From the NCBI GenBank assembly GCA_964621005.1, contig CAZUIF010000010.1, forward strand, positions 43,368 through 107,367: a DNA stretch of 64,000 nucleotides, given 5' to 3'. This DNA comes from an uncultured Rikenella sp. (lineage in GTDB: Bacteria > Bacteroidota > Bacteroidia > Bacteroidales > VadinHA17). Shown in pieces: positions 1-64,000 of this stretch; positions within the stretch are counted from its first letter, which is position 1; each line of letters begins with the position of its first letter. A model generated the notes under the pieces. It did no database searches, was not told the origin of the DNA, and worked only from the letters and a program-made list of their open reading frames with translations. The translations under genes were made by a program, and so were the position numbers.

Positions 1-320
1 AGACAATGGTGAACAAGGTGAACCAGGATGTTGTAAGCCTTTTGATGAAGGGCACCATCCCTGCGGCAGCGGCTGCTCCTGATAATGTCAGGGAGGCCCA
101 GCGGCGCAAACAGGCAGACATGAGCAGGCTCAGGACGCAGAAGAGCGATTTTGACAGCTACCGCAGCGGCGGAGGAGGCTCTCCTGAACAGAGGCAGCAG
201 CAGATGGCCCCTGTCAGGGTTGAGAAGAAGGTAGGAAGGAACGATCCGTGCCCGTGCGGCAGCGGCAAGAAGTACAAACACTGTCACGGACAGGGACTGG
301 CTGATTCAGCCGGAGCATGA
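1..320 (+). CDS. secA: Preprotein translocase SecA, C-terminal end (starts before window)
   Basis: SEC-C motif [20 protein letters not shown] at the C-terminus. Confidence 0.9.
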
Positions 321-887
321 TTATGCCCGCGTCTCCGGATTCCCGATAAGGGAAAGGTAGTACATGGCATTTTCAAGGAAAAAGGCAAGGCTGAACGGCC
401 TGGGTGCCTTGATCATAAGGTCATATGGAGAATTCTCGGGCTCGCCGTTCATGTCCGGCCCTACCTTCATCGGTGCGGTTGAGATGGCTGTAAGCGCAGT
501 TAGCTGGAACAGTGACGAGGGATTGATGTCTATAAGCAGGTCAAACTTCTCTTCGGCAAATTTCCGGGCATCTTCCGAAACCGGAAAGAAAGCCCAGTTC
601 AAATCACTTTTTTTCAGGAATTTCATGTATGTGAGACCGGTAAGCCTGTCAGGAACGCTCTTTCCGGGGATCCATGCAAGTACCTCTACAGATTTGCCTG
701 CTTCCGAAAGCTGCCGGTTCAGGGCTGCAAGATGCTGAAAATCATTCTCAAAGGAAGCATCCCATAAAATCCCGATCTTCCTGACGCTGTCAAGGCTAAA
801 ATCCTGCTTCATCCTTCTCAGGGCTGCGAGGCGCCTGTGAAGTATCATCCTGCCGGCTTTCAACCTTAAACTGACCATAAGTCCCAT
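321..887 (-). CDS. Conserved Bacteroidota hypothetical protein (DUF6913-like)
   Basis: 188 aa ORF directly downstream of ligA; KIGIL...FDLLIDI pattern recalled from DUF6913 proteins. Confidence 0.55.
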   Translation of the reverse strand: MGLMVSLRLKAGRMILHRRLAALRRMKQDFSLDSVRKIGILWDASFENDFQHLAALNRQLSEAGKSVEVLAWIPGKSVPDRLTGLTYMKFLKKSDLNWAFFPVSEDARKFAEEKFDLLIDINPSSLFQLTALTAISTAPMKVGPDMNGEPENSPYDLMIKAPRPFSLAFFLENAMYYLSLIGNPETRA

Positions 888-936
888 AAGAATGCAAACC
901 TATAGAATTTTTGTTTTATCAGGATTACAGAACTGA

Positions 937-2976
<2,040 letters not shown>

Positions 2977-4095
2977 TTAACTCCACACCCCGGGTATCCT
3001 GGTCCCGCAGGTGCATTTCCCCCCGGTGAGCGCCTGCGACACTATCCTGTAACCGCTCCTGTCCACCACCTTCTTCCCGCATGAGGGACAGACGGTATCG
3101 TCATTCCCGGCACCGGGGAGATTACCTACATAGACGTATTTCATCCCTTCAGCCCTGGCTGTTTCGGCTGCCTTTGTCAGGATTCCGGCAGGGGTGGGAG
3201 GCAGGTGCTCCAGCCTGTACTGCGGCTGGAAACGGCTGAAGTGAAGCGGTGTGTCAGTGAATCCGTTCTCAGCCAGCCAGTTGCACATCTGCTTTATCTC
3301 ATCAGGCTTGTCGGTCCAACCTGGTACAACAAGGTTGGTTATCTCCAGCCAGACACCTTCGTCACGGTAGGTCTTCAGGCTGTCAAGGATGGGCTGGAGA
3401 CGTCCTCCGGTAAGCTTGAGATATGTGCTGTCAGTAAATGATTTAAGGTCTATGTTGGCACCGTCAATGTAACGGCAGAGCTGTTTCAGCGGTTCCCTGT
3501 TGATATAGCCGTTTGAGACTATGATATTTTTTATTCCTGCATCTCTTGCAAGTTTTGATGTCTCGTAAACATATTCGTAAAAGGTGACAGGCTCCGAATA
3601 TGTGTATGCTATTGATCTGCAGCTGCCGGCAACTGCCTGTGACACGACGCCTGCCGGTGGCAGGTCGTAATTCCTTGTCTTGTCTGGAGATGTCTGCGAG
3701 ATGGTCCAGTTCTGGCAGTTGAGACATACGAGGTTGCATCCGGCAGTGGCGATTGAAAAGGCAGTGGACCCGGGCAGGAAGTGATACATCGGTTTCTTTT
3801 CAACCGGGTCAATGTTGACTGCACACGGATTGCCGAATGCCATCGTATAAAGCTTTGAATTTCTTGCTATTCTGTTGTGGCAGTCGCTCAGTTCACCGTC
3901 CTTGAGAGTACATTCGTTGGGACAGATCAGGCAGACGACACCCCTGGGGCTCTCCTCCTGGAACATCGCCAGTCTTTCTCCAGGTGCCGGCTTCATCGCC
4001 CCGGATGGGAGAGGGGCAAAAAAACCTGCTGCCAGGGCCAGTGATCCGTTCCTTGCAAAACTCCTCCGTGATATCTTATTACCTTTGTTGTTCAA
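2977..4095 (-). CDS. amrS: AmmeMemoRadiSam system radical SAM enzyme with Tat-like N-terminus
   Basis: CNLVCLNCQN radical SAM motif, DPVEKKPMYHF and YTYSEP motifs; TTG start; SRRSF twin-arginine motif. Confidence 0.9.
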   Translation of the reverse strand: MNNKGNKISRRSFARNGSLALAAGFFAPLPSGAMKPAPGERLAMFQEESPRGVVCLICPNECTLKDGELSDCHNRIARNSKLYTMAFGNPCAVNIDPVEKKPMYHFLPGSTAFSIATAGCNLVCLNCQNWTISQTSPDKTRNYDLPPAGVVSQAVAGSCRSIAYTYSEPVTFYEYVYETSKLARDAGIKNIIVSNGYINREPLKQLCRYIDGANIDLKSFTDSTYLKLTGGRLQPILDSLKTYRDEGVWLEITNLVVPGWTDKPDEIKQMCNWLAENGFTDTPLHFSRFQPQYRLEHLPPTPAGILTKAAETARAEGMKYVYVGNLPGAGNDDTVCPSCGKKVVDRSGYRIVSQALTGGKCTCGTRIPGVWS

Positions 4096-4126
4096 TCTGT
4101 TACGGATTCCATTGACGATTGTAAAT

Positions 4127-6553
4127 CTACTCTTTTATAGTCACAGATGCAACAATGCCTGACAGCAAAATGAAGAGGGCCAGGATAAAACAGGCATTGG
4201 CTGTTCCTGCAAGGGGGACGAGCAGGGTTGCCACTGTAAGGTAACCAAGGGCAGATCCGGCAGTATCTGCCGCATAGATGTTTCCGGTGTGGCTTCCCAG
4301 GGCCCCGGAGGTAAGGTTCCTGTATATGGCGCCGGTGACTATCCCTGCCGCAGGTACTGTAATAAAAATGAATGCAAGCACGGCGCCGTGGGCTGATACA
4401 ACAAGGGCAGGCGCAAGGATGCCGGTGAGGGTTATGATGCCTGTAAGAGTCAGTACGCTGACCTTCAGGCCCTCCATTGCCAGACGGTCACCCAATGCTG
4501 CCCCCGCAGCAAGGCCCGCCATCAGGAGTGTCAGTATCACTGCGGACAGTATGTATATGTTCCCCGCCGTCATCTGCAGGATGAATATCATTATCATGCC
4601 GAAACCCGCCAGTCCTGCGGATGAAGCAAACATCACCAGTCCTCCGCGCTGGACAAAGGCCGGGGGGATGATTATAAGCAGCACCAGCAGTGCTATGATG
4701 CCTCCCCTCATACCCATTCTTTCAAGGGAAAGGAGGTTTGAAAAGAGTGAGGAGACCGGCCTGAGCGCCGTATTCATCCTTGCTTTCCGGTCAACGTGAG
4801 ACAGTATCTGTTCGGCCCTGGCCTTTATCTCACTGTCATTGAGATAGTCGCTGTTTACATAGTCGCCTTGGATGCCCCGCTGGCCGGCAAGTTGTACAAT
4901 GGCAGGGGATACCGGTGCACCGGACGCAACGGCATACAGCAGCGAGCCCGGGATAAGGGTGACATGGCTGAAAGCGGCCGACAGTGCGTTGAAGAACGGG
5001 GAGAATCCCTTCCGGAAGCTGTCAGGCGAATAGTTGAACCATGGCATCGGGGTGCACATGAAGATCCCCTCCGGGGTGAGCTGCTCCCTTACAAGGCGAA
5101 AGTACTCGGTGGTATAGAACCTGCTGACTGACAGGGTTGAAGGAGGCGGAATCAGCTGAATTACCGCGTCCCATGATCCGCCGTCAGCCCTGAGGAAGGT
5201 AACAGGGTCATCCCGGACAACCTTCACCTGCATTGATCCGCACAGGGTATCCCGAGCTCCTTCGGCTTCAATGAGTCCCGGATCCATCTCCAGGTATGTC
5301 AGTTCCCGTATGTTGTATTTCAGCAGTTCAGGCAGGTGTCTTCTGAGACCGCCGGATATCATCAGCACCCTTTCGCAGCTGTTGCGCTGCAGGAGTGCAT
5401 AGTGTATGTTCTCTTCTGCTGAAACCACATCTCCCGGAAAGTAGAGAGGCCGGTGGTCGTAGAATACGGTGCGTTCACCGCTGTAGGTACCGGTGGTGAT
5501 GTTCCCGAACTGCGTATCAATGCTTTTTTCAGCCTTTACGCCCCGGAGGAGAAGGCTCCTTACTGCCGGGTCGGGCGGAAAAACGAACAGCAGGAATCCC
5601 AGCGGAAACAGGGCAGCCATTGCTGCAATCCTGATTTTCTTCGAATAACCCAGGAACCAGGCTGCAAATACCGAAGCCCCGAGAAGTATCAGCAGGTAAA
5701 GCTGGTAGTTGGATATCCTGAGCGCAACTGTCAGTGCCGTGACGGCGCCGGCGAACACAGAACCTGCCGTCTCAGCGGCAAAGCTGTGACCGGGGCTGGC
5801 TTTCCCTGCACTGCTCCTTAAAACAGCCATCCGCACGAATATCAGTGAAGAGATGAAAGTCACCGGAGCAACCGTTACCGACAGTATAAAAAGCTCCTGG
5901 AGGAAGGAGGGGGTCTGCCCGGGGCTGAGGATGATCGTGTTCATCATAAGGAAACAGAGAGGAGCCAGGGTGGTGCCGGCAAGCAATGTCCACACCATTC
6001 TTCTCACGGAGGTTATTGACGAGCGTTTTCCGGTCATGGCGCCACCGGCTGCAATGATCAGCCAGAGCCAAAGGAACAGGCCTGAAGTGACTTCGGTGCC
6101 TCCGCCGAGTATGCCCGCCTCGCGCATCAGCAGGAACTGCGATGCTGTGCTCACGAACCCCGTAAGGAGCAGCAGCGGCCTCAGACCCCCTGCGGGCATC
6201 ATTGCGGCCGGCGGCGCTTCAGCCGGTGCGTGCCCGTTGTCACGCACACTCGATTTTTTAACGTAGTATCCGAGGTGCCAAGTGAGGTGAATGAATGCTG
6301 CAAAAGCCATAGCGATGCCTGCCTCTACATGCCAGTGCAGCAGCGTCTCCGCCCAGGGCACTTCCCATCTGTAGGTGATGCGCAGGGCCAGGAAAAGGCC
6401 GAAGAGAGCGGCTGCAAGAAACGCCGCGAGCAATACCCAGTTCCAGAAACGGCGGTGAGAATGCCTGGCAGTGAATCCCGAGGCTGACAGGTAGAGGGAG
6501 AAAAGGTAAATGACCAGGAGGGTCACCCCTATAGGCACAACATGATATGTCAT
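4127..6553 (-). CDS. Polytopic membrane protein with spermidine-synthase-like (class I SAM-binding fold) domain and N-terminal His-containing membrane module
   Basis: Many TM segments around a soluble domain (LMISGG, LEMDP, DDPVTFL, FYTTEYF); N-terminal HRRFWN...WHVEAG...IHLTWH resembles DUF4405. Confidence 0.7.
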   Translation of the reverse strand: MTYHVVPIGVTLLVIYLFSLYLSASGFTARHSHRRFWNWVLLAAFLAAALFGLFLALRITYRWEVPWAETLLHWHVEAGIAMAFAAFIHLTWHLGYYVKKSSVRDNGHAPAEAPPAAMMPAGGLRPLLLLTGFVSTASQFLLMREAGILGGGTEVTSGLFLWLWLIIAAGGAMTGKRSSITSVRRMVWTLLAGTTLAPLCFLMMNTIILSPGQTPSFLQELFILSVTVAPVTFISSLIFVRMAVLRSSAGKASPGHSFAAETAGSVFAGAVTALTVALRISNYQLYLLILLGASVFAAWFLGYSKKIRIAAMAALFPLGFLLFVFPPDPAVRSLLLRGVKAEKSIDTQFGNITTGTYSGERTVFYDHRPLYFPGDVVSAEENIHYALLQRNSCERVLMISGGLRRHLPELLKYNIRELTYLEMDPGLIEAEGARDTLCGSMQVKVVRDDPVTFLRADGGSWDAVIQLIPPPSTLSVSRFYTTEYFRLVREQLTPEGIFMCTPMPWFNYSPDSFRKGFSPFFNALSAAFSHVTLIPGSLLYAVASGAPVSPAIVQLAGQRGIQGDYVNSDYLNDSEIKARAEQILSHVDRKARMNTALRPVSSLFSNLLSLERMGMRGGIIALLVLLIIIPPAFVQRGGLVMFASSAGLAGFGMIMIFILQMTAGNIYILSAVILTLLMAGLAAGAALGDRLAMEGLKVSVLTLTGIITLTGILAPALVVSAHGAVLAFIFITVPAAGIVTGAIYRNLTSGALGSHTGNIYAADTAGSALGYLTVATLLVPLAGTANACFILALFILLSGIVASVTIKE

Positions 6554-8139
6554 TTCTTCTCCTGTTCGCCAAAGACATAAGCCTCATACACAAAGATCTC
6601 AGTCTGGCTGTCCTTCCACCCGTCCCAGCCGATCCCGGCCTTGTCGCGGGCGCAGTAACCGAGGAACTGCTCCACGGTCCATCCCCGTTCGGTGGCAACC
6701 TGCGGCAGCAGTGTCCCTGAGCGGTACCCCTTTTTCAGGTAGATACCATGACGGCCGATCTTTATATCGCTGATGCCGGTGATCTTCTTCATGGGCCCGA
6801 GGACAGAAATTTCAACATGAATTGACGGGTACTCTGCCTTTGTCAGTGCCGGGAACCTTGGGTCACCGAATGCTGCCTCCAGGGCCATGGCGGAAACCAC
6901 CTCCCAGAGTGGTTCCTGTGAGGTGAACCTGCCTATGCAACCCCGCAGGTCACCGTCCTTCGTAAGGGTGACGAACACCCCCAGCGGCTCCCTTAGCCGT
7001 GTGGTAAGCCTGCTTTCATCCACGGCAGCGGGCTTCCTTCCGTTCAGCCTCGCCAGGATGGATTCGCGTGCAATCCCCAGAAGCGTCTGCTTTTCAGCTG
7101 CTGTAAGAGTAAAAGGTTCATCCGTGCCTCCATTGTCAATCATTGCGGCGGCAGGACCATGCCCTGCAGGAGTGTCATGTGAGACCGCATCACCGTTCGC
7201 AGGTGCACTTCCCATGGCGACTTCTGTTTTCCTCTCCAGCACTATGGCATTGTAACCCACCACTTCTTCCCTTGATCCGACCCTTGCATCACCCGAGTTC
7301 ATGTATTCCACGTTGCGGAAATGCAGCTCCGGGCTTTTGTCAGCCAGGTAGAGCAGCACCACCCCGGCAGGCCAGCCGCACATTGCAGTGGCAAGGTTTT
7401 CAGTACCTGATGACTCAATGTTCTTTATAGTCCGGAGAAATGCTTCGGGATCGCCCTTTATGATGGCATCACTGGCAAGCCTGTCGACGCGTTTCGCATC
7501 CTCGTATGAGGGATAGTGCGAAAAATCACTGCTGATGACAAACAGGTTGCGGTCATTGAACCATGGCTGAAGGCCTGCGGCTATCGCCTTAAGCACCGTT
7601 GTGTTCCTGGTGCCGATCAGTATCGGGACGATTGCCGGGGGATCTTTAAAATGATACTGTATGAACGGAAGCTGCACTTCGAGCGAATGCTCAGGTCCGT
7701 GCGCCTCGTCCTTCCCGATGAACCATCTGTTTGCTGATTTAAGGAAGTCGCCCAGTTCCCTGTTGACCTTCAGTGTCCCGAGCGGTGTCACCAGGTTCCC
7801 GCTGCTGAATACTGCAGCTCCTTCAAATCCGTATCTGTGGCTTACCCCTATAAGGAAGATATTGTCATATTTTGCCCCTGCAGGGATGGCTGCATAGCCC
7901 GCTGCAGCCGTATGCCCTGAATAGACATAGCCGGCATGAGGCACTATAATGGCCCTGACCATTACCCCTGGGCTGGGTTTTTCAAATGATGCAAAGTACC
8001 CTTCAAGTTCACTTCTGAGCCTTTCACTGACAGAGGGATAGAAACTCCCTGAGACTACAGGCTGCCTGTCACGTTCCTGACCGAATATGTTCATGAGCGG
8101 AATAATTGACATTACCAGGATAATACAAACCGTTTTCAT
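6550..8139 (-). CDS. AmrB (MEMO1-like)-AmrA (AMMECR1-like) fusion with signal peptide
   Basis: PVVSGSFYP, IVPHAGYVYSG, EHSLEVQLP, SSDFSHY (AmrB); GVFVTL...LRGCIG, DPRF, TLLPQV (AmrA). Confidence 0.92.
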   Translation of the reverse strand: MKTVCIILVMSIIPLMNIFGQERDRQPVVSGSFYPSVSERLRSELEGYFASFEKPSPGVMVRAIIVPHAGYVYSGHTAAAGYAAIPAGAKYDNIFLIGVSHRYGFEGAAVFSSGNLVTPLGTLKVNRELGDFLKSANRWFIGKDEAHGPEHSLEVQLPFIQYHFKDPPAIVPILIGTRNTTVLKAIAAGLQPWFNDRNLFVISSDFSHYPSYEDAKRVDRLASDAIIKGDPEAFLRTIKNIESSGTENLATAMCGWPAGVVLLYLADKSPELHFRNVEYMNSGDARVGSREEVVGYNAIVLERKTEVAMGSAPANGDAVSHDTPAGHGPAAAMIDNGGTDEPFTLTAAEKQTLLGIARESILARLNGRKPAAVDESRLTTRLREPLGVFVTLTKDGDLRGCIGRFTSQEPLWEVVSAMALEAAFGDPRFPALTKAEYPSIHVEISVLGPMKKITGISDIKIGRHGIYLKKGYRSGTLLPQVATERGWTVEQFLGYCARDKAGIGWDGWKDSQTEIFVYEAYVFGEQEKK

Positions 8140-8202
8140 GGCAAAAGCAGTTGCATCCTGTAAAGTTAAGCAAAAAACCGGTAAAACCCGAGGCTGTTTC
8201 CG

Positions 8203-8661
8203 TCAGATGAGAACGATGTTCTCCTTCAGTGTATTTCCGTCTTCATCAATGCCGTAGAGCCTGATTCCGACACTGCATGTTGCATCAGCGGTGACATCCA
8301 GGAACGGGGAGAGCGATTCCCTTACATCCTCTTCTCCCATCGAGTCATATTCCTCAATGTCGAAATAGAGATGCACAAACAGTATATGATCACTCTTCCT
8401 GATCTTCGTCAGCACTTTCAGGATCTTCCCCATCCATATTACAGATGAAGTATTGAAGTAATCGACATTGAACTTTAGATTGGTACTTTCAGCCGGGTTC
8501 TTGGCATACTCTGACGCCCACTTGTAAAGTGGCTCGAAGAAACCTGAGGCGTTTTCAGGCAGCGATTTGCCTGTAAATGTTAGAATTCCGGTGGCTGCAG
8601 TAAAACTAACCTGCGGTGTTTTAGAGGTAGCCTCAATTCGTATATCCTGCAATTTTACCAT
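8203..8661 (-). CDS. SiaC-family (DUF1987) regulatory protein
   Basis: TSKTPQV, GKSLPENA and YFNTSS motifs; 152 aa. Confidence 0.8.
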   Translation of the reverse strand: MVKLQDIRIEATSKTPQVSFTAATGILTFTGKSLPENASGFFEPLYKWASEYAKNPAESTNLKFNVDYFNTSSVIWMGKILKVLTKIRKSDHILFVHLYFDIEEYDSMGEEDVRESLSPFLDVTADATCSVGIRLYGIDEDGNTLKENIVLI

Positions 8662-8841
8662 AAGATGTCGTTCCTTCCCTTGTTTTGCACTATTGCCCCA
8701 ATGTCAACACTAAAGGTAACCTGTTTTTTCAGACCGTGTTCGGGTTTTCGTCAAAAAATAATAAACAGTTATCAACTTTTTTAAACAATTTATCCCCCGT
8801 CCGGCGATGATTTTCAGGCTGAAACTAATGAACTAATATAC

Positions 8842-8849
8842 TATATTTG
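8842..8849 (+). promoter_or_regulatory. Bacteroidota housekeeping promoter -7 element for argS
   Basis: TATATTTG matches TAnnTTTG, 13 bp before the ORF. Confidence 0.65.
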
Positions 8850-8862
8850 CAGCCATAAATGA

Positions 8863-10656
8863 ATGAGGATGGAAAAGCTGCTCAGATCGGGGATAAAAGA
8901 GGCTGTCAGAACACTTTACGGTGTCAGTGCGGATGATGATCTGCTTCAGATTCAGAAGACACGCAGGGAGTTTGAGGGCGACTTTACCCTGGTTGTTTTT
9001 CCCCTTTCGAAAGTAACCCGCCGCAGTCCCGAGCAGACAGCGAATGAAATTGGTGAATACCTGAAAGACAGGATTGACGCCGTCAGCGGGTACAATGTGA
9101 TCAAGGGCTTCCTGAACCTTGCAATCTCACCGGCGGAATGGGGCAAACGGCTTTCTGAAATGCATGCCGATGCAGGATACGGCTTTACTGCTCCCGGTAC
9201 TGAAGCACGAACGGTGGTAATTGAATACTCATCACCAAACACCAACAAACCCCTTCACCTTGGGCATATACGCAACAACCTTCTGGGATTCTCACTCTCA
9301 AGGATAATCGCCGCAGCCGGGAACAGGGTCATACGGACCAACATTGTCAATGACCGGGGTATCCACATCTGCAAGTCGATGCTTGCATGGCAGAAGTACA
9401 GCAACGGCCGCACACCGGCCTCGGAGGGGATCAAGGGAGACCATTTCGTGGGCGACTACTACGTCCTCTTTGAAAAGAAGCTGAAGGAGCAGGCAGAAGA
9501 GCTTATCGCCGGAGGAGCGGCACCGGAGGAAGCCAGGGAAAACGCTCCTCTCATGCAGGAAGCCCGCCGCCTTCTGCTGAAATGGGAGGCTGGCGACCCG
9601 GAAACGGTTAACCTGTGGCAGATGATGAACTCATGGGTTTACGAAGGCTTCGACGTTACATACAGGGCGCTGGGGGTTGAGTTTGACAGGATTTACTACG
9701 AATCGGATACATACAAGGTAGGAAAGGAGATCGTCCTTCGCTCCCTCAGGGAGGGTCACCTTGTACAGAAGGAGGATGGCTCGGTATGGATAGACCTGAC
9801 AGCTGACAGGCTTGATCAGAAGCTCCTTCTCCGTTCTGACGGTACTGCTGTCTATATGACGCAGGACCTGGGCACAGCCGTGATCAGGTATGACGATTAC
9901 CATTTTGACAGCCACATATACGTCGTGGGCAACGAGCAGAACTATCACTTCCAGGTGCTTACCCTGACCCTGCAGCGTATGGGCTACGGATGGGCAAAGG
10001 GATTGCACCATTTTTCATACGGGATGGTGGAACTGCCTGAAGGAAAGATGAAATCACGTGAAGGTAAGGTGGTGGATGCCGATGACCTCGTTGAGGAGAT
10101 GACCGCCACAGCCACCTCCATGTCCCAGGAACTGGGCAAGCTCGCCGGATACACAGAAACAGAGAAACAGAATATCTGCAGGCAGATAGGTCTTGGAGCC
10201 CTTAAATACTTCATACTGAAGGTAGATCCAAAAAAGAACATGACCTTCAATCCGCAGGAGTCCATTGACTTCAACGGAAACACCGGACCGTTCATACAGT
10301 ATACCTATGCGCGGATCAGGTCAGTAATGAAGAAGGCAGAGGAGACAGGCACGGTATATACTTCAGCACCGGCCGCGGAGGTTACACCCAATGCGAAGGA
10401 GACGGCGGTTATACGACTCCTGAACGATTTCGGTCCCCTGGTATCAGAGGCTGCCGGGGAACTGAGCCCTGCCCTGATAGCAAACTACTGCTATGACCTG
10501 GCAAGGGAGTTCAACCAGTTTTACCATGATTACTCGATCCTTGGAGAGGAGGATAAAGAGATCCGCAGCTTCCGGCTGAAGCTGTCGGAACTGACCGGGA
10601 GGGTACTGGAAAAAGGGTTGTACCTGCTTGGAATTGAAGCCCCTGAAAGAATGTAA
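8863..10656 (+). CDS. argS: Arginine--tRNA ligase
   Basis: SSPNTNKPLHLGH (HIGH), KMKSREG, FNGNTGPFIQYTYARI. Confidence 0.97.
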   Translation: MRMEKLLRSGIKEAVRTLYGVSADDDLLQIQKTRREFEGDFTLVVFPLSKVTRRSPEQTANEIGEYLKDRIDAVSGYNVIKGFLNLAISPAEWGKRLSEMHADAGYGFTAPGTEARTVVIEYSSPNTNKPLHLGHIRNNLLGFSLSRIIAAAGNRVIRTNIVNDRGIHICKSMLAWQKYSNGRTPASEGIKGDHFVGDYYVLFEKKLKEQAEELIAGGAAPEEARENAPLMQEARRLLLKWEAGDPETVNLWQMMNSWVYEGFDVTYRALGVEFDRIYYESDTYKVGKEIVLRSLREGHLVQKEDGSVWIDLTADRLDQKLLLRSDGTAVYMTQDLGTAVIRYDDYHFDSHIYVVGNEQNYHFQVLTLTLQRMGYGWAKGLHHFSYGMVELPEGKMKSREGKVVDADDLVEEMTATATSMSQELGKLAGYTETEKQNICRQIGLGALKYFILKVDPKKNMTFNPQESIDFNGNTGPFIQYTYARIRSVMKKAEETGTVYTSAPAAEVTPNAKETAVIRLLNDFGPLVSEAAGELSPALIANYCYDLAREFNQFYHDYSILGEEDKEIRSFRLKLSELTGRVLEKGLYLLGIEAPERM

Positions 10657-10677
10657 AAACTTTATTATCATATAATT

Positions 10678-12000
10678 ATGTTTGAAAGCCTTAGTGAACG
10701 ACTTGAACGCTCCTTCAAGATACTGAAGGGAGAAGGAGTGATTTCCGAAATCAACGTTTCCGAGACCCTGAAGGATGTGAGGAGGGCCCTCCTTGACGCT
10801 GACGTTAACTTTAAGATAGCCAAGCAGTTTACGGACACTGTCAAGCAGAAGGCCATGGGCCAGAACGTCCTGAAGTCGGTCAAACCCTCGCAGATGATGG
10901 TCAAGATCGTCCATGACGAACTCGTGGAGCTGATGGGAGGAGAGAAGAGCGACATCAACATCAGGGCCAATCCCTCAATAGTATTGATTGCCGGACTCCA
11001 GGGAAGCGGTAAGACAACGTTCAGCGCAAAGCTGGCGAAGCTCCTGAAGACCAAGAGGGGCAAGCAACCGTTGCTGGTTGCGGGCGACGTCTACAGGCCT
11101 GCTGCAATCGAGCAGCTCAAGGTGCTGGGTACGCAGATAGAGGTGCCTGTCTATACCGAGGAGGGGAGCCGGAATCCAGTTGAGATTGCGAAGAATGCCA
11201 TAAGGGAGGCGAAGAAAAACGGGCATGACCTGGTCATAATAGATACGGCAGGGCGCCTGGCGGTGGATGAGGAGATGATGAACGAGATCGCAGCCGTCAA
11301 GAATGCGGTATCGCCTCATGAGACTCTCTTCGTTGTTGATTCAATGACCGGCCAGGATGCTGTGAATACTGCCTTCGAGTTCAATGAGAGGATTGATTAT
11401 GACGGAGTTGTGCTGACTAAACTTGACGGTGACACCAGGGGTGGTGCGGCCCTGTCGATCAGGTCAGTTGTGAACAAGCCGGTTAAGTTTGTAAGCATGG
11501 GTGAGAAGATGGATGCGATAGACATCTTCTATCCCGAGAGGATGGCCGACAGGATACTGGGCATGGGCGACATCGTCAGCCTGGTTGAGAAGGCGCAGGA
11601 GCAGTATGATGAGGAGGAGGCCCGCAAGCTGCAGAAGAAGATTGCGAAGGACCAGTTTGACTTCAACGACTTCATCTCACAGATCCAGCAGATCAAGAAG
11701 ATGGGTAACATGAAGGACCTGATGGGAATGATACCCGGGGTCAGCAAGGCGATCAAGAACCTTGACATTGATGACAACGCCTTCAAGGGTATCGAGGCCA
11801 TAATCTCAAGCATGACACCCGCGGAGAGATCAAATCCCGTGCTGCTCAACGGCAGCCGCAGGAAAAGGATAGCGGAGGGGAGTGGTACAACGGTGATGGA
11901 GGTCAACAGGCTTCTGAAGCAGTTTGATGAGACGAGGAAGATAATGAAGATGGTTGCCAGGGGAGGAGATCTCTCGAAGATGACGGTGAAGAGGAGGTAA
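10678..12000 (+). CDS. ffh: Signal recognition particle protein
   Basis: GLQGSGKTT, DTAGR, TKLDG, Met-rich M domain. Confidence 0.98.
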   Translation: MFESLSERLERSFKILKGEGVISEINVSETLKDVRRALLDADVNFKIAKQFTDTVKQKAMGQNVLKSVKPSQMMVKIVHDELVELMGGEKSDINIRANPSIVLIAGLQGSGKTTFSAKLAKLLKTKRGKQPLLVAGDVYRPAAIEQLKVLGTQIEVPVYTEEGSRNPVEIAKNAIREAKKNGHDLVIIDTAGRLAVDEEMMNEIAAVKNAVSPHETLFVVDSMTGQDAVNTAFEFNERIDYDGVVLTKLDGDTRGGAALSIRSVVNKPVKFVSMGEKMDAIDIFYPERMADRILGMGDIVSLVEKAQEQYDEEEARKLQKKIAKDQFDFNDFISQIQQIKKMGNMKDLMGMIPGVSKAIKNLDIDDNAFKGIEAIISSMTPAERSNPVLLNGSRRKRIAEGSGTTVMEVNRLLKQFDETRKIMKMVARGGDLSKMTVKRR

Positions 12001-12007
12001 AGAGGAA

Positions 12008-12095
12008 GTCAGCAGTACCGGTCGGCAGTCAGCAGTTTGAGACTGCGACAGAGGAGCAGGATCAATCCCGTATCCGCCGGCTGACGGATCGGGGC
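12008..12095. repeat. Intergenic heptamer (GTCAGCA/GTCGGCA) repeats plus GC-rich hairpin
   Basis: GTCAGCA at 12008 and 12028, GTCGGCA at 12021; CCCG-TATCCG...CGGAT-CGGG hairpin at about 12068-12095. Confidence 0.4.
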
Positions 12096-12141
12096 GGCAG
12101 GTGGCAACAGGGTGCACTGTAATAAATTGCAAATCAGAGAT

Positions 12142-13005
12142 ATGAACATCATTGACGGAAAAAAGACGGCGGCTGAGATCAGGAGCGAGATTGCCGCAGC
12201 GGTTACAGAGATGAAGAACCGCGGCCAGCGTGTACCACACCTCGCAGCCATACTCGTCGGAAACGACGGCGGCAGCGAGACCTATGTCTCCCACAAGGTA
12301 AAGGACTGCGAGGAGGTTGGCTTCAGGTCGACACTCATCAGGATGGCCTCAACGGTGAGCGAGAACGAACTGCTTGACAAGGTCAGGGAGCTGAATCTTG
12401 ACCCGGAGCTTGACGGACTGATCGTGCAGCTTCCGCTGCCTGACCATATCTCTGAAAGTAAAGTGATAGAGACTATTACGCCGGAGAAGGATGTTGACGG
12501 ATTTCACCCGGTGAATGTAGGTCGCATGTCAGCCGGGCTGCCATCTTTTGTCTCGGCCACTCCTGCCGGTATCATGGAACTGCTTAACAGGTACAGTATC
12601 CCCCTAAGTGGCGCTGAATGTGTCGTTGTAGGACGCAGCAACATTGTCGGCCGTCCGGTGAGCATCCTCATGTCACAGAAGGGTGTCGATGCCACGGTGA
12701 CGGTTGTTCACAGCCGCACCCGCCACATTGCCGAAACCGTTAGGAGAGCGGATATAATCATCGCCGCGATAGGCCGGCCCGGATTCATCACTGCCGATAT
12801 GGTGAAGGAGGGTGCTGTTGTCATCGATGTGGGCACAACCAGGGTTGATGCACCGGAGACAAAGGCAGGATGGAGGCTTAAGGGTGATGTTGACTTTGAG
12901 AATGTGGCTCCGAAATGTTCCTGGATCACCCCGGTACCCGGTGGTGTCGGTCCCATGACCAGGGTCTCCCTGCTGCTGAACACGCTGAAAGCCTGCAAAA
13001 GATAG
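12142..13005 (+). CDS. folD: Methylenetetrahydrofolate dehydrogenase/cyclohydrolase
   Basis: [28 protein letters not shown]; start placed at MNIIDGK. Confidence 0.97.
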
Positions 13006-13009
13006 GATC

Positions 13010-14008
13010 TCAGCGCGGCAGATCCATACCGGTGAAATACAGGTCGTATCCTCCCTTGCCCCCGGGTCTGTCAGATGAAAATATAAGGAAGAAATTCTCG
13101 AATTTCAGGTCTATGCCCAGCACAGGCCTGTACTCATTTGATGCCGAGTTGATTCCGGGTCCCATATTTACAGGAGTACTCCATTTGCCGTTACGGAACA
13201 CGGAGTAATAGAGATCGAAGCCTCCCTGTCCCCCGGGCTTGTCTGATGTGAACACCATGTATCTTCCCCTCAGGAAAGGACACTTGTCGTTATATTCGCT
13301 GTTGACGCTGTCAGCGGCAGCCGGGACTGCCGGTGCGGAGAGGAACCATTCATCCAGTGTCTGGCCTGAAGGCCTGCGCAGCAGGTATATGTCAAAATCT
13401 CCGTCCCTGTCAGAGCAGAAAACTGCAGTGTCAAGCGTTGTTCCAAGGGAAAGATATGCGTCATCATAAGCACTGTTGAAAATTGTCGCCGGTATCGGTC
13501 CGTCGATCAAGGGAGGTGCAGTATATACAGGTATGTAACTGCCATATACGATATCCAGACCGTTTCCGGGTGTCTGAGTAGCAACCGCCATATATTCCAG
13601 CCCGTTGCGGCTGTTGAAGAAGCGGAACGGTCCGAACTGGTCGCCGCTGTCATTGAAAGCCGTGGTCAGCCTGTCGAGAAAGGTATCAGCCGTCATATCT
13701 GCTTCAATCCGGAAATAACCTGTCGTCTGTCCGAATGAATACCAGATCATCCCGTGGGTCAGATCGAACTCTCCTCCGCTGCTCTGCCTGTTTGAGGAAA
13801 ATACAAGAGGCCGGCCTGCGGTAATCCGTGCTGCCTCGATATCCATGTTGTAATCGTCGTACTGCGTATTAATCCCGGTGAGGGCAATGACAGAATCGGG
13901 AAAGATTCCCAGTTCATAGTTTATCTTCAGCCCCTCCTTACGGCATGCGGTGAAGAACAATGAAGCCAAAAGTGCTGTGAATAAACACAATATCCTGCTG
14001 CTGGCCAT
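13010..14008 (-). CDS. Lipoprotein with PD40/TolB-like beta-propeller repeats
   Basis: Lipobox FTAC; repeated FSSDRPGGKGGYDLY-type motifs. Confidence 0.75.
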   Translation of the reverse strand: MASSRILCLFTALLASLFFTACRKEGLKINYELGIFPDSVIALTGINTQYDDYNMDIEAARITAGRPLVFSSNRQSSGGEFDLTHGMIWYSFGQTTGYFRIEADMTADTFLDRLTTAFNDSGDQFGPFRFFNSRNGLEYMAVATQTPGNGLDIVYGSYIPVYTAPPLIDGPIPATIFNSAYDDAYLSLGTTLDTAVFCSDRDGDFDIYLLRRPSGQTLDEWFLSAPAVPAAADSVNSEYNDKCPFLRGRYMVFTSDKPGGQGGFDLYYSVFRNGKWSTPVNMGPGINSASNEYRPVLGIDLKFENFFLIFSSDRPGGKGGYDLYFTGMDLPR

Positions 14009-14060
14009 GACAGTCGTTTATTTAATAACGGGCCCGGCAGATCTTTAATATGAATTTTCT

Positions 14061-14087
14061 AAAAAAAAACCGGACCAGGGGCCCGGT
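14061..14087 (-). terminator. Intrinsic terminator-like hairpin, minus strand
   Basis: 8-bp stem with a G-U wobble valid only on the minus strand, followed by U9. Confidence 0.5.
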
Positions 14088-14291
14088 TTCAGAAGGTAGA
14101 ATTCAGGTTAATTCTAGGGTAATATTTGGTTTGAGGGTAAGCTTCTGAACTCAATTGTAAGATGGAATAGAGCACTGATAGGTTGCGTCGGCATAGAAAA
14201 AAAATTACAATTAACTGTTTATCATGTTTATAAAAACGAACCCCTGTTGATAATTGATGCCATGCCGGGATGAATCGAATCATTTATATGT

Positions 14292-14299
14292 TAAATTTG
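14292..14299 (+). promoter_or_regulatory. -7 promoter element for the TPR-comA-aroE operon
   Basis: TAAATTTG matches TAnnTTTG. Confidence 0.6.
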
Positions 14300-14318
14300 C
14301 ACAATATTTTTCGGGGAG

Positions 14319-15725
14319 ATGGAAGAAGAGAAATACGGATTTGTTCATGACAGTGAGGTGGAAGAGGTGATTCTCCGGTTTGAGAAAATGCGGAAGAACA
14401 AAGAGACCTGTTATTTCGATGTCAATGAATTTGAGGCTATTATAGACTATTACCTGGAAGGTAACAATCCTGTCCATGCTTTTGAGGCTACATCTCTGGC
14501 GTGTGAGCTCCACCCGAATTCGGTTCCGATTATGATCAGGAAAGCCCGCGTCCTCCTTGAAAAGGGAAGGGCCACGGAAGCGCTTACAATATCCAAACGG
14601 CTCGAGAATATTGAACCCGGCAACTGCGATATCTATCTCTGCAAGGCAACTGCTCTTGCAATGCTGGGTGACATCCCCGGCGCCAGGAAGGTATTCGACC
14701 TTGCACTGGAGACTGAACCGGAAGACCAGGAATCGATCCTTTACAGCATCACCTCCGTACTTCAGAACCTGAATTACCATGAGGAAATGATTCCGTACCT
14801 GCATATTCTTGCAGACCTTGAACCCGACTTCCCGGCTCACCTCTATGATCTTGCCTATGCATATGACAAGAAGGGAGACCTCCGTACCAGCATAAAGTAC
14901 TATACCACTTATCTTGAGGAGGATCCGTTCTCAGACAGCGCCTGGTACAATCTTGGTATAATATACAATAAAACAGGCGATTACGGTAAATCCATCGAGG
15001 CATATGACTATGCCCTTGCGCTGAACCCGGAAAATACTTTTGCCCTTTTCAACAAGGCCAACATCCTTAGCAACCTCGAGAAGTACAACGAAGCTATGGA
15101 TGTCTACCGTGAGTTTGTGGAAGAAGAACCTGACAGTCTTGAAGGACTCACGTACCTTGCAGAGTGCTATGACAAGACCGGTGACGAGGCGATGGCACGC
15201 AAATATTATACTGAGGCAATAGATATAACACCGGACTTTCCAGATCCGTGGTACGGGCTGGGACTGCTGTCGCTTTCGCGGAACAGGCCTGCTGAAAGCA
15301 TCACGCCACTCAAGAAAGCCATCGAGCTGGATCCTGAGAATCCAGATTACTGGTTCTCGCTGGGTAAGGCTTATATTATGACGGGCAACATCAGGGAGGC
15401 TGTAAGGTGTTACATTGAAACACTTTCGCTTGACGGCTATTATGACGAGGCATGGATTGAAACAGGCATCGTGATGATGATGACTGGTGCCTACAGGGGT
15501 GCGATACGCATTCTGAAGAGGGCAGCCAAGGTCAGCGGGGATCTCCCTGGGATCTATTTCCTGCTCGCCTCAGCCTACCTGCATACCGGCAACCTGACTG
15601 AGGCTGCCCGCAACCTGATCAGGGCTGTAAGACTTGATAATGAACTCCTTGAAGAGTATGCCGTGCTGCTGCCGGAGGAAAAGCTGACAAATGCCATGAG
15701 GCGACTTTTCAGGAAAACGAACTAA
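14319..15725 (+). CDS. Tetratricopeptide repeat protein
   Basis: Many TPR units (AWYNLGIIY...YDYALALNP). Confidence 0.9.
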   Translation: MEEEKYGFVHDSEVEEVILRFEKMRKNKETCYFDVNEFEAIIDYYLEGNNPVHAFEATSLACELHPNSVPIMIRKARVLLEKGRATEALTISKRLENIEPGNCDIYLCKATALAMLGDIPGARKVFDLALETEPEDQESILYSITSVLQNLNYHEEMIPYLHILADLEPDFPAHLYDLAYAYDKKGDLRTSIKYYTTYLEEDPFSDSAWYNLGIIYNKTGDYGKSIEAYDYALALNPENTFALFNKANILSNLEKYNEAMDVYREFVEEEPDSLEGLTYLAECYDKTGDEAMARKYYTEAIDITPDFPDPWYGLGLLSLSRNRPAESITPLKKAIELDPENPDYWFSLGKAYIMTGNIREAVRCYIETLSLDGYYDEAWIETGIVMMMTGAYRGAIRILKRAAKVSGDLPGIYFLLASAYLHTGNLTEAARNLIRAVRLDNELLEEYAVLLPEEKLTNAMRRLFRKTN

Positions 15726-15728
15726 GAT

Positions 15729-16508
15729 ATGAAACAGGCGAGACAACTGCTTACACATATTCCCGAAAGGCCCGCCAAGCCGAGAAAAGAGGGGTTGACG
15801 ATGGTAATGGACAAGGGGCTGAGCCTCAGGGAAGCTGAAGACTTTGCAGAAGTTGGCAGCGGATATGTCGATTTCGTGAAGCTTGGCTTCGGAACATCGG
15901 TAATCACACCAGGGGTGGACGAAAAGATCAAAACCTACCATGACGCCGGTATGACGGTCTATTTCGGCGGTACTCTTTTCGAGGCCTTCATTATAAGGGG
16001 CCTGTACGGCGAATTTGTTGACATGCTGAAGGATACTGGAGTAAAGATGGTTGAGATCTCCGACGGGTCCTATGAGTTTGATCACAGCGAAAAGCTTGAT
16101 TATATCCGGAGGCTGTCACAGGAATTTACAGTTATCTCCGAGGTGGGCTCAAAAAAGAAGAATATTGTCTATACCCCTCACCAGTGGGTTGAGATGATGA
16201 AGTCCGAGCTCGGAGCAGGCTCCGTGAAGGTAATTGCAGAGGCCCGCGAATCAGGTACGATTGGAATATACAATGATGACGGTTCGGTGAACCTCGAGCT
16301 GATAAACACAATATCCAGGGAGATAGGATTCAACAACGTGCTCTGGGAAGCCCCGCTGAAACAGCAGCAGGCCTGGTTTATCACCAACTTCGGGGCCAAT
16401 GTCAACCTCGGAAACATTGCCCCAAATGAGATAATTGCCCTCGAATCACTCAGACTTGGACTGAGAAGCGACACCTTCTTCAGTTTCCTTCCTGAAAACA
16501 TGAGATGA
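15729..16508 (+). CDS. comA: Phosphosulfolactate synthase (ComA family)
   Basis: KPRKEGLTMVMDKG, DFVKLGFGT, VISEVGSK, EARESG, WEAP, NVNLGNI, LRLGLRSDT. Confidence 0.9.
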   Translation: MKQARQLLTHIPERPAKPRKEGLTMVMDKGLSLREAEDFAEVGSGYVDFVKLGFGTSVITPGVDEKIKTYHDAGMTVYFGGTLFEAFIIRGLYGEFVDMLKDTGVKMVEISDGSYEFDHSEKLDYIRRLSQEFTVISEVGSKKKNIVYTPHQWVEMMKSELGAGSVKVIAEARESGTIGIYNDDGSVNLELINTISREIGFNNVLWEAPLKQQQAWFITNFGANVNLGNIAPNEIIALESLRLGLRSDTFFSFLPENMR

Positions 16509-17254
16509 GACTCTTCGGAATCATAGGATTTCCGCTCGGGCATTCATTCTCTCAGAAGCACTTTACCGAAAAATTCGAACGGGAGCACCTTGCTGACCAT
16601 GCTTACCGTAAGTTTGAACTGCAGGAGATAGGCGACCTTCCGGCGTTGCTTGAGAAGGAGCCGGACCTCTGCGGGTTCAACGTCACGATCCCTTATAAGG
16701 TAAGGGTTATTGAGTACCTTGATGAGGTTGATCCGGTTGCCGCCGAGATTGGCGCCGTAAACACCGTCAGGGTCATCCGGCGCAACGGCAGGCCATGGAT
16801 GAAGGGCTACAACACCGATGCACCTGCTTTCAGGGAGTCGCTCCTCAGGAATCTTTCATCCCTTCCTGACAGCGCCATCGTACTGGGTACCGGAGGTGCC
16901 GCAAAGAGTGTAATGCACACCCTCATTGACCTGAACATAATTGCAGTACCTGTTTCACGCCGACTGGTGAGAGGAGGCTATACCTACGATGATCTCCCTG
17001 GCTACATGATCAGCGAGGCAGGGGTTATTATCAACACCACCCCGGTAGGAATGGCCCCGCATACAGATGCAGTTCCACCCATTGACTACAGCTGCCTCAG
17101 GGAGGGCAAGCTGCTGTTTGACCTGATTTACAATCCCCCTGTTACGGAATTCCTGGCAAGGGGAGAGGAACAGGGATGCATGACAGTGAACGGCGAGGAG
17201 ATGTTCCTGATCCAGGCACAGCTGGCCTGGGAGATATGGAACAGTGAGGAATGA
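16505..17254 (+). CDS. aroE: Shikimate dehydrogenase
   Basis: HSFS, GFNVTIPYK, GAVNT, GYNTD, LGTGGAA, NTTPVGM, DLIYNP. Confidence 0.93.
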   Translation: MRLFGIIGFPLGHSFSQKHFTEKFEREHLADHAYRKFELQEIGDLPALLEKEPDLCGFNVTIPYKVRVIEYLDEVDPVAAEIGAVNTVRVIRRNGRPWMKGYNTDAPAFRESLLRNLSSLPDSAIVLGTGGAAKSVMHTLIDLNIIAVPVSRRLVRGGYTYDDLPGYMISEAGVIINTTPVGMAPHTDAVPPIDYSCLREGKLLFDLIYNPPVTEFLARGEEQGCMTVNGEEMFLIQAQLAWEIWNSEE

Positions 17255-17304
17255 CAGCCGGCATTGTTCAGACACCGCCGGTTCTGTTTTTCCCGGTTCC
17301 CGGT

Positions 17305-18057
17305 TCAGATAAATATTTCCCGGGGATACCCGATTTCAGTAAGTGAGAGTCCGTGTGCAGGAGCAGACTGTCCGGCCAGACCGCGGTTCTTCCCCTGAAG
17401 GATTGCTTCAAAATCATTTACAGACAATTTTCCTCTTCCGGCCGGGATAAGTGTTCCCACCACCGCCCTCACCATATTCCTCAGAAACCTGTCAGCAGTA
17501 ATTGTAAAGATCAGCTTTTCCGCCTCCCGGTGCCACCGGGCATGCGTGACCCTGCAGATATTTGTCTTATTGCTGCCGTGAAGGCGGCTGAAACTGGTAA
17601 AATCGCTGTGTTTCAGCAATATTGCCGCGGCCTCGTTCATTTTTTCCATGTCGAGCTGCCAGTAAAGCAACCATGCGGTATCTGCACTGAACGGATCCTT
17701 TACACCGGTAACGGTATACCTGTATGTGCGGGAGAGTGCATCAAACCGGGCATTGGCCTCCGGTTTCACCTTTGCTATCCTGCTGACAGCGATGTCATCC
17801 GGCAATATCCCGTTGAGGTTGTACAGCAACTGGCTGTCACTGTCAAGATCACCGCGTACGGCATCAAAATGTGCGCAGAAGAATGAAGCATGCACGCCTG
17901 TGTCTGTCCGTCCCGCACCGGTCACTGCTGTTTGGGAGGCAAGTACCGTACTGAGTGCCTTTGTCAGCGCACCCTGAACAGTATGCTTGCCCGGCTGTAT
18001 CTGCCAGCCGTTGTATGCCGTGCCCCTGAAAGAGAGAAAAATGAAGTAGCGTGTCAT
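17305..18057 (-). CDS. truA: tRNA pseudouridine(38-40) synthase
   Basis: GWQIQP, GAGRTDTGVHA, FLRNMVR, APAHGL. Confidence 0.96.
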   Translation of the reverse strand: MTRYFIFLSFRGTAYNGWQIQPGKHTVQGALTKALSTVLASQTAVTGAGRTDTGVHASFFCAHFDAVRGDLDSDSQLLYNLNGILPDDIAVSRIAKVKPEANARFDALSRTYRYTVTGVKDPFSADTAWLLYWQLDMEKMNEAAAILLKHSDFTSFSRLHGSNKTNICRVTHARWHREAEKLIFTITADRFLRNMVRAVVGTLIPAGRGKLSVNDFEAILQGKNRGLAGQSAPAHGLSLTEIGYPREIFI

Positions 18058-18145
18058 GTTCCGGTTAAAATGTAAAGATAGCTAAAGAACATTGTCCGGA
18101 AACAGCCTTTTGACTAAATTGCACGGATCTTAAAACTGTGTAATA

Positions 18146-19195
18146 ATGAGCGAACCGGTACTCAAAAGAGGCTTTGCAAGTGACAATAACTCAGGCGTCC
18201 ACCCGGCAGTCATGAAGGAACTGCTTCGCGTGAACAGGGGACATGTGGTGGGTTACGGCGACGACCCGTTCACCGAGACAGCCAAAGAGCTTATCAGGAA
18301 GGAACTGGGTCCCGAAACCGAAGTGTTTTTTGTTTTCACCGGCACCGGTGCCAATGTTCTTGGACTGGCGGGAGTAACCAGCTCGTGGAACTCTGTCATC
18401 ACCTCGCACACGGCCCACATAGAGACTGATGAGTGCGGCGCCCCGGAGAAGTTTGCAGGATGCAAGGTGCTGGCGGTTGACACTCCTGACGGGAAGCTGC
18501 GGCCGGAGATGCTTGCCAGGCATATGCACGGGTTCGATTTCGAACACCACAGCCAGCCCAGGGTGATTTCCATTTCGCAGGCAACGGAGATGGGGACCGT
18601 TTACACCCCCGCGGAGGTGAAGGAACTGGCCGACTACGCTCATGAGCGCGGACTCCTGCTGCATATGGACGGCGCCCGCATAGCCAACGCCGCGGTGACA
18701 CTGGGTGTGCCGTTCAGGGAGTTCACAACCGATGCAGGCGTTGATATTCTATCGTTCGGAGGCACCAAGAACGGCATGATGTACGGCGAGGCAGTATGCT
18801 TCCTCAGGCCGGGACTCTCTGAAGGCTTCAAGTACCTGAGGAAACAGGGGATGCAGCTGGCATCCAAGATGCGCTTCATCGCAGCGCAATATAATGCCTA
18901 TCTTTCCGGCGGACTGTGGAAGGAGTGCGCATCACATTCAAACAGGATGGCACGCGAACTGCAAAGACGGCTGAAGGAGATAAGCGGAATAAAAATAACA
19001 CAGAAGGTAGAGGCAAACGGCGTCTTCGTGATCATGCCCGACAGGGTGGCAGCACTGCTTAGCAGGGAGTACTTTTTCTATCCGTGGAATGAACAGATAT
19101 CTGAATACCGGCTCATGACAAGCTGGGATACAACTTCAGATGATGTGGTGCAATTTTCAGACAAACTGAAAAGTATGATGTCAGAACACAGATAG
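18146..19195 (+). CDS. ltaE: Low-specificity L-threonine aldolase
   Basis: FASDN, FTGTGAN, HMDGARIAN, SFGGTKNG (PLP lysine). Confidence 0.9.
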   Translation: MSEPVLKRGFASDNNSGVHPAVMKELLRVNRGHVVGYGDDPFTETAKELIRKELGPETEVFFVFTGTGANVLGLAGVTSSWNSVITSHTAHIETDECGAPEKFAGCKVLAVDTPDGKLRPEMLARHMHGFDFEHHSQPRVISISQATEMGTVYTPAEVKELADYAHERGLLLHMDGARIANAAVTLGVPFREFTTDAGVDILSFGGTKNGMMYGEAVCFLRPGLSEGFKYLRKQGMQLASKMRFIAAQYNAYLSGGLWKECASHSNRMARELQRRLKEISGIKITQKVEANGVFVIMPDRVAALLSREYFFYPWNEQISEYRLMTSWDTTSDDVVQFSDKLKSMMSEHR

Positions 19196-19199
19196 TTTC

Positions 19200-20114
19200 T
19201 TAACTTTTCCTGAATCTGATCAACAGGGAAAGGGAGAATATAAACAGCGTGGAAAACAGGTAGTAGGGCAACCATAGGAATCCTGTTCCAGATCCCGGCT
19301 GCGTAAGGTCCGAAATGAATACTACCGCCATCACGGGGATTGAAACCAGCCAGGCTGTCAGTCCAGACGACGCCAGATCACTTTTTTGCTTTTCGTCGTA
19401 CAGGCTCTTTTCAGCCTGCCTTGCAAGCTTCCATAGCCACAGTGCCACCATCGACAGCCAGGGCAGAATTATAACCAGGCAATAAAACATTATCAGCCGT
19501 ACAAGCCAGTTCCTTAAATTCCAGTCATGCAGGGAGACATCAGCATAGACGGTAAAGGTCAAACCGGCCAGACCACACACAATTCCTACGTACTGCGCAA
19601 TTTCAAAGAACGCTTCGTTAATAATTGATCTCGCGCCTGTGGCGCCAAAGGTCCTTCCTTTCATCAGCCTGAAGACAAACAGGATGCCTGTTATGCAAAA
19701 TGAGAGCTGAACTGCAAGTGAAATGAACAACCAGGTCCACTCCATGGTGCAATCACCTGCACTCCGGTAGTCGTGCCAGATATCCACCAGCGCTGCCCAG
19801 TCAAGAACGACCGAGATTCCCGAAATAACTCCCGTCAGGGTGCAGATTACTGTCAGCAGGTTGATTTTCAGCCCGTTTTTAAAAGCCCTGAACAACATGA
19901 ATGCAAATGAGACATAAAGAACAATCCGGATGACAAACCCGATTCCAGGACCGTTTTCAGGAAATTCTTCAGGTACCGGGTTAGCCCTCATCTCCAGGTA
20001 GACATACAGGTCATAGAATATCCACATCGATGACAGGATCAACAGTACAAGCGTGATAATCATCAGGATTCTGAACCTGCTGTCCGGATCAGGGGAATCG
20101 GTAATATTTCTCAT
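19200..20114 (-). CDS. Hypothetical polytopic membrane protein
   Basis: 304 aa, about 8 hydrophobic segments, directly downstream of an XRE regulator. Confidence 0.6.
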   Translation of the reverse strand: MRNITDSPDPDSRFRILMIITLVLLILSSMWIFYDLYVYLEMRANPVPEEFPENGPGIGFVIRIVLYVSFAFMLFRAFKNGLKINLLTVICTLTGVISGISVVLDWAALVDIWHDYRSAGDCTMEWTWLFISLAVQLSFCITGILFVFRLMKGRTFGATGARSIINEAFFEIAQYVGIVCGLAGLTFTVYADVSLHDWNLRNWLVRLIMFYCLVIILPWLSMVALWLWKLARQAEKSLYDEKQKSDLASSGLTAWLVSIPVMAVVFISDLTQPGSGTGFLWLPYYLFSTLFIFSLSLLIRFRKS

Positions 20115-20141
20115 AAATGACTCACTTTAACCACAAGGGCA

Positions 20142-20360
20142 TTATTTCATTTCAAGGTTATCTGTGAGATGGAATACTTCCTCCACATTCTTTCCGAAAA
20201 ATCCTGCGATTTTGAATGCCAGCAGGGTTGAAGGAATGAATTTTCCCTTTTCTATGGCATGAATGGTCTGCCTTGTAACACCTACTGCTGCCGCGAGCTC
20301 CTCCTGTGACATCTCGTTTTTGTCAAAACGGAGGCGCCTGATGTTATTTCCCAGCTCCAT
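20142..20360 (-). CDS. XRE-family helix-turn-helix regulator
   Basis: MSQEELAAAVGVTRQTIHAIEKGKFIPS; start placed at MELGNN. Confidence 0.9.
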   Translation of the reverse strand: MELGNNIRRLRFDKNEMSQEELAAAVGVTRQTIHAIEKGKFIPSTLLAFKIAGFFGKNVEEVFHLTDNLEMK

Positions 20361-20381
20361 CTGATGTAAATTATACAGTAA

Positions 20382-20403
20382 CAAATGTAAAGTATAGTTT
20401 ACA
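20382..20403 (-). promoter_or_regulatory. XRE operator palindrome overlapping the -7 element
   Basis: TGTAAA-N6-TTTACA at 20386-20403; TACATTTG (minus) at 20382-20389. Confidence 0.6.
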
Positions 20404-20459
20404 TATTTGCAAATGTTTTGACAGGTTTTTCATTTCTGATATGCAGGACCCGCGGAGAC

Positions 20460-21680
20460 TCAGTTACCGGGAGCGATCAGCATGCCGTCGCCGTAGCTCA
20501 GGAACCGGTACCCTGAACATAGGGCATGGCTGTAGAGATCTTTCCAGGATTCACCTGTGAATGCGGCTACCAGGAGCAGCAGGGTGCTGTGGGGCTGGTG
20601 GAAATTTGTGAGCATCCTGTTTACTATCCTGAACCTGTACCCCGGGACAATAATTATGTCCGTGCGGGCCTCCAGCGTATCGAGGCCTCTCTTTTCAAGT
20701 GCGTCAAGAATGTTATCGATTGCCGCTGAAGGGTCAATGACTGCCTCCCTCTCATAAGGCTCCCACTGGGAAACAGTTGGAATTCCATGTTCGGGCCATC
20801 TTCCCTCGGAAAGGCTCAATCCGAGCCAGTAGAGGCTTTCAAGCGTCCTGACAGTGGTAGTGCCCACCGCGGTCGTTTTCCTGCCTCTAAGACGCTCCAG
20901 GGTCTGTTTTGAGACAAAAAAGTGCTCGCTGTGCATCTGGTGATCAGAGATCAGTTCAGATTTGACAGGTCTGAATGTGCCGGCGCTGACATGAAGGGTA
21001 ACCTCCGCCCGTTCGATGCCTGCGCTGTCTAGTGCACCGAGCACGGCCGGGGTGAAATGGAGTCCGGCGGTAGGAGCAGCAACAGAGCCGTTTATACGGG
21101 CATAGGTGGTCTGGTAGGTTGATATGTCGCTCTCCTCGTCATCCCTGTTGAGATAGGGGGGTATTGGCATATGACCGAGACACTCGAGGACTTCTGCAAA
21201 AGAGAGAGTGTTCTCATCCCATGTGAACCTGACTGTGAAGGCATCACCTGCTGTCCCTGTACGCTCTGCACTGAGGATGTGCTCTTTGCCGTCATGAATG
21301 AACCGTGATTCCAGTATGCCGCTTTTCCAGCGCTTGAGGTTGCCTACCAGGCATTTCCATCCGACCCGGCCACCGGAGGCCAGGTTCATGGAAAAATCCG
21401 CCGGATCATGTGGTTCAAGACAGAATATCTCAATTGTGGCACCGCTCTCCTTCCTGAAGAGGAGCCGGGCGCGGATGACCCTTGTGTTGTTGAATACAAG
21501 GAGGCTGTCGCGGTCGGCAAGCATTGGAAATTCACTGAAGATCCTGTCGCTGATGCTGTTGCCATCCCAAACGAGCAGCTTCGACCGGTCCCTTTCAGGA
21601 AGAGGGTATTTTGCAATCCGCTCCTGGGGAAGGTCGTAAGTGTAATCGGCAATCCTTATGTTTCCGAAAGTCTTTTTCAT
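20460..21680 (-). CDS. queA: S-adenosylmethionine:tRNA ribosyltransferase-isomerase
   Basis: LVFNNTRVIRAR, MPIPPY, YQTTYA, AAPTAGLHF, VGTTTVRTLES, TNFHQP, FLSYGD; start placed at MKKTF. Confidence 0.95.
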   Translation of the reverse strand: MKKTFGNIRIADYTYDLPQERIAKYPLPERDRSKLLVWDGNSISDRIFSEFPMLADRDSLLVFNNTRVIRARLLFRKESGATIEIFCLEPHDPADFSMNLASGGRVGWKCLVGNLKRWKSGILESRFIHDGKEHILSAERTGTAGDAFTVRFTWDENTLSFAEVLECLGHMPIPPYLNRDDEESDISTYQTTYARINGSVAAPTAGLHFTPAVLGALDSAGIERAEVTLHVSAGTFRPVKSELISDHQMHSEHFFVSKQTLERLRGRKTTAVGTTTVRTLESLYWLGLSLSEGRWPEHGIPTVSQWEPYEREAVIDPSAAIDNILDALEKRGLDTLEARTDIIIVPGYRFRIVNRMLTNFHQPHSTLLLLVAAFTGESWKDLYSHALCSGYRFLSYGDGMLIAPGN

Positions 21681-21747
21681 ATTATCCGGGGGGACACGGG
21701 AATTTTTTCCCGGAGCCCGCAGGTTTTGCACTGCTTTTACGGTCGGG

Positions 21748-21765
21748 CAAAAATAGCTAAATTTG
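21748..21765. promoter_or_regulatory. Back-to-back -7 elements for queA (minus) and smr-sad (plus)
   Basis: TATTTTTG on minus at 21748-21755; TAAATTTG on plus at 21758-21765. Confidence 0.6.
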
Positions 21766-21782
21766 AGATGAGTTGAAAAGCC

Positions 21783-22130
21783 ATGAAAGTGAGCCGCAGC
21801 AGAAGGAATACTCCGCGAGGCCGGCCGGCCGGGGTATCGGGAGCAGCCAGGGAGGTTGATCTTCACCTGCCCTCCGGCCATGCAGGTCAGGAGGCGCTTG
21901 AAAGGCAGCTTGCACGTGTCAGGGGAGAGCTGAACAGCGCCATCAGGGCAGGAGAGAAGGAGATAATATTCATCCACGGTGCAGGAAGCGGCAGACTGAG
22001 GGAAGCACTACGTGACCTCGTTGCGCATGAGTATCCTTCATGCATTTGCCATGATGCCTCATTTCCCAGGTATGGTTACAACGGAGCCACGGCAGTGACA
22101 ATAAAAAAGCATCAGATATGGCATACATAA
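21783..22130 (+). CDS. Stand-alone Smr domain protein
   Basis: EVDLH, IIFIHGAGSGRLR, DAS...YGYNGAT. Confidence 0.8.
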   Translation: MKVSRSRRNTPRGRPAGVSGAAREVDLHLPSGHAGQEALERQLARVRGELNSAIRAGEKEIIFIHGAGSGRLREALRDLVAHEYPSCICHDASFPRYGYNGATAVTIKKHQIWHT

Positions 22131-23488
22131 GTTTTGATCCGTGGCAGCAGAAAGAGATTGCCGTTTTCCCGGAAATGTCTGATGATATCCCGGATGGGAT
22201 CACTGACAGGGCATGGAGTGCATTCACGAAATGGCGGGCGCTGTCACCCGCTGAGCGGTGCCGGCCTGTTTCAGCAATGGCTGAGATCATTCAGCAACGG
22301 AGGGGGGAAATCGCAAACCTGATGGCCTCCGAGATGGGAAAACCGGTCACCCAGGGACTGGCGGAGGCCGGCAAGTGTGCACTGCTCTGCCGGTGGTACG
22401 CCGAAAATGCCCCACAGCTGCTTGAGCCGGAGAGACGGCCCTCGTCGGCACAGGCCAGCTTTGTTGTACATGAGCCGCAGGGAATTATTCTCGGTATCAT
22501 GCCCTGGAACTTCCCGTTCTGGCAGGTGTTCAGGTTCATCGTTCCCGCATTTGCAGGGGGCAACGCTGCACTGCTCAAGCATGCCTCATCAGTTCCCCGC
22601 TGTGCGCTGGAAATTGAAGACATAGTAAAGCGGGCAGGATTCCCCGAAGGACTCTTCCGTACGATCTATCCATCTCACGCCCAGGTTGAAAGGCTGATTG
22701 CCGACAGCCGGATCAGGGGTGTGTCACTCACAGGGAGCACGGAGGCAGGAAAGAGAATTGCCTCGGCGGCCGGCGCAAACCTGAAAAAGATGGTGATGGA
22801 ATTGGGCGGAAGCGATCCGTTCATCGTGTTCCCCGATGCCGATCTCGATGCGGCCGTGAAAGCCGCAGTCTTTTCCCGCTTTCAGAACGGCGGGCAGAGC
22901 TGCATAGCTGCAAAGAGGATAATCGTGCATAACGATGTTTACAGTGTGTTCAGGGATAAATTCGTTTCCGCGGCAAAAGCCCTTTGCACGGGCGATCCGC
23001 TCGACCCGCTGACCGATGTTGGTCCGATGGTTACCGTGGCAGCAGCAGACGAGCTTGAGAGGCAGCTCACGGAGACACTCAGGGCAGGGGCAAAGCTACT
23101 TTGCGGCGGCAGGGCGGGAACGGAGCGTCCTGCTCTTTTCATCCCCGCAGTAATTGAAGACGTGCCACCTGACTCACCCCTCGCCTGCGAGGAGACTTTT
23201 GGCCCTGCCGCACCGCTGCTTAGGTTCAGTGACGCCGATGAAGCTGTCAGCCTGGCCAACAATACTCCTTACGGACTGGGAGCCACTGTATGGAGCGCTG
23301 ATGAACACCTGGCAATGAAAATGGCACGTGCAACTGACACAGGAACAGTGGCAATAAACGGGTTTGTGAAGTCGGAACCGGGATTGCCGTTCGGAGGGGT
23401 GAAGGAGTCAGGTTACGGCCGCGAGCTGGCGGCAGAAGGATTATTCGAGTTTCTTAATACAAAGACAATCAGCGTCTTTAAGCCTTAA
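22118..23488 (+). CDS. NAD(P)-dependent succinate-semialdehyde dehydrogenase-type aldehyde dehydrogenase
   Basis: IMPWNFPFWQ, LKHASSVP, LTGSTEAG, MELGGSDP, GQSCIAAKR, EETFGP, PFGGVKESGYGRE. Confidence 0.9.
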   Translation: MAYISFDPWQQKEIAVFPEMSDDIPDGITDRAWSAFTKWRALSPAERCRPVSAMAEIIQQRRGEIANLMASEMGKPVTQGLAEAGKCALLCRWYAENAPQLLEPERRPSSAQASFVVHEPQGIILGIMPWNFPFWQVFRFIVPAFAGGNAALLKHASSVPRCALEIEDIVKRAGFPEGLFRTIYPSHAQVERLIADSRIRGVSLTGSTEAGKRIASAAGANLKKMVMELGGSDPFIVFPDADLDAAVKAAVFSRFQNGGQSCIAAKRIIVHNDVYSVFRDKFVSAAKALCTGDPLDPLTDVGPMVTVAAADELERQLTETLRAGAKLLCGGRAGTERPALFIPAVIEDVPPDSPLACEETFGPAAPLLRFSDADEAVSLANNTPYGLGATVWSADEHLAMKMARATDTGTVAINGFVKSEPGLPFGGVKESGYGRELAAEGLFEFLNTKTISVFKP

Positions 23489-23539
23489 TCGCTGCCGCGG
23501 GGGGAAAAGGCACCTTTCCCTGTAAATCCCGAAAAGTGA

Positions 23540-23896
23540 CTATTCGTACTGGTCGGCTGTCTCTGTCTTGCCGTAGGTGTAGTACGGCACTTCGGTATCA
23601 CCGTCAAGCTGCCTGTACCAGGCCGGGGTGACAACAGTGCCGTCAGGCCTGAGCAGGGTACGCTCGTAGATTGCATAAACAGGATTGAAGACAATGTCTG
23701 TCACGCCGACGGTGTAGAGAGACTCCGCTGTCTCATCAGCCTTTGCCTCCTCCCTGACCTTAACCTCGAGTTTGTTGAATTCCAGCAGCTGCCTCAGGAA
23801 TTCCATCCGGGCTTTTGTGACATTGCTCTCGATAATTGTGCACCTGGTGCCGTCTATCTCGCCGATTATGTGCTTTGCCGTAGTTAGTGATGTCAT
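23540..23896 (-). CDS. Hypothetical soluble protein directly after nuoN
   Basis: 118 aa, 13 bp gap after the nuoN stop, same strand. Confidence 0.7.
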   Translation of the reverse strand: MTSLTTAKHIIGEIDGTRCTIIESNVTKARMEFLRQLLEFNKLEVKVREEAKADETAESLYTVGVTDIVFNPVYAIYERTLLRPDGTVVTPAWYRQLDGDTEVPYYTYGKTETADQYE

Positions 23897-23909
23897 GACT
23901 GCGCCTTTA

Positions 23910-25331
23910 TCAGATTCCGTAGCTTAAGTTTCTTATCATCTCGAACAGACCGCTGGCAAAACCGGTCACAACTATACCTGCAATACAGATTGCCAGCCCG
24001 AGCTTCTGCATGAAGTCGCTCCTGAAAGATGCGATGGGGGCATCACTCCTGTTGATGAACATCGCCTTGACAACGAGCAGGTAGTAGTAAAGTGCTATGA
24101 TCGTGTTAAGCACTGCTATGGTCACAAGGACATAGAAACCTTTCTCCGCCGCAGCAACAAAGAGGAAGAACTTTCCGAAGAAGCCAGCCACCGGGGGAAT
24201 TCCCGCCAGCGAGAACATCGCAAGCATCATGGTGATGCTCAGGCCCGGATTCGTCCGGTAAAGACCGTCATAGTCATCCATGCTCTCCTTGCCTGTCTTT
24301 TCGGCAATTACCGATACCACACCGAAGGCAGCCAGGTTGGAGAATATGTAAATAAGTGCATAATAGATCACGGTTGTCATACCGAGCCTGTTCCCCCCGA
24401 CAAAACCGAGAAGGAAGAAACCGGCCTGTGCAATTGATGAGAAGGCAAGGAATCTCTTCATGTTTTTCTGTCTGAGGGCGAAGAGGTTACCTATTGTTAT
24501 CGTCATTACTGCTATAACCCAGATCACCTTCTCCCATGTCACCGAGATTACCGGGAACACCCTGAAGAGGATGATGATGAAAATGAATGCTGCAGCACCC
24601 TTGCTGACCACAGAAAGATATGATGTAACGTTGACGGGCGCACCTTCGTAAACGTCTGCCGTCCAAAGATGGAACGGTACCAGTGACATCTTGAATCCCA
24701 TTCCTGCAAAGAAGAAGATGAAGCCCAGGATCACCAGTGGCACTGAAGTGAGTTTTGTTGCCACTTCGGCAAAGTAGAGTGAGCCTGTCACCCCGTAGAT
24801 CATCGAAAGGCCGAAAAGGAGTATTCCGGAGGAGAGCGTGGAGGAGAGGATCAGCTTGATCCCTGCCTCTGCAGACCTGTTCTGGTACCTGTCATAGGCT
24901 GCCAGTGCTGCCAGTGGTATTGTTGCAAGCTCGATGCCCAGGTAGAACATCAGGAAATGTCCGGATGAGATCATGAAATTCATCCCTATCAGGGTGGAAA
25001 TAAGGAGCATGAAATACTCATGTATCCTGTCCCTGTTCTCCGGCCTGCCCAGCCATGTATATGACTGAATGAGGACAATCAGCGTGCCGATGTTAAGGAT
25101 GTTCTTCATCAGGGTGGTGGTGCCGCTGGCCTGGTACATGCCGCCGAAAAGCGAACCTGTGGCTGCCGGAAGGAATCCGACTGCAGTCACTATGGCGAAC
25201 AGTACCACGGCTATCCCCTTGATCTTTTCCCTGTTTCGCTCACCGGTAAAAACCTCAGCCACAAGGATGAAGATGAAGGCCAGGATCAGAACCAGCTCAT
25301 GGCGCATTATAACAAAGCTTTCGAGATTCAT
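23910..25331 (-). CDS. nuoN: Complex I subunit N
   Basis: GFKMSLVPFHLWTADVYEGAP, KRFLAFSSIAQAG, LAGIPPVAGFFGK. Confidence 0.95.
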   Translation of the reverse strand: MNLESFVIMRHELVLILAFIFILVAEVFTGERNREKIKGIAVVLFAIVTAVGFLPAATGSLFGGMYQASGTTTLMKNILNIGTLIVLIQSYTWLGRPENRDRIHEYFMLLISTLIGMNFMISSGHFLMFYLGIELATIPLAALAAYDRYQNRSAEAGIKLILSSTLSSGILLFGLSMIYGVTGSLYFAEVATKLTSVPLVILGFIFFFAGMGFKMSLVPFHLWTADVYEGAPVNVTSYLSVVSKGAAAFIFIIILFRVFPVISVTWEKVIWVIAVMTITIGNLFALRQKNMKRFLAFSSIAQAGFFLLGFVGGNRLGMTTVIYYALIYIFSNLAAFGVVSVIAEKTGKESMDDYDGLYRTNPGLSITMMLAMFSLAGIPPVAGFFGKFFLFVAAAEKGFYVLVTIAVLNTIIALYYYLLVVKAMFINRSDAPIASFRSDFMQKLGLAICIAGIVVTGFASGLFEMIRNLSYGI

Positions 25332-25368
25332 TTTTGCAGGTTTAAGAATATTCCTGTATATGTTTGTT

Positions 25369-26859
25369 TTACAATATTTTGTCGATTATTGGCATCAGGC
25401 TTTCCCGGATTATGTTGGAAAGGCCAAGCGGGGCCATCCCGATGTATACTATACCGGTTATAAGCGTCACCAGTGACAGTTTTTCATACCATTTGGCGTC
25501 GCCGAGGCCCGTGAAGTGGTTGTCCCTGATGGGTCCGAGAAGGAGAATGGCAACCACCCTGAGGATGTAGACTGCAGTTATTACAATTGATGATACTGCA
25601 ATTATTGTGGCCACCCTGTGGAATGTATCGGGGTGTTCAAATGCACCGAAGAAGATATTCATCTCGGCAACGAATCCGCTGAGACCCGGAAGGCCGAGTG
25701 ATGCAAGACCGGCAATCACATAAGCCACGCCAAGAAATGGGATGACCTTCATCAGGCCGCCCATCTCGTTGATCATCCTGGTGTGGGTTCTTCCGTATAT
25801 CATACCGATAAGGGCAAAGAAGAGTGCCGTCATCAGCCCGTGTGAGATCATCTGTATCACAGCCCCGGTCATCGCTGTCTTGTTCATCATCAGGACCGCA
25901 AAGAGCACCATCCCGCAGTGGCTCACCGAGGAATAGGCGTTGATGTATTTGAGGTCCTTCTGGACTATCGCGCCAAAGGCGCCGTAAACAACACTGATTG
26001 TGGTAAGTATTATGAATATCCAGGCCATCTCCGATGCTGCCTCGGGCATCAGGAACATTGCAACCCTGAATGCACCGTAGCCTCCGAGTTTCATCAGCAC
26101 GCCGGCGTGAAGCATCGATACGGCTGTGGGAGCGGAGGAGTGACCGTCAGGCGACCAGGTATGGAGCGGGAAAAGAGCACCCAGAACACCGAATCCAACG
26201 AAGGTGAAGGGGAAGAACCACCTCTGTGCCTCTATGGGAATTGTGATCTTCGATATCTCCATTATGTTGAAGGTAAGTTCGCCGCCGTCGGGTGCGGAAT
26301 TGAAATATATCCCGAAGAGGCCTACCATCAGAAGGGCAGAGCCGCCCATAAGCATCAGGGTCAGCTTCATGGCGGAATACTCCTTCGGGCCGCTGCCCCA
26401 GATACCGATAAGAATGTACATCGGGATCACAGCCACCTCGTAGAAGAGGAACATGGTGAACAGGTCAAGGGAGATAAAGAATCCGAAGACACCGGTGGCA
26501 AGAAGGATAAGCGAGATGAAGAACTCCTTTTTGAGGTCTTCCATCTCCCAGGAGGCAAACACCCCTGCAAATACAACCAGCGATGTAAGGGCGATCATGG
26601 CAACTGAAATACCGTCCACACCCACCGTATAGTAGATGTTAAGGCTCCTGAACCATTCGAAACTGCTCATCATCACCATCTCATCGGTGTTCCCGCTCTT
26701 GCGGAGATTTACGTACATGAACACGATGATGAATGCGACAATAAGCTGTATGCCCATGCCTATTGCGGAAACAATCTTTGTCTGACGTGCATCCTTCACA
26801 AGCAGAATGCCGGTGATTGTCAGCAGCGGAATTATTACCAGCCAGGTTAGAATATTCAT
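25369..26859 (-). CDS. nuoM: Complex I subunit M
   Basis: GVDGIS, FYEVAVIPMY, PLHTWSPDGH, MLHAGVLMKLGGYG, PGLSGFVAE. Confidence 0.95.
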   Translation of the reverse strand: MNILTWLVIIPLLTITGILLVKDARQTKIVSAIGMGIQLIVAFIIVFMYVNLRKSGNTDEMVMMSSFEWFRSLNIYYTVGVDGISVAMIALTSLVVFAGVFASWEMEDLKKEFFISLILLATGVFGFFISLDLFTMFLFYEVAVIPMYILIGIWGSGPKEYSAMKLTLMLMGGSALLMVGLFGIYFNSAPDGGELTFNIMEISKITIPIEAQRWFFPFTFVGFGVLGALFPLHTWSPDGHSSAPTAVSMLHAGVLMKLGGYGAFRVAMFLMPEAASEMAWIFIILTTISVVYGAFGAIVQKDLKYINAYSSVSHCGMVLFAVLMMNKTAMTGAVIQMISHGLMTALFFALIGMIYGRTHTRMINEMGGLMKVIPFLGVAYVIAGLASLGLPGLSGFVAEMNIFFGAFEHPDTFHRVATIIAVSSIVITAVYILRVVAILLLGPIRDNHFTGLGDAKWYEKLSLVTLITGIVYIGMAPLGLSNIIRESLMPIIDKIL

Positions 26860-26889
26860 AGTATCTGTTGTGTTTCTTCTTTGTTGTTA

Positions 26890-28812
26890 CTACTTAACCA
26901 GGTAAATAAAGACAATGGCCAGTGCAATCACCCCTGTGACGAATACGTAACCGTACTTCTGGAGCTGGCCTGATTGCAGTCCCTTTATCATCGAGGAAAC
27001 TGACTGCGTCACGTATGCAATGCCGTTCATGGTTCCGTCGACGATATGCCTGTCAAACCATGCAACCGGCTGCGATATATGCCTGAAGATGATTTTCTTA
27101 GTGACGAAGATGTATACCTCGTCTATATAGAATTTGTTATATGCCCAACGGTACCCGTATCTGAAGAATGAAGCCATCCGGTCAGGAAGGGCTGTCTCTT
27201 TCCTGTACATCACCCATGCCAGGCCGATGCCCAGAAGACCGATAGCCACTGAAGGGATTGCCACACTCCAATCGATGTGTGATTCGAAGGGGGCGCCGTC
27301 AGAGGTCACCAGCCTGCTGAAGGGGAGGAATCCTGCGAAGACGGATCCGAAGGCAAGAATAATCAAAGGCACGGTCATGGTAGCCGGCGATTCGTGCGGT
27401 GTGTGGTGGTAGTGTCTGTCGTGGCCGTGGAATACCGAGAAGTAAAGCCTGAACATATAGAATGCCGTCAGTCCGGCCACGGCGTATTCTATGGCGAACA
27501 GCAGCTTGTTGTGGTGCAGTGCGGCAGTGAGTATCTCGTCCTTGCTGAAGAAGCCGGAGAGAGGCGGTACACCTGCAATAGTGAGGCATGCAATCAGGAA
27601 TGTGATGTTTGTGACAGGCATGTAGCGCCTGAGTCCGCCCATATCCTTCATGTCATTGCTGTGGACGGCATGTATTACAGAACCGGCTCCGAGGAAGAGA
27701 AGGGCCTTGAACATCGCATGGTTGAAGAGATGCCAGTTTGAGGCCATGAAACCGAGGCCGTCATGGCCGCCGTAACCCGATACACCCAGGCTGAAGATCA
27801 TGTAACCTATCTGTGATATCGTGGAGTAGGCGAGTACCCTCTTGATGTCAGTCTGGGTCAGGGCAATTATTGCTGCAAAGAGAGATGAAATTGCGCCTAC
27901 CCAGGCAATTATATGCAGGGCTTCAGGTGCAGTGAAATAGTATACCGGGAACATCCTGGCAACGAGGTAAACGCCGGCCACAACCATCGTTGCGGCATGG
28001 ATGAGGGCCGATACGGGTGTCGGACCTTCCATTGCATCCGGAAGCCATATGTGGAGCGGGAACATAGCCGACTTGCCGGCACCGCCCATAAATATGAAGA
28101 TCATTGACCATGTCATGAGCGACATCCCCATGAATACCGCCCCTCCCTTGCTGGCTACAGCCGGGCCGTTGATGTCGGTAAGGGTCACGAAATCAAATGT
28201 TTTTGTCGTAAATGACAGCAGAAGTATCCCCACGAGGAATCCCATATCGGCGAACCTTGTGACGATAAAGGCCTTTTTGGAGGCTGCCACGGCGCTGGGC
28301 CTGTCATAATAGAAGCCGATGAGAAGGTATGATGAAACCCCCACAAGCTCCCAGAAAATGTACATCTGGAAGATGTTGGTAGCCACTACGAGTCCCATCA
28401 TCGAGAAGGTGAACAGCGAGAGGAAGGCATAATAGCGTTCAAACCCCTTTTCGCCCTTCATGTAGCCGAGGCTGTAGATGTGAACCATCAGAGACACGGT
28501 GCTGATCACCACCAGCATCATTACCGAAATTGGATCAAGCAGCACCCCCATGTCAATGTGCAGGTGGTCTGAAAGATTCAGCCACACCGAGTTGGCGGCC
28601 ACTATCTTCTGAAAGCTTCCGTCAGCAATTCCTCCTCCCGTGAAATAGGCTATCGCCGTGAACCAGGAGAGGAAAGTCACCACACCGAGGGAAACAGTGC
28701 CGGTAATGCCGGCAGGCATTCCTTTCAGCCGCATACCGAAGAAACTCAGTAGGAGGAATGTGATGAAAGGAATTATGAGTATCCAGGTCGTATATCCGAA
28801 ATCAGTCATCAT
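26890..28812 (-). CDS. nuoL: Complex I subunit L
   Basis: WELVGVSSYLLIGF, GKSAMFPLHIWLPDAMEGPTPVSALIHAATMV. Confidence 0.96.
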   Translation of the reverse strand: MMTDFGYTTWILIIPFITFLLLSFFGMRLKGMPAGITGTVSLGVVTFLSWFTAIAYFTGGGIADGSFQKIVAANSVWLNLSDHLHIDMGVLLDPISVMMLVVISTVSLMVHIYSLGYMKGEKGFERYYAFLSLFTFSMMGLVVATNIFQMYIFWELVGVSSYLLIGFYYDRPSAVAASKKAFIVTRFADMGFLVGILLLSFTTKTFDFVTLTDINGPAVASKGGAVFMGMSLMTWSMIFIFMGGAGKSAMFPLHIWLPDAMEGPTPVSALIHAATMVVAGVYLVARMFPVYYFTAPEALHIIAWVGAISSLFAAIIALTQTDIKRVLAYSTISQIGYMIFSLGVSGYGGHDGLGFMASNWHLFNHAMFKALLFLGAGSVIHAVHSNDMKDMGGLRRYMPVTNITFLIACLTIAGVPPLSGFFSKDEILTAALHHNKLLFAIEYAVAGLTAFYMFRLYFSVFHGHDRHYHHTPHESPATMTVPLIILAFGSVFAGFLPFSRLVTSDGAPFESHIDWSVAIPSVAIGLLGIGLAWVMYRKETALPDRMASFFRYGYRWAYNKFYIDEVYIFVTKKIIFRHISQPVAWFDRHIVDGTMNGIAYVTQSVSSMIKGLQSGQLQKYGYVFVTGVIALAIVFIYLVK

Positions 28813-28825
28813 CTCTATGCTGTTA

Positions 28826-29143
28826 TCAGTATTTCATTTGGTTTACATCCTCAACATTTATGGTAGTAAACCTCCTGTAAATGTTGATGATAATGGCTAT
28901 TGCCACAGCTGCCTCGGCAGCGGCGACGGCAATTACGAAAAGGCTGAAGAAGTGGCCTTCAAGCTTTCCCGGGAAGAGATACCTGTTGAAAGCCATGAAG
29001 TTGATATTTACAGAGTTGAGTATCAGCTCAACCGACATCAGCATTGTAATCAGGTTCCTCCTGGTGAGGAAACCGTAAACTCCGGTGAAGAACATTACCG
29101 TGGCCAGGACGAGGTAAAACTCAAGTGGTATTCCTGAATTCAT
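28826..29143 (-). CDS. nuoK: Complex I subunit K
   Basis: SVELILNSVNIN, AAAEAAVAIA. Confidence 0.93.
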   Translation of the reverse strand: MNSGIPLEFYLVLATVMFFTGVYGFLTRRNLITMLMSVELILNSVNINFMAFNRYLFPGKLEGHFFSLFVIAVAAAEAAVAIAIIINIYRRFTTINVEDVNQMKY

Positions 29144-29158
29144 AGTCTTTATCGTATA

Positions 29159-29689
29159 TTATTTCGCGGGTTCATCTTTGTGTGGGCTGCCCTTCTTGGC
29201 AATCACTATAGCCCCGATCATTGCGGCTACGAGCAGTACCGAGATCACCTCGAAGGGGAGGACATAACCGTCGGGACCTGTTTCGAGGAGGCTGCGGCCG
29301 ATGACATGCATGTCAATCTCTGCCGCTGCAACCGTGTCTGCTGAGAATGAGTGATTGAGTATCGTTGTCATAACGACAACTGCCCCGGCCACTGCTGCCA
29401 GCGCCGAGAATATAGCCTTTTTGGTTTCTATCCTTTCAAACTTATGGCTTATCTGGCTTGTAAGCAGGATGGAGAAGATTATCAGCACCACTATACCGCC
29501 GGCATACAGTGTTATCTGAACTGCGGCCATGAATTGATAATTAAGCAGGAAGTACAGCCCTGCCGTGGCGATGAGCACCATCAGCAGTGATACGGCAGCG
29601 CGCAGGATCCTGCGGCTTGTCACCGTCAGGACGGAAAAGACCACAATTGCAATCGCAAAAATTGCGAACATTATCTGTTTTGCTTCCAT
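29159..29689 (-). CDS. nuoJ: Complex I subunit J
   Basis: QITLYAGGIVVL, PFEVISVLL. Confidence 0.92.
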   Translation of the reverse strand: MEAKQIMFAIFAIAIVVFSVLTVTSRRILRAAVSLLMVLIATAGLYFLLNYQFMAAVQITLYAGGIVVLIIFSILLTSQISHKFERIETKKAIFSALAAVAGAVVVMTTILNHSFSADTVAAAEIDMHVIGRSLLETGPDGYVLPFEVISVLLVAAMIGAIVIAKKGSPHKDEPAK

Positions 29690-30168
29690 TATTCCACTCC
29701 TTTTATGATTTTGGAACCGGGCTGATTCAGCACCTTTGTAAGTTTCCTGCGGTCAAAGACTGCATGCTCGAACTCCTGTCCGAATGCCAGGGCCTGCGAG
29801 GGGCAGGTCTTGACACAGAGGCCGCAGAAGGTGCACATTCCCAGGTGGTAGATGTGCTTGTCGATGATCCTCTGCTTCTTTCCCTCCTCGTTGACGATGG
29901 TTGCGGAAATGATCTCTATCGAGCCGTTGGGGCAGTTGATCTCGCATATGCCGCATCCGGTACACTTATGTTCATTCTTCTCGTTGTGAGGCATGATCAC
30001 CTCACCCTTGAACATGTCAAACATCTTCAGGTCCTTGCGGTTATCAGGATATTGCTGTGTGACCGTCGTGCCTGGCTTGATGAAGTACTTCCCCGTAACG
30101 CCCAGTCCCTGAAGCAGTGACCTGAGCCCGTTGAATATACCTCTGAAATATTCTGTGAAACTGTTCAT
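29689..30168 (-). CDS. nuoI: Complex I subunit I (2x[4Fe-4S])
   Basis: TQQYP; CTGCGICEINCP and CTFCGLCVKTCP. Confidence 0.93.
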   Translation of the reverse strand: MNSFTEYFRGIFNGLRSLLQGLGVTGKYFIKPGTTVTQQYPDNRKDLKMFDMFKGEVIMPHNEKNEHKCTGCGICEINCPNGSIEIISATIVNEEGKKQRIIDKHIYHLGMCTFCGLCVKTCPSQALAFGQEFEHAVFDRRKLTKVLNQPGSKIIKGVE

Positions 30169-30197
30169 TGTCTGTCTGTCACTGATTTTTTGTCCGC

Positions 30198-31286
30198 TTA
30201 CCAGTGCAGTCCCGTAAGTACCAGGAATGCCATAAGAAGGAGGTTAAATATGTTAATCGGAAGAAGGTATTTCCATTCAAGCGTGAGAAGCTGGTCAATC
30301 CTGAGCCTCGGGAAGGTCCATTTCAGCCACATCATGAGGAAGACGACGCCGAAGGTCTTGGCAATGAACCAGACAAACGGAGGAATGAAGTCCATCACCG
30401 CGTTGAATCCGTCCCAGCCGTATACATGGAACGGCATCCAGCCTCCGAAGAAGACCGTGGCAGCTATCGCGGCAACGATGAACATATTCATGTACTCAGC
30501 CAGGAAGAAGAATGCAAACTTGATCCCGGAGTACTCGGTATGGTATCCTGCCGTGAGCTCGGATTCGGCTTCTGCCAGGTCAAAGGGACCCCTGTTTGTT
30601 TCTGCGGTTCCCGCGATGATATAGATTACAAATGCGATCACAGCCGGGATATGTCCCTTGAAGATGAACCATCCCCATCTCTGTCCTTCAATGATTTCCG
30701 AGAGCTGCATCGTTCCTGCAAGCACCACCATGGTAACCAGTGCGAGGCCCACCGACAGCTCGTAGCTGACGATCTGTGCGCCGCTCCTCATTGCACCGAT
30801 GAGCGAGTACTTGTTGTTGCTGGCCCATCCCGCGAGGAGAACACCGATGACACCCATTGACGAGATTGCCATCAGGTAAAAGATGCCTATGTTAAGGTCT
30901 ATTGCCTGAAGCCCCTTTGCAAAGGGGATGGCCCCGATGGCCATGAATGATGCGATGATCACGATGAACGGGGCTACGTTGAACAGCACCCTGTCAGCGT
31001 TCTTTATCGGCACAAGCTCGACAAACAGGAGCTTGACGAGGTCGGCAATAGTCTGGAAGACACCGCCTGGGCCGACCCTGTTGGGTCCAAGACGGTTCTG
31101 CATCAGCGCACAAACCTTCCTCTCTGCGTAGACCAGGAAGAGTCCGACGAGGGCATAGAATATCAGGATGGCTATCCCGATAAGAATCATCTCGACCGCT
31201 ACAGCCCAGCCGGGTGACATTGCTGCCCTAAGGCTGCTGTCAATCCATGCGGTGAATGATGAAAAGTCGTATAAACTGAACTTCAT
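30198..31286 (-). CDS. nuoH: Complex I subunit H
   Basis: AERKV...[33 protein letters not shown]. Confidence 0.96.
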
Positions 31287-31305
31287 TGCAGTTTCCTTTG
31301 ATGTT

Positions 31306-32427
31306 TTACCTGTCTATATCCGGAATAATGAGGTCAAGCGAACCGTTGATGGCAACCAGGTCAGCTATCTTGGCGCCCTGTGACATCAGGTTCAGCGGCG
31401 CCAGGTGCACGAAATTCGGTGACCTGAACTTGACCCTGACGGGGTTCTTGTTTCCGTCACTGACGATATACACTCCAAGCTCGCCCCTTGCTGTCTCCAC
31501 GCTCTGCCAGTACTCGCCCTCGGGGAGCTTGATCACCGGCTTCATCTTCTCGGCATACGCCCCTGACGGGATGTTGTCAATAAGCTGTTCGATGATGTTC
31601 ATAGACTCCCACATCTCGTCCATCCTTACCTTGTACCTGTGGAAGGAATCGCCTTCGTTGTATATTATCTCGTTGAAGGTGACCCTGTCATAGGCGCTGT
31701 AGGGATTGTGCTTCCTTACGTCGCACGATAATCCCGAGGCGCGTCCGACAGGTCCTGTCAGGCCCCATGCGATTGCCTGCTCACGGGTCACGGTCCCTAT
31801 ATTCTTAAGGCGCTCCTGGAAAATGACGTTCCCGGTAAGAAGCTGGTCATACTCCGGAAGTGTTTCCCTGAAGTATTTGATGAACTCCTTTGTCCTCTTC
31901 TGAAAATTGGGGTGGATGTCATTCATGAGACCGCCGGGGCAGTTGTAGCTGACTATCATCCTTCCGCCGCAGGTCTCCTCGAATATGTCCAGTACCTTTT
32001 CCCTGTCGCGCAGTCCGTAGAAGAAGCAGGTCAGACCTCCAAGGTCCATCCCGAAGGTGGCCCAGAAGAGCTGGTGCGACTGAATCCTCGTAAGCTCGCT
32101 AAGGATAGTCCTGATAACCTTTACACGGTCAGAGACTTCAATGCCCAGGGCCTTTTCCACTGCAAGGCAGACTGCCTCGTTGTTGATATGGGCCGAAAGG
32201 TAGTCCATCCGGTCTGTGAGGTGAATGATCTGGGGGTAGGTGATGCTTTCGCACATCTTTTCGATACCCCGGTGGATATAACCGATATGCGGCTGCACGT
32301 TCTGGACTATCTCGCCCTTGAGTGAGACCACCAGCCTGAGCACACCGTGCGTGGACGGGTGCTGGGGGCCCATGTTGATTACATATTCCTCCTGCTCCGG
32401 TACCGGTGCTTTTATTGCTTCTTCCAT
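31306..32427 (-). CDS. nuoD: Complex I subunit D
   Basis: [40 protein letters not shown]. Confidence 0.96.
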
Positions 32428-32430
32428 AAT

Positions 32431-32886
32431 TTACTTGGCAAGAATATTTACGTCGTCTTTATAATCCTTTCTCAGGGGGAAGCCCCAGGTACTGTCAAGG
32501 AACAGCCTCCTGAGATCAGGATGGTTCCGGAACCTTATCCCGAGCAGGTCATAGGCCTCCCTTTCATGGAATTCAGCGGCAGGCCAGAGTGCACAGAGTG
32601 AATCGATTTCAGGATTCTCACGGTCTGAAACCCTGGTCTTGAGCACGATCATATGGTTGTTGACGGTTGACCTCAGATGATATACAGTGCCAAGGTCTGT
32701 TCCGTAATCCATGCCGGTTACCGATACGAGCATGTCGATGGCAGTCCCGCTGTTGTTCTTCAGTTTATCTGCCACTGCGTAGAGATCAGCGGGACTGACG
32801 GTTATTTCAACAAACTGTTTCCCCTGGACAACCTGTGCTTCCGGGGCTATTGTGGCTGCAAGTGCGGCAAGCTGTGAATTTTCCAT
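32431..32886 (-). CDS. nuoC: Complex I subunit C (not fused to D)
   Basis: EREAYDLLGIRFRNHPDLRR, GFPLRKD. Confidence 0.93.
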   Translation of the reverse strand: MENSQLAALAATIAPEAQVVQGKQFVEITVSPADLYAVADKLKNNSGTAIDMLVSVTGMDYGTDLGTVYHLRSTVNNHMIVLKTRVSDRENPEIDSLCALWPAAEFHEREAYDLLGIRFRNHPDLRRLFLDSTWGFPLRKDYKDDVNILAK

Positions 32887-32891
32887 CTTGA

Positions 32892-33449
32892 TTATTCCTG
32901 GGTATTGTGTGACTTGCTCCTCTTTTTACGCGATTTGATGGTCTCGGTGCCAATCTTCCTCTGAAGCTGCATCATTCCGTAGAGCAGGGCCTCCGGACGG
33001 GGAGGGCAACCGGGTATATATACATCAACCGGGATAATATGCTCCACACCCTTTACAACGTGGTAGGAGTTGAGGTAGAACGGGCCGCCTGATATCGCGC
33101 ATGCGCCCATGGCTATCACATACTTCGGCTCCGACATCTGGTCGTAGAGCAGTTTAAGCACGGGAGCCATCTTGTTTGTTATTGTTCCGGCGATTACGAT
33201 GACATCGGCCTGCCTCGGGCTGGCACGGTATACTTCCATGCCGAAACGGGCAAAATCATGTCTCGGCGCTCCGGTAGCCATCATTTCGATGCCGCAGCAG
33301 CTGGTGGCAAATGTCAGGGGCCAGAGCGAGTTGCTCCGTCCCCAGTTGATAAGATCATCTATCGTCGAGAGAAATACATTTACACCGGAATCCTGCAACT
33401 GCTTCAGGGTTTCATTGTCCCTGAATTCCTCCTGTTTAATTCCTTTCAT
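32892..33449 (-). CDS. nuoB: Complex I subunit B
   Basis: [36 protein letters not shown]; ATGA overlap with the nuoA stop. Confidence 0.96.
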
Positions 33450-33796
33450 TCCCATGTGAGTGCATGTTTTTTCCAGGCATAGGCAAGTCCGAGCCCGAGG
33501 ACGAGTATGAAGACCACAATCTCAATGAAGGCCACCATTCCAAGCTCTTTCATCACTGTTGCCCACGGAAACAGGAAAACTATTTCCACGTCGAAAACAA
33601 GGAAGAGGATTGCAAAGAGGTAATAGCCGACATTGAACTGGAGCCATGTGGTACCCTTGGTGGGGATACCGCATTCATAAGGATCAAACTTCTGAGGCGC
33701 AAATGACCTGGGAGCCACAATGCCGGAAAAGATCAGAACCAGTCCGACAAAAATGGCCCCTGTAAGAAACAAAAGAACCAGGGCCTGATTATCCAT
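33446..33796 (-). CDS. nuoA: Complex I subunit A
   Basis: [20 protein letters not shown]. Confidence 0.95.
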
Positions 33797-34015
33797 GTCT
33801 GTGATTTGTTGTGGTTGTTAAAAAACGGCCGTAAAGGTACCTATCCTGAAAGTTCAGGAGTGAATTGATGATATTTATCACTTATATGTGAATCACGGAA
33901 CAGAGAAGGTCCTGTGCGAGGTGTTGGCTGTTAGTGAGATACCAGGTTTTGTCAGGCTGCTCCCTGAGAGGCCGGAGATTCAGTATTCCAGGCATAAAAA
34001 TCGGTAAAAAAGAGG

Positions 34016-34023
34016 TATCTTTG
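34016..34023 (+). promoter_or_regulatory. -7 promoter element of rnpB
   Basis: TATCTTTG ends 4 bp before the predicted RNA 5' end. Confidence 0.7.
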
Positions 34024-34027
34024 TACC

Positions 34028-34396
34028 GGCAGGCCGGTCCGTCGTCCCGATGCGCAGGCATCGGGGAGGAAAGTCCGGGCAACGAAGAGCACCATCCTTC
34101 CTAACGGGAAGATATCCGAAAGGGTATAGCAGTGTAACAGAAAATAACAGTCCCGCTCCGCGGGGTAATGGTGAAAAGGTGAGGTAAGAGCTCACCGGTC
34201 CCGGTGGTGACATCGGGAGCCGTACACCTGATGGGTTGAAAGACCGTGTATACCGGCGTCCGAGGGCTGCTCGCCCGAGCCGGGGGGTAGGTCGTATGAC
34301 TGCGTCAGCAATGGCGCGGCAAGATAAATGACGGACGCGGCGCAAGATCCTCTCGCAGGAACCGCACCGGCACAGAACCCGGCTTACAGGCCTGCC
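34028..34396 (+). ncRNA. rnpB: RNase P RNA (type A)
   Basis: Conserved GAGGAAAGTCCGGGC and ACAGAACCCGGCTTA; terminal GGCAGGCC/GGCCTGCC P1 helix. Confidence 0.95.
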
Positions 34397-34406
34397 TTTG
34401 AAACAG

Positions 34407-34438
34407 AAGATGCCGCCCGGCGTGGGCGGCATCTTTTT
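34407..34438. terminator. Intrinsic terminator after rnpB (possibly bidirectional)
   Basis: 12-bp stem AAGATGCCGCCC/GGGCGGCATCTT plus T tract, between convergent genes. Confidence 0.8.
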
Positions 34439-34448
34439 GTTACAGAGC

Positions 34449-35150
34449 TTACAGTTTGAAGACGGAATCTTCTATCGGAGTGTCAAACTCGATCTTTTCG
34501 AAGGTCATGCCGCCCATCTCAGAGCCGTTGACGAACTGTGCAATGGTGGTCCCGAATTTGACCCCGTTGATCTCCTTGTACTCCCTGACATATGATTCCA
34601 CAAGCATCTCCTGTCCCATCTGGCTTACAGTCTGGGCTGTCTTGACAACAAGGTAGCTCTCCTTGTCGATGAAACTGGTGGTTGTAGTCCCTGATTCACC
34701 TGTTACTGAGAGCTTGTATGCCGGCTTGCCATCAACGGCTTCCTCTCCTTCAAGCTTGACCCTGCCGGCCTTGTAGGCCTCCATGAAGGAGTCTTTGAAA
34801 ATGTTGTATTCCTTTACTCCGCTTAACTGCTCGGCAGGTATCTCCACCGGGTCGCTGCTGCCTGTCAGAGGGTTAACCATGTAGCCCTTCTCACCGTCAT
34901 AGGCAATAATTATCTCCATTCCGTTGAACTCCTGCATCACCTTGACCATATCCGGTTTCTTGACCAGGATAGTAATAGGAATCTCCATTCCCATCTGGCT
35001 GGCAGTGCCCTGCATCGTGATGGTCTGAGCTTTTTCCAGCTTTTCAATACCTGTTGCTGCATAGTACTTGTTTGCAATCTCATCGAGCGACTGGGCACTG
35101 CAGACCGATGCCACCATAATTACCGCAAGAAGAGCCATTGACTTTTTCAT
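34449..35150 (-). CDS. Exported protein, lipoprotein-sorting/LolA-like fold
   Basis: Signal peptide ending CSA-Q; beta-rich sequence (AYDGEKG, FIDKESYLVVK). Confidence 0.55.
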   Translation of the reverse strand: MKKSMALLAVIMVASVCSAQSLDEIANKYYAATGIEKLEKAQTITMQGTASQMGMEIPITILVKKPDMVKVMQEFNGMEIIIAYDGEKGYMVNPLTGSSDPVEIPAEQLSGVKEYNIFKDSFMEAYKAGRVKLEGEEAVDGKPAYKLSVTGESGTTTTSFIDKESYLVVKTAQTVSQMGQEMLVESYVREYKEINGVKFGTTIAQFVNGSEMGGMTFEKIEFDTPIEDSVFKL

Positions 35151-35255
35151 AACATTCTGTTTGTTTAGTATTTAGATTATTTAATTAAAGTTCTGAGTAA
35201 AGTGATTGTTAAATCAGAACGAGACATTTCGAAGCTAAATTACCAATTAATTCAA

Positions 35256-36557
35256 TTACTTGCCCGGGGTGTATTTATAAATTTTCTTCCACCGTTCCAG
35301 GAGATGCTTCCGTATTTCAGTTTCACGTGAGTTGTTTCCGGGGTCGTAGAAGACAGTGCCTGATATTTCCCCCGGGAGGTAGTTGTCCTCTACGAAGTTG
35401 CCCTCGAAATCATGTGCATACCTGTAACCCTCGTGGTAGCCAAGGTCCTTCATCAGTCTTGTGGGAGCGTTCCGCAGGTGGAGAGGCACCGGGAGATCTC
35501 CGTGGCGGTGCACTGCTGCTATCGCATTCTCGATGGCCATGTATGCGGCATTGCTCTTGGGAGAGGTGGCAAGGTACAAAGCTGTTTCCGAAAGGATGAT
35601 CCTCGACTCGGGCCAGCCTACAAGATTCACGGCGTTGAAGCATGCCTGTGCCAGAAGCAGGGCATTGGGATTGGCAAGGCCGATGTCCTCTGCCGCCAGG
35701 ATAACCATGCGGCGGGCGATGAACTTAACATCCTCGCCACCCTCAACCATCCTGGCAAGCCAGTAGACTGCGGCGTTCGGGTCGGAACCGCGCAACGACT
35801 TTATGAATGCGGAAATTATGTCATAATGCTGTTCACCGTTCTTGTCATACATTGCAAGGTTCTGCTGCACGTGGCTCAGGACCATTTCATCGGTAATGAC
35901 GATCTCTTCACTTCCCTTCTCAGCCTCGAGTGAGACAGTCAGCTCCAGTGCGTTGTAAAGCTTGCGCGCATCTCCGCCGCTGATCCGGGTAAGCGCTTCG
36001 TATTCCCCGACCCTTATTTTAAACTGCGAGAGATAGTAGTCAGTAGCCAGCGCCCTGTCAACCAGCCTCTTAAGTAACTCATCGTCAAGCGGTTTAAGCA
36101 CATATACCTGGCACCGCGAAAGGAGGGGGGAGATCACTTCGAAGGAGGGATTCTCCGTTGTTGCACCGATAAGCGTGAGGATACCCTGTTCCACTGCACC
36201 CAGCAGGGAGTCCTGCTGCGATTTGTTGAACCTGTGGATTTCATCGATAAACAGGATGGGGTTCGGCTTGCCGAAGAACTGCTGGCTTCTTGCCTTTTCA
36301 ATTGTCTCGCGGACTTCCTTTACGCCACTGTGGACCGCACTAAGCTGGAAGAAGGAGCGTTCCAGTTTTGAGGCCACAATCCTTGCCAGGGTGGTTTTCC
36401 CCACACCGGGAGGCCCCCATAGTATGAAGGAGGGGACGTTCCCTGACTCGATCACCTTCCTCAGCACCCCGTCACTGCCGACAAGGTGTTCCTGCCCGGC
36501 AAACTCATCCAGTGAGCGTGGTCTTAACCTATCCGCAAGTGGTTGATTTGAAAACAT
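35256..36557 (-). CDS. rarA: Replication-associated recombination protein A
   Basis: PLADRLRP, WGPPGVGKTT, FIDEIHRFNKSQQD, SAFIKSLRGSD, VPLHLRNAPT; start placed at MFSNQP. Confidence 0.96.
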   Translation of the reverse strand: MFSNQPLADRLRPRSLDEFAGQEHLVGSDGVLRKVIESGNVPSFILWGPPGVGKTTLARIVASKLERSFFQLSAVHSGVKEVRETIEKARSQQFFGKPNPILFIDEIHRFNKSQQDSLLGAVEQGILTLIGATTENPSFEVISPLLSRCQVYVLKPLDDELLKRLVDRALATDYYLSQFKIRVGEYEALTRISGGDARKLYNALELTVSLEAEKGSEEIVITDEMVLSHVQQNLAMYDKNGEQHYDIISAFIKSLRGSDPNAAVYWLARMVEGGEDVKFIARRMVILAAEDIGLANPNALLLAQACFNAVNLVGWPESRIILSETALYLATSPKSNAAYMAIENAIAAVHRHGDLPVPLHLRNAPTRLMKDLGYHEGYRYAHDFEGNFVEDNYLPGEISGTVFYDPGNNSRETEIRKHLLERWKKIYKYTPGK

Positions 36558-36752
36558 ATGGCATTTAAAGTGTTCAGCATGCAAATTATCACTTAAATCG
36601 CTTGCATCGTCACACAATTTGGCACATTCACGAAAATTATTTTCCCGTCAGGAAATAAATTAATACTTTTAACAATTAAAATTTTTGCTTCACACATACT
36701 GTTTGTATCAAGAATTCGTTTAGTAACAGGATATTATCAAAATCCGGTAAAT

Positions 36753-37913
36753 ATGAAGAAACCTCTACTGATCACCTTGTTAGTTCTGGCAGTACTGCTG
36801 TTAATACCGGCTGTGAGCTTCATCAGATGGGCTTTCCAGGAGAAGAAGCCTGTCGATGTTGTGATTCTTGACAAAACCGTACCGACACTTGAAAGACTGG
36901 GGCACCGTTCGTTTGTATATGTCCTCACCAACGGAAGATATGTTAGGGGAGAAAAGGGTGGAAGCTATTCAGCAAGAAAAGATTACTACGGCTTTGAGCC
37001 ACTGAGACCCGTCAGGGAGAAGCAGTTCAGAAAGAAGGACTTCCGTCTCACTGAGCTTATTGACCTGGCTGAGAATAATGATGCAATGTACTACACCGAC
37101 ACGTACGGTGTATTCTTCAACGACTGGTACCAGGGTATAAAGAAGACACGCAGGTCGCGCAAACTCTACGGCGGGCTGAACAACAACGACTATCTCCTGA
37201 TGGTGGAGATGAAGAAGCGTGACAAGCTTGTACTTGTCGAATACAATACTTTTGACTATCCTACGGCCGGCCTTGAAAGATTCAAGACCGAAGAACTCCT
37301 GGGAATTGCCTCGAAGGGATGGATGGGGCAGTACTACAAGACGCTCGACACTGTTTCACAGCACGGAGTTCCTGCATGGATGCCGGCTATGTACCGCAAA
37401 CAGTACCGTGAACCGTGGAGCTTCACCAAGCCCGGTGTGGTTCTCCTGAAGGAAAACAGCATCATCGTCCTCGAGGAAGGAAAACATCTTTCCACGGCAA
37501 TGCCTGTCATCAGGACAGGTGCCACAGAGGCCGGCAGGTTCGGACTGCCCGAAACGGTGACTTTCACAAACAGCTTCGATATAATTGACCCGGGTCAGAA
37601 CAATGTCATCTCAGAATTCGTCCTCAATACCACCGCGGCAGGTGATACCCTGCTGGCAGCCAATGACCTTCAGTCAGTGTTCCCGGCAGTGACCCAGGAG
37701 CCTCTTGCACAGAGGACTTATTACTTCTCCGGCGACTTCGCCAACAATGACATTCCATTCTGGACAGCCAGGATAAAGAATATTCAGAAAAGTGCCAAAG
37801 CCTTCCTTTACTCTGATAACCAGGATGATCCGAGGAGATTCTTCTGGCTCTACTACAAACCGCTGATAAACTATATTTTTACTGAATACCAGGCAGGCAA
37901 AGCAGGAGAATAG
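36753..37913 (+). CDS. Membrane-anchored hypothetical protein
   Basis: N-terminal TM anchor; ILDKTVP, KDYYGF, YYTDTYGV, YYFSGDFA motifs. Confidence 0.7.
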   Translation: MKKPLLITLLVLAVLLLIPAVSFIRWAFQEKKPVDVVILDKTVPTLERLGHRSFVYVLTNGRYVRGEKGGSYSARKDYYGFEPLRPVREKQFRKKDFRLTELIDLAENNDAMYYTDTYGVFFNDWYQGIKKTRRSRKLYGGLNNNDYLLMVEMKKRDKLVLVEYNTFDYPTAGLERFKTEELLGIASKGWMGQYYKTLDTVSQHGVPAWMPAMYRKQYREPWSFTKPGVVLLKENSIIVLEEGKHLSTAMPVIRTGATEAGRFGLPETVTFTNSFDIIDPGQNNVISEFVLNTTAAGDTLLAANDLQSVFPAVTQEPLAQRTYYFSGDFANNDIPFWTARIKNIQKSAKAFLYSDNQDDPRRFFWLYYKPLINYIFTEYQAGKAGE

Positions 37914-37935
37914 GTTAAAGCATCAGATTGCACAG

Positions 37936-37967
37936 GAGGCTGTTCCGGAAGGACAGCCTCTTTTTTT
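37936..37967 (+). terminator. Intrinsic terminator
   Basis: GAGGCTGT/ACAGCCTC stem followed by T7. Confidence 0.8.
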
Positions 37968-38053
37968 GATTTTCAGGGTTCAGGCGATAAACACTGCTGA
38001 TCAGTATATGTTATATTAAGGTCATTAATATCTTTAAGGTCAAATACCATGTT

Positions 38054-38821
38054 ATGAAAGCAACGATTGTACAATGCGACCTCCACTGGGAGGACAGGGA
38101 TGCCAGCCTTTCGCATATCTCAGCCCTGCTTGATGCTGCTTCTCCCGGAGAAGGGATTGTGGTGCTGCCGGAGATGTTCACCACCGGATTCACAATGAAT
38201 CCAGCGCCCCTTGCCGAGGGGATGGACGGCCCCACGGTGCAGTGGATGAAGGAGAGGGCTTCCGGCGGAGGATATGCCCTGTGCGGTTCGGTGATCATTG
38301 GTGAGGAGGGGAGGTTTTACAACCGCATGGTCTTTGTCACACCGGAGGGCAGCGTGACTTATTACGACAAGCGTCACCTCCATTCAATGAGCGGGGAACA
38401 TACTGTTTACAGTCGTGGCAATAAGCGTGTTGTGGCGTCTTACCGCGAGTTAGGCTTTAACCTGCAGGTTTGTTATGATCTGCGCTTTCCGGTATGGTCA
38501 AGGAACCGTGGCGACACCGATGTTATTATATATTCGGCCAACTGGCCGGCTGTACGAAGCAGTGTCTGGAAGGCGCTTCTGGTGGCCAGGGCGATAGAGA
38601 ACCAGTGCTACGTGGTAGGAGTGAACCGGGTAGGTGTCAATCCTGACGGCACTTCATATACGGGTGATTCAGCCATTATAGGCCCGAAGGGGGAACTTCT
38701 TGCCTCACCTGAACCCGGTGCCGAGGGTGTTATCTCTGCAACCCTCTCACGTGAAGCGCTTGACAAATACCGTGAGGATATGCCTGTCTGGCGGGATGCG
38801 GATCCGTTTGAATTGATTTAG
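38054..38821 (+). CDS. Nitrilase-family amidohydrolase (omega-amidase YafV-like)
   Basis: LPEMF, YDKRHL, VCYDLRFP (Glu-Lys-Cys triad), ARAIENQ. Confidence 0.9.
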   Translation: MKATIVQCDLHWEDRDASLSHISALLDAASPGEGIVVLPEMFTTGFTMNPAPLAEGMDGPTVQWMKERASGGGYALCGSVIIGEEGRFYNRMVFVTPEGSVTYYDKRHLHSMSGEHTVYSRGNKRVVASYRELGFNLQVCYDLRFPVWSRNRGDTDVIIYSANWPAVRSSVWKALLVARAIENQCYVVGVNRVGVNPDGTSYTGDSAIIGPKGELLASPEPGAEGVISATLSREALDKYREDMPVWRDADPFELI

Positions 38822-38923
38822 GCAATAGGCATTAGGCATTAGGCAAGAGTGTTGACAATGGATTACGTAACTAAATGATAGACAGTTACTTCACTACTGC
38901 CTATTGTCTAATGCCTGCTGCCT
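38819..38923. repeat. Heptamer-armed miniature element A
   Basis: TAGGCAA TAGGCAT TAGGCAT TAGGCAA GAGTG, 40 nt core starting TTGACA, then CACTACT GCCTATT GTCTAAT GCCTGCT GCCT. Confidence 0.85.
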
Positions 38924-41859
38924 GCTCTGAGCGCAGCGAAGAGCACTTCCGCAGGATGCAGTGCAACACGGCCTGTGCCGTCTTTTACATGGTGACGGCA
39001 GCTGGTTCCGGGGGCAACAATGAGAGTCTTTTCAGATGCCTTGCGCACATCAGGAAACAACACAAGTTCACCAACTTTCTGAGAGAGGTCAAAGTGCTCC
39101 TTTTCATACCCGAAGGCTCCTGCCATGCCACAGCATCCTGACGGTATCTCCCTGACCCTGAAGTTTTTTGGTATCGAAAGAGCCTCGAGAACCGGAGCAG
39201 ATGTTGTAATTGCCTTCTCCTGACAGTGGACGTGAACCAGTACTTCGGCAGGTTCTTCAGTAAACATGTCACTATTTATCCTGCCTGCCCTGAACTCCCT
39301 GGCAACGAATTCCTCAAGGGTAAAAGTGTGCTGTGCCAGTCTCAGTGCCTCCGGCCTGTGCTTTTCTCCGGCAAGATCCGGGAACTCATCCCTGAAGCCG
39401 AGAATGGCCGATGGCTCGATTCCGACAAGAGGACGGGCTTCGCCTACAAGTGGTGATAAGGTTTCAATGTTTTTGATTATCAGTTTCTTTGCCTTGCGCA
39501 GGAACCCTTTCGAAATATAGGTACGTGCACTGGGAGCATTGCCTGTGACAGTGATGCAGTAACCGAGCCGGGTCAGCAGTTCAACAGTGGCTATGCCTGC
39601 ATTCAGGTCATTATGATTTGTGAATTCATCCACGAAAAGGCAGACCTCGCCTGAAGGAATTTGCGGGTTGAGCCTTTCCATGTTTCTTCCAAGCCATCTT
39701 CTGAAGGTCCGTGGAGCAAGCAGCGGTATGCTTCGTTCAGCCGCAAAACCTGTTACCTTTTTGATAATCAGTGATGTGAATCTATTGGAGACGAAGAAAT
39801 TGAAGATGCCGGGGATGAAGGAAAAGAGGCTGTAGATCTTTGGCAGCGAGGCTATCAGGCGTGTACGGAGTGATGGCGGATGCACGTCATTGTAATGCTG
39901 CAGGAACTCCGACTTCAGTTTGGCAACATCGACCCCTGAAGGGCACTCGCTGCGGCATCCCTTGCAGGCAAGACACAGATCCAGTATCTCATATATTTCC
40001 TTACTGTCCCACGGGTCTGGCTTTTCAGCATAGAGCATCTCCCTCATTATGTTGGCCCTCGCACGGGTGGTCAGCCGCTCGTCGCCGGTAGCCATATAGC
40101 TGGGACACATCAGGCCGCCTATGACACTGCTCTTGCGGCAGTCGCCCGACCCGTTGCACTTCTCGGCGGCGCGCACAACACCTCCAGAATCCGAGAAGTC
40201 ATAATAGGTCCTGAGCTCCGGTGTTGGTTTTCCCGGCTCGTAACGGAGCCACCGGTCCATGGGAGGGGTATTGACTATTTTTCCCGGATTGAGTATGTTA
40301 TCCGGGTCAAAGACCCTCTTTATACGCTTGTTGAGCTGATAGTTATGCTCGCCGATGATCAGCGGGATGAACTCACCCCTGAGCCTTCCGTCGCCATGCT
40401 CTCCGCTCATCGAACCGCGGTACTTTTTGACTATACGGGCAGTCTCTTCGGCAATGGTGCGGAGGAGCCTTGCCTCACCGGCATCCTTGAGATTTATCAG
40501 GGGCCTTATATGGAGTTCGCCGGTGCCTATATGTGCATGATATACAGATTCTTTCCCGTATGCGGCGAGCATATCCTCAATATCAGCGACGAATTCACCA
40601 AGCCTGCTGACGTCGACGGCACAGTCTTCAATCAGGGATATAGGCTTTGCGTCTCCCGGCATGTTTGACAAAATACCCAGTCCTGCCTTCCTGAGATCCC
40701 ACACCCTCTTAACATCCCCGCCCCAGACCAGCGGGAAGGCGTAGCCAAGGCCCTCAGCCCGCATTTCACCCTCCATCTGTGCTGCTGCAGCCAATATCTC
40801 TTCCCGTCCAGTGGCACAGAATTCCACTATTAGCAACGCACCCGGATCACCCTCTATGAAGAACCGGTTCCGCTTCTGGCTCTCAACAGTGGCTGCCAGC
40901 CTCAGGATGTTGTTGTCCATCAGCTCAACGGCCCACGGTTTATGTTTAAGCGCTATGAGGTTAGCCCTGAATGCATCATTGCGGTGAACAAGGTGCACGC
41001 ATGAAAGGGCCTTCACCGGCGGGGGCAGCGGAACCAGTCCCAACTTCGCCTCGGTGACTATGGCAAGGGTGCCCTCAGAACCGGCTATTAGTCGCGCCAG
41101 GTTGATCCTCCGGCCTGATCCGGTCGTGAACGGTTCGCTGTACAGCAGGTCGTCCAGTGCATACCCGGTATTACGGCGGGGAATTGTATTGTCAGGGTAT
41201 TCACGCTCTACCGCATCCCGGTTTTCCGGGTCCGACATGATTTTGTCAATCTCCCTGTATATCTCACCCTCAGCAGTTTGCAGGGTGCATTTATCCCTGT
41301 ACTGCTCTTCATCAAGAGCACCGAAATAAACCTCGGAACCGTCATGAAGCAATGCCCTTACCCCGATAATATGATCCCTTACTGAACCGTAAACAAGGGA
41401 GTGCAGGCCGCAACCGTTATTTCCGATCATTCCTCCGAGGTTGCACCGGCTGGAGGTGGATGTCTCCGGCCCGAACATGAGTCCGTGATTTCGAAGGACC
41501 GCATTAAGTTCATCGGGGACAACCCCGGGCTCGAGCCTGACCCATTTTTCTTCAGTATTGATTTCCAGTATCTTGCCAAAATGACGTGACAGGTCAGCCA
41601 CTATTCCTGAACCCACAACCTGTCCTGCCAGCGATGTTCCTGCCGCCCGCGGAATGATTCCTGTGCGATGCTTCGAGGCGAACGTAAGCAGCTTCCTGAT
41701 GTCTTCAGCGTGGCGGGGAAAGACAACTGCCAGTGGTTCTTCCCGGTAGATGGAAGCATCAGTGGCGTACATCAGCCTCGAACTCATGTCATGTCTCACC
41801 TCACCCTCAAGCAGTGAGGCCAGATGTCCGATTTCTGACGAAGAGATATGGGTATCCAT
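38908..41859 (-). CDS. FAD-linked, Fe-S-binding oxidoreductase (GlcD/GlcF, YdiJ-like 2-hydroxyacid dehydrogenase)
   Basis: AAGTSLAGQ, GSEGTL, GEHGDG, CNGSGDC, CLACKGCRSECP, CCGMAG. Confidence 0.88.
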   Translation of the reverse strand: MDTHISSSEIGHLASLLEGEVRHDMSSRLMYATDASIYREEPLAVVFPRHAEDIRKLLTFASKHRTGIIPRAAGTSLAGQVVGSGIVADLSRHFGKILEINTEEKWVRLEPGVVPDELNAVLRNHGLMFGPETSTSSRCNLGGMIGNNGCGLHSLVYGSVRDHIIGVRALLHDGSEVYFGALDEEQYRDKCTLQTAEGEIYREIDKIMSDPENRDAVEREYPDNTIPRRNTGYALDDLLYSEPFTTGSGRRINLARLIAGSEGTLAIVTEAKLGLVPLPPPVKALSCVHLVHRNDAFRANLIALKHKPWAVELMDNNILRLAATVESQKRNRFFIEGDPGALLIVEFCATGREEILAAAAQMEGEMRAEGLGYAFPLVWGGDVKRVWDLRKAGLGILSNMPGDAKPISLIEDCAVDVSRLGEFVADIEDMLAAYGKESVYHAHIGTGELHIRPLINLKDAGEARLLRTIAEETARIVKKYRGSMSGEHGDGRLRGEFIPLIIGEHNYQLNKRIKRVFDPDNILNPGKIVNTPPMDRWLRYEPGKPTPELRTYYDFSDSGGVVRAAEKCNGSGDCRKSSVIGGLMCPSYMATGDERLTTRARANIMREMLYAEKPDPWDSKEIYEILDLCLACKGCRSECPSGVDVAKLKSEFLQHYNDVHPPSLRTRLIASLPKIYSLFSFIPGIFNFFVSNRFTSLIIKKVTGFAAERSIPLLAPRTFRRWLGRNMERLNPQIPSGEVCLFVDEFTNHNDLNAGIATVELLTRLGYCITVTGNAPSARTYISKGFLRKAKKLIIKNIETLSPLVGEARPLVGIEPSAILGFRDEFPDLAGEKHRPEALRLAQHTFTLEEFVAREFRAGRINSDMFTEEPAEVLVHVHCQEKAITTSAPVLEALSIPKNFRVREIPSGCCGMAGAFGYEKEHFDLSQKVGELVLFPDVRKASEKTLIVAPGTSCRHHVKDGTGRVALHPAEVLFAALRAGSRH

Positions 41860-42046
41860 TCTGCAAACTTACGGCTTCAAAAATAGGGAATTGAAGCCTT
41901 ACCGGCAGGACCCTGATCGTATTTTCGAAAAAAAATGACTAAAATTTGAAAATTCTGACTTTAATCATGTAGTTGACAATTGCGTGATTACACTTTTTTC
42001 GTACTTTTACCCCGATGGATTTAACAAACTAAATTATTGATATACA

Positions 42047-43054
42047 ATGGAATTGCTTGAACAGATCAAAATGAATGCCAGGCGGCACAACAAAATGATT
42101 GTATTGCCGGAAGGAACAGAGGAGAGGACCCTTAAAGCAGCAGATGCAGTGCTGGCTGAGGGGATAGCGCGAATCACCCTGCTCGGAAATCCTTCGGAAA
42201 TTGAGACTATGGCTGCCTCATTTGGTCTGAAGAACATCGGCAAGGCTATCATAATAAACCCGCTTGACCATCCCAGGAAGAAACACTACATTGAGACCAT
42301 GGTTGAGCTTCGCAAGAGCAAGGGACTGACCGTTGAGGATGCATCGAAGCTTATTGAGGATCCCCTTTACCTGGGTGTAATGATGATCAAATGCGGTGAC
42401 GCCGACGGTGAGGTGGCAGGAGCAAGGAATACCACCGGCGATGTGCTGAGGCCGGCATTCCAGTACGTAAAGACAGCCCCGGGCATTTCGGTGGTTTCGG
42501 GTGCATTCATCATGATACTGAAAGACAAGGAGTTCGGGGCAGACGGCATCATTGTCTTCGCCGACGGTGCGGTACATCCTGACCCGACAGACAAGGAACT
42601 GGCAGAGATAGCTGTTGCCACCGCCCGCACCACGAAAACCATCGTGGGAGTGGAACCCAAGGTTGCCCTGCTGAGCTTCTCGACAATGGGCAGTGCAAAA
42701 CATCCGCTTGTAGACAAGGTGGTGAGTGCCACGAAGATGGCGAAGGAGATGGCTCCCGAATTCATGTTCGAGGGTGAACTTCAGGCAGATGCAGCCCTGA
42801 TAGAGGCCATCGGCCAGAAGAAGGCCCCGGGCAGTAAGATCGCCGGGAAGGCCAATGTTCTTGTATTCCCCAACCTGGAGTGCGGAAACATCGCGTACAA
42901 GCTTGTTGAGAGGCTTGCCCATGCACAGGCAATAGGACCGGTACTGCAGGGGATGGCAGCACCCATCAACGACCTCTCGAGAGGCTGTTCCGTCAGTGAC
43001 ATTATTAACGTAGTCGCCATAACCGCCAACCAGGCAGCCGGCTTAACCAAATAA
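42047..43054 (+). CDS. pta: Phosphate acetyltransferase
   Basis: LPEGTEERTL, GELQADAA, FPNLECGNIAYK, DLSRGCS. Confidence 0.95.
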   Translation: MELLEQIKMNARRHNKMIVLPEGTEERTLKAADAVLAEGIARITLLGNPSEIETMAASFGLKNIGKAIIINPLDHPRKKHYIETMVELRKSKGLTVEDASKLIEDPLYLGVMMIKCGDADGEVAGARNTTGDVLRPAFQYVKTAPGISVVSGAFIMILKDKEFGADGIIVFADGAVHPDPTDKELAEIAVATARTTKTIVGVEPKVALLSFSTMGSAKHPLVDKVVSATKMAKEMAPEFMFEGELQADAALIEAIGQKKAPGSKIAGKANVLVFPNLECGNIAYKLVERLAHAQAIGPVLQGMAAPINDLSRGCSVSDIINVVAITANQAAGLTK

Positions 43055-43067
43055 TCCAAAGCTAAAC

Positions 43068-44279
43068 ATGAATATTCTCGTATTGAACTGTGGCAGCTCA
43101 TCAATTAAGTATCAGCTGTTTGACATGGGAGACAGCGCCAGGGTACTGGCAAAAGGGCTGCTCGAAAGAATCGGCCTTACAGACGGAATTCTTACCCACA
43201 AGCCCACCGGCAAGGATCCTTACAAGGTAGTACTTGATATTCCGGATCATACAGTGGGCATAAACATGGTTATGGAAGCCCTGGTCAACCCGGTTCACGG
43301 TGTAATTAAAAGCATTTCCGAAATCAAGGCGGTGGGTCACCGGGTGGCTCACGGAGGCGAAAACTTCAAGGAATCGGTGCTGATTGACAATGATGTGAAA
43401 CGCGATATAGAGAGCTGCGCCGAGCTTGCGCCGCTGCATAACCCGGCTCACCTGAAAGGGATACTTTCGTGCGAGAAACTTCTTCCGGGAATCCCCCAGG
43501 TAGCTGTATTTGACACATCTTTCCACCAGACAATGCCTGATTATGCATACATGTACGCAATCCCGTACGAGTACTATGAGAAATACCGTATCCGCAAGTA
43601 CGGGTTCCACGGTACCAGCCACAGGTTCGTTGCTGAAAAGGCCTGCAGGATGCTGAACATGGACCTTCACAAATCAAAGATAATCACCTGCCACCTGGGC
43701 AACGGCGCTTCAATAACAGCGATCGAGAATGGCAAATCAATCGATACATCCATGGGTTTCACCCCTGTTGACGGACTTATAATGGGAACCCGTACCGGTG
43801 AGATCGATCCGGGCGTGTTGCTCTATCTTGCTGATAAAGAGGAACTGAGCGTTAGCGGGGTTAACAACATGATCAACAAGAAGAGCGGTGTTGCCGGCAT
43901 TTCACAGCTCTCCTCTGACATGCGCGACCTTGAGATTGCAGCCAATGAAGGGAATCCGAAGGCACTCCTTGCCCTGAACATGTATGCCTACAAGATCAAG
44001 AAGTTCATCGGTGCATACGTGGCGGCGATGAACGGCATTGACCTGCTGATCTTCACGGCCGGTGTAGGTGAAAATGATTTCAATGCAAGGAAGATGATAT
44101 GCACCGGGATGGAGTATCTTGGCATTGAAATCAATCCCGACATAAACCACGGGGTCAAGGGCAAGGACCTTGTCATTTCAACACCTTCCTCGAAAGTGAA
44201 GGTGATGGTGGTTACAACGGACGAAGAGTTTGTGATTGCATCCGATACTAAAGCAATAGTAGAGAAGTTTACTCACTAA
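43068..44279 (+). CDS. ackA: Acetate kinase
   Basis: LNCGSSSIKYQL, GHRVAHGG, LAPLHNP, VFDTSFH, YGFHGTSH, TDEE. Confidence 0.97.
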   Translation: MNILVLNCGSSSIKYQLFDMGDSARVLAKGLLERIGLTDGILTHKPTGKDPYKVVLDIPDHTVGINMVMEALVNPVHGVIKSISEIKAVGHRVAHGGENFKESVLIDNDVKRDIESCAELAPLHNPAHLKGILSCEKLLPGIPQVAVFDTSFHQTMPDYAYMYAIPYEYYEKYRIRKYGFHGTSHRFVAEKACRMLNMDLHKSKIITCHLGNGASITAIENGKSIDTSMGFTPVDGLIMGTRTGEIDPGVLLYLADKEELSVSGVNNMINKKSGVAGISQLSSDMRDLEIAANEGNPKALLALNMYAYKIKKFIGAYVAAMNGIDLLIFTAGVGENDFNARKMICTGMEYLGIEINPDINHGVKGKDLVISTPSSKVKVMVVTTDEEFVIASDTKAIVEKFTH

Positions 44280-44291
44280 ACATTAACAATC

Positions 44292-45200
44292 ATGGTTTTA
44301 AAGCACCTAACCGAACTCAGGCAACTGCTTGTTGACAAGCCTACCAGGCGGCTGGTACTTGCCGCGGCACAGGACCACAATTCACTCTCGTCGGCCCTCA
44401 TGGCTGCCCGTGACGGATTCATTGAGCCCATACTGGTTGGCGACAGGGAGGCGATCCAGAAGATTGCTGCCCAGAACAGCATGGACATCAGCGGATTGAG
44501 GGTGGTGCATGAGCCTGATACCGAAATGGCGGTGGAGATAGCCGTCAGGATGGTGCGAAGCAACCAGGCTGACATACTCATGAAGGGCAAGGTGGGAACG
44601 TCATCCCTTCTCAAAGGGGTGCTGAACAAGGAGTGGGGACTGAGATCAGGCTCCCTGCTCTCTCATTTTGCAATATTCGAGGTGGCAGCTTACCACAAGC
44701 TCATTGCGGTAACCGATGTGGCAATGAATATCGCCCCTAACCTTCAGGACAAGATTGCCATAGTCAACAACTCCGTCGCATGCCTCAACAGGCTGGGAGT
44801 TGAGACTCCGAAAGTGGCAGTGCTCGGGGCCGTGGAGATGGTAAGCGAGAACATGCAGGCAACCCTCGACGCGGCACTGCTGTCAAAGATGAACCAGCGT
44901 GACCAGATCAGGAACTGCATCATCGACGGACCGCTGGCCTTTGACAATGCCATCAGCCTCGAAAGCGCGGTACACAAAGGTATCAGGAGTGATGTGGCAG
45001 GCGATACGGACCTCCTGATCATGCCAGACATAGAGGTCGGCAATGTCCTCTATAAATCACTTGTGTTCTTCGCCCATGCGGGCGTGGCAGCGGTGATCCT
45101 CGGGGCAACAGCACCAATAGTGCTCACATCCAGGAGCGACTCTGACCAGGCGAAATACTTCAGTATACTGCTTGCGGCAGCAATCTCCAGACAGGACTGA
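44292..45200 (+). CDS. ptb: Phosphate butyryltransferase, paralog 1
   Basis: ILMKG, DGPLAFDNAIS, PDIEVGNVLYK, LTSRSDS. Confidence 0.88.
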   Translation: MVLKHLTELRQLLVDKPTRRLVLAAAQDHNSLSSALMAARDGFIEPILVGDREAIQKIAAQNSMDISGLRVVHEPDTEMAVEIAVRMVRSNQADILMKGKVGTSSLLKGVLNKEWGLRSGSLLSHFAIFEVAAYHKLIAVTDVAMNIAPNLQDKIAIVNNSVACLNRLGVETPKVAVLGAVEMVSENMQATLDAALLSKMNQRDQIRNCIIDGPLAFDNAISLESAVHKGIRSDVAGDTDLLIMPDIEVGNVLYKSLVFFAHAGVAAVILGATAPIVLTSRSDSDQAKYFSILLAAAISRQD

Positions 45201-45201
45201 T

Positions 45202-46116
45202 ATGATCACGAGCCTCGGGCAGATGGCCGAAGCTGTCCGGTCATCAGGAACCAGGAAGAAGATAGCTGTTGCCTGGGCGCAGGACCCGAATACCGTAGGT
45301 TCGCTATACAGAGCTGTAAGTGAGGGCTTTGTTGATGCTCTGATGATCGGGCGCAGGGAACATATTATCAATACCTGCAGGGAAACGGGTGCAGATCCCG
45401 GCCGTTTCACAATTATTGAGGCAGAGAATGAGAAGAGTGCTGCGGAAATTGCGGTTGCATTGACCCGTTCCGGCGAAGCCGATGTGGTGATGAAAGGCCT
45501 GGTTGGTACGGACAAGTTCCTCAGGGCGGTCATGGACAGGGATAAGGGATTGCTTCCTCCGAAAGCTGTAATGAGTTATGTCTGTGCCGTCGAAATTCCC
45601 GCGTACCGCAAGCTGTTGTTCATCACAGACACTGCCGTGATTCCATTCCCGGACCTCGATCAGAAAGTGGCAATGGCCAGGTATGCCGTTGACATGGCTC
45701 ACCGGTTCGGGATTGAGAAACCAAAGGTGGCCCTGATAGGGGCGTCGGAGAAGGTCAGCAGCCATTTCCCGAATACACTTGACTATTCTGTCATGTGCAA
45801 GATGGCAGAGAGAGGCCAGATTGCCGGATGCGTGATGGACGGCCCGGTTGATATTTTCCTGGCGTGCGATCCGGAAAGCGTCAGAATCAAGGGAGTTGAC
45901 ACCCCGCTGGCAGGAGATGCCGACATACTTCTTTTCCCGTCCCTGGAGTCGTGCAACCCCTTCTACAAGGGGCTGATGCTCTTCGGCGGGGGCGAACTGG
46001 CCGGGATGATCTGCGGTACCTCCAAGCCCGTGGTAATGATGTCAAGAAGCGAAAGTGAACTTTCAAAATACTATTGTGTGGCACTCTCATGCCTGATGGC
46101 CTCGCAAAATCAGTAA
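45202..46116 (+). CDS. ptb: Phosphate butyryltransferase, paralog 2 (divergent)
   Basis: VMKGLV, DGPVDIFLA, PSLESCNPFYK, MMSRSES; start placed at MITSLG. Confidence 0.8.
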   Translation: MITSLGQMAEAVRSSGTRKKIAVAWAQDPNTVGSLYRAVSEGFVDALMIGRREHIINTCRETGADPGRFTIIEAENEKSAAEIAVALTRSGEADVVMKGLVGTDKFLRAVMDRDKGLLPPKAVMSYVCAVEIPAYRKLLFITDTAVIPFPDLDQKVAMARYAVDMAHRFGIEKPKVALIGASEKVSSHFPNTLDYSVMCKMAERGQIAGCVMDGPVDIFLACDPESVRIKGVDTPLAGDADILLFPSLESCNPFYKGLMLFGGGELAGMICGTSKPVVMMSRSESELSKYYCVALSCLMASQNQ

Positions 46117-46120
46117 ATAT

Positions 46121-47200
46121 ATGAAGGACAAGATCATACTTGCTATAAACCCCGGCTCAACAAGCACCAAGTTCGCCCTTTACAGGGGAACTGAAATGGT
46201 CATGCAGAAAACACTCAGGCACAGCACTGAGGAACTTGCAGGATTCGGACGGATGACTGACCAGCTTTCCTTCAGGTACGGGGTAATAATGGAGGCCCTG
46301 AGGGAGCTGAAGACAGACCTTGGTGATATTGCTGCCGTAGTTGGCAGGGGCGGTTTGGTAAATCCTATTGAATCAGGTATATATGAGGTCAACGTCCTCA
46401 TGAAGAAACACCTGTCGGAAGCCGTAAACGGTGAGCATGCAAGTAATCTAGGGGCGTTGCTGGCCGATATGATTGCCGGACCTTTGCCCGGGGCAAAGGC
46501 CTATATAGTTGATCCTGTTGTGGTTGACGAGCTTGAACCGGTGGCGAGGCTTTCGGGTCATCCGCTGATAAGCAGGAAATCAATATTTCATGCACTGAAC
46601 CAGAAGGCGGTGGCAAGGATATATGCCTCCTCTGTGGGTAAGGAATATGAGGACCTCAACCTGATAGTGGCACATATGGGCGGCGGGATAAGCGTTGGAG
46701 CGCACAGGAGGGGAAGGGTCATCGATGTCAACAATGCACTGAACGGTGACGGACCGTTCTCGCCGGAACGCAGCGGCGGGTTGCCCGCATGGCAGCTTGC
46801 AGAGCTCTGCTTCAGCGGCAAATACACTCCTTCTGAAGTAAAGGCAATGCTTGCCGGCAAGGGCGGGATAGTGGCATACCTCGGAACAAATGACCATATG
46901 GAAGCCTCTGATCGTGCCGTTGCCGGTGATGAGAAGGCGGCGCTGGTGCTTCAGGGTTGCAGCTACCAGACTGCCAAGGAGATAGGAGCGATGTCGGCTG
47001 TCCTTGCCGGACAGGTCGACTGCATCATCCTTACCGGCGGACTGGCCTATGATACTGTCCACGTTGAACAGGTCAGGAGCATGATAAGCCATCTGGGCCC
47101 GGTCTTTGTCTACCCCGGCGAGGATGAGCTGAAGGCGCTGGCATATAACGGCTACCTGGCAATCAGCAGGCAAATTTCGGTAAAGCAATACCTGGGATAG
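46121..47200 (+). CDS. buk: Butyrate (branched-chain acyl) kinase
   Basis: INPGSTSTK, VGRGG, HASNLG, DPVVVDE, FHALNQKA, HMGGGIS, YPGEDE. Confidence 0.96.
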   Translation: MKDKIILAINPGSTSTKFALYRGTEMVMQKTLRHSTEELAGFGRMTDQLSFRYGVIMEALRELKTDLGDIAAVVGRGGLVNPIESGIYEVNVLMKKHLSEAVNGEHASNLGALLADMIAGPLPGAKAYIVDPVVVDELEPVARLSGHPLISRKSIFHALNQKAVARIYASSVGKEYEDLNLIVAHMGGGISVGAHRRGRVIDVNNALNGDGPFSPERSGGLPAWQLAELCFSGKYTPSEVKAMLAGKGGIVAYLGTNDHMEASDRAVAGDEKAALVLQGCSYQTAKEIGAMSAVLAGQVDCIILTGGLAYDTVHVEQVRSMISHLGPVFVYPGEDELKALAYNGYLAISRQISVKQYLG

Positions 47201-47296
47201 GCAAGAGGCAAGAGCCATTGGCCATTAGTGTTGACAATGCTTGCGGTAACTAAATGATATACAGCTATATCGCTATTGCCTACTGCCTGCTGCCTA
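47198..47296. repeat. Heptamer-armed miniature element B
   Basis: TAGGCAA GAGGCAA GAGCCAT TGGCCAT TAGTG, 40 nt core sharing TTGACAATG and GTAACTAAATGATA with A, ends GCCTA. Confidence 0.85.
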
Positions 47297-47989
47297 AGGC
47301 ACTGACACCGCCACCGGCAGTATCTTCCCGTTAAAGAACCTGTTTCCGTTTACGGCAAAATCAGCAATATAGCCTGCCATTTCTGCAGGCGATACCGGGG
47401 CAGTGAATCCCGGAAAAGCCTTCTGAAACATCTCGGTTTGTACGGCTCCGGGACACAGGCAGTTGAATGATATTCCCCTTTCGGAATACTCTGCTGCAAG
47501 GCACTCGGTCAGCACGGCAAGTGCCCCCTTGGTTGCACTGTACCATGCCAGTCCCGGAAATTTCAGGCTCCCCTGGAATCCGCCCATGCTGCCGATGTTA
47601 ACCACATGTGAACCTCTTCCCATGAGCGGGAGCAGCTCAGAAATCAGATGGGCTGCAGATGTGAAGTTTACGGCCACCGAGGAGGCTATGTCAGCATCAG
47701 TGTGCTCTTCAAAGGGTTTGTTAACCAGATGTCCTGCATTATTTATCAGTATATCCAGACTCCCGGTTTCCTCTTCAAGCCTCTTTTTAAGGCCGCTGAC
47801 CGACGATCGGCCGGAAGTGATGTCCATGGACACCGGTGTGATATTTTTATTTCCTGCAGCCTCTGAAAGGCTCAGAAGCGAATTGCTGTTGCGGGCTATT
47901 GCATAGATTTTGTTTCCGGACTCCTGCGATAGCCTTAGAGCCACCTCGCGGCCTATGCCGGAAGAAGCTCCTGTTATTACAATATTCAT
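47294..47989 (-). CDS. Short-chain dehydrogenase/reductase
   Basis: TGASSGIG, INNAG, YSATK, PGAVQT. Confidence 0.92.
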   Translation of the reverse strand: MNIVITGASSGIGREVALRLSQESGNKIYAIARNSNSLLSLSEAAGNKNITPVSMDITSGRSSVSGLKKRLEEETGSLDILINNAGHLVNKPFEEHTDADIASSVAVNFTSAAHLISELLPLMGRGSHVVNIGSMGGFQGSLKFPGLAWYSATKGALAVLTECLAAEYSERGISFNCLCPGAVQTEMFQKAFPGFTAPVSPAEMAGYIADFAVNGNRFFNGKILPVAVSVP

Positions 47990-48098
47990 CTTATTGTCAG
48001 TATTATAGAATAGTCCTGCTTTTTTTGACTGGTAGAACTACGGTAAATGTACTTATTTTTGATTTTATTTGTAGCCTCAAAATGAGGATGCTGCATCA

Positions 48099-48665
48099 AT
48101 GAAGAAGATACCGGCAATGGCACTGTTCCTGGTGATGGTCGCTTCAGCAGCAGGACAGGTGCCCGTTACAGAAAAGTCAGGAGAGAGGCCTCCCCTCAGG
48201 CAACGGCTCTTTTTCGGCGGATCATTTGGTCTGCAGTTCGGAACCGTAACCAATATCGAGGTGGCACCCCTGGCAGGAATATGGCTGCTTCCAAGGGTCG
48301 CTGTGGGGGCCGGACCGTCATTCCAGTACTATAAGGATCCGTTTGGCAGGACGTCCATCTACGGTGGCCGGACAATGCTGCAGCTGACTCTGGTTCAGGA
48401 TCTTAATAATGTCATCCCGGTCGGCTGGAATATGGGTATCTTTGTTAACGCAGAGTATGATGCCCTCAGCCTGGAACGTGATTTTTTCACTTCTACTCCT
48501 GATGCTGATGGCAGGTTCCTCTACGGAAGCTTCCTGGCAGGAGCGGGAATATCACAGCCTACCGGCAAAAGGTCGAGCATGAACCTCTCTTTTTTGTGGT
48601 GCATTACCGGAAATGAGTACGGTATTTATGATACTCCGGAGATCAGGGTAGAGTTTTACTTTTAA
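48099..48665 (+). CDS. Putative small outer-membrane beta-barrel protein
   Basis: Signal peptide ending AAG-Q; alternating hydrophobic strands; terminal EFYF. Confidence 0.6.
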   Translation: MKKIPAMALFLVMVASAAGQVPVTEKSGERPPLRQRLFFGGSFGLQFGTVTNIEVAPLAGIWLLPRVAVGAGPSFQYYKDPFGRTSIYGGRTMLQLTLVQDLNNVIPVGWNMGIFVNAEYDALSLERDFFTSTPDADGRFLYGSFLAGAGISQPTGKRSSMNLSFLWCITGNEYGIYDTPEIRVEFYF

Positions 48666-48705
48666 TTGAAATAGTATACTTGAATATAAATAAGATCATA
48701 TAGTT

Positions 48706-49242
48706 ATGAAAATTGAAAACAACAAATTTGCCTCGCTGGTCTATACCCTTCAGGAGGGCGGCAGGGACGGTAGGGTAATTGAAACCGTGGAGGAGGCAGC
48801 ACCTCTCTCTTTTGTCTTCGGATCCGGCAGGCTGTTGCCTGCCTTCGAGGCAAACCTTGAGGGACTTGAAGAAGGGTCAGTGTTTGACTTCAGCCTCGCT
48901 GCCGCTGATGCATACGGTGATGTGCGCGAAGAGATGGTTATAAGCCTTCCCAGGAATATATTTGAGGACGAGGGTGTTCTCCGAAGCGAAATATGCTATG
49001 TGGGCAACACTGTCCCTATGATGGACTCACAGGGTAACAGGATGAACGGGGTTGTGGTCGAGATAGGTGACGACTTCGTAAAAATGGATTTCAATCATCC
49101 CCTGGCAGGCACCGACCTTCATTTCTCGGGAAAGGTTTTGGGTGTCCGTGAAGCCACTGCCGAAGAGCTGATGGGACCCACATCAGAAGGCTGCTCTACA
49201 TGCGGCAGTAAAAGCAGCGGCTGCGGCGGAAGCTGCGGATGA
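48706..49242 (+). CDS. slyD: FKBP-type peptidyl-prolyl isomerase (SlyD family)
   Basis: FGSGRLLPAFE, DAYG, DFNHPLAG; Cys/Gly tail. Confidence 0.9.
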   Translation: MKIENNKFASLVYTLQEGGRDGRVIETVEEAAPLSFVFGSGRLLPAFEANLEGLEEGSVFDFSLAAADAYGDVREEMVISLPRNIFEDEGVLRSEICYVGNTVPMMDSQGNRMNGVVVEIGDDFVKMDFNHPLAGTDLHFSGKVLGVREATAEELMGPTSEGCSTCGSKSSGCGGSCG

Positions 49243-49256
49243 TTCCGGTCAGATTA

Positions 49257-49371
49257 CAGGCATTAGGCAGTAGGCATCAGGAAATAGGGAAGAGTGTTGA
49301 CATCATTCAGGCAGTGCCTGAATGAATTACAATAATTTCACCACTGCCTAATGCCTATTGCCTCTTGCCTA
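49257..49371. repeat. Heptamer-armed miniature element C
   Basis: CAGGCAT TAGGCAG TAGGCAT ... GAGTGTTGACA; 42 nt core with hairpin TCATTCAGGC/GCCTGAATGA; right arm ends GCCTA. Confidence 0.85.
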
Positions 49372-50604
49372 GACAGTAAGCTGTTCCCCTTCTGATTTTG
49401 CAATGATTACCGCACCGCAGGTGTCACCGTAAACATTGATGGCAGTGCGGAACATGTCCAGGATACGGTCTACTGCCAGTATCAGTCCGATACCTTCAAG
49501 CGGAAGCCCGACTGCATTCAGCACTACAGCCATCATTACCAGTCCTGCCATTGGGATGCCCGCGGATCCAATTGCTGCCAGCAAAGCTGTGAATATCACC
49601 ACCATCTGCTGACCGAACGTAAGATCAATACCGTAGGCCTGTGCTATAAACATCACCGCCACACACTCGTACAGGGCAGTGCCGTTCATATTTATCGTGG
49701 CCCCAAGGGGTATCGTGAAGCTGGTAATCTTGTTGGAGACCCCGTCTTTGCTCTCGACAGCTTCCATTGTAATTGGAAGGGTGGCATTGGAGGAAGACGT
49801 GGAAAATGCGGTCAGAATGACTGTCGACATGTTCTTCAGGTGCTTTATCGGGTTCGCCCTGCCAAGAAATTTTACAAGCAGGGGAAGAGTGATGAAACCC
49901 TGCACCAGTAGCCCCAGCAGCACTGTCAGGAAGTAGATCCCCATGCTGCTTATGATCTCACCGACCTGGTTACCGCTGTTGATCTGCTGCGAGAGGACTT
50001 TTGCAATTATGCTGAATACACCCAGGGGGGTGAACTTGATTACAAAGAGAGTTATCTTCATGATCACATCCAGGATGGAGTTGACCACATCAACAAGGAG
50101 AACGCGCGATTTCTCCCCGACCCGCGTTACAAAGAATCCTGCAAGTATTGCAAAGAAGATAATTGAAAGCATGTGACCTTCAGACATCGACCTTATGATG
50201 TTGACCGGGACGATGTTTATCAGAACCTGCCCGAAGCTTTCCTTGCCGGCTGAGATTTCCTCCACAGGCACCTGAAGTCCGAGATCTGCACCCACACCAG
50301 GTTTGATAAGCTGGACAAAAAAGAAACCGGTAATGATTGCAAGGAGAGTTGACAAAACATAATAACCCATTGTTTTAAGGCCGAGCCGGCCCAGGTTCTC
50401 GGCAGTTCCCACGCTGGCCACACCTGTCATGATTGAACAGAAAATCAGCGGAACAATCACCATGTTAAGGCCCCTCAGAAACACATCTCCCATCCAGTTC
50501 GTGTATTTGGTGAGATGAGGGAACAAATAGCCGAACAGGCCGCCAAGGGCAAGCATAATCAATATCTGCCAGTGAATTGCAAGGGAAAATTTCCTTTTTA
50601 CCAT
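49369..50604 (-). CDS. Dicarboxylate/amino acid:cation symporter (DAACS, GltP family)
   Basis: AFSTSSSNATLP, GATINMNGTALYE, AIGSAGIP, DRILDMFRT. Confidence 0.93.
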   Translation of the reverse strand: MVKRKFSLAIHWQILIMLALGGLFGYLFPHLTKYTNWMGDVFLRGLNMVIVPLIFCSIMTGVASVGTAENLGRLGLKTMGYYVLSTLLAIITGFFFVQLIKPGVGADLGLQVPVEEISAGKESFGQVLINIVPVNIIRSMSEGHMLSIIFFAILAGFFVTRVGEKSRVLLVDVVNSILDVIMKITLFVIKFTPLGVFSIIAKVLSQQINSGNQVGEIISSMGIYFLTVLLGLLVQGFITLPLLVKFLGRANPIKHLKNMSTVILTAFSTSSSNATLPITMEAVESKDGVSNKITSFTIPLGATINMNGTALYECVAVMFIAQAYGIDLTFGQQMVVIFTALLAAIGSAGIPMAGLVMMAVVLNAVGLPLEGIGLILAVDRILDMFRTAINVYGDTCGAVIIAKSEGEQLTV

Positions 50605-50841
50605 ACTTTATACGTTTGTCTTATGCAGGGCCTGAACCCCCATGAAATTACAGAGTCTGAAGATAATCAAAAGAATACTCGTGAAAGATGTTTTAAATTA
50701 TGTTTCCACGATTTGATTTTCATATGGAAGGGCAGGGCAGGAGGTAAAAAATCAATTCTCAGCGACTTCAGCAGAATACGGAAAAATAACCTGTCCGAAA
50801 TCATTGACACAACACCCACGAAGATTGAATCTGACTCTGCA

Positions 50842-51242
50842 TTACAGATGTAAACAATAAAACAAAGGTTAATTGCTCTATCCTTGTTTACGTACGTAAC
50901 CAAACTTTAATTACGAATGTAAATAATACATGCCTGAATAGCTGTGAGATATTAAATAACGTTATATCAATTAGTTATATGATTCAATTGAATTACAGGT
51001 AGCACTGTATTAATGCAAGAAGTCAAATTGCCTTTAGAATATTGGTTAATTAAACATTTAAAACGCTATTAATGAGTATTTAATACCTTCTAAACTCAAG
51101 TATCAATTCAATATATTGTGATGTTATTTAACGAATATCATTGCAGATAATGGTTGCCAATGTTTAATGCATGATTTACTGAATTACATATGTAAATAGA
51201 ATTACATGACATATGTAAATAAGACTATCATTACATTTGTAA
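50842..51242. promoter_or_regulatory. Array of six TTAC-N4-GTAA palindromes in an AT-rich intergenic region
   Basis: Copies at 50842, 50888, 50911, 51184, 51207 (TGAC variant) and 51231; the last contains the -7 element TACATTTG. Confidence 0.75.
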
Positions 51243-51257
51243 AAACAGTGTTTGCTT

Positions 51258-51713
51258 ATGAAAGACCGTATACTTGCCTTTCTTCAGAGCGAAAACAAGA
51301 GTTATGCTCAATTTGCAGATGAAATCGGGGTTCAGCCTTCGGGCATTTCCCATATACTGTCCGGAAGGAACAATCCAAGCCTGGATTTCGTGATTAAGAT
51401 GCTGCACCGCTATCCGTCGCTGTCAGCGGACTGGCTCCTTTTCGGAAAGGGTCCGATGTACAGATTTATATCCCAGCCTACCCTGTTTGACACTTCTGAA
51501 ACAGGAGCAGGCACGGAAGGTGAATTACCTGTTAAGGACCGGGAATTTACTGATAGTGATGTGATGTCACCGGCGGAAAACTTCAATCAACCGCAGGATT
51601 ATACTGAACAGACGCTGCCAGGGGTGTCCAACAGTGACTCCGGAGGTAGGAAAATTGAGCGCATAGTAATGTTTTATACGGACAAAACCTTTTCTGAGTA
51701 CAAACCTTCCTGA
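51258..51713 (+). CDS. XRE-family HTH protein with conserved-looking C-terminal motif
   Basis: FADEIGVQPSGISHILSGRNNPSLDF...WLLFGKG; C-terminal IERIVMFYTDKTF. Confidence 0.88.
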   Translation: MKDRILAFLQSENKSYAQFADEIGVQPSGISHILSGRNNPSLDFVIKMLHRYPSLSADWLLFGKGPMYRFISQPTLFDTSETGAGTEGELPVKDREFTDSDVMSPAENFNQPQDYTEQTLPGVSNSDSGGRKIERIVMFYTDKTFSEYKPS

Positions 51714-51756
51714 CGGAATCAGGCAAAATGTCTATTTTTGCAATCAAGGAGGGTAG

Positions 51757-52536
51757 ATGAAAAAACGGATTGAGGATCTTACTGTAATTGAGAACAGAAG
51801 GCTTGCAGAAAGCTTTTTTGTGATAAAGGTTTCTCCCCCGGGAGAGATGCCTGAGATTAATCCGGGACAGTTTGTACAGGCTCTCGTTACTGAGAGTCCT
51901 GCTACATTTCTTCGCCGGCCGCTGTCAGTACATGACGTTGATCGTGACCGGAACACCATATCCCTGCTGGTTCAGATTGCAGGTCCCGGCACTGAGCGCC
52001 TTTCGCGGCTGATCCCCGGAGAGAAGCTCAACCTGGTTTACCCCCTGGGCAACTCCTTCAGTCTCCCCTCCAAGGGTGAAAAAGTGTTGCTTACAGGCGG
52101 AGGATGCGGGATGGCGCCTCTCCTATACCTGGGAAGAAGGATCAGTGAATCAGGCGTTCAGCCTCATTTTGCCCTTGGCTTCCGGAATCGTTCCAGGATT
52201 TTGGACCATGACGATTTCAAAACTCTGGGGCCGGTTTGGCTATCCACGGAAGACGGATCCGAAGGACATAATGGCTTCGTAACCGATATCCCTGCATTCA
52301 GGGATCAATCATGGGACCGGATCTATTGCTGCGGTCCCGAACCGATGATGAAGGCCGTGGCAGCTGCATGCGCGAGGAGAGATATCTTCTGCGAGGTATC
52401 ACTTGAAAACCTGATGGCATGCGGACTTGGAATATGCCTATGCTGCATTGTGCCAACAACTTCAGGAAACCTGTGCTCCTGTACAGACGGACCGGTTTTT
52501 AATATAAAAGATCTCAAATGGCAGACCTCAGAATAA
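51757..52536 (+). CDS. pyrK: Dihydroorotate dehydrogenase electron transfer subunit
   Basis: [35 protein letters not shown]...C.DGPVF. Confidence 0.94.
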
Positions 52537-53432
52537 AGATCGGACCACTGGAATTCCGCAATCCGGTCATCCTTGCCTCCGGAACATGCGGCTACGGAGC
52601 TGAGCTGGAAGATTTCACGGACCTCTCAGAACTCGGTGGCATAATCGTAAAAGGCACTACTCTTGAACCCAGGGAAGGAAATCCCTACCCACGTATGGCA
52701 GAGACAGCATCCGGGATGCTGAATGCCGTCGGATTGCAAAACAAGGGTATCGACTATTTCGAGAAGAACATTTATCCTCATCTTGCTGAATATGATACAC
52801 ATGTGATTGTCAATGTAAACGGCAACACTATCGAGGACTACGTAGAGCTGTCTCGCCGGCTCGATGCTCTGGCAGCTATTCCGGCCATTGAGCTCAATAT
52901 CTCATGTCCGAATGTCAAGAAAGGGGGTATGATCTTCGGTACCAATCCGGCCTCAGCCCGCGAGGTTATTTCGGCTGTCCGGAAAGTTTATCACAAAACA
53001 CTCATTGTCAAACTCTCACCGAACGTGACTGATATCGTTGAGTTTGCCAGGATCTCTGAGGAGGAGGGTGCGGAGGCAGTCTCTCTTGTCAATACACTGC
53101 TTGGCATGGCCATTGATGCCAGGACCATGAAACCGAAGCTCTCCACTGTAACAGGCGGACTGTCTGGTCCGGCCATCAAGCCCGTGGCCCTCAGGATGGT
53201 ATGGCAGGTGGCAAGGGCAGTCAGGATTCCGGTTATCGGGCTGGGTGGAATTATGAATGCCGAGGATGCCATAGAGTTTATCCTCGCCGGGGCCACCGCG
53301 ATCCAGGCCGGAACAGTATCATTCATTGATCCCCGCGCCGGCGCATCGATAGTAAATGGGATCGAAAAATACCTTGTTGAAAAAGAATTCGACTCTGTCA
53401 GCAGAATTACAGGACTTATAAATAGGAATTGA
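52518..53432 (+). CDS. pyrD: Dihydroorotate dehydrogenase (NAD+), catalytic subunit
   Basis: [41 protein letters not shown]. Confidence 0.96.
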
Positions 53433-53445
53433 ATCCGGTTTGCTT

Positions 53446-53453
53446 TAAATTTG
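53446..53453 (+). promoter_or_regulatory. -7 promoter element for the Lrp/AsnC regulator
   Basis: TAAATTTG matches TAnnTTTG. Confidence 0.55.
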
Positions 53454-53503
53454 TAACTTTAGAGGCAAAATAATATTCAATGACTAAATAATAGAAAGTA
53501 ATC

Positions 53504-53974
53504 ATGACAGAAAATTTGCAAATTGACAATCTGGACAGAAAGATCCTGGACATCATAACCAAGAACGCAAGGATACCGTATCTCGAGGTAGCGCGTGACT
53601 GCAATGTTTCAGGAGCGGCAATCCATCAGAGGGTCCAGAGGCTGATCAGGATCGGTGTAATCAAGGGATCTGAATTCAAGGTTGATCCTATCATGGTAGG
53701 GTTCAGGACATGTGCGTATATAGGTCTTTATCTTGATAATCCGGGCAAATACAAGGAAGTGATTAACAGGCTCAAGGATATTCCTGAAGTAATTGAATGT
53801 CATTATACTACAGGCAACTACTCTCTCTTCATAAAAGTTTACACACGCGACAACGAGCATCTCCGCGAAGTGCTTACAGAGAAGATCCAGGCAATTCCCG
53901 GCGTGATGCGCACAGAGACACTTATATCGCTCGAGGAGTCGATAAGCAGGCAGATACCGGTGCTTTCAAAATAA
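53504..53974 (+). CDS. Lrp/AsnC family transcriptional regulator
   Basis: LDRKIL...NARIPY...HQRVQRL HTH; ECHYTTGNY effector domain. Confidence 0.93.
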   Translation: MTENLQIDNLDRKILDIITKNARIPYLEVARDCNVSGAAIHQRVQRLIRIGVIKGSEFKVDPIMVGFRTCAYIGLYLDNPGKYKEVINRLKDIPEVIECHYTTGNYSLFIKVYTRDNEHLREVLTEKIQAIPGVMRTETLISLEESISRQIPVLSK

Positions 53975-54002
53975 CCGGGGAGAAACTGCCAGGGAAATAC
54001 AG

Positions 54003-54034
54003 GGGGCTGCCATTGATGACAGCCCTTCTTTTTT
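54003..54034 (+). terminator. Probable intrinsic terminator after the Lrp/AsnC gene
   Basis: GGGCTG/CAGCCC stem followed by TTCTTTTTT. Confidence 0.55.
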
Positions 54035-54098
54035 CCCGGTGGGCAATTTTAGCGAAGGTGCCGGCATGCAGGGTAGCGGGTTCGGGCATTTATCAAAT

Positions 54099-54120
54099 AA
54101 AAAAGCAGCCTTCCGGCTGC
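54099..54120 (-). terminator. Intrinsic terminator of tRNA-Lys
   Basis: GCAGCC/GGCTGC stem followed by U6 on the minus strand. Confidence 0.75.
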
Positions 54121-54125
54121 CTCTG

Positions 54126-54198
54126 TGATCCAGCTGGGGCTCGAACCCAGGACCCCATCCTTAAAAGGGATGTGCTCTACCAGCTGAGCTACTGAATC
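54126..54198 (-). tRNA. tRNA-Lys(TTT), CCA not encoded
   Basis: GATTCAG/CTGGATC acceptor stem, CATCC-CTTTTAA-GGATG anticodon arm, GGTTCGAG T-loop; TACATTTG promoter at 54218-54225. Confidence 0.95.
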
Positions 54199-54343
54199 AG
54201 TCCATTTTTTGAGAGTGCAAATGTAGGGCAAAAAAAAATTCTATCAAAAAAAATTGTTCACTTTTGCCAAAAATTGCAAAAATTTAACTCTTGCTGCCGC
54301 AAAGGGTAAAATCTCATTATATTTATCATCCATCAGACAGCAA

Positions 54344-55165
54344 ATGAGACGCAATATCTTCCGCGATAAAGTTGTGATTGTCACCGGTGCTTCCTCAGGC
54401 ATAGGCAGGGCTACCGCACTGGAATTCGCCCGTCAGGGCAGCAGGGTGGTACTGGCCGCCAGGTCAGCTGAAAGACTGGCAGAACTGGAGAAGGAAATAT
54501 CCGCTTTGGGAGCTGAGGCACTTACCTGTGTGACTGACGTTGCAAATGAAGAGGATTGCCGCCGGCTGATAGAGAAAACTGTTGAAAGATTCGGCACCAT
54601 TCATATCCTGATCAATAATGCCGGAATCTCTATGAGAGCTTTATTTGATGATGTTGATATTGCTGTTTTAAAACGACTTATGGATGTGAACTTCTGGGGT
54701 ACAGTCTACTGTACCAGGTATGCTCTTCCATACATCGTTAAAAACAGGGGTTCAATTGTGGGCGTCTCTTCAACGGCAGGATTCCACGGGCTTCCGGGGC
54801 GTACAGGTTATTCCGCTTCCAAGTTTGCCATTCACGGGTTCCTGGAAACGATCAGGATCGAAAACCTGAAGGAAAAACTCCATGTGATGATAATCGCCCC
54901 CGGATTCACCACCTCTGAGGTGCGCAGGCATGCACTCCTCGCCGACGGAACCGAACAGGGCAACTCCCCGAGGGAAGAAAAGAAGATGATGTCTCCTGAG
55001 TTTGTGGCACGCTGGGTTCTAAAAGGCATCCGTAAAAAGAAGCGGAACAAGATCATGACCTGGACAGGCAGATTTACTGCATTGCTGCAGAGGATAATCC
55101 CGGCAGTGGTCGACTACGTTTATTACCTCGAAATGAAGAGGGAGCCTAATTCACCGCTCAAATAA
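54344..55165 (+). CDS. Short-chain dehydrogenase/reductase
   Basis: TGASSGIG, INNAG, YSASK; start placed at MRRNIF. Confidence 0.92.
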   Translation: MRRNIFRDKVVIVTGASSGIGRATALEFARQGSRVVLAARSAERLAELEKEISALGAEALTCVTDVANEEDCRRLIEKTVERFGTIHILINNAGISMRALFDDVDIAVLKRLMDVNFWGTVYCTRYALPYIVKNRGSIVGVSSTAGFHGLPGRTGYSASKFAIHGFLETIRIENLKEKLHVMIIAPGFTTSEVRRHALLADGTEQGNSPREEKKMMSPEFVARWVLKGIRKKKRNKIMTWTGRFTALLQRIIPAVVDYVYYLEMKREPNSPLK

Positions 55166-55170
55166 ATACC

Positions 55171-57342
55171 ATGGCTGAACTGGCAGCACAGATACGCAGC
55201 AGGCAGAGCCTGGTGCTCAAAGCCCTTCCCGGCCCCGTCTCCGAGACGGATAAAAGACTTCTTGCCCAGGCCACCGAAATAGCAAAGATCAGTTACTCGG
55301 CTGATAATAAATACCTTGGTGAGCCGCTGCCTCTTTATTATCTTGAACTTGCAAGGCTTACCGTCTCTGCCATAGGCCTCAACCTCCCTGCAGCAATCAG
55401 TGCACTGCTGTCAGGCGTCAGGGAGAATACTGACGGCTGGGCAATGATCGAAGAGCTTGGCGACCCTACCATCAGGGAGGTGATCAAAGGGCTTTCTCGG
55501 GTCACAGCACTGAAAGGGAGGGACTTCACAGGACAGGCCGAGAACTTCCGTAAGCTGCTTCTCTCTCTCGCGGATGACGGAAGGGTGATACTCATCGCCC
55601 TGGCAGAGAGACTCCTCCTGATGCGACGCCTCGACTGGCTGCCGGAGAAGGAGCGACTGCCTCTCGCATCAGAGACCTATTTCCTCTTCGCGCCACTGGC
55701 GCACAGGCTTGGTTATTACAACATCAAGTCAGAAATGGAAGACCTGGCAATGAAACTCATGGAGCCTTCCGAGTACAATGAGATTGAAGCCAGGCTGAAA
55801 CAGACAGTAACCTCCAGGAACAGGCTTATAAAGGAATTCTCACAGCCTGTGACAGAGAAGCTCGATGCCCTCGGAATAAAGTATGAACTCAAGAGCCGCA
55901 CAAAATCAATTCACTCTATCTGGCAGAAAATGAAGCGCCAGGGGGTGGCGTTCGAGGAGGTTTTTGACATATTTGCAATCAGGATAATCATTGATGCCGA
56001 TCAGGCCCATGAAAAATCATCGTGCTGGCAGGTTTACTCGGTGGTGACCGACCTCTACCAGCCTGACCCGAGCAGGATGCGCGACTGGATATCGGTTCCC
56101 AAGACAAACGGTTATGAATCGCTCCATACTACCGTGGTGACACCTGCAGGAAGGTGGGTTGAAGTACAGATACGCACAAGGCGGATGGATGAGATCGCCG
56201 AGAAGGGCCTTGCTGCACACTTCAGGTACAAGGGGATCAGGGGTGAAGGCGGGCTCGATACCTGGATGGCGCAGATGCGCGAAGTGCTGGGAACCGTTGA
56301 AAAGGAGGGAAGCGATTTCCTTGGAGAGATAAGACCAGGGCTCTATTCCGACGAAGTCTTTGTTTTCACACCAAAGGGAGAGGTACGGCAGTTGCCCGTG
56401 GGTGCAACACTGCTTGACTTCGCCTTTGACATTCATACTGAGGTAGGCTCCAAATGCATCGGCGGAAAGATCAACGGGCGGAATGTCCAGCTGAAACAAA
56501 AGCTTCAGAATGGTGATCATGTGTCTGTCATCACCTCGTCAAAGCAGTCCCCGAAACGCGACTGGCTGGCGTTTGTGATCACCAACAAGGCCCGGACGAA
56601 AATCAAACAGGCTCTTAATGAGGAGAAGTTCAGGCTTGCCGCCGACGGCAAGGAGATGCTCACCCGCAGGCTGAAGAACTGGAAGATTCCCTACGGTGAT
56701 GCGACTGTCGTCAAGCTGCTGACAGAGTACGGTTTCAAGACATCGCAGGATCTCTATTTCAGTATCGCCATAGGCGAAATGGATCTTCTTCAGATAAAGA
56801 AGGTACTTCTCCGGTCCGAAGAACAGCCTGAGGAAGAGCCCACCAGGACTCCCGAACTGCATCCCCAGGAAGAAACAGGTGGTGGTACTGACTATCTTGT
56901 TATAGATGAAAGAGTTGAAGGGCTTGATTATAAGTTGGCCAAATGCTGTAACCCGGTCTTTGGCGACCGCATTTTCGGTTTTGTAACCGTACTTGAGGGG
57001 ATTAAGATACACAGGGCAACATGTCCGAATGCTGATTTCATGATATCGAGCTTCCCGTACAGGGTTGTGAGAGCCCGTTGGACAAGGCTTGACTCTTCAA
57101 GGGGATTCCTCAGCACCGTGAAGCTGACGGGGGTGGAGAACCTGGGAATAGTTGCCCGTATCACCGAGATCCTTTCCGAATATAAGACAGTGTCAGTCAA
57201 GAACTTCACTTACAGCATGAACAACGGCCTCTTTGAAGGACGGATGGAACTGCTTGTGCCGAACATCAACGTCCTTTACGGCATTATTAAGAAGATTCAG
57301 TCGGTAAAGGGTATCACCCGGGTGACGAGGGTGGAGGGATAA
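55171..57342 (+). CDS. Long RelA/SpoT homolog with degenerate HD hydrolase
   Basis: Synthetase motifs (RTKSIHSI, KTNGYESLHT, EVQIRT), TGS, CC.P..GD and ACT domains; LLSGV replaces LLHDV. Confidence 0.92.
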   Translation: MAELAAQIRSRQSLVLKALPGPVSETDKRLLAQATEIAKISYSADNKYLGEPLPLYYLELARLTVSAIGLNLPAAISALLSGVRENTDGWAMIEELGDPTIREVIKGLSRVTALKGRDFTGQAENFRKLLLSLADDGRVILIALAERLLLMRRLDWLPEKERLPLASETYFLFAPLAHRLGYYNIKSEMEDLAMKLMEPSEYNEIEARLKQTVTSRNRLIKEFSQPVTEKLDALGIKYELKSRTKSIHSIWQKMKRQGVAFEEVFDIFAIRIIIDADQAHEKSSCWQVYSVVTDLYQPDPSRMRDWISVPKTNGYESLHTTVVTPAGRWVEVQIRTRRMDEIAEKGLAAHFRYKGIRGEGGLDTWMAQMREVLGTVEKEGSDFLGEIRPGLYSDEVFVFTPKGEVRQLPVGATLLDFAFDIHTEVGSKCIGGKINGRNVQLKQKLQNGDHVSVITSSKQSPKRDWLAFVITNKARTKIKQALNEEKFRLAADGKEMLTRRLKNWKIPYGDATVVKLLTEYGFKTSQDLYFSIAIGEMDLLQIKKVLLRSEEQPEEEPTRTPELHPQEETGGGTDYLVIDERVEGLDYKLAKCCNPVFGDRIFGFVTVLEGIKIHRATCPNADFMISSFPYRVVRARWTRLDSSRGFLSTVKLTGVENLGIVARITEILSEYKTVSVKNFTYSMNNGLFEGRMELLVPNINVLYGIIKKIQSVKGITRVTRVEG

Positions 57343-57344
57343 CT

Positions 57345-57443
57345 TAGGCAGTAGGCAAGAGGCAATAGGCATTAGTGTTGACAACGGATCAAGTAATGGA
57401 ATGGTTATCAATCATTTCACTACTGCCTACTGCCTATTGCCTG
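57345..57443. repeat. Heptamer-armed miniature element D
   Basis: TAGGCAG TAGGCAA GAGGCAA TAGGCAT TAGTG, 40 nt core starting TTGACA, then CACTACT GCCTACT GCCTATT GCCTG. Confidence 0.85.
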
Positions 57444-57448
57444 ACTGA

Positions 57449-60376
57449 TTAATACCTCGGATCAGGCCGGACGGGCAGTTTTGCCATCTTTTCCACTTCA
57501 ACGGTTGTATAGCCGAACTCCTCAACCACTTTTCCCTGTATGAGATAGGTACCGCTGCCGCGGAAAGGCCATCCGTTCAGCGACTGCGGGAAATGGGTCG
57601 TGTCAAAGAACTCCCCGTCACTGTCGATGAAACACCCGAAGTTCATCCACTCACGTTTGACAGTTTTTATGTATTTGACAGTCACCAGGTGACCCACCAT
57701 CCTCACCCGGCGGCCCACGGCCTCCTTCATGCCGGCGGCTGTCACATCACCCCTGTACTTCGTCTGCAGTATGTCAAACCATGTCAGTGTCACGGGAAAA
57801 CCGAGGAGTTCAATCTCGTCATAGGCATCCTCAAGCTTCGACTGCTCGAAGGGAGGCATGGAGAATCGCTTCGGCTCAGGATTGAAAAGGGTGCGTGCTG
57901 TCTCGCTCTTGCCCCTGTTGATAAGCATGTGAGCCTCCCAGAGCAGCAGCGCCTTGCTCTTCCCGGTGAACCGGAATGCACCCGTACGGATCAGTATTAC
58001 GGTCTGTTCCAGACCCGGACCAATACGTGAGATGAAATTATCTATATCCTTGAAATTCCCCCCTTTATTGCGTTCAACAATGATAGCTTTTGCCAGGTTT
58101 GTCTCCAGGCCCTGGATGTGGATCAGTCCGATAAAGATGGAGGTTCCGTATATGGTTGTTTTATATGTGCTTCGGTTGATGCAGGGTGCTTCAATGATTG
58201 CTCCCTCGCGGCGGGCTTCCTGCACATACACCCATGTGCGGTAGAATCCTCCGAAGTTGTTGATGACGGCCACCATGAACTCCAGGGGGTAGTGTGCCTT
58301 CAGCCACAGGCTCTGGAAGCTCTCCACGGCATAGGAGGCGGAGTGTGCCTTGGAGAAGGAGTAGCCGGCAAACGACTCTATCTGGCGCCACACTTCCTTT
58401 GTGATCTTCTCGGGATATCCTTTTTCCAGGCAGTTGCTGAAAAAGCGTTCGGTGATCTTCTGCATCTCCTTCCTCGAGCGGTACTTGCCGCTCATGGCAC
58501 GCCGGAGTGTGTCAGCATCAGAGAGATCCAGGCCTGCAAAGTGGTGGCACACCTTCAGCACATCCTCCTGGTAAACCATTACCCCGAATGTCTCGCTGAG
58601 AAGATCCTTCATTACGGGATGGATATACTCAAAGTTATCAGGATGGTGGAACCGGTATATGAACTGCCGCATCATCCCCGAGCGGGCAACACCCGGCCTG
58701 ATGACAGAGCTGGCCGCCACAAGAGTCAGGTAATCATCACATCTGAGCTTCTGCAGCAGTCCCCGCATCGAGGGACTCTCAATGTAAAAACAGCCCTTGG
58801 CGTCGCCACGGCGCAGGTGATCCTTCACAACCGGGTCATTCTTGAACTGTTGTATTGCGTGCACATCTACATCCACACCGCGGTTGGCGCGGATAACCTC
58901 TGCGCTTTCCCTGATATGGCCTATTCCTCTCTGGCTCAGTATGTCAAGCTTCTCATAACCAAGCTCCTCAGCGGTGTACATGTCCCACTGCGTGGTAGGG
59001 AAGCCTTTCGGCGGCATGTCAAGGGCAGTATAACAGCACAGAGGCTCTTCCGATATGAGTATCCCGCCGGCATGGATGCTGCGCAGGTTTGGGAAGTCGG
59101 CGATTTTGTTGCCCGTTTCAAAGATAATATCCTGTATCTCACCGCGGTTGCTCTCGGCGGAGGGATCAGCAATCATTGCATCAATCTCGTCGACTGGCAG
59201 TCCGTGTACCTTGCCGAGTTCGCGGACTATCGACTTGCCGCGGAAGGTGTTGACGGTACCGAGGAGGGCAGTGTGACGGTGCCCGTAACGGCGGAAGATA
59301 TACTCCGTGACAGTGTCGCGTTCCTTCCATGAATAGTCTATGTCAAAGTCTGGCGGCGAGGTTCGTTTAGGGTTTATGAACCGCTCGAAGTAAAGGTTGA
59401 GGTCGATGGGGTCAACATTCGTGATCCTAAGACAGTATGCAACGACGGAGTTGGCTCCGCTGCCCCGGCCCACATGGTAGAAACCGCAGGCCATGGAGTA
59501 GCGGATGATGTCCCATGTTATGAGGAAGTATGCCGAGAAACCGAGGCGGTCAATTATCTCCAGTTCATGCCTCACACGTTCTTCAGCAACCTTGTTCCCG
59601 GTTCCGTAGCGGTATTTCATGCCGTCCCATGCCAGTTTCTCGAGCAGCAGCTTGTCGTCATAGCGGCTTGCCGAGTAAATCTTCTTGTTTTTTGGGGTGG
59701 TGAAGTCTATCTCAAGGGAGCAGTCGTTGAGCAGTCTGCGCGTATTTTCGATGACCTGCGGCCACATGGCGAAGGGGCGGAGAGCTTCTGCTTCAGCTAC
59801 CAGGTACTCGTCCGGGGAGGCGGTCATTTCCGGGGAGAGGCGGCTGAGGAGGGTGTTGTTGTCTACGGCGCGCAGGCTGCGGTGCACGGGGTAGTCGGCC
59901 GGCGATTCTATTGTTACGGGATGGAGGATGACACATTTCGCCAGGTCGCTCTTTTTCATTGAGATAAGGCGGCCGGCGGCGGAGGGGCGTATGCCGGTGA
60001 ACTCATTGTCACGCAGGGGATGATGGGGAGCGCCGAAGTAGATTATGTACGCGTTCGGAAAGGAGGGAGGGCGCAAGGGGAGAGGCTCCCCGCTGATATT
60101 GTGGCGGGTAAGGAACTCGTTCAGCTCGCGGAATCCCTCGTTGTTGCGTGCTATGCCTATGTAAAGCAGCCTGTTGCCGTCGCGGAACTCTATCCCGGCC
60201 GCCGGGGTGATGCTGCGGCTGCGGCACTCACGCACGAAGTCGGGTACCCCGGTAGTGTTGTTTATGTCAGTCAGCACCATCCGTTCCACACCCGCAGCCG
60301 CAGCGAGCTCAGAAAGGCGCTCGACGGAGAGGGTGCCGTAACGCAGACTGTAGTATGAGTGACAGTTTATGTACAT
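57449..60376 (-). CDS. dnaE2: Error-prone DNA polymerase III alpha subunit (DnaE2 type)
   Basis: PHP domain (HSYYSL, LTDINN), GRGSGANS, PPDFDID, DILSQRG, YSFSKAHS; 975 aa, downstream of dinB. Confidence 0.9.
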   Translation of the reverse strand: MYINCHSYYSLRYGTLSVERLSELAAAAGVERMVLTDINNTTGVPDFVRECRSRSITPAAGIEFRDGNRLLYIGIARNNEGFRELNEFLTRHNISGEPLPLRPPSFPNAYIIYFGAPHHPLRDNEFTGIRPSAAGRLISMKKSDLAKCVILHPVTIESPADYPVHRSLRAVDNNTLLSRLSPEMTASPDEYLVAEAEALRPFAMWPQVIENTRRLLNDCSLEIDFTTPKNKKIYSASRYDDKLLLEKLAWDGMKYRYGTGNKVAEERVRHELEIIDRLGFSAYFLITWDIIRYSMACGFYHVGRGSGANSVVAYCLRITNVDPIDLNLYFERFINPKRTSPPDFDIDYSWKERDTVTEYIFRRYGHRHTALLGTVNTFRGKSIVRELGKVHGLPVDEIDAMIADPSAESNRGEIQDIIFETGNKIADFPNLRSIHAGGILISEEPLCCYTALDMPPKGFPTTQWDMYTAEELGYEKLDILSQRGIGHIRESAEVIRANRGVDVDVHAIQQFKNDPVVKDHLRRGDAKGCFYIESPSMRGLLQKLRCDDYLTLVAASSVIRPGVARSGMMRQFIYRFHHPDNFEYIHPVMKDLLSETFGVMVYQEDVLKVCHHFAGLDLSDADTLRRAMSGKYRSRKEMQKITERFFSNCLEKGYPEKITKEVWRQIESFAGYSFSKAHSASYAVESFQSLWLKAHYPLEFMVAVINNFGGFYRTWVYVQEARREGAIIEAPCINRSTYKTTIYGTSIFIGLIHIQGLETNLAKAIIVERNKGGNFKDIDNFISRIGPGLEQTVILIRTGAFRFTGKSKALLLWEAHMLINRGKSETARTLFNPEPKRFSMPPFEQSKLEDAYDEIELLGFPVTLTWFDILQTKYRGDVTAAGMKEAVGRRVRMVGHLVTVKYIKTVKREWMNFGCFIDSDGEFFDTTHFPQSLNGWPFRGSGTYLIQGKVVEEFGYTTVEVEKMAKLPVRPDPRY

Positions 60377-60397
60377 TTGTCCAGTCTTCAGTCAATT

Positions 60398-60511
60398 CAG
60401 GCAGTAGGCAATAGGCAATAGGCAATAGTGTAAGTTGATGATTGCCTGGCTACTGAAGACAGCATACCGGAGACTGACATTTCCACTACTGCCTACTGCC
60501 TATTGCCTGCT
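60398..60511. repeat. Heptamer-armed miniature element E
   Basis: CAGGCAG (TAGGCAA)x3 TAGTG, 53 nt core, then CACTACT GCCTACT GCCTATT GCCTG. Confidence 0.85.
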
Positions 60512-61754
60512 AATGATAGTGCCATCCCCGTAATCTCTCCTCCATACGTGATTTTTCGGCCAGCAACTCCGTCGCCTTTCTGAGCTCGCGCTCGCTACGC
60601 TCCGCGGCGGTCATCACCCCGGCGGCCCGGCGTACGGCATAACGGCCGAAACGGCCCCGCAGGCTGTCCATTGTCATATAGAGGCTCACCATCTCGGGCG
60701 TGTCCTCAAACATGTTCAGTTGCTGCACCCCACGCACCAGGCCGCTCACCTTCACCCCGATGAGCCTGATGAGCATGCGCCGCTGCCAGAGACGCCTGAA
60801 CAGGCTCTGCGCCTCGCTGATGAGCACATGGTCAAAGGCGGTGTAGGGTATCCGCTGCTGCAGCGTGTGAGTGTCAAAATCAGAGTACCGTATCCGCACC
60901 GTGAGGCATGATGCCAGCTTCTCCTGGCGGCGCAGCTCATAGGCCAGCTTCTCGGTCATGCTCACTATCATCTGGTTGAGCATCACCGTGTCAGTGGTGT
61001 CACGGTCAAAGGTGTGCTCGGTGCTTATCGACTTCTGCTCTGAGTAGCTGATGACAGGAGTGTTGTCAATGCCATTGGCCTTCTTCCATATCTCCATGCC
61101 GTTCTGGCCCATGAGCGACTCCAGCATCTCGGCCGGGATGACACGCAGCGTATGTATCGTTGAGATGCCCATGGAGCGCAGCGTGTGATAGGTCTTCTGG
61201 CCTATCATGGGTATCTTCCTGATTGACAGCGGATCAAGGAAGGGGATCACATACTGCTGCGCCACCTCCCTCTCGCCGTTGGGCTTCGCCTCACCGGCAG
61301 CGATCTTCGAAACGGTCTTGTTGACCGAAAGCCCTATTGAGATAGGGAGCCCCGTCTCCTTAATTATAGTGTCACGCAGCTCATGTGACCAGCGGGCGCA
61401 GCCGTGAAAGCGCTCCATCCCGGTGAGATCGATGTAGTGCTCATCCACCGATGCCTTCTCATACAGTGGCGACCTCTCCGCGATTATATCGGTCACCATC
61501 CTGGAATATTTCGTGTACATCTCCATGTCACCGCGGATAAATACCGCCTCGGGGCACATGGCCCGGGCCATCTTCATCGGCATGGCCGAGCTGACTCCGA
61601 AGCTGCGTGCCTCGTAGCTGCAGCTCGAGACCACACCGCGGTCAGAGCTGCCACCGATGATCACGGGACGGCCGTTGAGCCGGCTGTCGCGGACCCTCTC
61701 CACCGACACGAAGAAGGTGTCAAGATCAAGATGCAGTATGCTCCGGGTGTCCAT
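60510..61754 (-). CDS. dinB: Y-family DNA polymerase IV
   Basis: HLDLDTFFVSVE, SYEAR, SVDE (catalytic residues intact), SKIAA; clamp-like motif QLNMF. Confidence 0.93.
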   Translation of the reverse strand: MDTRSILHLDLDTFFVSVERVRDSRLNGRPVIIGGSSDRGVVSSCSYEARSFGVSSAMPMKMARAMCPEAVFIRGDMEMYTKYSRMVTDIIAERSPLYEKASVDEHYIDLTGMERFHGCARWSHELRDTIIKETGLPISIGLSVNKTVSKIAAGEAKPNGEREVAQQYVIPFLDPLSIRKIPMIGQKTYHTLRSMGISTIHTLRVIPAEMLESLMGQNGMEIWKKANGIDNTPVISYSEQKSISTEHTFDRDTTDTVMLNQMIVSMTEKLAYELRRQEKLASCLTVRIRYSDFDTHTLQQRIPYTAFDHVLISEAQSLFRRLWQRRMLIRLIGVKVSGLVRGVQQLNMFEDTPEMVSLYMTMDSLRGRFGRYAVRRAAGVMTAAERSERELRKATELLAEKSRMEERLRGWHYH

Positions 61755-61766
61755 GGTTTAATAGTT

Positions 61767-61868
61767 CAGGCAATAGGCAGTAGGCAATAGGCAGTAGTGG
61801 GAGTCTCCGGTCTTGATTCAGTTAATGATGGCGAACTGTAGATTGCAGGCTGCTGATTGCCTGCTGCC
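61767..61868. repeat. Heptamer-armed miniature element F (degenerate right arm)
   Basis: CAGGCAA TAGGCAG TAGGCAA TAGGCAG TAGTG ... TGATTGCCTGCTGCCT. Confidence 0.75.
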
Positions 61869-61908
61869 TTTTTTTTCATTTTCTGCTTGTTATTTCAAAA
61901 ACTTAATT

Positions 61909-61956
61909 TATCTTTGATTAGAAATTAATCAAACATGTGATTACAATATAATCAAA
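61909..61956. promoter_or_regulatory. Two tandem operator boxes TGATTA-N5-TAATCA overlapping a -7 element
   Basis: TTTGATTA-gaaat-TAATCAAA (61913-61933), TGTGATTA-caata-TAATCAAA (61936-61956), TATCTTTG (61909-61916). Confidence 0.8.
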
Positions 61957-61965
61957 TTTTGTGAT

Positions 61966-62790
61966 ATGTACTTCGCATCGAACATAAAATTTTTGAGAAA
62001 GCGCAGGGGACGCACCCAGGATGATGTGGCATCGGCCCTGCAGATGAAGCGGCCAACACTCAGCGGCTATGAGAACGGTGTGGCACAGCCCGGCATAGAG
62101 GCACTGGTGGCCTTCTCGGGCTACTTCAACATCTCGCTTGACACCCTTCTCAAGATTGACATTACCCGTCTCTCGGAGAGCCAGCTGGGCGAGCTGGAGA
62201 GGGGATATGACGCGTATATAAAAGGAAGTAACCTCAGGGTACTGTCAACAACTGTAGCCCCTGACAACCGTGAGAACATAGAACTTGTCAGCGAGAAGGC
62301 CAAGGCAGGCTATACAACCGGCTATGCAGACCCGGAGTTCATCGGCGACCTCCCCCTGTTCAACCTGCCGTTCCTTTCGCCAAACCGCAAATACCGCACC
62401 TTCCAGCTAAAGGGTGATTCAATGCTGCCAATACCCGACAGATCGTGGGTCACCGGAGAATTCCTGCAGGACTGGCATGACATCAGGAGCGGACAGGCAT
62501 ATATAATCCTTACATCCAATGACGGTATCGTATTCAAGGTGGTGGAGAACAACATCGAAAAGAGCGGCCGCCTGGTGCTCTATTCCCTGAACCCTCTGTA
62601 TGAACCCTATGAGGTCCATGTCAGCGACGTGAGGGAGATATGGAAGTTTGTCCATTACATAAGCGATGAGCTGCCGGAACCGGTGCTTCCCGAGAAGCAG
62701 CTTCTCCGGACTGTCGCCTCCATGAAGCAGGACCTGTACCAGCTCAAGAAGAGCATGGGACGCGACATCGAGGATGCAAAAGAGTTGTAA
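61966..62790 (+). CDS. XRE-HTH + S24 peptidase repressor (non-canonical LexA-like)
   Basis: N-terminal XRE HTH; Ala-Gly site AKAGY; catalytic GDSM serine and VFK lysine. Confidence 0.88.
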   Translation: MYFASNIKFLRKRRGRTQDDVASALQMKRPTLSGYENGVAQPGIEALVAFSGYFNISLDTLLKIDITRLSESQLGELERGYDAYIKGSNLRVLSTTVAPDNRENIELVSEKAKAGYTTGYADPEFIGDLPLFNLPFLSPNRKYRTFQLKGDSMLPIPDRSWVTGEFLQDWHDIRSGQAYIILTSNDGIVFKVVENNIEKSGRLVLYSLNPLYEPYEVHVSDVREIWKFVHYISDELPEPVLPEKQLLRTVASMKQDLYQLKKSMGRDIEDAKEL

Positions 62791-62873
62791 AAATAGGTCC
62801 CGGCACCTGTTTATAGCACGATATTTGCAGCTTTACAGGTGTCCTGAAAACATTGACCCAAAACGATGCTGCC

Positions 62874-64000
62874 ATGAAGAAAGCTGCCATTCTCCTGATT
62901 GTCTTTTTGCTGCCGGCCTGCGGTGTGGCATTCAGCCAGATACAGGTCAGTATCAAAGCAAGGAACCGCATCACAGGTGACACGGTTACCATAAGAAGCG
63001 TCACACGGTCGCGCGGATTGCTTGCTGTTCAGACAGATCCTGATCCGCGGACGGGAAAACCTGTCAGCATCCTTTATACCGATCTCAGAAATTACCGGTA
63101 TATCCCTGACAACATTGAATCACTGTGGCAACAGAATATGCTCGAATCAGGTGTATATGAAAATATCCTGAAATCGGGTTACAGCTATGACATCCGGTAT
63201 AACATGGAGGAAATGATGAAGGAGTACCTGAGCCAGGCAGAAAAGAATAATTCCTTCTTTATAGACAGCTACCTTGAGGCCCGTCTTTATGCAATACTCA
63301 GGAAGGTCTATCCGGTCAGGCATACTGACAGGCGTCCCGGTCTGCTGAGCCTCAGGATTTTATCCGATATAACACCTGATGCCTGGGTAGGTCCGGATGG
63401 TACCATGATAATTTCAACCGGTATGATCGCGGCCCTGAACAGCGAGGAAGAGCTCATGGCGCTGATGGCCCAGGAGGTGGCACATTTTGCTCTTGATCAT
63501 CACCTTGCCAATTACAGAAGTACGCTGAATACAGGAGTGGTACCTTCCCTTGGTAACCTTATAAGGTACAGTACGGAACAGGAACTGGAAGCTGACAGAT
63601 TTGCCTTCAATGTACTGGTAATGTACGGTTTGAATCCATCTGTACTGGGTTCCATGCTCAACAGTGTCATTGCTTCCGGCGATCTGACGGGTAATTACTA
63701 CCTCGGGACTGCCACGGGATTCTTTCCTGATGCGGCCACCAGGGCAGTTTCATACTCCGGCAAAGTATCTGAGATATCAGCCGATTATGACAGGCTGATT
63801 GCTCCTGTAATCTCCTACAATGCCTACAGCGCTTATAACCAGTCACAGTACCTCCTCTGCCGTCGGATGCTGGAAAGAAATATAGCCACCGGGATGACAT
63901 CTGCCGATGAAATGGTGCTTCTCTCACAGGCAATGATGAATCTTTCTGGATCAGTTGCTGAGGATGAGAAGGCGCTGGCTGTGATCCGTACAGTTACGGA
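62874..64000 (+). CDS. Exported M48-family metallopeptidase-like protein, truncated by window end (not in the ORF track)
   Basis: Manually translated: MKKAAILL...AFS-Q signal; IISTGMIAALNSEEELMALMAQEVAH; YSTEQELEAD; open to the window end. Confidence 0.8.
   Translation, partial: MKKAAILLIVFLLPACGVAFSQIQVSIKARNRITGDTVTIRSVTRSRGLLAVQTDPDPRTGKPVSILYTDLRNYRYIPDNIESLWQQNMLESGVYENILKSGYSYDIRYNMEEMMKEYLSQAEKNNSFFIDSYLEARLYAILRKVYPVRHTDRRPGLLSLRILSDITPDAWVGPDGTMIISTGMIAALNSEEELMALMAQEVAHFALDHHLANYRSTLNTGVVPSLGNLIRYSTEQELEADRFAFNVLVMYGLNPSVLGSMLNSVIASGDLTGNYYLGTATGFFPDAATRAVSYSGKVSEISADYDRLIAPVISYNAYSAYNQSQYLLCRRMLERNIATGMTSADEMVLLSQAMMNLSGSVAEDEKALAVIRTVT

Follow-up and report, generated by a model that had tools for sequence, protein, structure and literature searches.

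Predicted export signals and a putative membrane protein partner accompany an AMMECR1/Memo/radical SAM enzyme set in an uncultured Bacteroidales genome

The 64,000-nucleotide stretch of DNA analysed here (the window) comes from an uncultured Rikenella sp. (GCA_964621005.1 CAZUIF010000010.1:43368-107367) and carries on its minus strand a tightly packed set of genes encoding an AmrB-AmrA fusion protein, an 808-aa membrane protein (hereafter Memb), the AmmeMemoRadiSam radical SAM enzyme AmrS, and LigA. The coordinates of the genes and of their predicted parts are collected in Table 1. The stop codon of the amrB-amrA fusion gene and the start codon of the Memb gene overlap as ATGA, and gaps of 31 nt and 33 nt separate the Memb gene from amrS and amrS from ligA, respectively. 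A first-pass annotation made from the sequence alone had described this gene order, the overlap and export-type N-termini on both soluble enzymes, and this observation was confirmed. It did not mention a SiaC-like (DUF1987) gene that lies upstream on the same strand. A promoter and terminator scan, which does not cover Bacteroidetes promoters, was uninformative and placed no terminator-like site between the genes.

Table 1 Features of the amr locus and predicted parts of the encoded proteins, with positions counted from the first nucleotide of the window
Feature	Coordinates	Strand	Size or residues	Assignment
SiaC-like (DUF1987) gene	8203-8661	minus		Pfam SiaC E=8.7e-24
amrB-amrA fusion gene (Memo + AMMECR1)	6550-8139	minus	529 aa	Pfam Memo residues 27-299, E=2.5e-52; Pfam AMMECR1 residues 356-523, E=2.8e-52; TIGR04336 223.7 bits (cutoff 26); TIGR04335 167.5 bits (cutoff 99)
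Predicted Sec/SPI signal peptide of AmrB-AmrA	8080-8139	minus	residues 1-20	MKTVCIILVMSIIPLMNIFG, followed by Q
Memb gene	4127-6553	minus	808 aa	17 helices predicted; AlphaFold2 model pLDDT 77
N-terminal three-helix histidine-rich module of Memb	6260-6553	minus	residues 1-98	
First MFS-like helix bundle of Memb (predicted)	5582-6193	minus	residues 121-324	AlphaFold2 model pLDDT 85
SpeE-fold domain of Memb, predicted periplasmic and catalytically degenerate	4718-5536	minus	residues 340-612	
C-terminal seven helices of Memb (predicted)	4139-4708	minus	residues 616-805	One linker helix plus the second MFS-like bundle, from DSSP on the model, the repeat alignment and the loop charge pattern
amrS	2977-4095	minus	372 aa	TIGR04337 336.2 bits (cutoff 220); Radical_SAM residues 116-267
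Predicted Tat signal peptide of AmrS	3997-4095	minus	residues 1-33	...KISRRSFARNGSLALAAGFFAPLPSGA, followed by M
ligA	937-2943	minus		

All three AmmeMemoRadiSam family models (NCBIfam TIGR04335 AmrA, TIGR04336 AmrB and TIGR04337 AmrS) are matched above their curated cutoffs, and the AmrS translation contains the CxxxCxxC motif as CNLVCLNC, together with additional Cys motifs. The AmrS N-terminus reads as a twin-arginine leader, SRRSFAR followed by the uncharged h-region NGSLALAAGFFAPLP and a small-x-small c-region, SGA, before Met34, and resembles the SRRxFLK consensus (PMC3712460). The leader depends on a TTG start codon, as the next in-frame ATG is codon 34; in related loci, 49 of 74 have an ATG within 25 codons upstream of the motif, and public gene calls mostly use the 372-aa form. 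The twin-arginine-type motif plus an uncharged h-region, in the form [ST]RRxF[AT]R or [SG]KRxF[LIV]K, is present in all 75 related loci that include the region, 74 by pattern (52 RR and 22 KR) and one by eye, and lies 44-56 residues before the first Cys motif, with the frame kept open upstream of the catalytic core. It is the only Tat-like motif with an uncharged h-region in any six-frame ORF of at least 100 aa in the window. No Tat gene was found among the 26 of about 50 window ORFs that were scanned. A lipoprotein signal was considered for the AmrS leaders of the far clade (…AGLMCFPC…) and rejected, because the residues before the Cys do not fit a lipobox. The AmrB-AmrA leader consists of MK, the hydrophobic core TVCIILVMSIIPLM and NIFG before Gln21. 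A hydrophobic core followed by a small residue and Gln is conserved in 71 of 71 counted loci and in three more read by eye, matching the Sec/SPI Q-rule of Bacteroidetes (PMC5837995).

To determine whether the membrane gene is associated with signal-bearing amr genes, related loci were examined. Memb has 223 relatives in species-representative genomes, and the best 80 are all labelled Bacteroidales or Bacteroidetes. Among the 80 loci examined, all from MAGs, amrBA, Memb and amrS are adjacent in every Bacteroidales locus long enough to show them, down to 33% Memb identity. Complete MAG chromosomes, for example OY970276.1 and OY970346.1, carry the cluster. A core homolog of Memb of ~710 aa (phmmer E=1.4e-27) directly follows a Tat-leader AmrS in the four Zixibacteria loci with DNA, with stop and start codons overlapping or abutting. 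A divergently transcribed AmrB-AmrA with a Sec leader was present in the three of these loci where it could be read, although the other neighbors differ. Other Tat-signal proteins occur beside the Zixibacteria clusters. Every Memb homolog whose context was read lies next to an AmrS gene. One control locus with signal-less AmrS has signal-less AmrA and AmrB and no Memb gene. Signal-bearing and signal-less forms of the three proteins co-vary, although only four Zixibacteria loci and one such control were inspected. Co-occurrence of the membrane gene with signal-bearing amr genes, the lack of which had been set beforehand as a condition for rejecting the first-pass proposal, was found in every Bacteroidales locus complete enough to read. 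Tat leaders occur on about a fifth of the 150 nearest AmrS cluster representatives, and some Tat-AmrS loci have no Memb gene nearby, so the predicted export is not unique to this lineage.

The large soluble domain of Memb has a predicted SpeE fold, with the N-terminal β-hairpin plus Rossmann domain. The top Foldseek hits are aminopropyltransferases (1UIR, E=1.7e-9, target TM-score 0.64; about 0.65 to solved SpeE structures). A search of solved structures by sequence with the whole protein returned only weak SpeE hits, at residues 379-498, and the Pfam Spermine_synth model gives a weak match at residues 383-500 (E=9.1e-9, 35.6 bits against a cutoff of 22.9). The scores are far below the curated family cutoffs: 50.4 bits against 472 for PRK03612, the membrane-bound forms of the spermidine synthase family (PF01564), and 30.5 bits against 249.55 for TIGR00417. 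The two catalytic aspartates of the D(S/L)xDP motif are replaced, IDLTDP becoming IQLIPP, or ILNPGE in Zixibacteria homologs, and the GGGxG dcSAM loop is degenerate, GGGEG becoming SGGLR (SGGL in Bacteroidales, GRxE in Zixibacteria). The ribose-binding acid E422 and the D449 equivalent are invariant in Bacteroidales, but E422 is Ala in 20 of 23 Zixibacteria sequences, and the residues expected to bind SAM are not conserved between the two phyla. By the positive-inside rule the domain is predicted to face the periplasm: mean K+R is about 19 in the nine loops on one side of the membrane, against about 4 in the eight short loops on the side of the SpeE-fold domain.

The helices flanking this domain form an internal repeat, with residues of about 156-279 aligning to about 669-781 (hhalign probability 80%, E=1.4e-5). 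Two homologous six-helix bundles in parallel orientation, as in Major facilitator superfamily transporters, are suggested by this repeat and by the helix count of the model. An inverted 7+7 transporter repeat was considered and rejected, since the alignment pairs helices of the same orientation, giving a parallel 6+6 arrangement with two extra helices. Most of the top Foldseek PDB hits of the first bundle are MFS transporters (NarK, URAT1, SLC37A2 and FLVCR2), with probability up to 0.98 but with E of 0.2 or worse and a query TM-score of 0.4-0.5. No Pfam family matched either bundle at E up to 10, and there is no NCBIfam MFS match. In contrast to MFS transporters, the central loop is predicted to be moved to the periplasm by the two additional helices and holds a 270-residue domain.

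The N-terminal three-helix module is absent from the Zixibacteria homologs. In the Bacteroidales proteins H33, H75 and H89 are invariant, H4 and H93 are at least 90% conserved, and H75-x13-H89 lie on one helix. Pfam matches of the module are enriched for heme-b families but are all below curated thresholds: DUF4405 in 6 of 15 members (best E=3.8e-4; 9.1 bits against a cutoff of 26.7 for the window protein), Ni_hydr_CYTB in 5 of 15 and Ferric_reduct in 3 of 15, with the Ni_hydr_CYTB, DUF2231 and Ferric_reduct matches weaker than DUF4405. A search of solved structures by sequence returned nothing useful for this module. DUF4405 was shown experimentally to bind heme b (PMC11334425).

We interpret this locus as an extracytoplasmic version of the AmrA/AmrB/AmrS system, a reading that we hold with only moderate confidence. 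The family assignments, the conserved leader motifs, the gene adjacency and the loss of the SpeE catalytic residues are shown by the sequences. Export, localization, cofactor binding and any joint action of the proteins are inferred. From the conserved signals, AmrS would be exported folded, with its Fe-S clusters inserted in the cytoplasm as expected from sequence, through Tat, whereas the AmrB-AmrA fusion would be exported through Sec and cut by signal peptidase I before Gln21. From the conserved adjacency, the translational coupling and the predicted topology, both enzymes would work at the outer face of the inner membrane with the protein encoded between them. Memb reads as an MFS-like 6+6-helix core whose central loop forms a catalytically degenerate SpeE-fold domain in the periplasm, most likely a docking or ligand-binding platform, and is not a credible transferase. 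An RNA target is unlikely for this variant. Several points weigh against this interpretation. No radical SAM enzyme is known to work outside the cytoplasm, and neither SAM nor a low-potential reductant is known there. The leaders were recognized from motifs alone, and the AmrS leader relies on the TTG start. One relative (P0130) carries a Sec-type leader on a single Memo-AMMECR1-radical-SAM chain, which could not receive Fe-S clusters by any known route if exported unfolded.

More speculatively, Memb may supply what the periplasm lacks. The MFS-like core would pass a small molecule, either the substrate or product of the pathway or the cosubstrate SAM, and in Bacteroidales the N-terminal module would bind heme b and pass electrons outward to the radical SAM enzyme. 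In some other lineages, NapH-like membrane proteins, encoded next to two of the Zixibacteria clusters, and DsbD-type or FMN-binding modules fused to AmrS relatives may do the same job; relatives of AmrS are fused to DsbD_2, FMN_bind+Fer4_5, CBM_11 and β-propeller modules. A radical SAM enzyme truly at work in the periplasm, kept running by Memb through a heme-b module, an MFS-like channel and a SpeE-fold receiver domain for SAM or the substrate, is not excluded but remains doubtful. If correct, it would to our knowledge be the first extracytoplasmic radical SAM pathway, and would redirect the search for the function of the AMMECR1 and Memo families away from RNA.

The first-pass interpretation, that this version acts in the periplasm with a membrane SAM/dcSAM-binding partner, was only partly supported. 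The export signals, which are conserved, and the link to the membrane gene stand, but the SAM/dcSAM-binding transferase and the claim of uniqueness were not supported, and nothing in these data bears on the proposed lipid-linked glycan or envelope protein targets. Among the alternatives, the least improbable, though still unlikely, is that the enzymes stay cytoplasmic, the Tat-like leader being vestigial or a chaperone-binding sequence, as in some Tat-derived cytoplasmic enzymes, the hydrophobic N-terminus of AmrB-AmrA only a membrane tether, and the substrate cytoplasmic, such as RNA. Radical SAM chemistry needs SAM and reductant, both known only in the cytoplasm. The context-based proposal for AMMECR1 is an RNA base modification (PMC2034487), and Tat signal peptides also serve as chaperone-binding sites (PMC3712460). 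The P0130 fusion and the TTG start also favor this view. However, the AmrS leader keeps a full uncharged h-region and a small-x-small c-region rather than just the RR motif, and the partner carries an independent Sec leader, whose positively charged N-terminus and hydrophobic core would orient the rest of the chain outward, on the same side as the predicted position of the soluble domain of Memb. The co-variation of signals among the three proteins is a further argument against it.

It is very unlikely that Memb is an active SAM- or dcSAM-dependent transferase modifying a lipid-linked glycan or envelope protein together with the exported enzymes. The predicted SpeE fold, the Pfam match and the invariant E422 and D449 equivalent in Bacteroidales favor it, and some Tat-AmrS relatives sit beside glycosyltransferases or are fused to a carbohydrate-binding module, but besides the lost catalytic residues there are no methyltransferase family matches, and no glycan or lipid gene is conserved next to the cluster in the Bacteroidales loci. 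Equally unlikely is that the export signals are real but Memb is only a syntenic neighbor with an unrelated transport role. In favor of this view, ligA and the SiaC-like gene are just as syntenic in the Bacteroidales loci without any obvious functional link and some Tat-AmrS loci lack Memb, but Memb lies between amrBA and amrS with a 4-nt overlap and its adjacency to Tat-AmrS recurs in Zixibacteria, while that of ligA and SiaC does not.

The AmmeMemoRadiSam system is itself already known but uncharacterized, and AmrB-AmrA fusions and clustering with the radical SAM gene are also seen in other lineages. What differs here is that all components carry predicted export signals and that an 808-aa membrane protein gene is inserted between the enzyme genes. 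The family has been treated as cytoplasmic with a proposed RNA-modification role (PMC2034487), genomic contexts of Memo are reportedly the subject of Burroughs et al. (JBC 2019, PMC6664185), and in the library searched, no paper on AmmeMemoRadiSam, on AMMECR1 with radical SAM, Memo or the periplasm, or on periplasmic or twin-arginine radical SAM enzymes described an exported form. Tat-exported Fe-S redox enzymes serviced by a membrane electron-transfer subunit, for example NapGH/NosR-type or DUF4405-type systems (PMC8238504, PMC11334425), likewise pair a cofactor-bearing enzyme with an SRRxF-type leader and a membrane partner; in our locus the membrane partner has a candidate transmembrane redox module. 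However, the enzyme is a radical SAM protein and not a respiratory reductase, the candidate heme module is only three helices, and no ApbE or flavinylation gene was seen in the window.

AMMECR1 and Memo are conserved from archaea to humans and are linked to human disease, yet have no established biochemical function, and the bacterial three-gene system is the main contextual clue. A conserved exported version with a dedicated membrane partner, as inferred here, narrows the possible substrates for this branch to molecules available at or beyond the inner membrane and argues against RNA as the universal target. It also poses the concrete question of how a radical SAM enzyme would obtain SAM and electrons outside the cytoplasm. 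The SiaC-like gene is present upstream wherever the Bacteroidales loci extend that far but is absent from the Zixibacteria clusters, and its membership in the system is doubtful. Memb is currently annotated as "hypothetical" or "spermidine synthase", and the second label is probably wrong.

The five tightly packed genes of the minus strand between positions 937 and 8661 are listed with the other located features in the table below. The Memo-AMMECR1 fusion exceeds the curated cutoffs of TIGR04336 (AmrB) and TIGR04335 (AmrA), and the radical SAM protein exceeds that of TIGR04337 (AmrS). The stop codon of amrBA overlaps the start of the membrane protein gene as ATGA, and the next two intergenic gaps are 31 and 33 nt. 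The remainder of the 64 kb is ordinary chromosome, containing argS, ffh, folD, nuo genes, pta-ackA, relA/spoT and dnaE, and the closest relatives are uncultured Bacteroidales MAGs. The first-pass annotation had described an amrB-amrA fusion, a membrane protein gene and amrS packed on the minus strand and followed by ligA, with export-type N-termini on both soluble enzymes, and this observation is correct in every particular.

Coordinates of the located features (positions are in the window unless another locus is named)
Feature	Location	Strand	Size
SiaC-like (DUF1987) gene	8203-8661	-	
Memo-AMMECR1 fusion gene (amrBA)	6550-8139	-	529 aa
Membrane protein gene	4127-6553	-	808 aa
Radical SAM gene (amrS)	2977-4095	-	372 aa
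ligA	937-2943	-	
Gene matching (2R)-phospho-3-sulfolactate synthase ComA	15729-16508	+	
QueA (queuosine biosynthesis) ORF	20460-21977	-	
Zixibacteria locus L088	L088:1195-12692		
Zixibacteria locus L087	L087:3357-9130		
Locus with Tat-leader AmrS-like gene lacking Memo and AMMECR1 neighbors	L082:2260-8089		
Insertion between membrane gene and amrS, complete Bacteroidales chromosome L069	L069:9439-12133		about 2.7 kb

AmrS begins with MNNKGNKISRRSFARNGSLALAAGFFAPLPSGA, followed after the predicted cleavage point by MKPAP, and this leader contains a twin-arginine motif, a 15-residue uncharged stretch and a small-x-small end. Because the leader depends in the window on a TTG start, the next ATG being codon 34, we examined it in the loci returned by a scan of species-representative genomes for the membrane protein. 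All 75 loci that include the region keep the frame open and retain the motif, as [ST]RRxF[AT]R in 52 loci and as [SG]KRxF[LIV]K in 22 loci of a more distant clade, with one further locus (L014) confirmed by eye. In the distant Bacteroidales clade (L058-L080) the motif is consistently KR (SKRDFLKK) rather than RR in the 22 loci, although it otherwise matches the SRRxFLK consensus better than does the motif of the near clade. The motif lies 44-56 residues before the first cysteine motif, an ATG lies within 25 codons upstream in 49 of 74 loci, and public gene calls mostly use the long form of the protein. Across six frames of the whole window, among ORFs of at least 100 aa, this is the only Tat-like motif followed by an uncharged stretch.

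AmrB-AmrA begins with MKTVCIILVMSIIPLMNIFG, followed after the predicted cleavage point by QERDRQP. A strongly hydrophobic core followed by a small residue and Gln is present in 74 of 74 complete loci, which is the pattern described as the Bacteroidetes Q-rule for signal peptidase I substrates (PMC5837995). For both proteins the assignment of a signal peptide rests on motif and conservation rather than on predictor scores, but the conservation indicates that the leaders are real features and not ORF artefacts.

To determine whether the membrane protein gene is linked to signal-bearing amr genes, we compared gene order in 80 Bacteroidales loci. Every one that is long enough has the order SiaC-like gene, amrBA, membrane gene, amrS, ligA, and this holds down to 33% identity of the membrane protein, although that much could be due to shared ancestry. 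In one complete Bacteroidales chromosome (L069) there is an insertion between the membrane gene and amrS, where the other loci have at most a few hundred bases. The SiaC-like gene lies 63 nt upstream of amrBA on the same strand and is conserved there wherever the Bacteroidales loci extend that far, but its score is far below the SiaC equivalog cutoff (60.6 against 150).

We then searched representatives of the whole AmrS family and read the genomic contexts of several out-of-clade members. In four Zixibacteria loci (L085-L088), a Tat-leader AmrS (MDRRLFVKCLG…, MQRRSFLRCLG…) is directly followed by an approximately 710-aa protein homologous to the membrane protein of the window (phmmer E=1.4e-27), with stop and start overlapping or abutting, and a fifth place, read without nucleotide sequence, shows the same AmrS-to-membrane-protein order. 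In three of the four loci a divergently transcribed Memo-AMMECR1 fusion with a Sec-type leader was read. A DUF362 gene precedes amrS, its stop overlapping or abutting the amrS start in L087 and L088, and in L088 two further DUF362 proteins with Tat leaders, a NapH-like Fer4_5 membrane protein and two DUF6599 genes flank the cluster. Neither ligA nor the SiaC-like gene is found in the Zixibacteria clusters. A high-GC locus (L081) has Tat-AmrS and Sec-AmrB-AmrA but no membrane gene nearby, whereas a locus with a signal-less AmrS (L089) has signal-less AmrA and AmrB and no membrane gene. The membrane gene therefore implies signals in every case read, while signals do not always imply the membrane gene, although the samples outside Bacteroidales are small.

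Export-type AmrS proteins are common. Among the 150 best 50%-identity cluster representatives, at least 29 have Tat-type N-termini, 84 have short N-termini, and about 24 have other long N-terminal extensions. The extensions include DsbD_2 membrane domains, FMN_bind plus NapH-type Fer4_5 membrane modules, a CBM_11 carbohydrate-binding module and a Reg_prop/PorZ-like beta-propeller (representatives P0123, P0142, P0145, P0146, P0162, P0137, P0126 and P0129), as well as single-chain Memo-AMMECR1-AmrS fusions. FMN_bind, NapH-like and DsbD modules are the transmembrane electron-transfer devices catalogued for extracytosolic redox systems (PMC8238504), although the radical SAM domain of these fusions could lie on either side of the membrane. 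Of the triple fusions, P0130 (835 aa) has a Sec-type, Q-rule-like leader and no other hydrophobic segment, which is hard to reconcile with Fe-S cluster insertion if the protein is exported unfolded, whereas P0125 (838 aa) has an N-terminal anchor followed by KKNEK.

An AlphaFold2 model of the membrane protein (pLDDT 77) shows 17 helices and a central alpha/beta domain. The central domain has the spermidine synthase fold (Foldseek to 1UIR, E=1.7e-9, target TM-score 0.64), but alignment to the Thermus SpeE shows that the glycine loop GGGEG is replaced by SGGLR and the catalytic IDLTDP by IQLIPP. In the Zixibacteria homologs the corresponding sequences are GRxE and ILNPGE, and the ribose-binding acid (E422), which is invariant in Bacteroidales, is Ala in 20 of 23. 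D424, D449, D462 and R478 are conserved in both phyla. We conclude from these replacements that it is not an aminopropyl- or methyltransferase; SAM binding is unproven for the Bacteroidales branch and unlikely as a property of the whole family.

Loops 1, 3, 5, 7 and 9 and the alternate loops of the C-terminal block are rich in K and R, whereas the others are nearly free of them (about 19 against 4 on average over 19 sequences), which predicts that the N-terminus and the SpeE-fold domain are in the periplasm and the C-terminus in the cytoplasm. Helices 5-8 align with helices 13-16 (hhalign probability 80%, E=1.4e-5), giving two parallel six-helix bundles plus one extra helix on each side of the soluble domain. 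A separate model of the first bundle (pLDDT 85) finds mostly MFS transporters among its best PDB neighbors, but with weak statistics (E about 0.2), and no Pfam MFS model matches, so that an MFS-like identity is probable but not shown.

The first three helices exist only in the Bacteroidales proteins. They carry the invariant H33, H75 and H89, and H4 and H93, which are at least 90% conserved, with H75-x13-H89 on one helix. When family members were scanned one by one, the sub-threshold hits concentrated on haem-b membrane families: DUF4405 in 6 of 15 (best E=3.8e-4), prokaryotic cytochrome b561 in 5 of 15, and ferric reductase in 3 of 15. DUF4405 and the three-helix FezC were shown to bind haem b (PMC11334425). 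As all of the matches are below threshold, we regard haem binding by this module as a lead and not as a demonstration.

The family identities, the gene order, the conservation of both leaders, the fold of the central domain, the loss of the SpeE catalytic residues and the internal repeat are established by the analysis. From these we infer that AmrS leaves the cytoplasm folded through Tat and that AmrB-AmrA leaves through Sec, and that both act at the outer face of the inner membrane with the membrane protein, whose SpeE-fold domain is predicted to face the same side. It is more speculative that the membrane protein provides electrons through haem in the three-helix module, a role that in Zixibacteria may instead be filled by the NapH-like protein that lies next to two of the clusters, and that the MFS-like core passes a small molecule. 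This picture is weakened by the P0130 fusion, with its Sec-type leader on a single chain that includes the radical SAM domain, and by the absence of any known SAM or low-potential reductant in the periplasm. An attractive but purely conjectural idea is that AmrS carries SAM out with it, or receives it through the partner.

By its defining models the cluster belongs to the AmmeMemoRadiSam system, for which the published context-based suggestion for AMMECR1 is an RNA base modification (PMC2034487); a 2019 survey of the Memo superfamily reportedly added a possible link to isoprenoid modification. Neither the export signals nor the membrane partner is mentioned by any paper found in the literature library searched, and public records call the membrane protein "hypothetical" or "spermidine synthase". 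The cluster would work like Tat-exported Fe-S enzymes that depend on a membrane electron-transfer subunit, but it is not a member of any such described family.

The interpretation offered by the first-pass annotation, that this version acts in the periplasm with a membrane SAM/dcSAM-binding, transferase-like partner that might modify a lipid-linked glycan or an envelope protein, is supported only in part. Export and the linkage to the membrane protein, although inferred from sequence, stand on good comparative evidence, whereas the SAM/dcSAM transferase reading of the membrane protein does not stand, and the proposed targets remain conjecture. An exported form of this known but uncharacterized system would be surprising to specialists in radical SAM enzymology and in Tat export, and it makes the long-standing question of Memo/AMMECR1 function more tractable, because location, topology and haem binding are directly testable properties.

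Outside these clusters, we detected in locus L082 a Tat-leader AmrS-like radical SAM gene without Memo or AMMECR1 neighbors, which sits beside a PMT-type GT-C glycosyltransferase, a GT2, a SPASM radical SAM gene and a BNR/Ycf48-like propeller with an N-terminal helix. Elsewhere in the window, the QueA ORF has about 109 residues before the Pfam match begins, which may be due to an over-extended ORF or to a real N-terminal extension. The ComA match is strong (E=9.3e-87) and the gene lies next to a shikimate-dehydrogenase-like gene; ComA is known mainly from coenzyme M biosynthesis, which makes it an unexpected find in a Bacteroidales genome.

Follow-up and report, generated by a model that had tools for sequence, protein, structure and literature searches.

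The REP/BIME repeats of enterobacteria have been described as terminators and topological insulators that also stabilise mRNA (PMC3333891). Their copy number varies from locus to locus, the linker of BIME-1 carries an IHF site, and they are considered to spread by transposition or recombination and then to be amplified locally. RAYT requires GTAG and a stem mismatch, and cuts at CC|TAC (PMC3333891). Tandem heptamer repeats vary between strains by indels in 7-nt steps, have a patchy distribution across phyla and, in Microcystis, often lie between stop codons (PMC4679880). Among the long simple repeats of prokaryotes, heptanucleotides are the most frequent, and they are ascribed to slippage, at least as Mrazek (2007) is cited in PMC4679880. 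What is new in the heptamer-armed family described here is its build; the known kind that it most resembles is E. coli REP/BIME.

The window analysed is a 64 kb stretch of DNA from an uncultured member of the Bacteroidales whose source habitat is anaerobic digesters, and its first 38 kb are ordinary core chromosome. All six elements (A to F) that a preliminary description had recognised are present, and a filter-free covariance-model scan revealed no further copies elsewhere in the 64 kb. The sequence AGGCANNAGGCA has 26 matches in the window (0.19 expected), a number reached by none of 100 shuffles, and every one of these matches falls inside the six elements.

A canonical copy is a long imperfect hairpin of about 100 bases, in which inverted arrays of (N)AGGCA(N) heptamers surround a centre. 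These arrays form helices of 5 bp each with mismatched dinucleotides between them. As had been described, the left arms in the window carry four to five units, some of which are degenerate in B (AGCCA/GGCCA) and C (AGGAA/AGGGA). The cores of A to D are 48-50 nt long and follow the plan AGTG-TTGACAA...TTTCAC-T, and the interval from AGTG to CACT is, as first measured, 40 nt in all of them but C, where it is 42 nt; the closing motif itself is CGCT in B and CACC in C. All four cores begin with GTGTTGACA on the + strand, and A and B share GTAACTAAATGATA, both as reported earlier. These four elements score 64-90 bits with the covariance model on the + strand versus 28-43 on the − strand. Elements E and F have arms in common with A to D and unrelated cores. 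Five of the six elements form long hairpins when folded as RNA, with MFE values from −43 to −57 kcal/mol and z between −4.3 and −8.5; B is the exception.

Element A (38819-38924, + strand) consists of a left arm (38819-38847) reading TAGGCAA TAGGCAT TAGGCAT TAGGCAA G, a core (38848-38895) reading AGTG TTGACAAT...ACTT CACT, and a right arm (38896-38924) reading A CTGCCTA TTGTCTA ATGCCTG CTGCCTG. It scores 90.2 bits on the + strand, and its MFE is −47.1 (z −6.4). The first TAG of its left arm (38819-38821) is the stop codon of an amidohydrolase gene (38054-38821), and the CTA at 38908-38910 in its right arm is the stop of an FAD-oxidase/Fe-S gene on the − strand (38908-41859). Element B (47198-47296, + strand) is a decaying copy, with a left arm (47198-47226) reading TAGGCAA GAGGCAA GAGCCAT TGGCCAT T, a core (47227-47274) reading AGTG TTGACAAT...ATAT CGCT, and right-arm units at 47275-47296. 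It scores 71.1 bits on the + strand, its fold is degenerate (z merely −0.7), and its TTGACA-16-AATGAT was flagged as a 10/12 sigma-70-like site. Its left TAG (47198-47200) is the stop of a butyrate kinase gene, and its CTA (47294-47296) that of an SDR gene on the − strand. Element C (49257-49371, + strand) has five left-arm units, the inner two degenerate (49257-49292), a 50 nt core (49293-49342) that contains a hairpin of its own (TCATTCAGGCA GTG CCTGAATGA), and right-arm units at 49343-49371. It scores 64.2 bits on the + strand and has the MFE of −57.3 (z −8.5). An FKBP gene ends at 49242, 14 nt upstream, and a DctA/GltP-type symporter gene on the − strand has its stop in the CTA at 49369-49371.

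Element D (57345-57443, + strand; left arm 57345-57373, core 57374-57421, right arm 57422-57443) scores 88.4 bits on the + strand, with an MFE of −42.6 (z −5.0). It is flanked by the TAA stop of relA/spoT (57340-57342) and the TTA stop of a dnaE2-like gene on the − strand (57449-57451). Element E (60398-60509) has arms at 60398-60426 and 60488-60509 and a 61 nt centre (60427-60487) that differs from those of A to D, reading AGTG TAAGTTGATG...ATTTC CACT. It scores 48.5 bits on the + strand and 42.8 on the − strand (MFE −48.3, z −5.2), and its neighbours, both on the − strand, are a dinB/imuB-like gene, whose CTA stop is at 60510-60512, and the dnaE2-like gene, which starts at 60376. In element F (61767-61869), the left arm (61767-61795) is followed by TAGTG and an unrelated centre. 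Its right arm, ending at 61869, is degenerate, as had been seen, and reads GCAGGC TGCTGAT TGCCTGC TGCCT, followed by T9. It scores approximately 25-28 bits on both strands (MFE −46.6, z −4.3) and occupies a divergent region between the start of the dinB-like gene (61754, −) and an HTH/S24 repressor gene (61966, +).

The family extends well beyond this window. A 20-base arm-plus-core pattern matched 67 metagenome loci. Of 31 distinct canonical cores, most have 52 nt between the arms. Oriented covariance-model matches identified about 45 further arm-plus-core copies in related metagenome contigs. The earlier proposal of a dispersed family with a conserved core of fixed length is thus borne out, the length being near-fixed at 48-50 nt family-wide. 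The arms and core ends are conserved, and the interior is about 63% identical among copies. Copies at orthologous sites persist where the species' flanks are only 71-90% identical, which points to arms and ends under constraint. Copies within a genome are old and diverged, and no near-identical pairs were seen. In tandem clusters, the AGGCA array together with AGTGTTGACAA is also fused to another repeat, which consists of a GTAG-loop hairpin and TAAAGNATTGTAGA. Hairpins with AGGCA-heptamer arms are found downstream of genes in many other phyla as well, where their centres are unrelated.

The core carries a conserved sigma-70-like TTGACA-N16-nATGAT with a nearly invariant A at position 2 of the −10 element, the invariance of TTGACA being partly ascertainment because the scan pattern itself contained it. 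This motif does not match the host promoters upstream of RNase P RNA and a tRNA gene, which have the form TAnnTTTG rather than TTGACA/TATAAT. The sequence WATCAANNNNTTR is present with at most one mismatch in 14 of 30 cores, versus 8% of shuffles. No covarying RNA structure was detected in the core. The spacers of the stem hold 67 complementary bases versus 82 ± 4.5 expected, so that the periodic mismatches seem to be enforced and not just tolerated. Arms range from 2 to 24 units across the family, and unit numbers of left and right arms are uncorrelated (r = 0.04). Arm composition follows core orientation in 26 of 31 copies, with AT/AG on the TTGACA side and AC on the TTTCACT side, and the strand opposite TTGACA folds more stably in 24 of 29 (p = 0.006). 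The commonest right-arm unit is TGCC|TAC. Individual arms are non-palindromic and are therefore not REPs in the strict sense; as no RAYT was found either, the REPIN label that had been suggested is not supported.

The copies lie precisely at the 3′ ends of genes. Where both neighbours were resolved, 22 of 25 copies (88%) occupy the space between two convergent genes; the gaps range from −18 to +13 nt, and overlaps come in steps of 7 (−4, −11, −18). In half or variant copies, the AGGCA array abuts the 3′ end of a gene in 35 of 43 cases. Stops in all three frames occur in 32 of 60 arms, versus 6.5% of shuffles; the arms offer stops to ribosomes arriving from either side, and their TAGs are often the real stop codon of a gene. 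Because most resolved copies lie between convergent gene ends with stops inside the arms, a 3′-end role is probably central. The hairpins of five of the six elements have no U-tract after them, which makes classical intrinsic termination doubtful. The earlier view that these are not simple terminators accordingly stands as regards the missing U-tracts and needs amending as regards position and stop codons. The large ORFs of the window form only eight convergent junctions (counted from ORF lists), and the four in its first 38 kb are without an element. E and F are inside or upstream of an operon, in promoter regions, not at an operon end.

Filled/empty polymorphism and a conserved core, which the preliminary description had proposed to look for, were both found, and all six sites are polymorphic in relatives. 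Site A is occupied there by a forward element, an inverted element, a solo arm or nothing; site B by a forward or inverted element or nothing; and site C by the same family, another family or nothing. At sites E and F, relatives have a half element, a chimera that combines an AGGCA arm with a GACTTT arm, a hairpin without a core or an array of (CCTTAA)17, or are empty there. The elements are dispersed and dynamic, with fast turnover as related species diverge, since orthologous sites are filled, empty, halved, core-inverted, chimeric with other microsatellite arm families or taken by other repeat families. Chimeric copies whose arms are non-complementary (L201) show that the hairpin is not obligatory. 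L127 has inverted centres at the orthologues of sites A and B, as have L146 and L153 at that of A; comparison of L137 and L142 with L189 shows an inversion limited to the centre, with the arm units conserved. Such inversions, together with mixed core orientation within an 11 kb stretch in L127, refute the same-orientation or replichore bias that had been raised. Within six to seven near-identical assemblies, a single orientation was seen in all. At site D, the ancestral overlapping stops TATTA(A/G)TT occur once in each of the five empty alleles (L198, L199, L200, L202 and L203); in the filled allele TATTAA precedes the element and TTA follows it, which would fit a TTA(A) duplication of 3-4 nt. 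No clear target-site duplication was found, this ambiguous 3-nt case being the only one.

These findings are best explained, with a probability that we place near 0.55, by intergenic palindromic repeats of modular, mosaic build, a family that belongs to an anaerobic-digester clade of uncultured Bacteroidales and is closest to the REP/BIME of enterobacteria. Each copy would act, or be tolerated, as a two-way 3′-end hairpin with all-frame stops, and the family would spread by recombination or transposition plus local amplification. By analogy with REP, the hairpin on RNA may protect or end the transcripts of both flanking genes. Arm length would change through 7-nt replication slippage, and the centre might invert when the inverted arms recombine or the template is switched from one arm to the other. 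The enzyme for spread would act in trans from a gene outside the window, with a putative HUH/RAYT-type nuclease as the leading candidate. The conserved centre is a putative protein-binding site, for which an IHF/HU-like protein, as in BIME-1, seems likelier than a promoter function. The IHF-like site, RAYT-like cleavage motif and RNA-level role should be read as resemblances to BIME systems. Against this reading, a mobilising gene was not found among the scanned window ORFs or related loci, the hairpins mostly lack a U-tract, and the copies are old. No transposase, in agreement with the preliminary description, and no integrase was present in the 40 large ORFs scanned; the large ORFs at 42.0-46.1, 48.1-48.7 and 51.3-55.2 kb were covered instead by the precomputed Pfam labels of near-identical contigs, which are all metabolic or regulatory. 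Similarly, 0.6 Mb of related loci contained no recurrent gene family beside the copies, and approximate Y1/HUH query sequences found no such protein across the related loci examined. An autonomous partner element was not found either.

An ordinary MITE, moved as one unit of arms (TIRs) and core through cut-and-paste by a DDE transposase from another locus (perhaps of the IS5/PIF type, duplicating TTA/TAA), would account for small, non-coding, multi-copy elements with imperfect inverted ends and for filled and empty sites. The arm asymmetry suggests that arms and core descend together, in line with a MITE. The junction at site D would also fit, but it is the only readable one, and it is ambiguous because both genes need a stop of their own and selection alone could produce it. 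Neither an autonomous copy nor a transposase was found, arm numbers on the two sides are uncorrelated, recent near-identical copies were not seen, and it is common to find only a solo arm, a half element or a chimera that includes an arm of another family; we consider a MITE unlikely. We give no better odds to a non-mobile device evolved by the host, in which arrays arising in place by slippage beside stop codons are kept between convergent genes as two-way terminators, insulators or supercoil sinks and cores are shared by gene conversion only. Such a device would explain the extreme bias to convergent gene ends and stop codons, the retention of copies at diverged orthologous sites with drifting interiors but conserved arms and ends, and the similar hairpins of other phyla, and slippage is the origin attributed to heptanucleotide repeats (Mrazek 2007, as cited in PMC4679880). 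However, a homologous 48-nt centre at dozens of unrelated loci must stem from copying between loci and cannot have originated in place. The lack of U-tracts, the chimeras without complementary arms, the four convergent junctions without an element and the empty sites of close relatives, which have no visible substitute, also count against it.

Inversion of the centre between fixed arms, and the sigma-70-like motif with its 16-nt spacing, might instead point to an inverton in which a recombinase, with the arms as its inverted repeats, flips the centre to fire antisense into either convergent gene. Invertible promoters are well known in Bacteroidales. This idea is improbable given the single orientation across near-identical assemblies, the one arm/core configuration kept by most copies, the different host promoters and the failure to find a recombinase gene nearby; moreover, the invertible segment is 40-48 bp, and to our knowledge all known invertons are far longer. 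Plain intrinsic terminators with only incidental resemblance are more improbable still. They would fit hairpins at gene ends and the T9 after F, which a terminator scan flagged, but not the five elements without a U-tract, the positions of E and F or the polymorphic sites, and the centre and heptamer shared by dozens of loci rule them out as a complete explanation. Least credible is a site-specific recombination site, whether of the integron attC type, a likeness drawn earlier, or another. In its favour, the palindrome is imperfect, its inner junctions (AGTG/CACT) are conserved and one strand folds better than the other. Sites of the attC type have the structure R″-L″/L′-R′, unlike these microsatellite arms of variable length, and the copies lie between housekeeping genes in conserved synteny, with no integrase and no cassette arrays.

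The mosaic-repeat interpretation can be set beside several known systems. Bidirectional terminators likewise place one hairpin between two convergent genes, as 88% of resolved copies do here, but the present elements have no flanking A- or U-tracts, form a sequence family shared across loci and also occur within operons and promoter regions (E and F). MITEs such as Correia of Neisseria and BOX of pneumococcus are likewise present in many small, non-coding copies that have inverted ends and show filled/empty polymorphism. Correia elements contain promoter-like boxes, an IHF site and mRNA hairpins, and BOX elements an internal module in variable number. In contrast, our family has no autonomous partner found, an ambiguous target duplication, ends of indefinite length and arm-family chimeras. 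The STRR and other long simple repeats of Cyanobacteria, and the TAACTGA repeats of Beggiatoaceae, Cyanobacteria and Bacteroidetes, are also intergenic tandem heptamers of variable copy number, alike in 7-nt-step indels, patchy phylum distribution and, in Microcystis, a frequent position between stop codons. Elhai et al. in 2008 reportedly described 21-27-nt dispersed repeats embedded in heptamer arrays. These known heptamer repeats are mostly direct and near start codons or of unassigned role, whereas in the present family two arrays are inverted and pair into a hairpin at convergent gene ends, with the conserved 48-nt centre between them.

The REP/BIME differ in having self-palindromic REPs of 20-40 nt rather than tandem heptamer microsatellites, and in residing in Proteobacteria; in the Bacteroidales family no RAYT/REPtron was found, the arms overlap or supply stop codons, and the centre flips. 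Nevertheless, REP/BIME, and especially BIME-1/RIP (REP, linker with IHF site, inverted REP), are likewise imperfect palindromes of about 100 nt that lie in intergenic regions at transcript 3′ ends. Both are built of mosaic modules whose unit number varies per locus and between strains, with singlets (half elements) common and tandem clusters occurring. They also share seemingly required stem mismatches, a central linker of conserved length with an IHF-like consensus, GTAG/CTAC-type motifs in the repeated units and a proposed spread by recombination or transposition with local amplification.

All six elements of the preliminary description were found where it had placed them: A at 38819-38924, B at 47198-47296, C at 49257-49371, D at 57345-57443, E at 60398-60509 and F at 61767-61869. 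The dimer AGGCANNAGGCA occurs 26 times in the 64 kb (0.19 expected), and every occurrence lies inside one of these elements. Tandem Repeats Finder reports period-7 arrays at every arm, and an inverted-repeat finder pairs the arms with each other as AGGCA/TGCCT inverted heptamer arrays. In A-D, a left side of 4-5 units followed by (G/T)AGTG leads into a centre that begins TTGACA and has the fixed length noted previously (40 nt in A, B and D; 42 nt in C); the right side consists of CAC(T/C), or CGCT in B, followed by 3-4 TGCCT units. In E and F the arms are those of A-D, but the centres are unrelated. A covariance model built on 30 family members and run filter-free across the whole window recovers the six elements and no others. 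Specifically, A-D score 64-90 bits on the plus strand versus 28-43 bits on the minus strand, and E and F score about equally on both. Long-hairpin folding is evident in five of the six (z from -4.3 to -8.5), the exception being B, which is decayed.

The arms usually comprise 2-5 units, and as many as 24, with no correlation between left and right unit numbers (r = 0.04). One element, present in two independent assemblies (L142 5548-5782, the same as L178 11168-11402), has 24 units on the left and 4 on the right, so that arms can evidently expand far past pairable length and remain stable between samples. Bases in the spacers between pentamers are complementary across the stem in 67 of 194 cases, fewer than the 82 +/- 4.5 in shuffles, and spacer dinucleotides match in 4 of 97. 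The stem is thus a string of 5-bp helices with enforced mismatches. The spacer is uniform in the arm beside TTTCACT (AC, giving TGCCTAC) and mixed in the arm beside TTGACA (AT, AG or TT). RNA folding is better on the strand opposite TTGACA in 24 of 29 copies (p = 0.006). The tetranucleotide GTAG lies inside many units rather than forming a single 5′ foot; on the opposite strand it is read in 53% of right-arm units. In 53% of arms every one of the three frames meets a stop, compared with 6.5% of shuffled arms.

At 87-235 nt, non-coding and dispersed (the window has six copies and related contigs about 45), the elements have the size and copy number of MITEs, which are non-coding sequences of 50-500 bp with many dispersed copies. 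Their arms are terminal inverted repeats, imperfect and variable in length, as well as heptanucleotide simple sequence repeats (STRR/LSSR), with head-to-tail units whose copy number changes in 7-nt steps. We found 67 stretches matching the 20-base pattern AGGCANNAGGCANNAGTGTTGACA in JGI and ENA metagenome contigs, those with labels being bioreactor or fermentation assemblies, and no match in viral contigs; plasmid and phage collections gave just one heptamer array, on a Nostoc plasmid. Among the 31 distinct canonical copies (consensus ATAGGCAATAGGCAATAGTGTTGACAATnCATnCAGTAACTGnATGATTnGCAGTAATTTCACTACTGCCTACTGCCTAC), the inter-arm distance is 52 nt in most, and the arms and the ends of the centre are strongly conserved, with an interior about 63% identical between copies. 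The invariance of TTGACA is by construction because this hexamer was included in the search pattern; no part of the pattern fixed the right end, the nATGAT motif or the length. When up to one mismatch is allowed, WATCAANNNNTTR is found in 14 of 30 copies versus 8% of shuffles, and 12 of these 14 matches share one position, as WATCATNNNGTTA. The reading of the core as a structured RNA was dropped, because RNAalifold on 30 copies confines pairing to the arms and AGTG/CACT and reveals no covariation or conserved structure inside the centre. Rfam 15 (gathering threshold in the window; E <= 1 in five related loci) identified RNase P RNA and tRNA only.

The elements occupy characteristic positions with respect to genes. 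Each of A-D spans the interval separating two convergent genes, E lies between a dinB-like and a dnaE2-like gene, and F occupies the divergent intergenic stretch ahead of the dinB-like gene. Outermost heptamers provide, through their TAG, the real stop codons of both neighbours of A, both neighbours of B and one neighbour of C; the dinB-like stop (CTA, 60510-60512) immediately adjoins the right arm of E. Family-wide, 22 of the 25 copies with both neighbours resolved are in convergent-gene gaps, a count that includes some orthologous copies of one site. Distances between gene and element range from -18 to +13 nt, and the overlaps (-4, -11 and -18) have one-heptamer spacing. Half and variant copies follow the same trend, with the AGGCA array adjoining a gene 3′ end in 35 of 43. 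An FAD-oxidase/Fe-S protein provides a further observation: its C-terminus, ...RAGSRH*, is coded by arm heptamers (38908-38925), and it has 982, 983 or 990 amino acids among relatives, with a varying tail sequence (L128 2790-2830; L129 2800-2840). This variation in length and sequence at the arm indicates that the repeats rewrite protein tails.

The host setting is that of an ordinary chromosome, with ligA, argS, ffh, folD, a nuo operon, RNase P RNA, a pta/ack/ptb/buk cluster, relA/spoT and the dinB-like/dnaE2-like pair with its HTH-S24 repressor. Homologs of the butyrate kinase and the dinB-like protein come from MAGs named as Bacteroidales/Bacteroidota, and metagenome contigs of ENA and JGI contain the exact proteins. 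The Bacteroidetes TAnnTTTG box is present in the promoters that precede the RNase P RNA and a tRNA gene. Five tandem genes of the phosphotransacylase and acetate/butyrate-kinase families (PTA_PTB, acetate kinase, PTA_PTB, PTA_PTB and butyrate kinase; 42047-47200) are kept in all relatives. One convergent junction, between shikimate-dehydrogenase-like and truA genes (17254-17306), carries no AGGCA element; a different heptamer, TTCCCGG, is present there in 2.4 copies, together with a small GC hairpin. Upstream of an HTH_3 gene (51252-51713), in an AT-rich region (GC 0.42 over 50-52 kb), a 24-nt unit repeated 2.6 times (ATTACATATGTAAATAGAATAAC) with overlapping palindromes (51098-51243) may be an operator or an origin-like array. 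Two AT-rich TGATTA-N5-TAATCA palindromes, at 61914-61932 (TTGATTAGAAATTAATCAA) and 61938-61954 (TGATTACAATATAATCA), closely precede the HTH/peptidase-S24 repressor gene (61966-62790), which diverges from the dinB-like/dnaE2-like genes. Both are conserved in 8 of 8 relatives examined and are likely to form a pair of operators for a LexA-like cassette of SOS mutagenesis.

Syntenic contigs of relatives, obtained via homologs, reveal extensive turnover at the orthologous sites. The element at A is forward in the window and in L155, and its centre is inverted in L127, L146 and L153; L128 has a solo left array with two degenerate right units, and L129 has nothing. Site B is forward in the window, L128, L157 and L174 and inverted in L127, where the left arm has 6 units versus 4 in the window; a 41-nt AT-rich spacer occupies this site in L129. 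At C, L127 carries an element in the same orientation with a 91% identical centre, L128 a different element made of NNCGGCA-type units, and L129 an ordinary hairpin. Site D is empty in L198, L199, L200, L202 and L203, and there the dnaE2-like and relA stops overlap (TATTAGTT/TATTAATT). Site E holds a right half alone in L198 (CCACTA and 3 TGCCT units), a core-less AAAGT/ACTTT hairpin in L199, a chimera in L201 (six AGGCA units, TAGTG, a short centre and a GACTTT-type right arm) and an AAAGTC-type arm with (CCTTAA)17 in L202, and is empty in L200 and L203. The states at F are as varied as those at E.

A clean empty allele was found at D only. The filled allele has TATTAA on its left and TTA on its right, compatible with a 3-4-nt TTA(A) duplication, although selection for two separate gene stops could give the same sequence. 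At B the spacer has been replaced, and no duplication is readable. With regard to orientation, core identity at site A is 0.78 to the ortholog versus 0.81 to window element B, values that do not separate inversion from independent insertion. Two other loci decide in favour of inversion in place. At the locus shared by L137, L142 and L189 (flanks aligning at about 80%), right-arm units keep the orientation of the flanks and the centre is reversed, so the inversion is confined to the inter-arm segment. Similarly, the B elements of L127 and L128 share the signature AACAGATNCAGTAAC in opposite orientations, which indicates an inversion in place at this site as well. The near-identical strains L001-L006 exhibit neither inversion nor change in unit number.

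Comparison across loci reveals a BIME-like mosaic of modules and linkers that varies per locus and lies at transcript 3′ ends. The modules are AGGCA arrays, the AGTG-TTGACAA end, the 48-nt centre, a GTAG-loop hairpin with TAAAGNATTGTAGA, GACTTT arrays and chimeras of these. About one-third of the AGGCANNAGGCANNAGTGTTGACA matches are non-canonical, consisting of an AGGCA array and AGTGTTGACAA followed by the GTAG-loop hairpin. This hairpin has covarying stems of 4-5 bp (AGCTCGTAGAGCT, GCCCGTAGGGC, CCCCGTAGGGG, GGTCGTAGACC) and is followed on its 3′ side by (A/T)TAAAG(C/A)ATTGTAGA, without a right arm. The hairpin unit is tandem in L151, L167, L147, L176 and L182, and with heptamers it forms arrays of about 56-nt and longer period (L140, L168 3100-3750 and L135 800-1050); in L170 the repeat lies between two tRNA genes. 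It is absent from the window. Arrays of ATCGCAA, AGACCGC, CAGCAGT and CGGCAGT also lie 3′ of AGTGTTGACAA or are mixed into arms.

A second armed family occupies the same intergenic sites in relatives. Its GAAAGTC/GACTTT(A/C) units, 7 and 9 nt long, flank a palindromic centre, GATTTTCGAATTACGTTAAATCGACAATCGAAAATC, and core-less hairpin versions also exist. In L197 it is found at sites D, E and F, and remnants of AGGCA arms persist at its edges; the colonised sites are L197 1590-1860, 3060-3300 and 6450-6650, L199 7205-7390 and L202 4777-5012. Two elements in L201 (6120-6360 and 4685-4930) are chimeras in which the left arm, of AGGCA type and ending with (T/C)AGTG, is joined to a right arm of GACTTT type, and these mismatched arms cannot pair. 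In L202, about 17 tandem CCTTAA hexamers lie between the dinB-like and dnaE2-like genes beside an AAAGTC-type array (6205-6460).

The preliminary description had proposed a non-autonomous mobile or recombination element resembling REPINs, MITEs or attC sites. This interpretation is supported in part. A dispersed, dynamic family with inverted ends is what we observe, but no autonomous partner was found: neither the window, nor 0.6 Mb of related loci, nor the viral contigs showed an element with matching ends. Pfam/NCBIfam searches of 40 window ORFs yielded no transposase or integrase, all-against-all clustering of 403 neighbouring ORFs from the 0.6 Mb of related loci yielded no recurrent gene family beside copies, and phmmer with approximate IS200 TnpA and E. 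coli RAYT queries found no Y1/HUH protein in the loci examined. A REPIN consists of two inverted units, each an imperfect palindrome of 20-40 nt with a 5′ GTAG; this assignment fails because a single arm is a direct heptamer array rather than a palindrome, and pairing needs both arms. For attC sites, which have an R''-L''...L'-R' architecture with extrahelical bases, the assignment is contradicted by the lack of an integrase and a cassette array, and by flanks made of housekeeping genes in conserved synteny. Orientation bound to the replichore, another idea raised previously, is rejected because orientations are mixed within 11 kb (L127) and 3.4 kb (L172).

Three functional alternatives were also considered. 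An intrinsic (Rho-independent) terminator, in which a U-tract directly follows a GC-rich hairpin, would be consistent with hairpins at gene ends, but a T run follows F only, and a terminator scan flags none of A-E. The reversed centres recall an inverton, whose two orientations coexist in a population; here orientation differs only between species-level relatives and agrees among near-identical assemblies, the reversed stretch measures 40-48 bp, and the searches yielded no recombinase. The conserved TTGACA-N16-nATGAT arrangement resembles a sigma-70 promoter, whereas the host uses TAnnTTTG, leaving this a minor possibility.

We favour a BIME-like mosaic palindromic repeat at gene 3′ ends. Its architecture, its position, its supply of stop codons and its gain, loss, replacement and inversion are direct observations, whereas its workings are proposed. 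RNA hairpins formed by the elements would serve both convergent genes, arm length could be altered by slippage, and the centre might be flipped by template switching or by recombination between arms. Modules would be copied by an enzyme encoded elsewhere or by recombination alone. Such copying is probably mostly local, since six copies lie in 23 kb with none in the other 41 kb, and since neighbouring sites in each strain carry the same family.

Heptamer arrays are known from other genomes. TAACTGA arrays occur in Beggiatoaceae, Cyanobacteria and five Bacteroidetes, with 7-nt indels between strains (MacGregor 2015, PMC4679880); in a Microcystis sample, eight sets lie between stop codons, all in one chromosomal orientation (PMC4679880). 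Heptanucleotides are described there as the commonest long simple repeats in prokaryotes (Mrazek 2007, as cited in PMC4679880). We scanned genome contigs with AGGCANNAGGCANNAGGCA, a loose pattern for which about 1,000 chance matches are estimated in 596 Gb, and which is uninformative on abundance or taxonomic range. Among the matches listed, an inverted TGCCT array lies no more than 130 nt away at about 16 of 120 AGGCA-array loci (estimated chance expectation about 1e-4 per locus), and these paired loci mostly adjoin a gene 3′ end. The resulting AGGCA/TGCCT hairpins have unrelated short centres and come from Phycisphaerales, Acidobacteriota, Chthonomonadaceae, Pontiella sulfatireligans, Saccharibacteria, Chitinophagaceae and cyanobacteria (Geitlerinema), among others (L019, L050, L060, L070, L076, L092, L093, L095, L111 and L118); the covariance-model score of heptamer hairpins from other phyla comes from the arms alone and is equal on both strands.

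A much broader reading, which we consider improbable, is that microsatellite-armed 3′-end cassettes are a general, cross-phylum element class. A dedicated unit-adding or nicking enzyme, conceivably an HUH nuclease acting at CC↓TAC, would add their purine-rich heptamers beside stops in 7-nt steps; the heptamers are of AGGCA type in the present family, with AAAGTC, CGGCA and further types in other cases. If true, every incoming frame would receive a stop and every convergent pair a shared hairpin. In the Bacteroidales clade a flip-flopping 48-nt protein-binding or promoter module would sit at the hairpin tip, and its orientation would decide which neighbour gets antisense transcription. There is a small chance that the family points to such a general 3′-end microsatellite-cassette mechanism.

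Returning to the BIME-like family itself, a microsatellite can form the stem of a dispersed palindromic element while rewriting flanking C-termini and stop codons, particular intergenic sites are repeatedly re-colonised by different repeat families, and the loop flips during speciation. The elements offer strain-typing markers for uncultured digester Bacteroidales and a possible natural two-way terminator/insulator part for Bacteroides engineering. They also give a concrete place to seek the enzyme that moves or grows heptamer arrays, a question that dates from the description of STRR repeats in cyanobacteria.

Repeats of the REP/BIME type have been studied thoroughly in Proteobacteria. We know of no described counterpart in Bacteroidota, a dominant phylum of guts and digesters; a literature search for one found none, and an exact-string search for the arm sequences returned no paper. 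Within this phylum, the present family adds a new architecture to elements of the REP/BIME/MITE kind. REP/BIMEs, imperfect palindromes of intergenic regions, terminate transcription, stabilise mRNA, serve as topological insulators and bind IHF, Pol I and gyrase; they spread by transposition or recombination followed by local amplification, and BIME copy number varies per locus (Ton-Hoang et al., PMC3333891). Like them, the family described here lies at 3′ ends, is a mosaic of modules, and includes half elements and clusters. TnpA_REP depends on GTAG together with a mismatch in the stem, and its cut, CC↓T, falls within CTAC (PMC3333891); stem mismatches are likewise enforced in the present arms, (G)TAG recurs in their units, and the right-arm unit reads TGCC↓TAC. 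In BIME-1, a REP and an inverted REP are joined by a conserved linker with an IHF site (PMC3333891), and the fixed-length centre of our elements, with its WATCAANNNNTTR-type sequence, has a comparable place between the arms. The parallels in stem mismatches, (G)TAG/TGCC↓TAC and the centre are best regarded as resemblances.

Follow-up and report, generated by a model that had tools for sequence, protein, structure and literature searches.

Our analysis revealed that a small XRE-family gene is preceded by two operator-like triplets of palindromes, which lie about 340 bp apart with an AT-rich stretch between them, and that this layout accompanies the gene in about 130 related loci. These observations suggest that the palindromes are operators of the XRE protein, which would repress its own promoter, probably through a DNA loop that involves conserved islands in the spacer. 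We give this reading as a whole a probability of roughly 0.6. Operator recognition and autoregulation appear to us more secure than the whole, and the loop less so.

Results

Palindromic sites upstream of the XRE gene

The intergenic region at 50605–51257 of the window (the whole 64-kb stretch of DNA that was analysed) separates the XRE gene on the plus strand (51258–51713) from a minus-strand sodium:dicarboxylate symporter gene (SDF; 49369–50604). A pattern search of the window located exact TTACNNNNGTAA palindromes (TTAC-N4-GTAA) in this region at 50842, 50888, 50911, 51184, and 51231. The window holds six exact copies against 0.36 expected, and none of 100 shuffled sequences reached six; the remaining copy, TTACACCGGTAA at 17700, lies away from the region and scores below 9 bits with the matrix described below. 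A sequence-only reading of this DNA had listed six TTAC-N4-GTAA sites here. Five of them are exact, while the site at 51207, TGACATATGTAA, begins with TGAC and carries one mismatch; it can alternatively be read as TTAC-N9-GTAA at 51202–51218. The spacings given in that reading, 46 and 23 bp in the first cluster and 23 and 24 bp in the second, were correct.

A 20-bp matrix derived from 510 related sites has the core TTACA-N2-TGTAA with A/T-rich flanks. At a cut-off of at least 9 bits it returned six matches in the 64-kb window, exactly the two triplets and no other sequence. The distal triplet consists of D1 (TTACAGATGTAA, 50842–50853, 18.9 bits), D2 (TTACGTACGTAA, 50888–50899, 11.9 bits), and D3 (TTACGAATGTAA, 50911–50922, 16.5 bits), all exact matches to the palindrome. 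The proximal triplet consists of O3 (TTACATATGTAA, 51184–51195, exact, 20.7 bits), O2 (51207–51218, the site with one mismatch, 10.9 bits), and O1 (TTACATTTGTAA, 51231–51242, exact). O1 includes TACATTTG at 51232–51239, which is a Bacteroidetes -7 box (TAnnTTTG) ending 18 nt before the XRE start codon at 51258, in agreement with the earlier proposal that the last site contains the -7 element of the XRE gene. O2 occupies the position expected of the -33 element.

The palindromes also left a trace in public sequence data. In one run (X17), which behaves like DNA and whose contigs break at the palindromes, a contig spans window positions 50841–51261, with its left end within 1–2 bases of D1 and its right end some 20 bases beyond O1. 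Repeated palindromes of this kind seem to break de Bruijn assemblies and could fragment the locus in metagenome-assembled genomes.

Conservation of the two-cluster layout

A scan with one genome per species gave 55 family loci from uncultured Bacteroidales labelled Rikenella or Rikenellaceae-like, with 51–86% identity in the best-matching segment of the XRE protein. A profile scan of metagenomes added 80 further loci, with protein identity of 40–61% and locus GC of 27–48%. The relatives found all come from uncultured organisms. About 130 loci keep the layout, even where protein identity falls to about 40%, and they do so across the full 27–48% range of locus GC. A motif search upstream of orthologs had been proposed in the sequence-only reading as a check, and the palindromes are indeed kept with the gene.

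Counted back from the ATG, the sites of nearly all 55 family loci begin at about 416, 370, and 347 bp (distal) and 74, 51, and 27 bp (proximal), and those of the metagenome loci at about 425, 390, and 356 bp and 75, 52, and 28 bp. Offsets from O1 were tallied in 115 loci, comprising 53 species-level genomes and 62 metagenome loci. The equivalent of O2 was found at -24 in 48/53 family and 35/62 metagenome loci, and that of O3 at -46/-47 in 46/53 and 54/62, respectively. The equivalent of D1 lies 388–390 bp upstream of O1 in 31 of the 53 family loci and 399–400 bp upstream in another 11, and that of D2 lies at -343/-344 (23 loci) or -353/-354 (11 loci); D3 has its equivalent at about -320 in part of the family. 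The distal peaks are thus at -343 and -389 in the window family and at -328, -362, and -397 in the metagenome set. The exact O1 12-mer starts 26–30 bp before the ATG in nearly all loci, and O1 overlaps the TAnnTTTG -7 box in all of them. Beyond the 800 bp upstream of the gene, sites numbered 0 in 272 kb of flanking sequence in the family and 5 in 309 kb in the metagenome set.

The two-cluster layout is also kept where the left neighbour, the SDF gene, has been lost, reversed, or replaced. Loci reached by protein look-up extend it further: in one distant clade (L057), the distal cluster lies about 550 bp upstream; three other distant loci (L138, L139, and L141) keep the layout with inter-cluster spacers of about 430–530 bp, and a fourth (L147) keeps it with one of about 200 bp. 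Homologues that lie still further out (L142 of Flagellimonas, L143, and L145) retain only degenerate TGTAA-type sites.

The distances themselves fall into groups. Within the family, the inter-cluster lengths form two classes about 10.5 bp apart (389 versus 399.5 and 343 versus 353.5), possibly the trace of one event. Spacings in the distal triplet are 46/23 bp in the window and 35/34 bp in more distant relatives, and these two groups are about 8 bp apart in their cluster-to-cluster distance. The groups therefore share no common helical phase, and a rule of one helical phase for the distances between clusters was rejected, with a resultant length of 0.17 at 10.5 bp; the values of 0.42–0.46 at 11–11.5 bp reflect only the built-in 23-bp spacing and shared ancestry.

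The XRE protein and its expression

The XRE gene encodes a protein of 151 amino acids, with a helix-turn-helix (HTH) domain in residues 1–70, a disordered linker, and a C-terminal beta-hairpin motif, ERIVMFYTDKTFSEYKP. Residues 8–60 matched HTH_3 (PF01381) with 36.5 bits against a cut-off of 23. A Pfam search found no domain beyond the HTH in this protein, and the S24 (LexA/CI-type) C-terminal domain is absent. An AlphaFold model built with a 54-sequence alignment showed a five-helix domain in residues 1–70 (pLDDT > 90), a disordered linker in residues 81–129 (pLDDT about 40), and a C-terminal beta-hairpin in residues 136–148 (pLDDT about 70). The hairpin coincides with the conserved motif (E/K)(K/R)I(V/I)xFY(S/T)DKTFxEYxP. 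Foldseek matched the model to 434 Cro/repressor, P22 c2, SinR, and HigA, with target TM scores of 0.75–0.85 to 2cro, 1pra, 3qq6, 3zkc, and 3jxb. PHROGs grouped the HTH with those of phage repressors, with modest scores, and a sequence search of solved structures gave marginal HTH matches only. In alignments of the relatives, the HTH residues S28, H32, G36, R37, N38, and P40 are invariant, in keeping with the invariant half-sites of the palindromes.

The XRE gene is expressed, since contigs of a metatranscriptome (X25) cover 51260–51679. X25 was the one true metatranscriptome with signal. One of the two contigs is a close match, and the other, about 90% identical, is probably from a relative. 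The neighbouring genes had no coverage, and in this sample the XRE gene was apparently expressed above pyrK.

Two further observations concern the protein family. Four loci (L054 at 1128–1726, L052, L053, and L055) have a split or truncated XRE reading frame between intact flanking genes; this could be true decay of the gene or an error of sequencing or polishing in its low-complexity linker. A representative search also showed proteins with four to six tandem copies of the same HTH subtype (P0121, 546 aa; P0130, 349 aa; and P0210), which share a ...SGRN.PS...W.L.G.G motif. These proteins are single-chain arrays and could bind several phased operators simultaneously.

The AT-rich spacer and its islands

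The two clusters flank an AT-rich spacer at 50923–51183, whose length is conserved. The AT-rich block is about 260 bp long, and GC content in 100-bp windows over 50900–51250 was 23–26%, compared with about 51% for the 64-kb window, which matches the earlier estimate of about 25%. Conservation within the spacer was assessed in a 54-sequence family alignment and a 46-sequence distant alignment, and four islands were recognized. Island 1 (TTATATCAATTAGTTATA, 50962–50979) consists of columns at least 90% conserved in the family alignment, and its TATATCA(A/G)T is retained in the distant alignment. Island 2 (TTTAGAA, 51033–51039) is conserved in both alignments, lies near the D1–O1 midpoint, and has an inverted partner, TTCTAAA, at 51088–51094; in 18/51 distant loci, TTTAGAAA occurs at -195 (sd 4) from O1. 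Island 3 (CTATTAATGAGTATTTAAT, 51066–51084) has columns conserved up to at least 90% in the family but is weaker in the distant set. Island 4 (TTCTAAACTCAAGTAT, 51088–51103) shows the strongest conservation of the spacer in both alignments. With these conserved islands, the spacer is more than a passive loop.

The consensus sequence of integration host factor (IHF) is WATCAANNNNTTR. Within island 1, TATCAATTAGTTA at 50965–50977 fits this consensus and is conserved in the family; the distant consensus, TATCAGTAATATA, is one position off. AA/TT dinucleotides in 102 non-redundant, mutually related spacers showed a periodicity peak at 10.5 bp (z 3.9 versus shuffles); only the periods of 10.5 and 11.0 bp exceeded the shuffled level, and 10.5 bp was the highest. 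Such a period is a signature of curved or wrapped DNA, but, as the sequences are related, it is suggestive only.

A structured RNA in the spacer was considered and rejected. The Rfam search gave no real match in the spacer, since raising the E-value to 1 returned only a chance snoRNA match of 18 bits, and the GC content of 25% also argues against it. A further conserved block, TCAATTCTCAGCGACT, lies outside the spacer at 50751–50766, roughly 150 bp ahead of the divergent SDF transporter gene. It was rejected as part of the module, since only loci whose SDF gene is on the minus strand have it, and it probably serves the transporter itself as a control or leader element.

Neighbouring dihydroorotate dehydrogenase genes

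Downstream of the XRE gene lie pyrK (51757–52536, plus strand) and pyrD (52518–53432, plus strand), which encode a class 1B dihydroorotate dehydrogenase (DHODH), and the pair is a conserved neighbour of the XRE gene, found downstream of it in about 130 loci. pyrK has a separate -7 box, TATTTTTG (51733–51740, plus strand), in the 43-bp gap between the XRE gene and pyrK, and a short hairpin, CCTGAcggaaTCAGG, precedes this box. A TAnnTTTG box was found within 80 nt upstream of the start of the next gene in 112/120 related loci. As the DHODH gene has a box of its own, co-transcription with the XRE gene is not required. The matrix found no palindrome near the pyrK promoter in the window, and none was seen in L147, which was also inspected; direct operator control of the DHODH gene is thus not evident.

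The adjacency of the two functions is more durable than the identity of the enzyme. In the clade with about 40% identity, the three loci examined (L138, L139, and L141) carry instead a quinone-dependent class 2 PyrD (480 bits to NF003652), and in L147 a pyrD–pyrK pair is convergent to the XRE gene. The adjacency is lost in the most distant homologues. It has outlasted the exchange of one enzyme class for another, a reversal of the enzyme genes, and turnover of all the other neighbours. The survival of the adjacency through the class change and the inversion suggests, from gene order, a functional tie between the XRE protein and DHODH beyond an operon.

Discussion

We infer that the XRE protein binds the palindromes, since gene and palindromes occur together in about 130 loci and in several gene contexts. 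A different protein, for example, an AsnC/Lrp-type regulator, could also be the binder. In the mechanism that we favor, XRE dimers on O1, where they would cover the -7 box, and on O2, at the expected -33 position, would block RNA polymerase, and the XRE gene would thereby repress its own promoter. O3 and the 23–24 bp spacing would add cooperativity between neighbouring dimers. The distal sites D1–D3, located 270–390 bp upstream, would be bridged to O1–O3 by protein–protein contacts, for which the conserved C-terminal beta-hairpin, carried on a flexible linker of 60–70 residues, is the probable element. This bridging would close a loop over the AT-rich, presumably intrinsically curved spacer, and the islands, one of them IHF-like, would probably bind an architectural protein that aids loop formation. 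The predicted outcome is tight, low-noise control of the repressor level. The conserved inter-cluster distance, the 10.5-bp periodicity of the spacers, and the two length classes of the family all bear on the loop, which we consider probable from these sequence features. All the comparative results fit the cooperative binding and looping by the XRE protein suggested in the sequence-only reading, which they support in part; the islands and the DHODH link did not figure in that reading. Several points count against the favored reading: the groups of relatives share no common helical phase, the islands make the spacer more than a passive loop, and both the periodicity and the length classes derive from sequences that are related, so they are not independent events.

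The spacer could instead be the main player of a composite region. A second factor, either global or pyrimidine-responsive, would act on the islands, and the palindromes would serve local autoregulation with no loop; a protein of the Lrp/AsnC or HU/IHF type would wrap the AT-rich DNA and set the expression of the XRE gene and perhaps of the DHODH gene. The fixed positions of all four islands, even in distant loci, fit this proposal, as does the link to pyrimidine genes in the neighbourhood, and the distal spacing of 34–35 bp in distant relatives resembles that of wrapped arrays. There is also a candidate binder of the islands, an AsnC/Lrp-family regulator encoded at 53504–53974 of the window, three genes downstream of the XRE gene, which is conserved in the window clade. 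This regulator is 88–99% identical across related loci and is the most conserved protein of the neighbourhood. However, the AsnC gene is absent from the examined flanking sequence of L138, L139, L141, and L147, where the layout persists. Furthermore, distal and proximal palindromes share the same sequence and the same degree of conservation, which is hard to explain without a shared protein, and the lack of a palindrome near the pyrK promoter also speaks against a composite region. On balance, we consider it unlikely.

A more ambitious proposal is that the XRE protein, the six operators, and the curved spacer with its islands together form a nucleoprotein switch of fixed geometry coupled to DHODH. 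We regard this as decidedly unlikely, even with the persistent adjacency of the two genes. One form that such coupling could take, by analogy with the trigger-enzyme arrangement of GlnR and TnrA, is a contact between the C-terminal hairpin and PyrD, which is only a guess.

A second promoter–operator unit in the distal cluster, in place of a looping partner and controlled by the same repressor in the manner of divergent phage immunity promoters, is improbable. It was considered since a site of the TTACATTTGTAA type is also a -7 box, and D1 could drive a leftward transcript here or a rightward one in relatives. In some 44 family loci the centre of D1 reads AA or GA and yields TACAT(T/C)TG on the minus strand; in many distant loci it reads TT or TC and yields a -7 box on the plus strand. 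Against this, inspection of the site and gene tables (with no formal tally) showed no apparent link between the orientation of D1 and the orientation or presence of the upstream gene, and on this ground D1 was rejected as the promoter of that gene. No conserved small open reading frame or Rfam RNA was found beside D1, and the X25 RNA contigs include none over the spacer or the left flank, although this last point is weak evidence.

An origin of replication, or a replication or segregation locus, with the palindromes as iterons and the spacer as an unwinding element, was the alternative offered in the sequence-only reading, and we reject it as very improbable on the DnaA boxes and GC skew of the 64-kb window and the skew of three distant loci, for all that the AT-rich block of about 260 bp, the 23-bp spacing common among iterons, the IHF-like site in the spacer, and the conservation of the region in one copy per recovered contig would suit it. 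No DnaA box (TTATCCACA-like) with one mismatch or fewer occurs in 50600–51260, as that reading had itself remarked of canonical boxes, and the window has 12 against 13.6 expected. GC skew keeps its sign across the locus, at +0.035 in the 13 kb on its left and +0.032 in the 12.7 kb on its right, and the cumulative skew climbs steadily without a turn at 51 kb; in L138, L139, and L141, the skew is likewise positive on both sides. Moreover, the sites are palindromes and not directly repeated iterons, and dnaA, dnaN, and rep were not found among the identified neighbours in any locus, which are housekeeping genes whose synteny is conserved. Flagellimonas has a complete genome of 3.94 Mb, and there the homologue, at 1.74 Mb, is preceded by a short region with degenerate sites only.

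The looped autorepression favored here invites comparison with lambda CI, whose operators OR1, OR2, and OR3 are spaced 23–24 bp centre to centre. The present system shares with it a repressor with a Cro/CI-type HTH fold, two clusters of three palindromic operators, neighbouring operators 23–24 bp apart, a promoter-proximal operator that overlaps the promoter of a repressor-controlled transcript, and a flexible linker to a separate self-association element, which is here a prediction. The lambda OL/OR-like architecture proposed in the sequence-only reading is upheld as regards the two clusters of three and their spacing, but the likeness does not extend to an S24 domain or a cro-like partner. 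Instead of an S24 peptidase-type domain, the protein has only a beta-hairpin of about 15 residues. There is no cro-like divergent partner or lytic promoter; inspection of the open reading frames of the region found no conserved small one beside the operators, and the left neighbour varies (SDF transporter, FKBP, and others). The repressed promoter would here be that of the XRE gene itself, the clusters are about 340 bp apart instead of 2.3 kb, and the spacer contains conserved islands. The locus is chromosomal and syntenic across an order, with no prophage genes among the identified neighbours. The XRE system is thus not a member of the lambda CI family, as it lacks the S24 domain, the cro partner, and prophage genes among the identified neighbours.

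By analogy, we infer that the system works like the looping multi-operator repressors of phages, such as lambda CI and 186 CI, and like bacterial repressors of the GalR/HU type. In coliphage 186, CI binds the pR operators and the flanking sites FL and FR about 300 bp away, and the DNA is wrapped on a CI wheel. Three clustered operators paired with distant sites a few hundred base pairs away are common to both systems, and the conserved distances imply a multimer of fixed geometry. In contrast to 186, the distant sites form a single cluster and lie on just one side, and the proteins were compared at the level of the HTH only. GalR forms a loop of 113 bp in the gal operon with the help of HU, and the P1 region of carAB is acted on by PepA, IHF, and PyrH. 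Here too, two operator regions are joined by a curved AT-rich segment with a candidate site for a bending protein, and carAB itself belongs to pyrimidine biosynthesis. The proteins of those systems belong to other families (LacI/GalR and PepA), there are six sites here instead of two, and the loop would be longer than that of gal.

GlnR and TnrA are small HTH regulators whose C-terminal tail contacts the glutamine synthetase encoded next door. They resemble the XRE protein in being small HTH proteins, in a conserved short C-terminal peptide, in the location of the gene beside that of a single metabolic enzyme, and in autoregulation through upstream operators, which is here predicted. Their HTH is of the MerR type and that of the present protein of the XRE type, and the likeness is an analogy only.

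A search of a paper library for the motif and for an XRE/dihydroorotate dehydrogenase pairing in Bacteroidetes returned nothing relevant, and protein sources name the XRE family only generically. Our analysis provides a precise operator, TTACA-N2-TGTAA, its overlap with the promoter, and a three-plus-three architecture whose distances are kept within a few bases across loci of very different GC content. The module would offer a clean natural system for the study of long-range cooperative repression outside phages, and a ready-made, tightly autoregulated promoter–operator cassette for Bacteroidales genetics. For pyrimidine regulation in this lineage, the adjacency to DHODH provides a lead that can be tested. 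The coupling to dihydroorotate dehydrogenase, if true, would make the module a pyrimidine-responsive regulator not described before in these Bacteroidales lineages.
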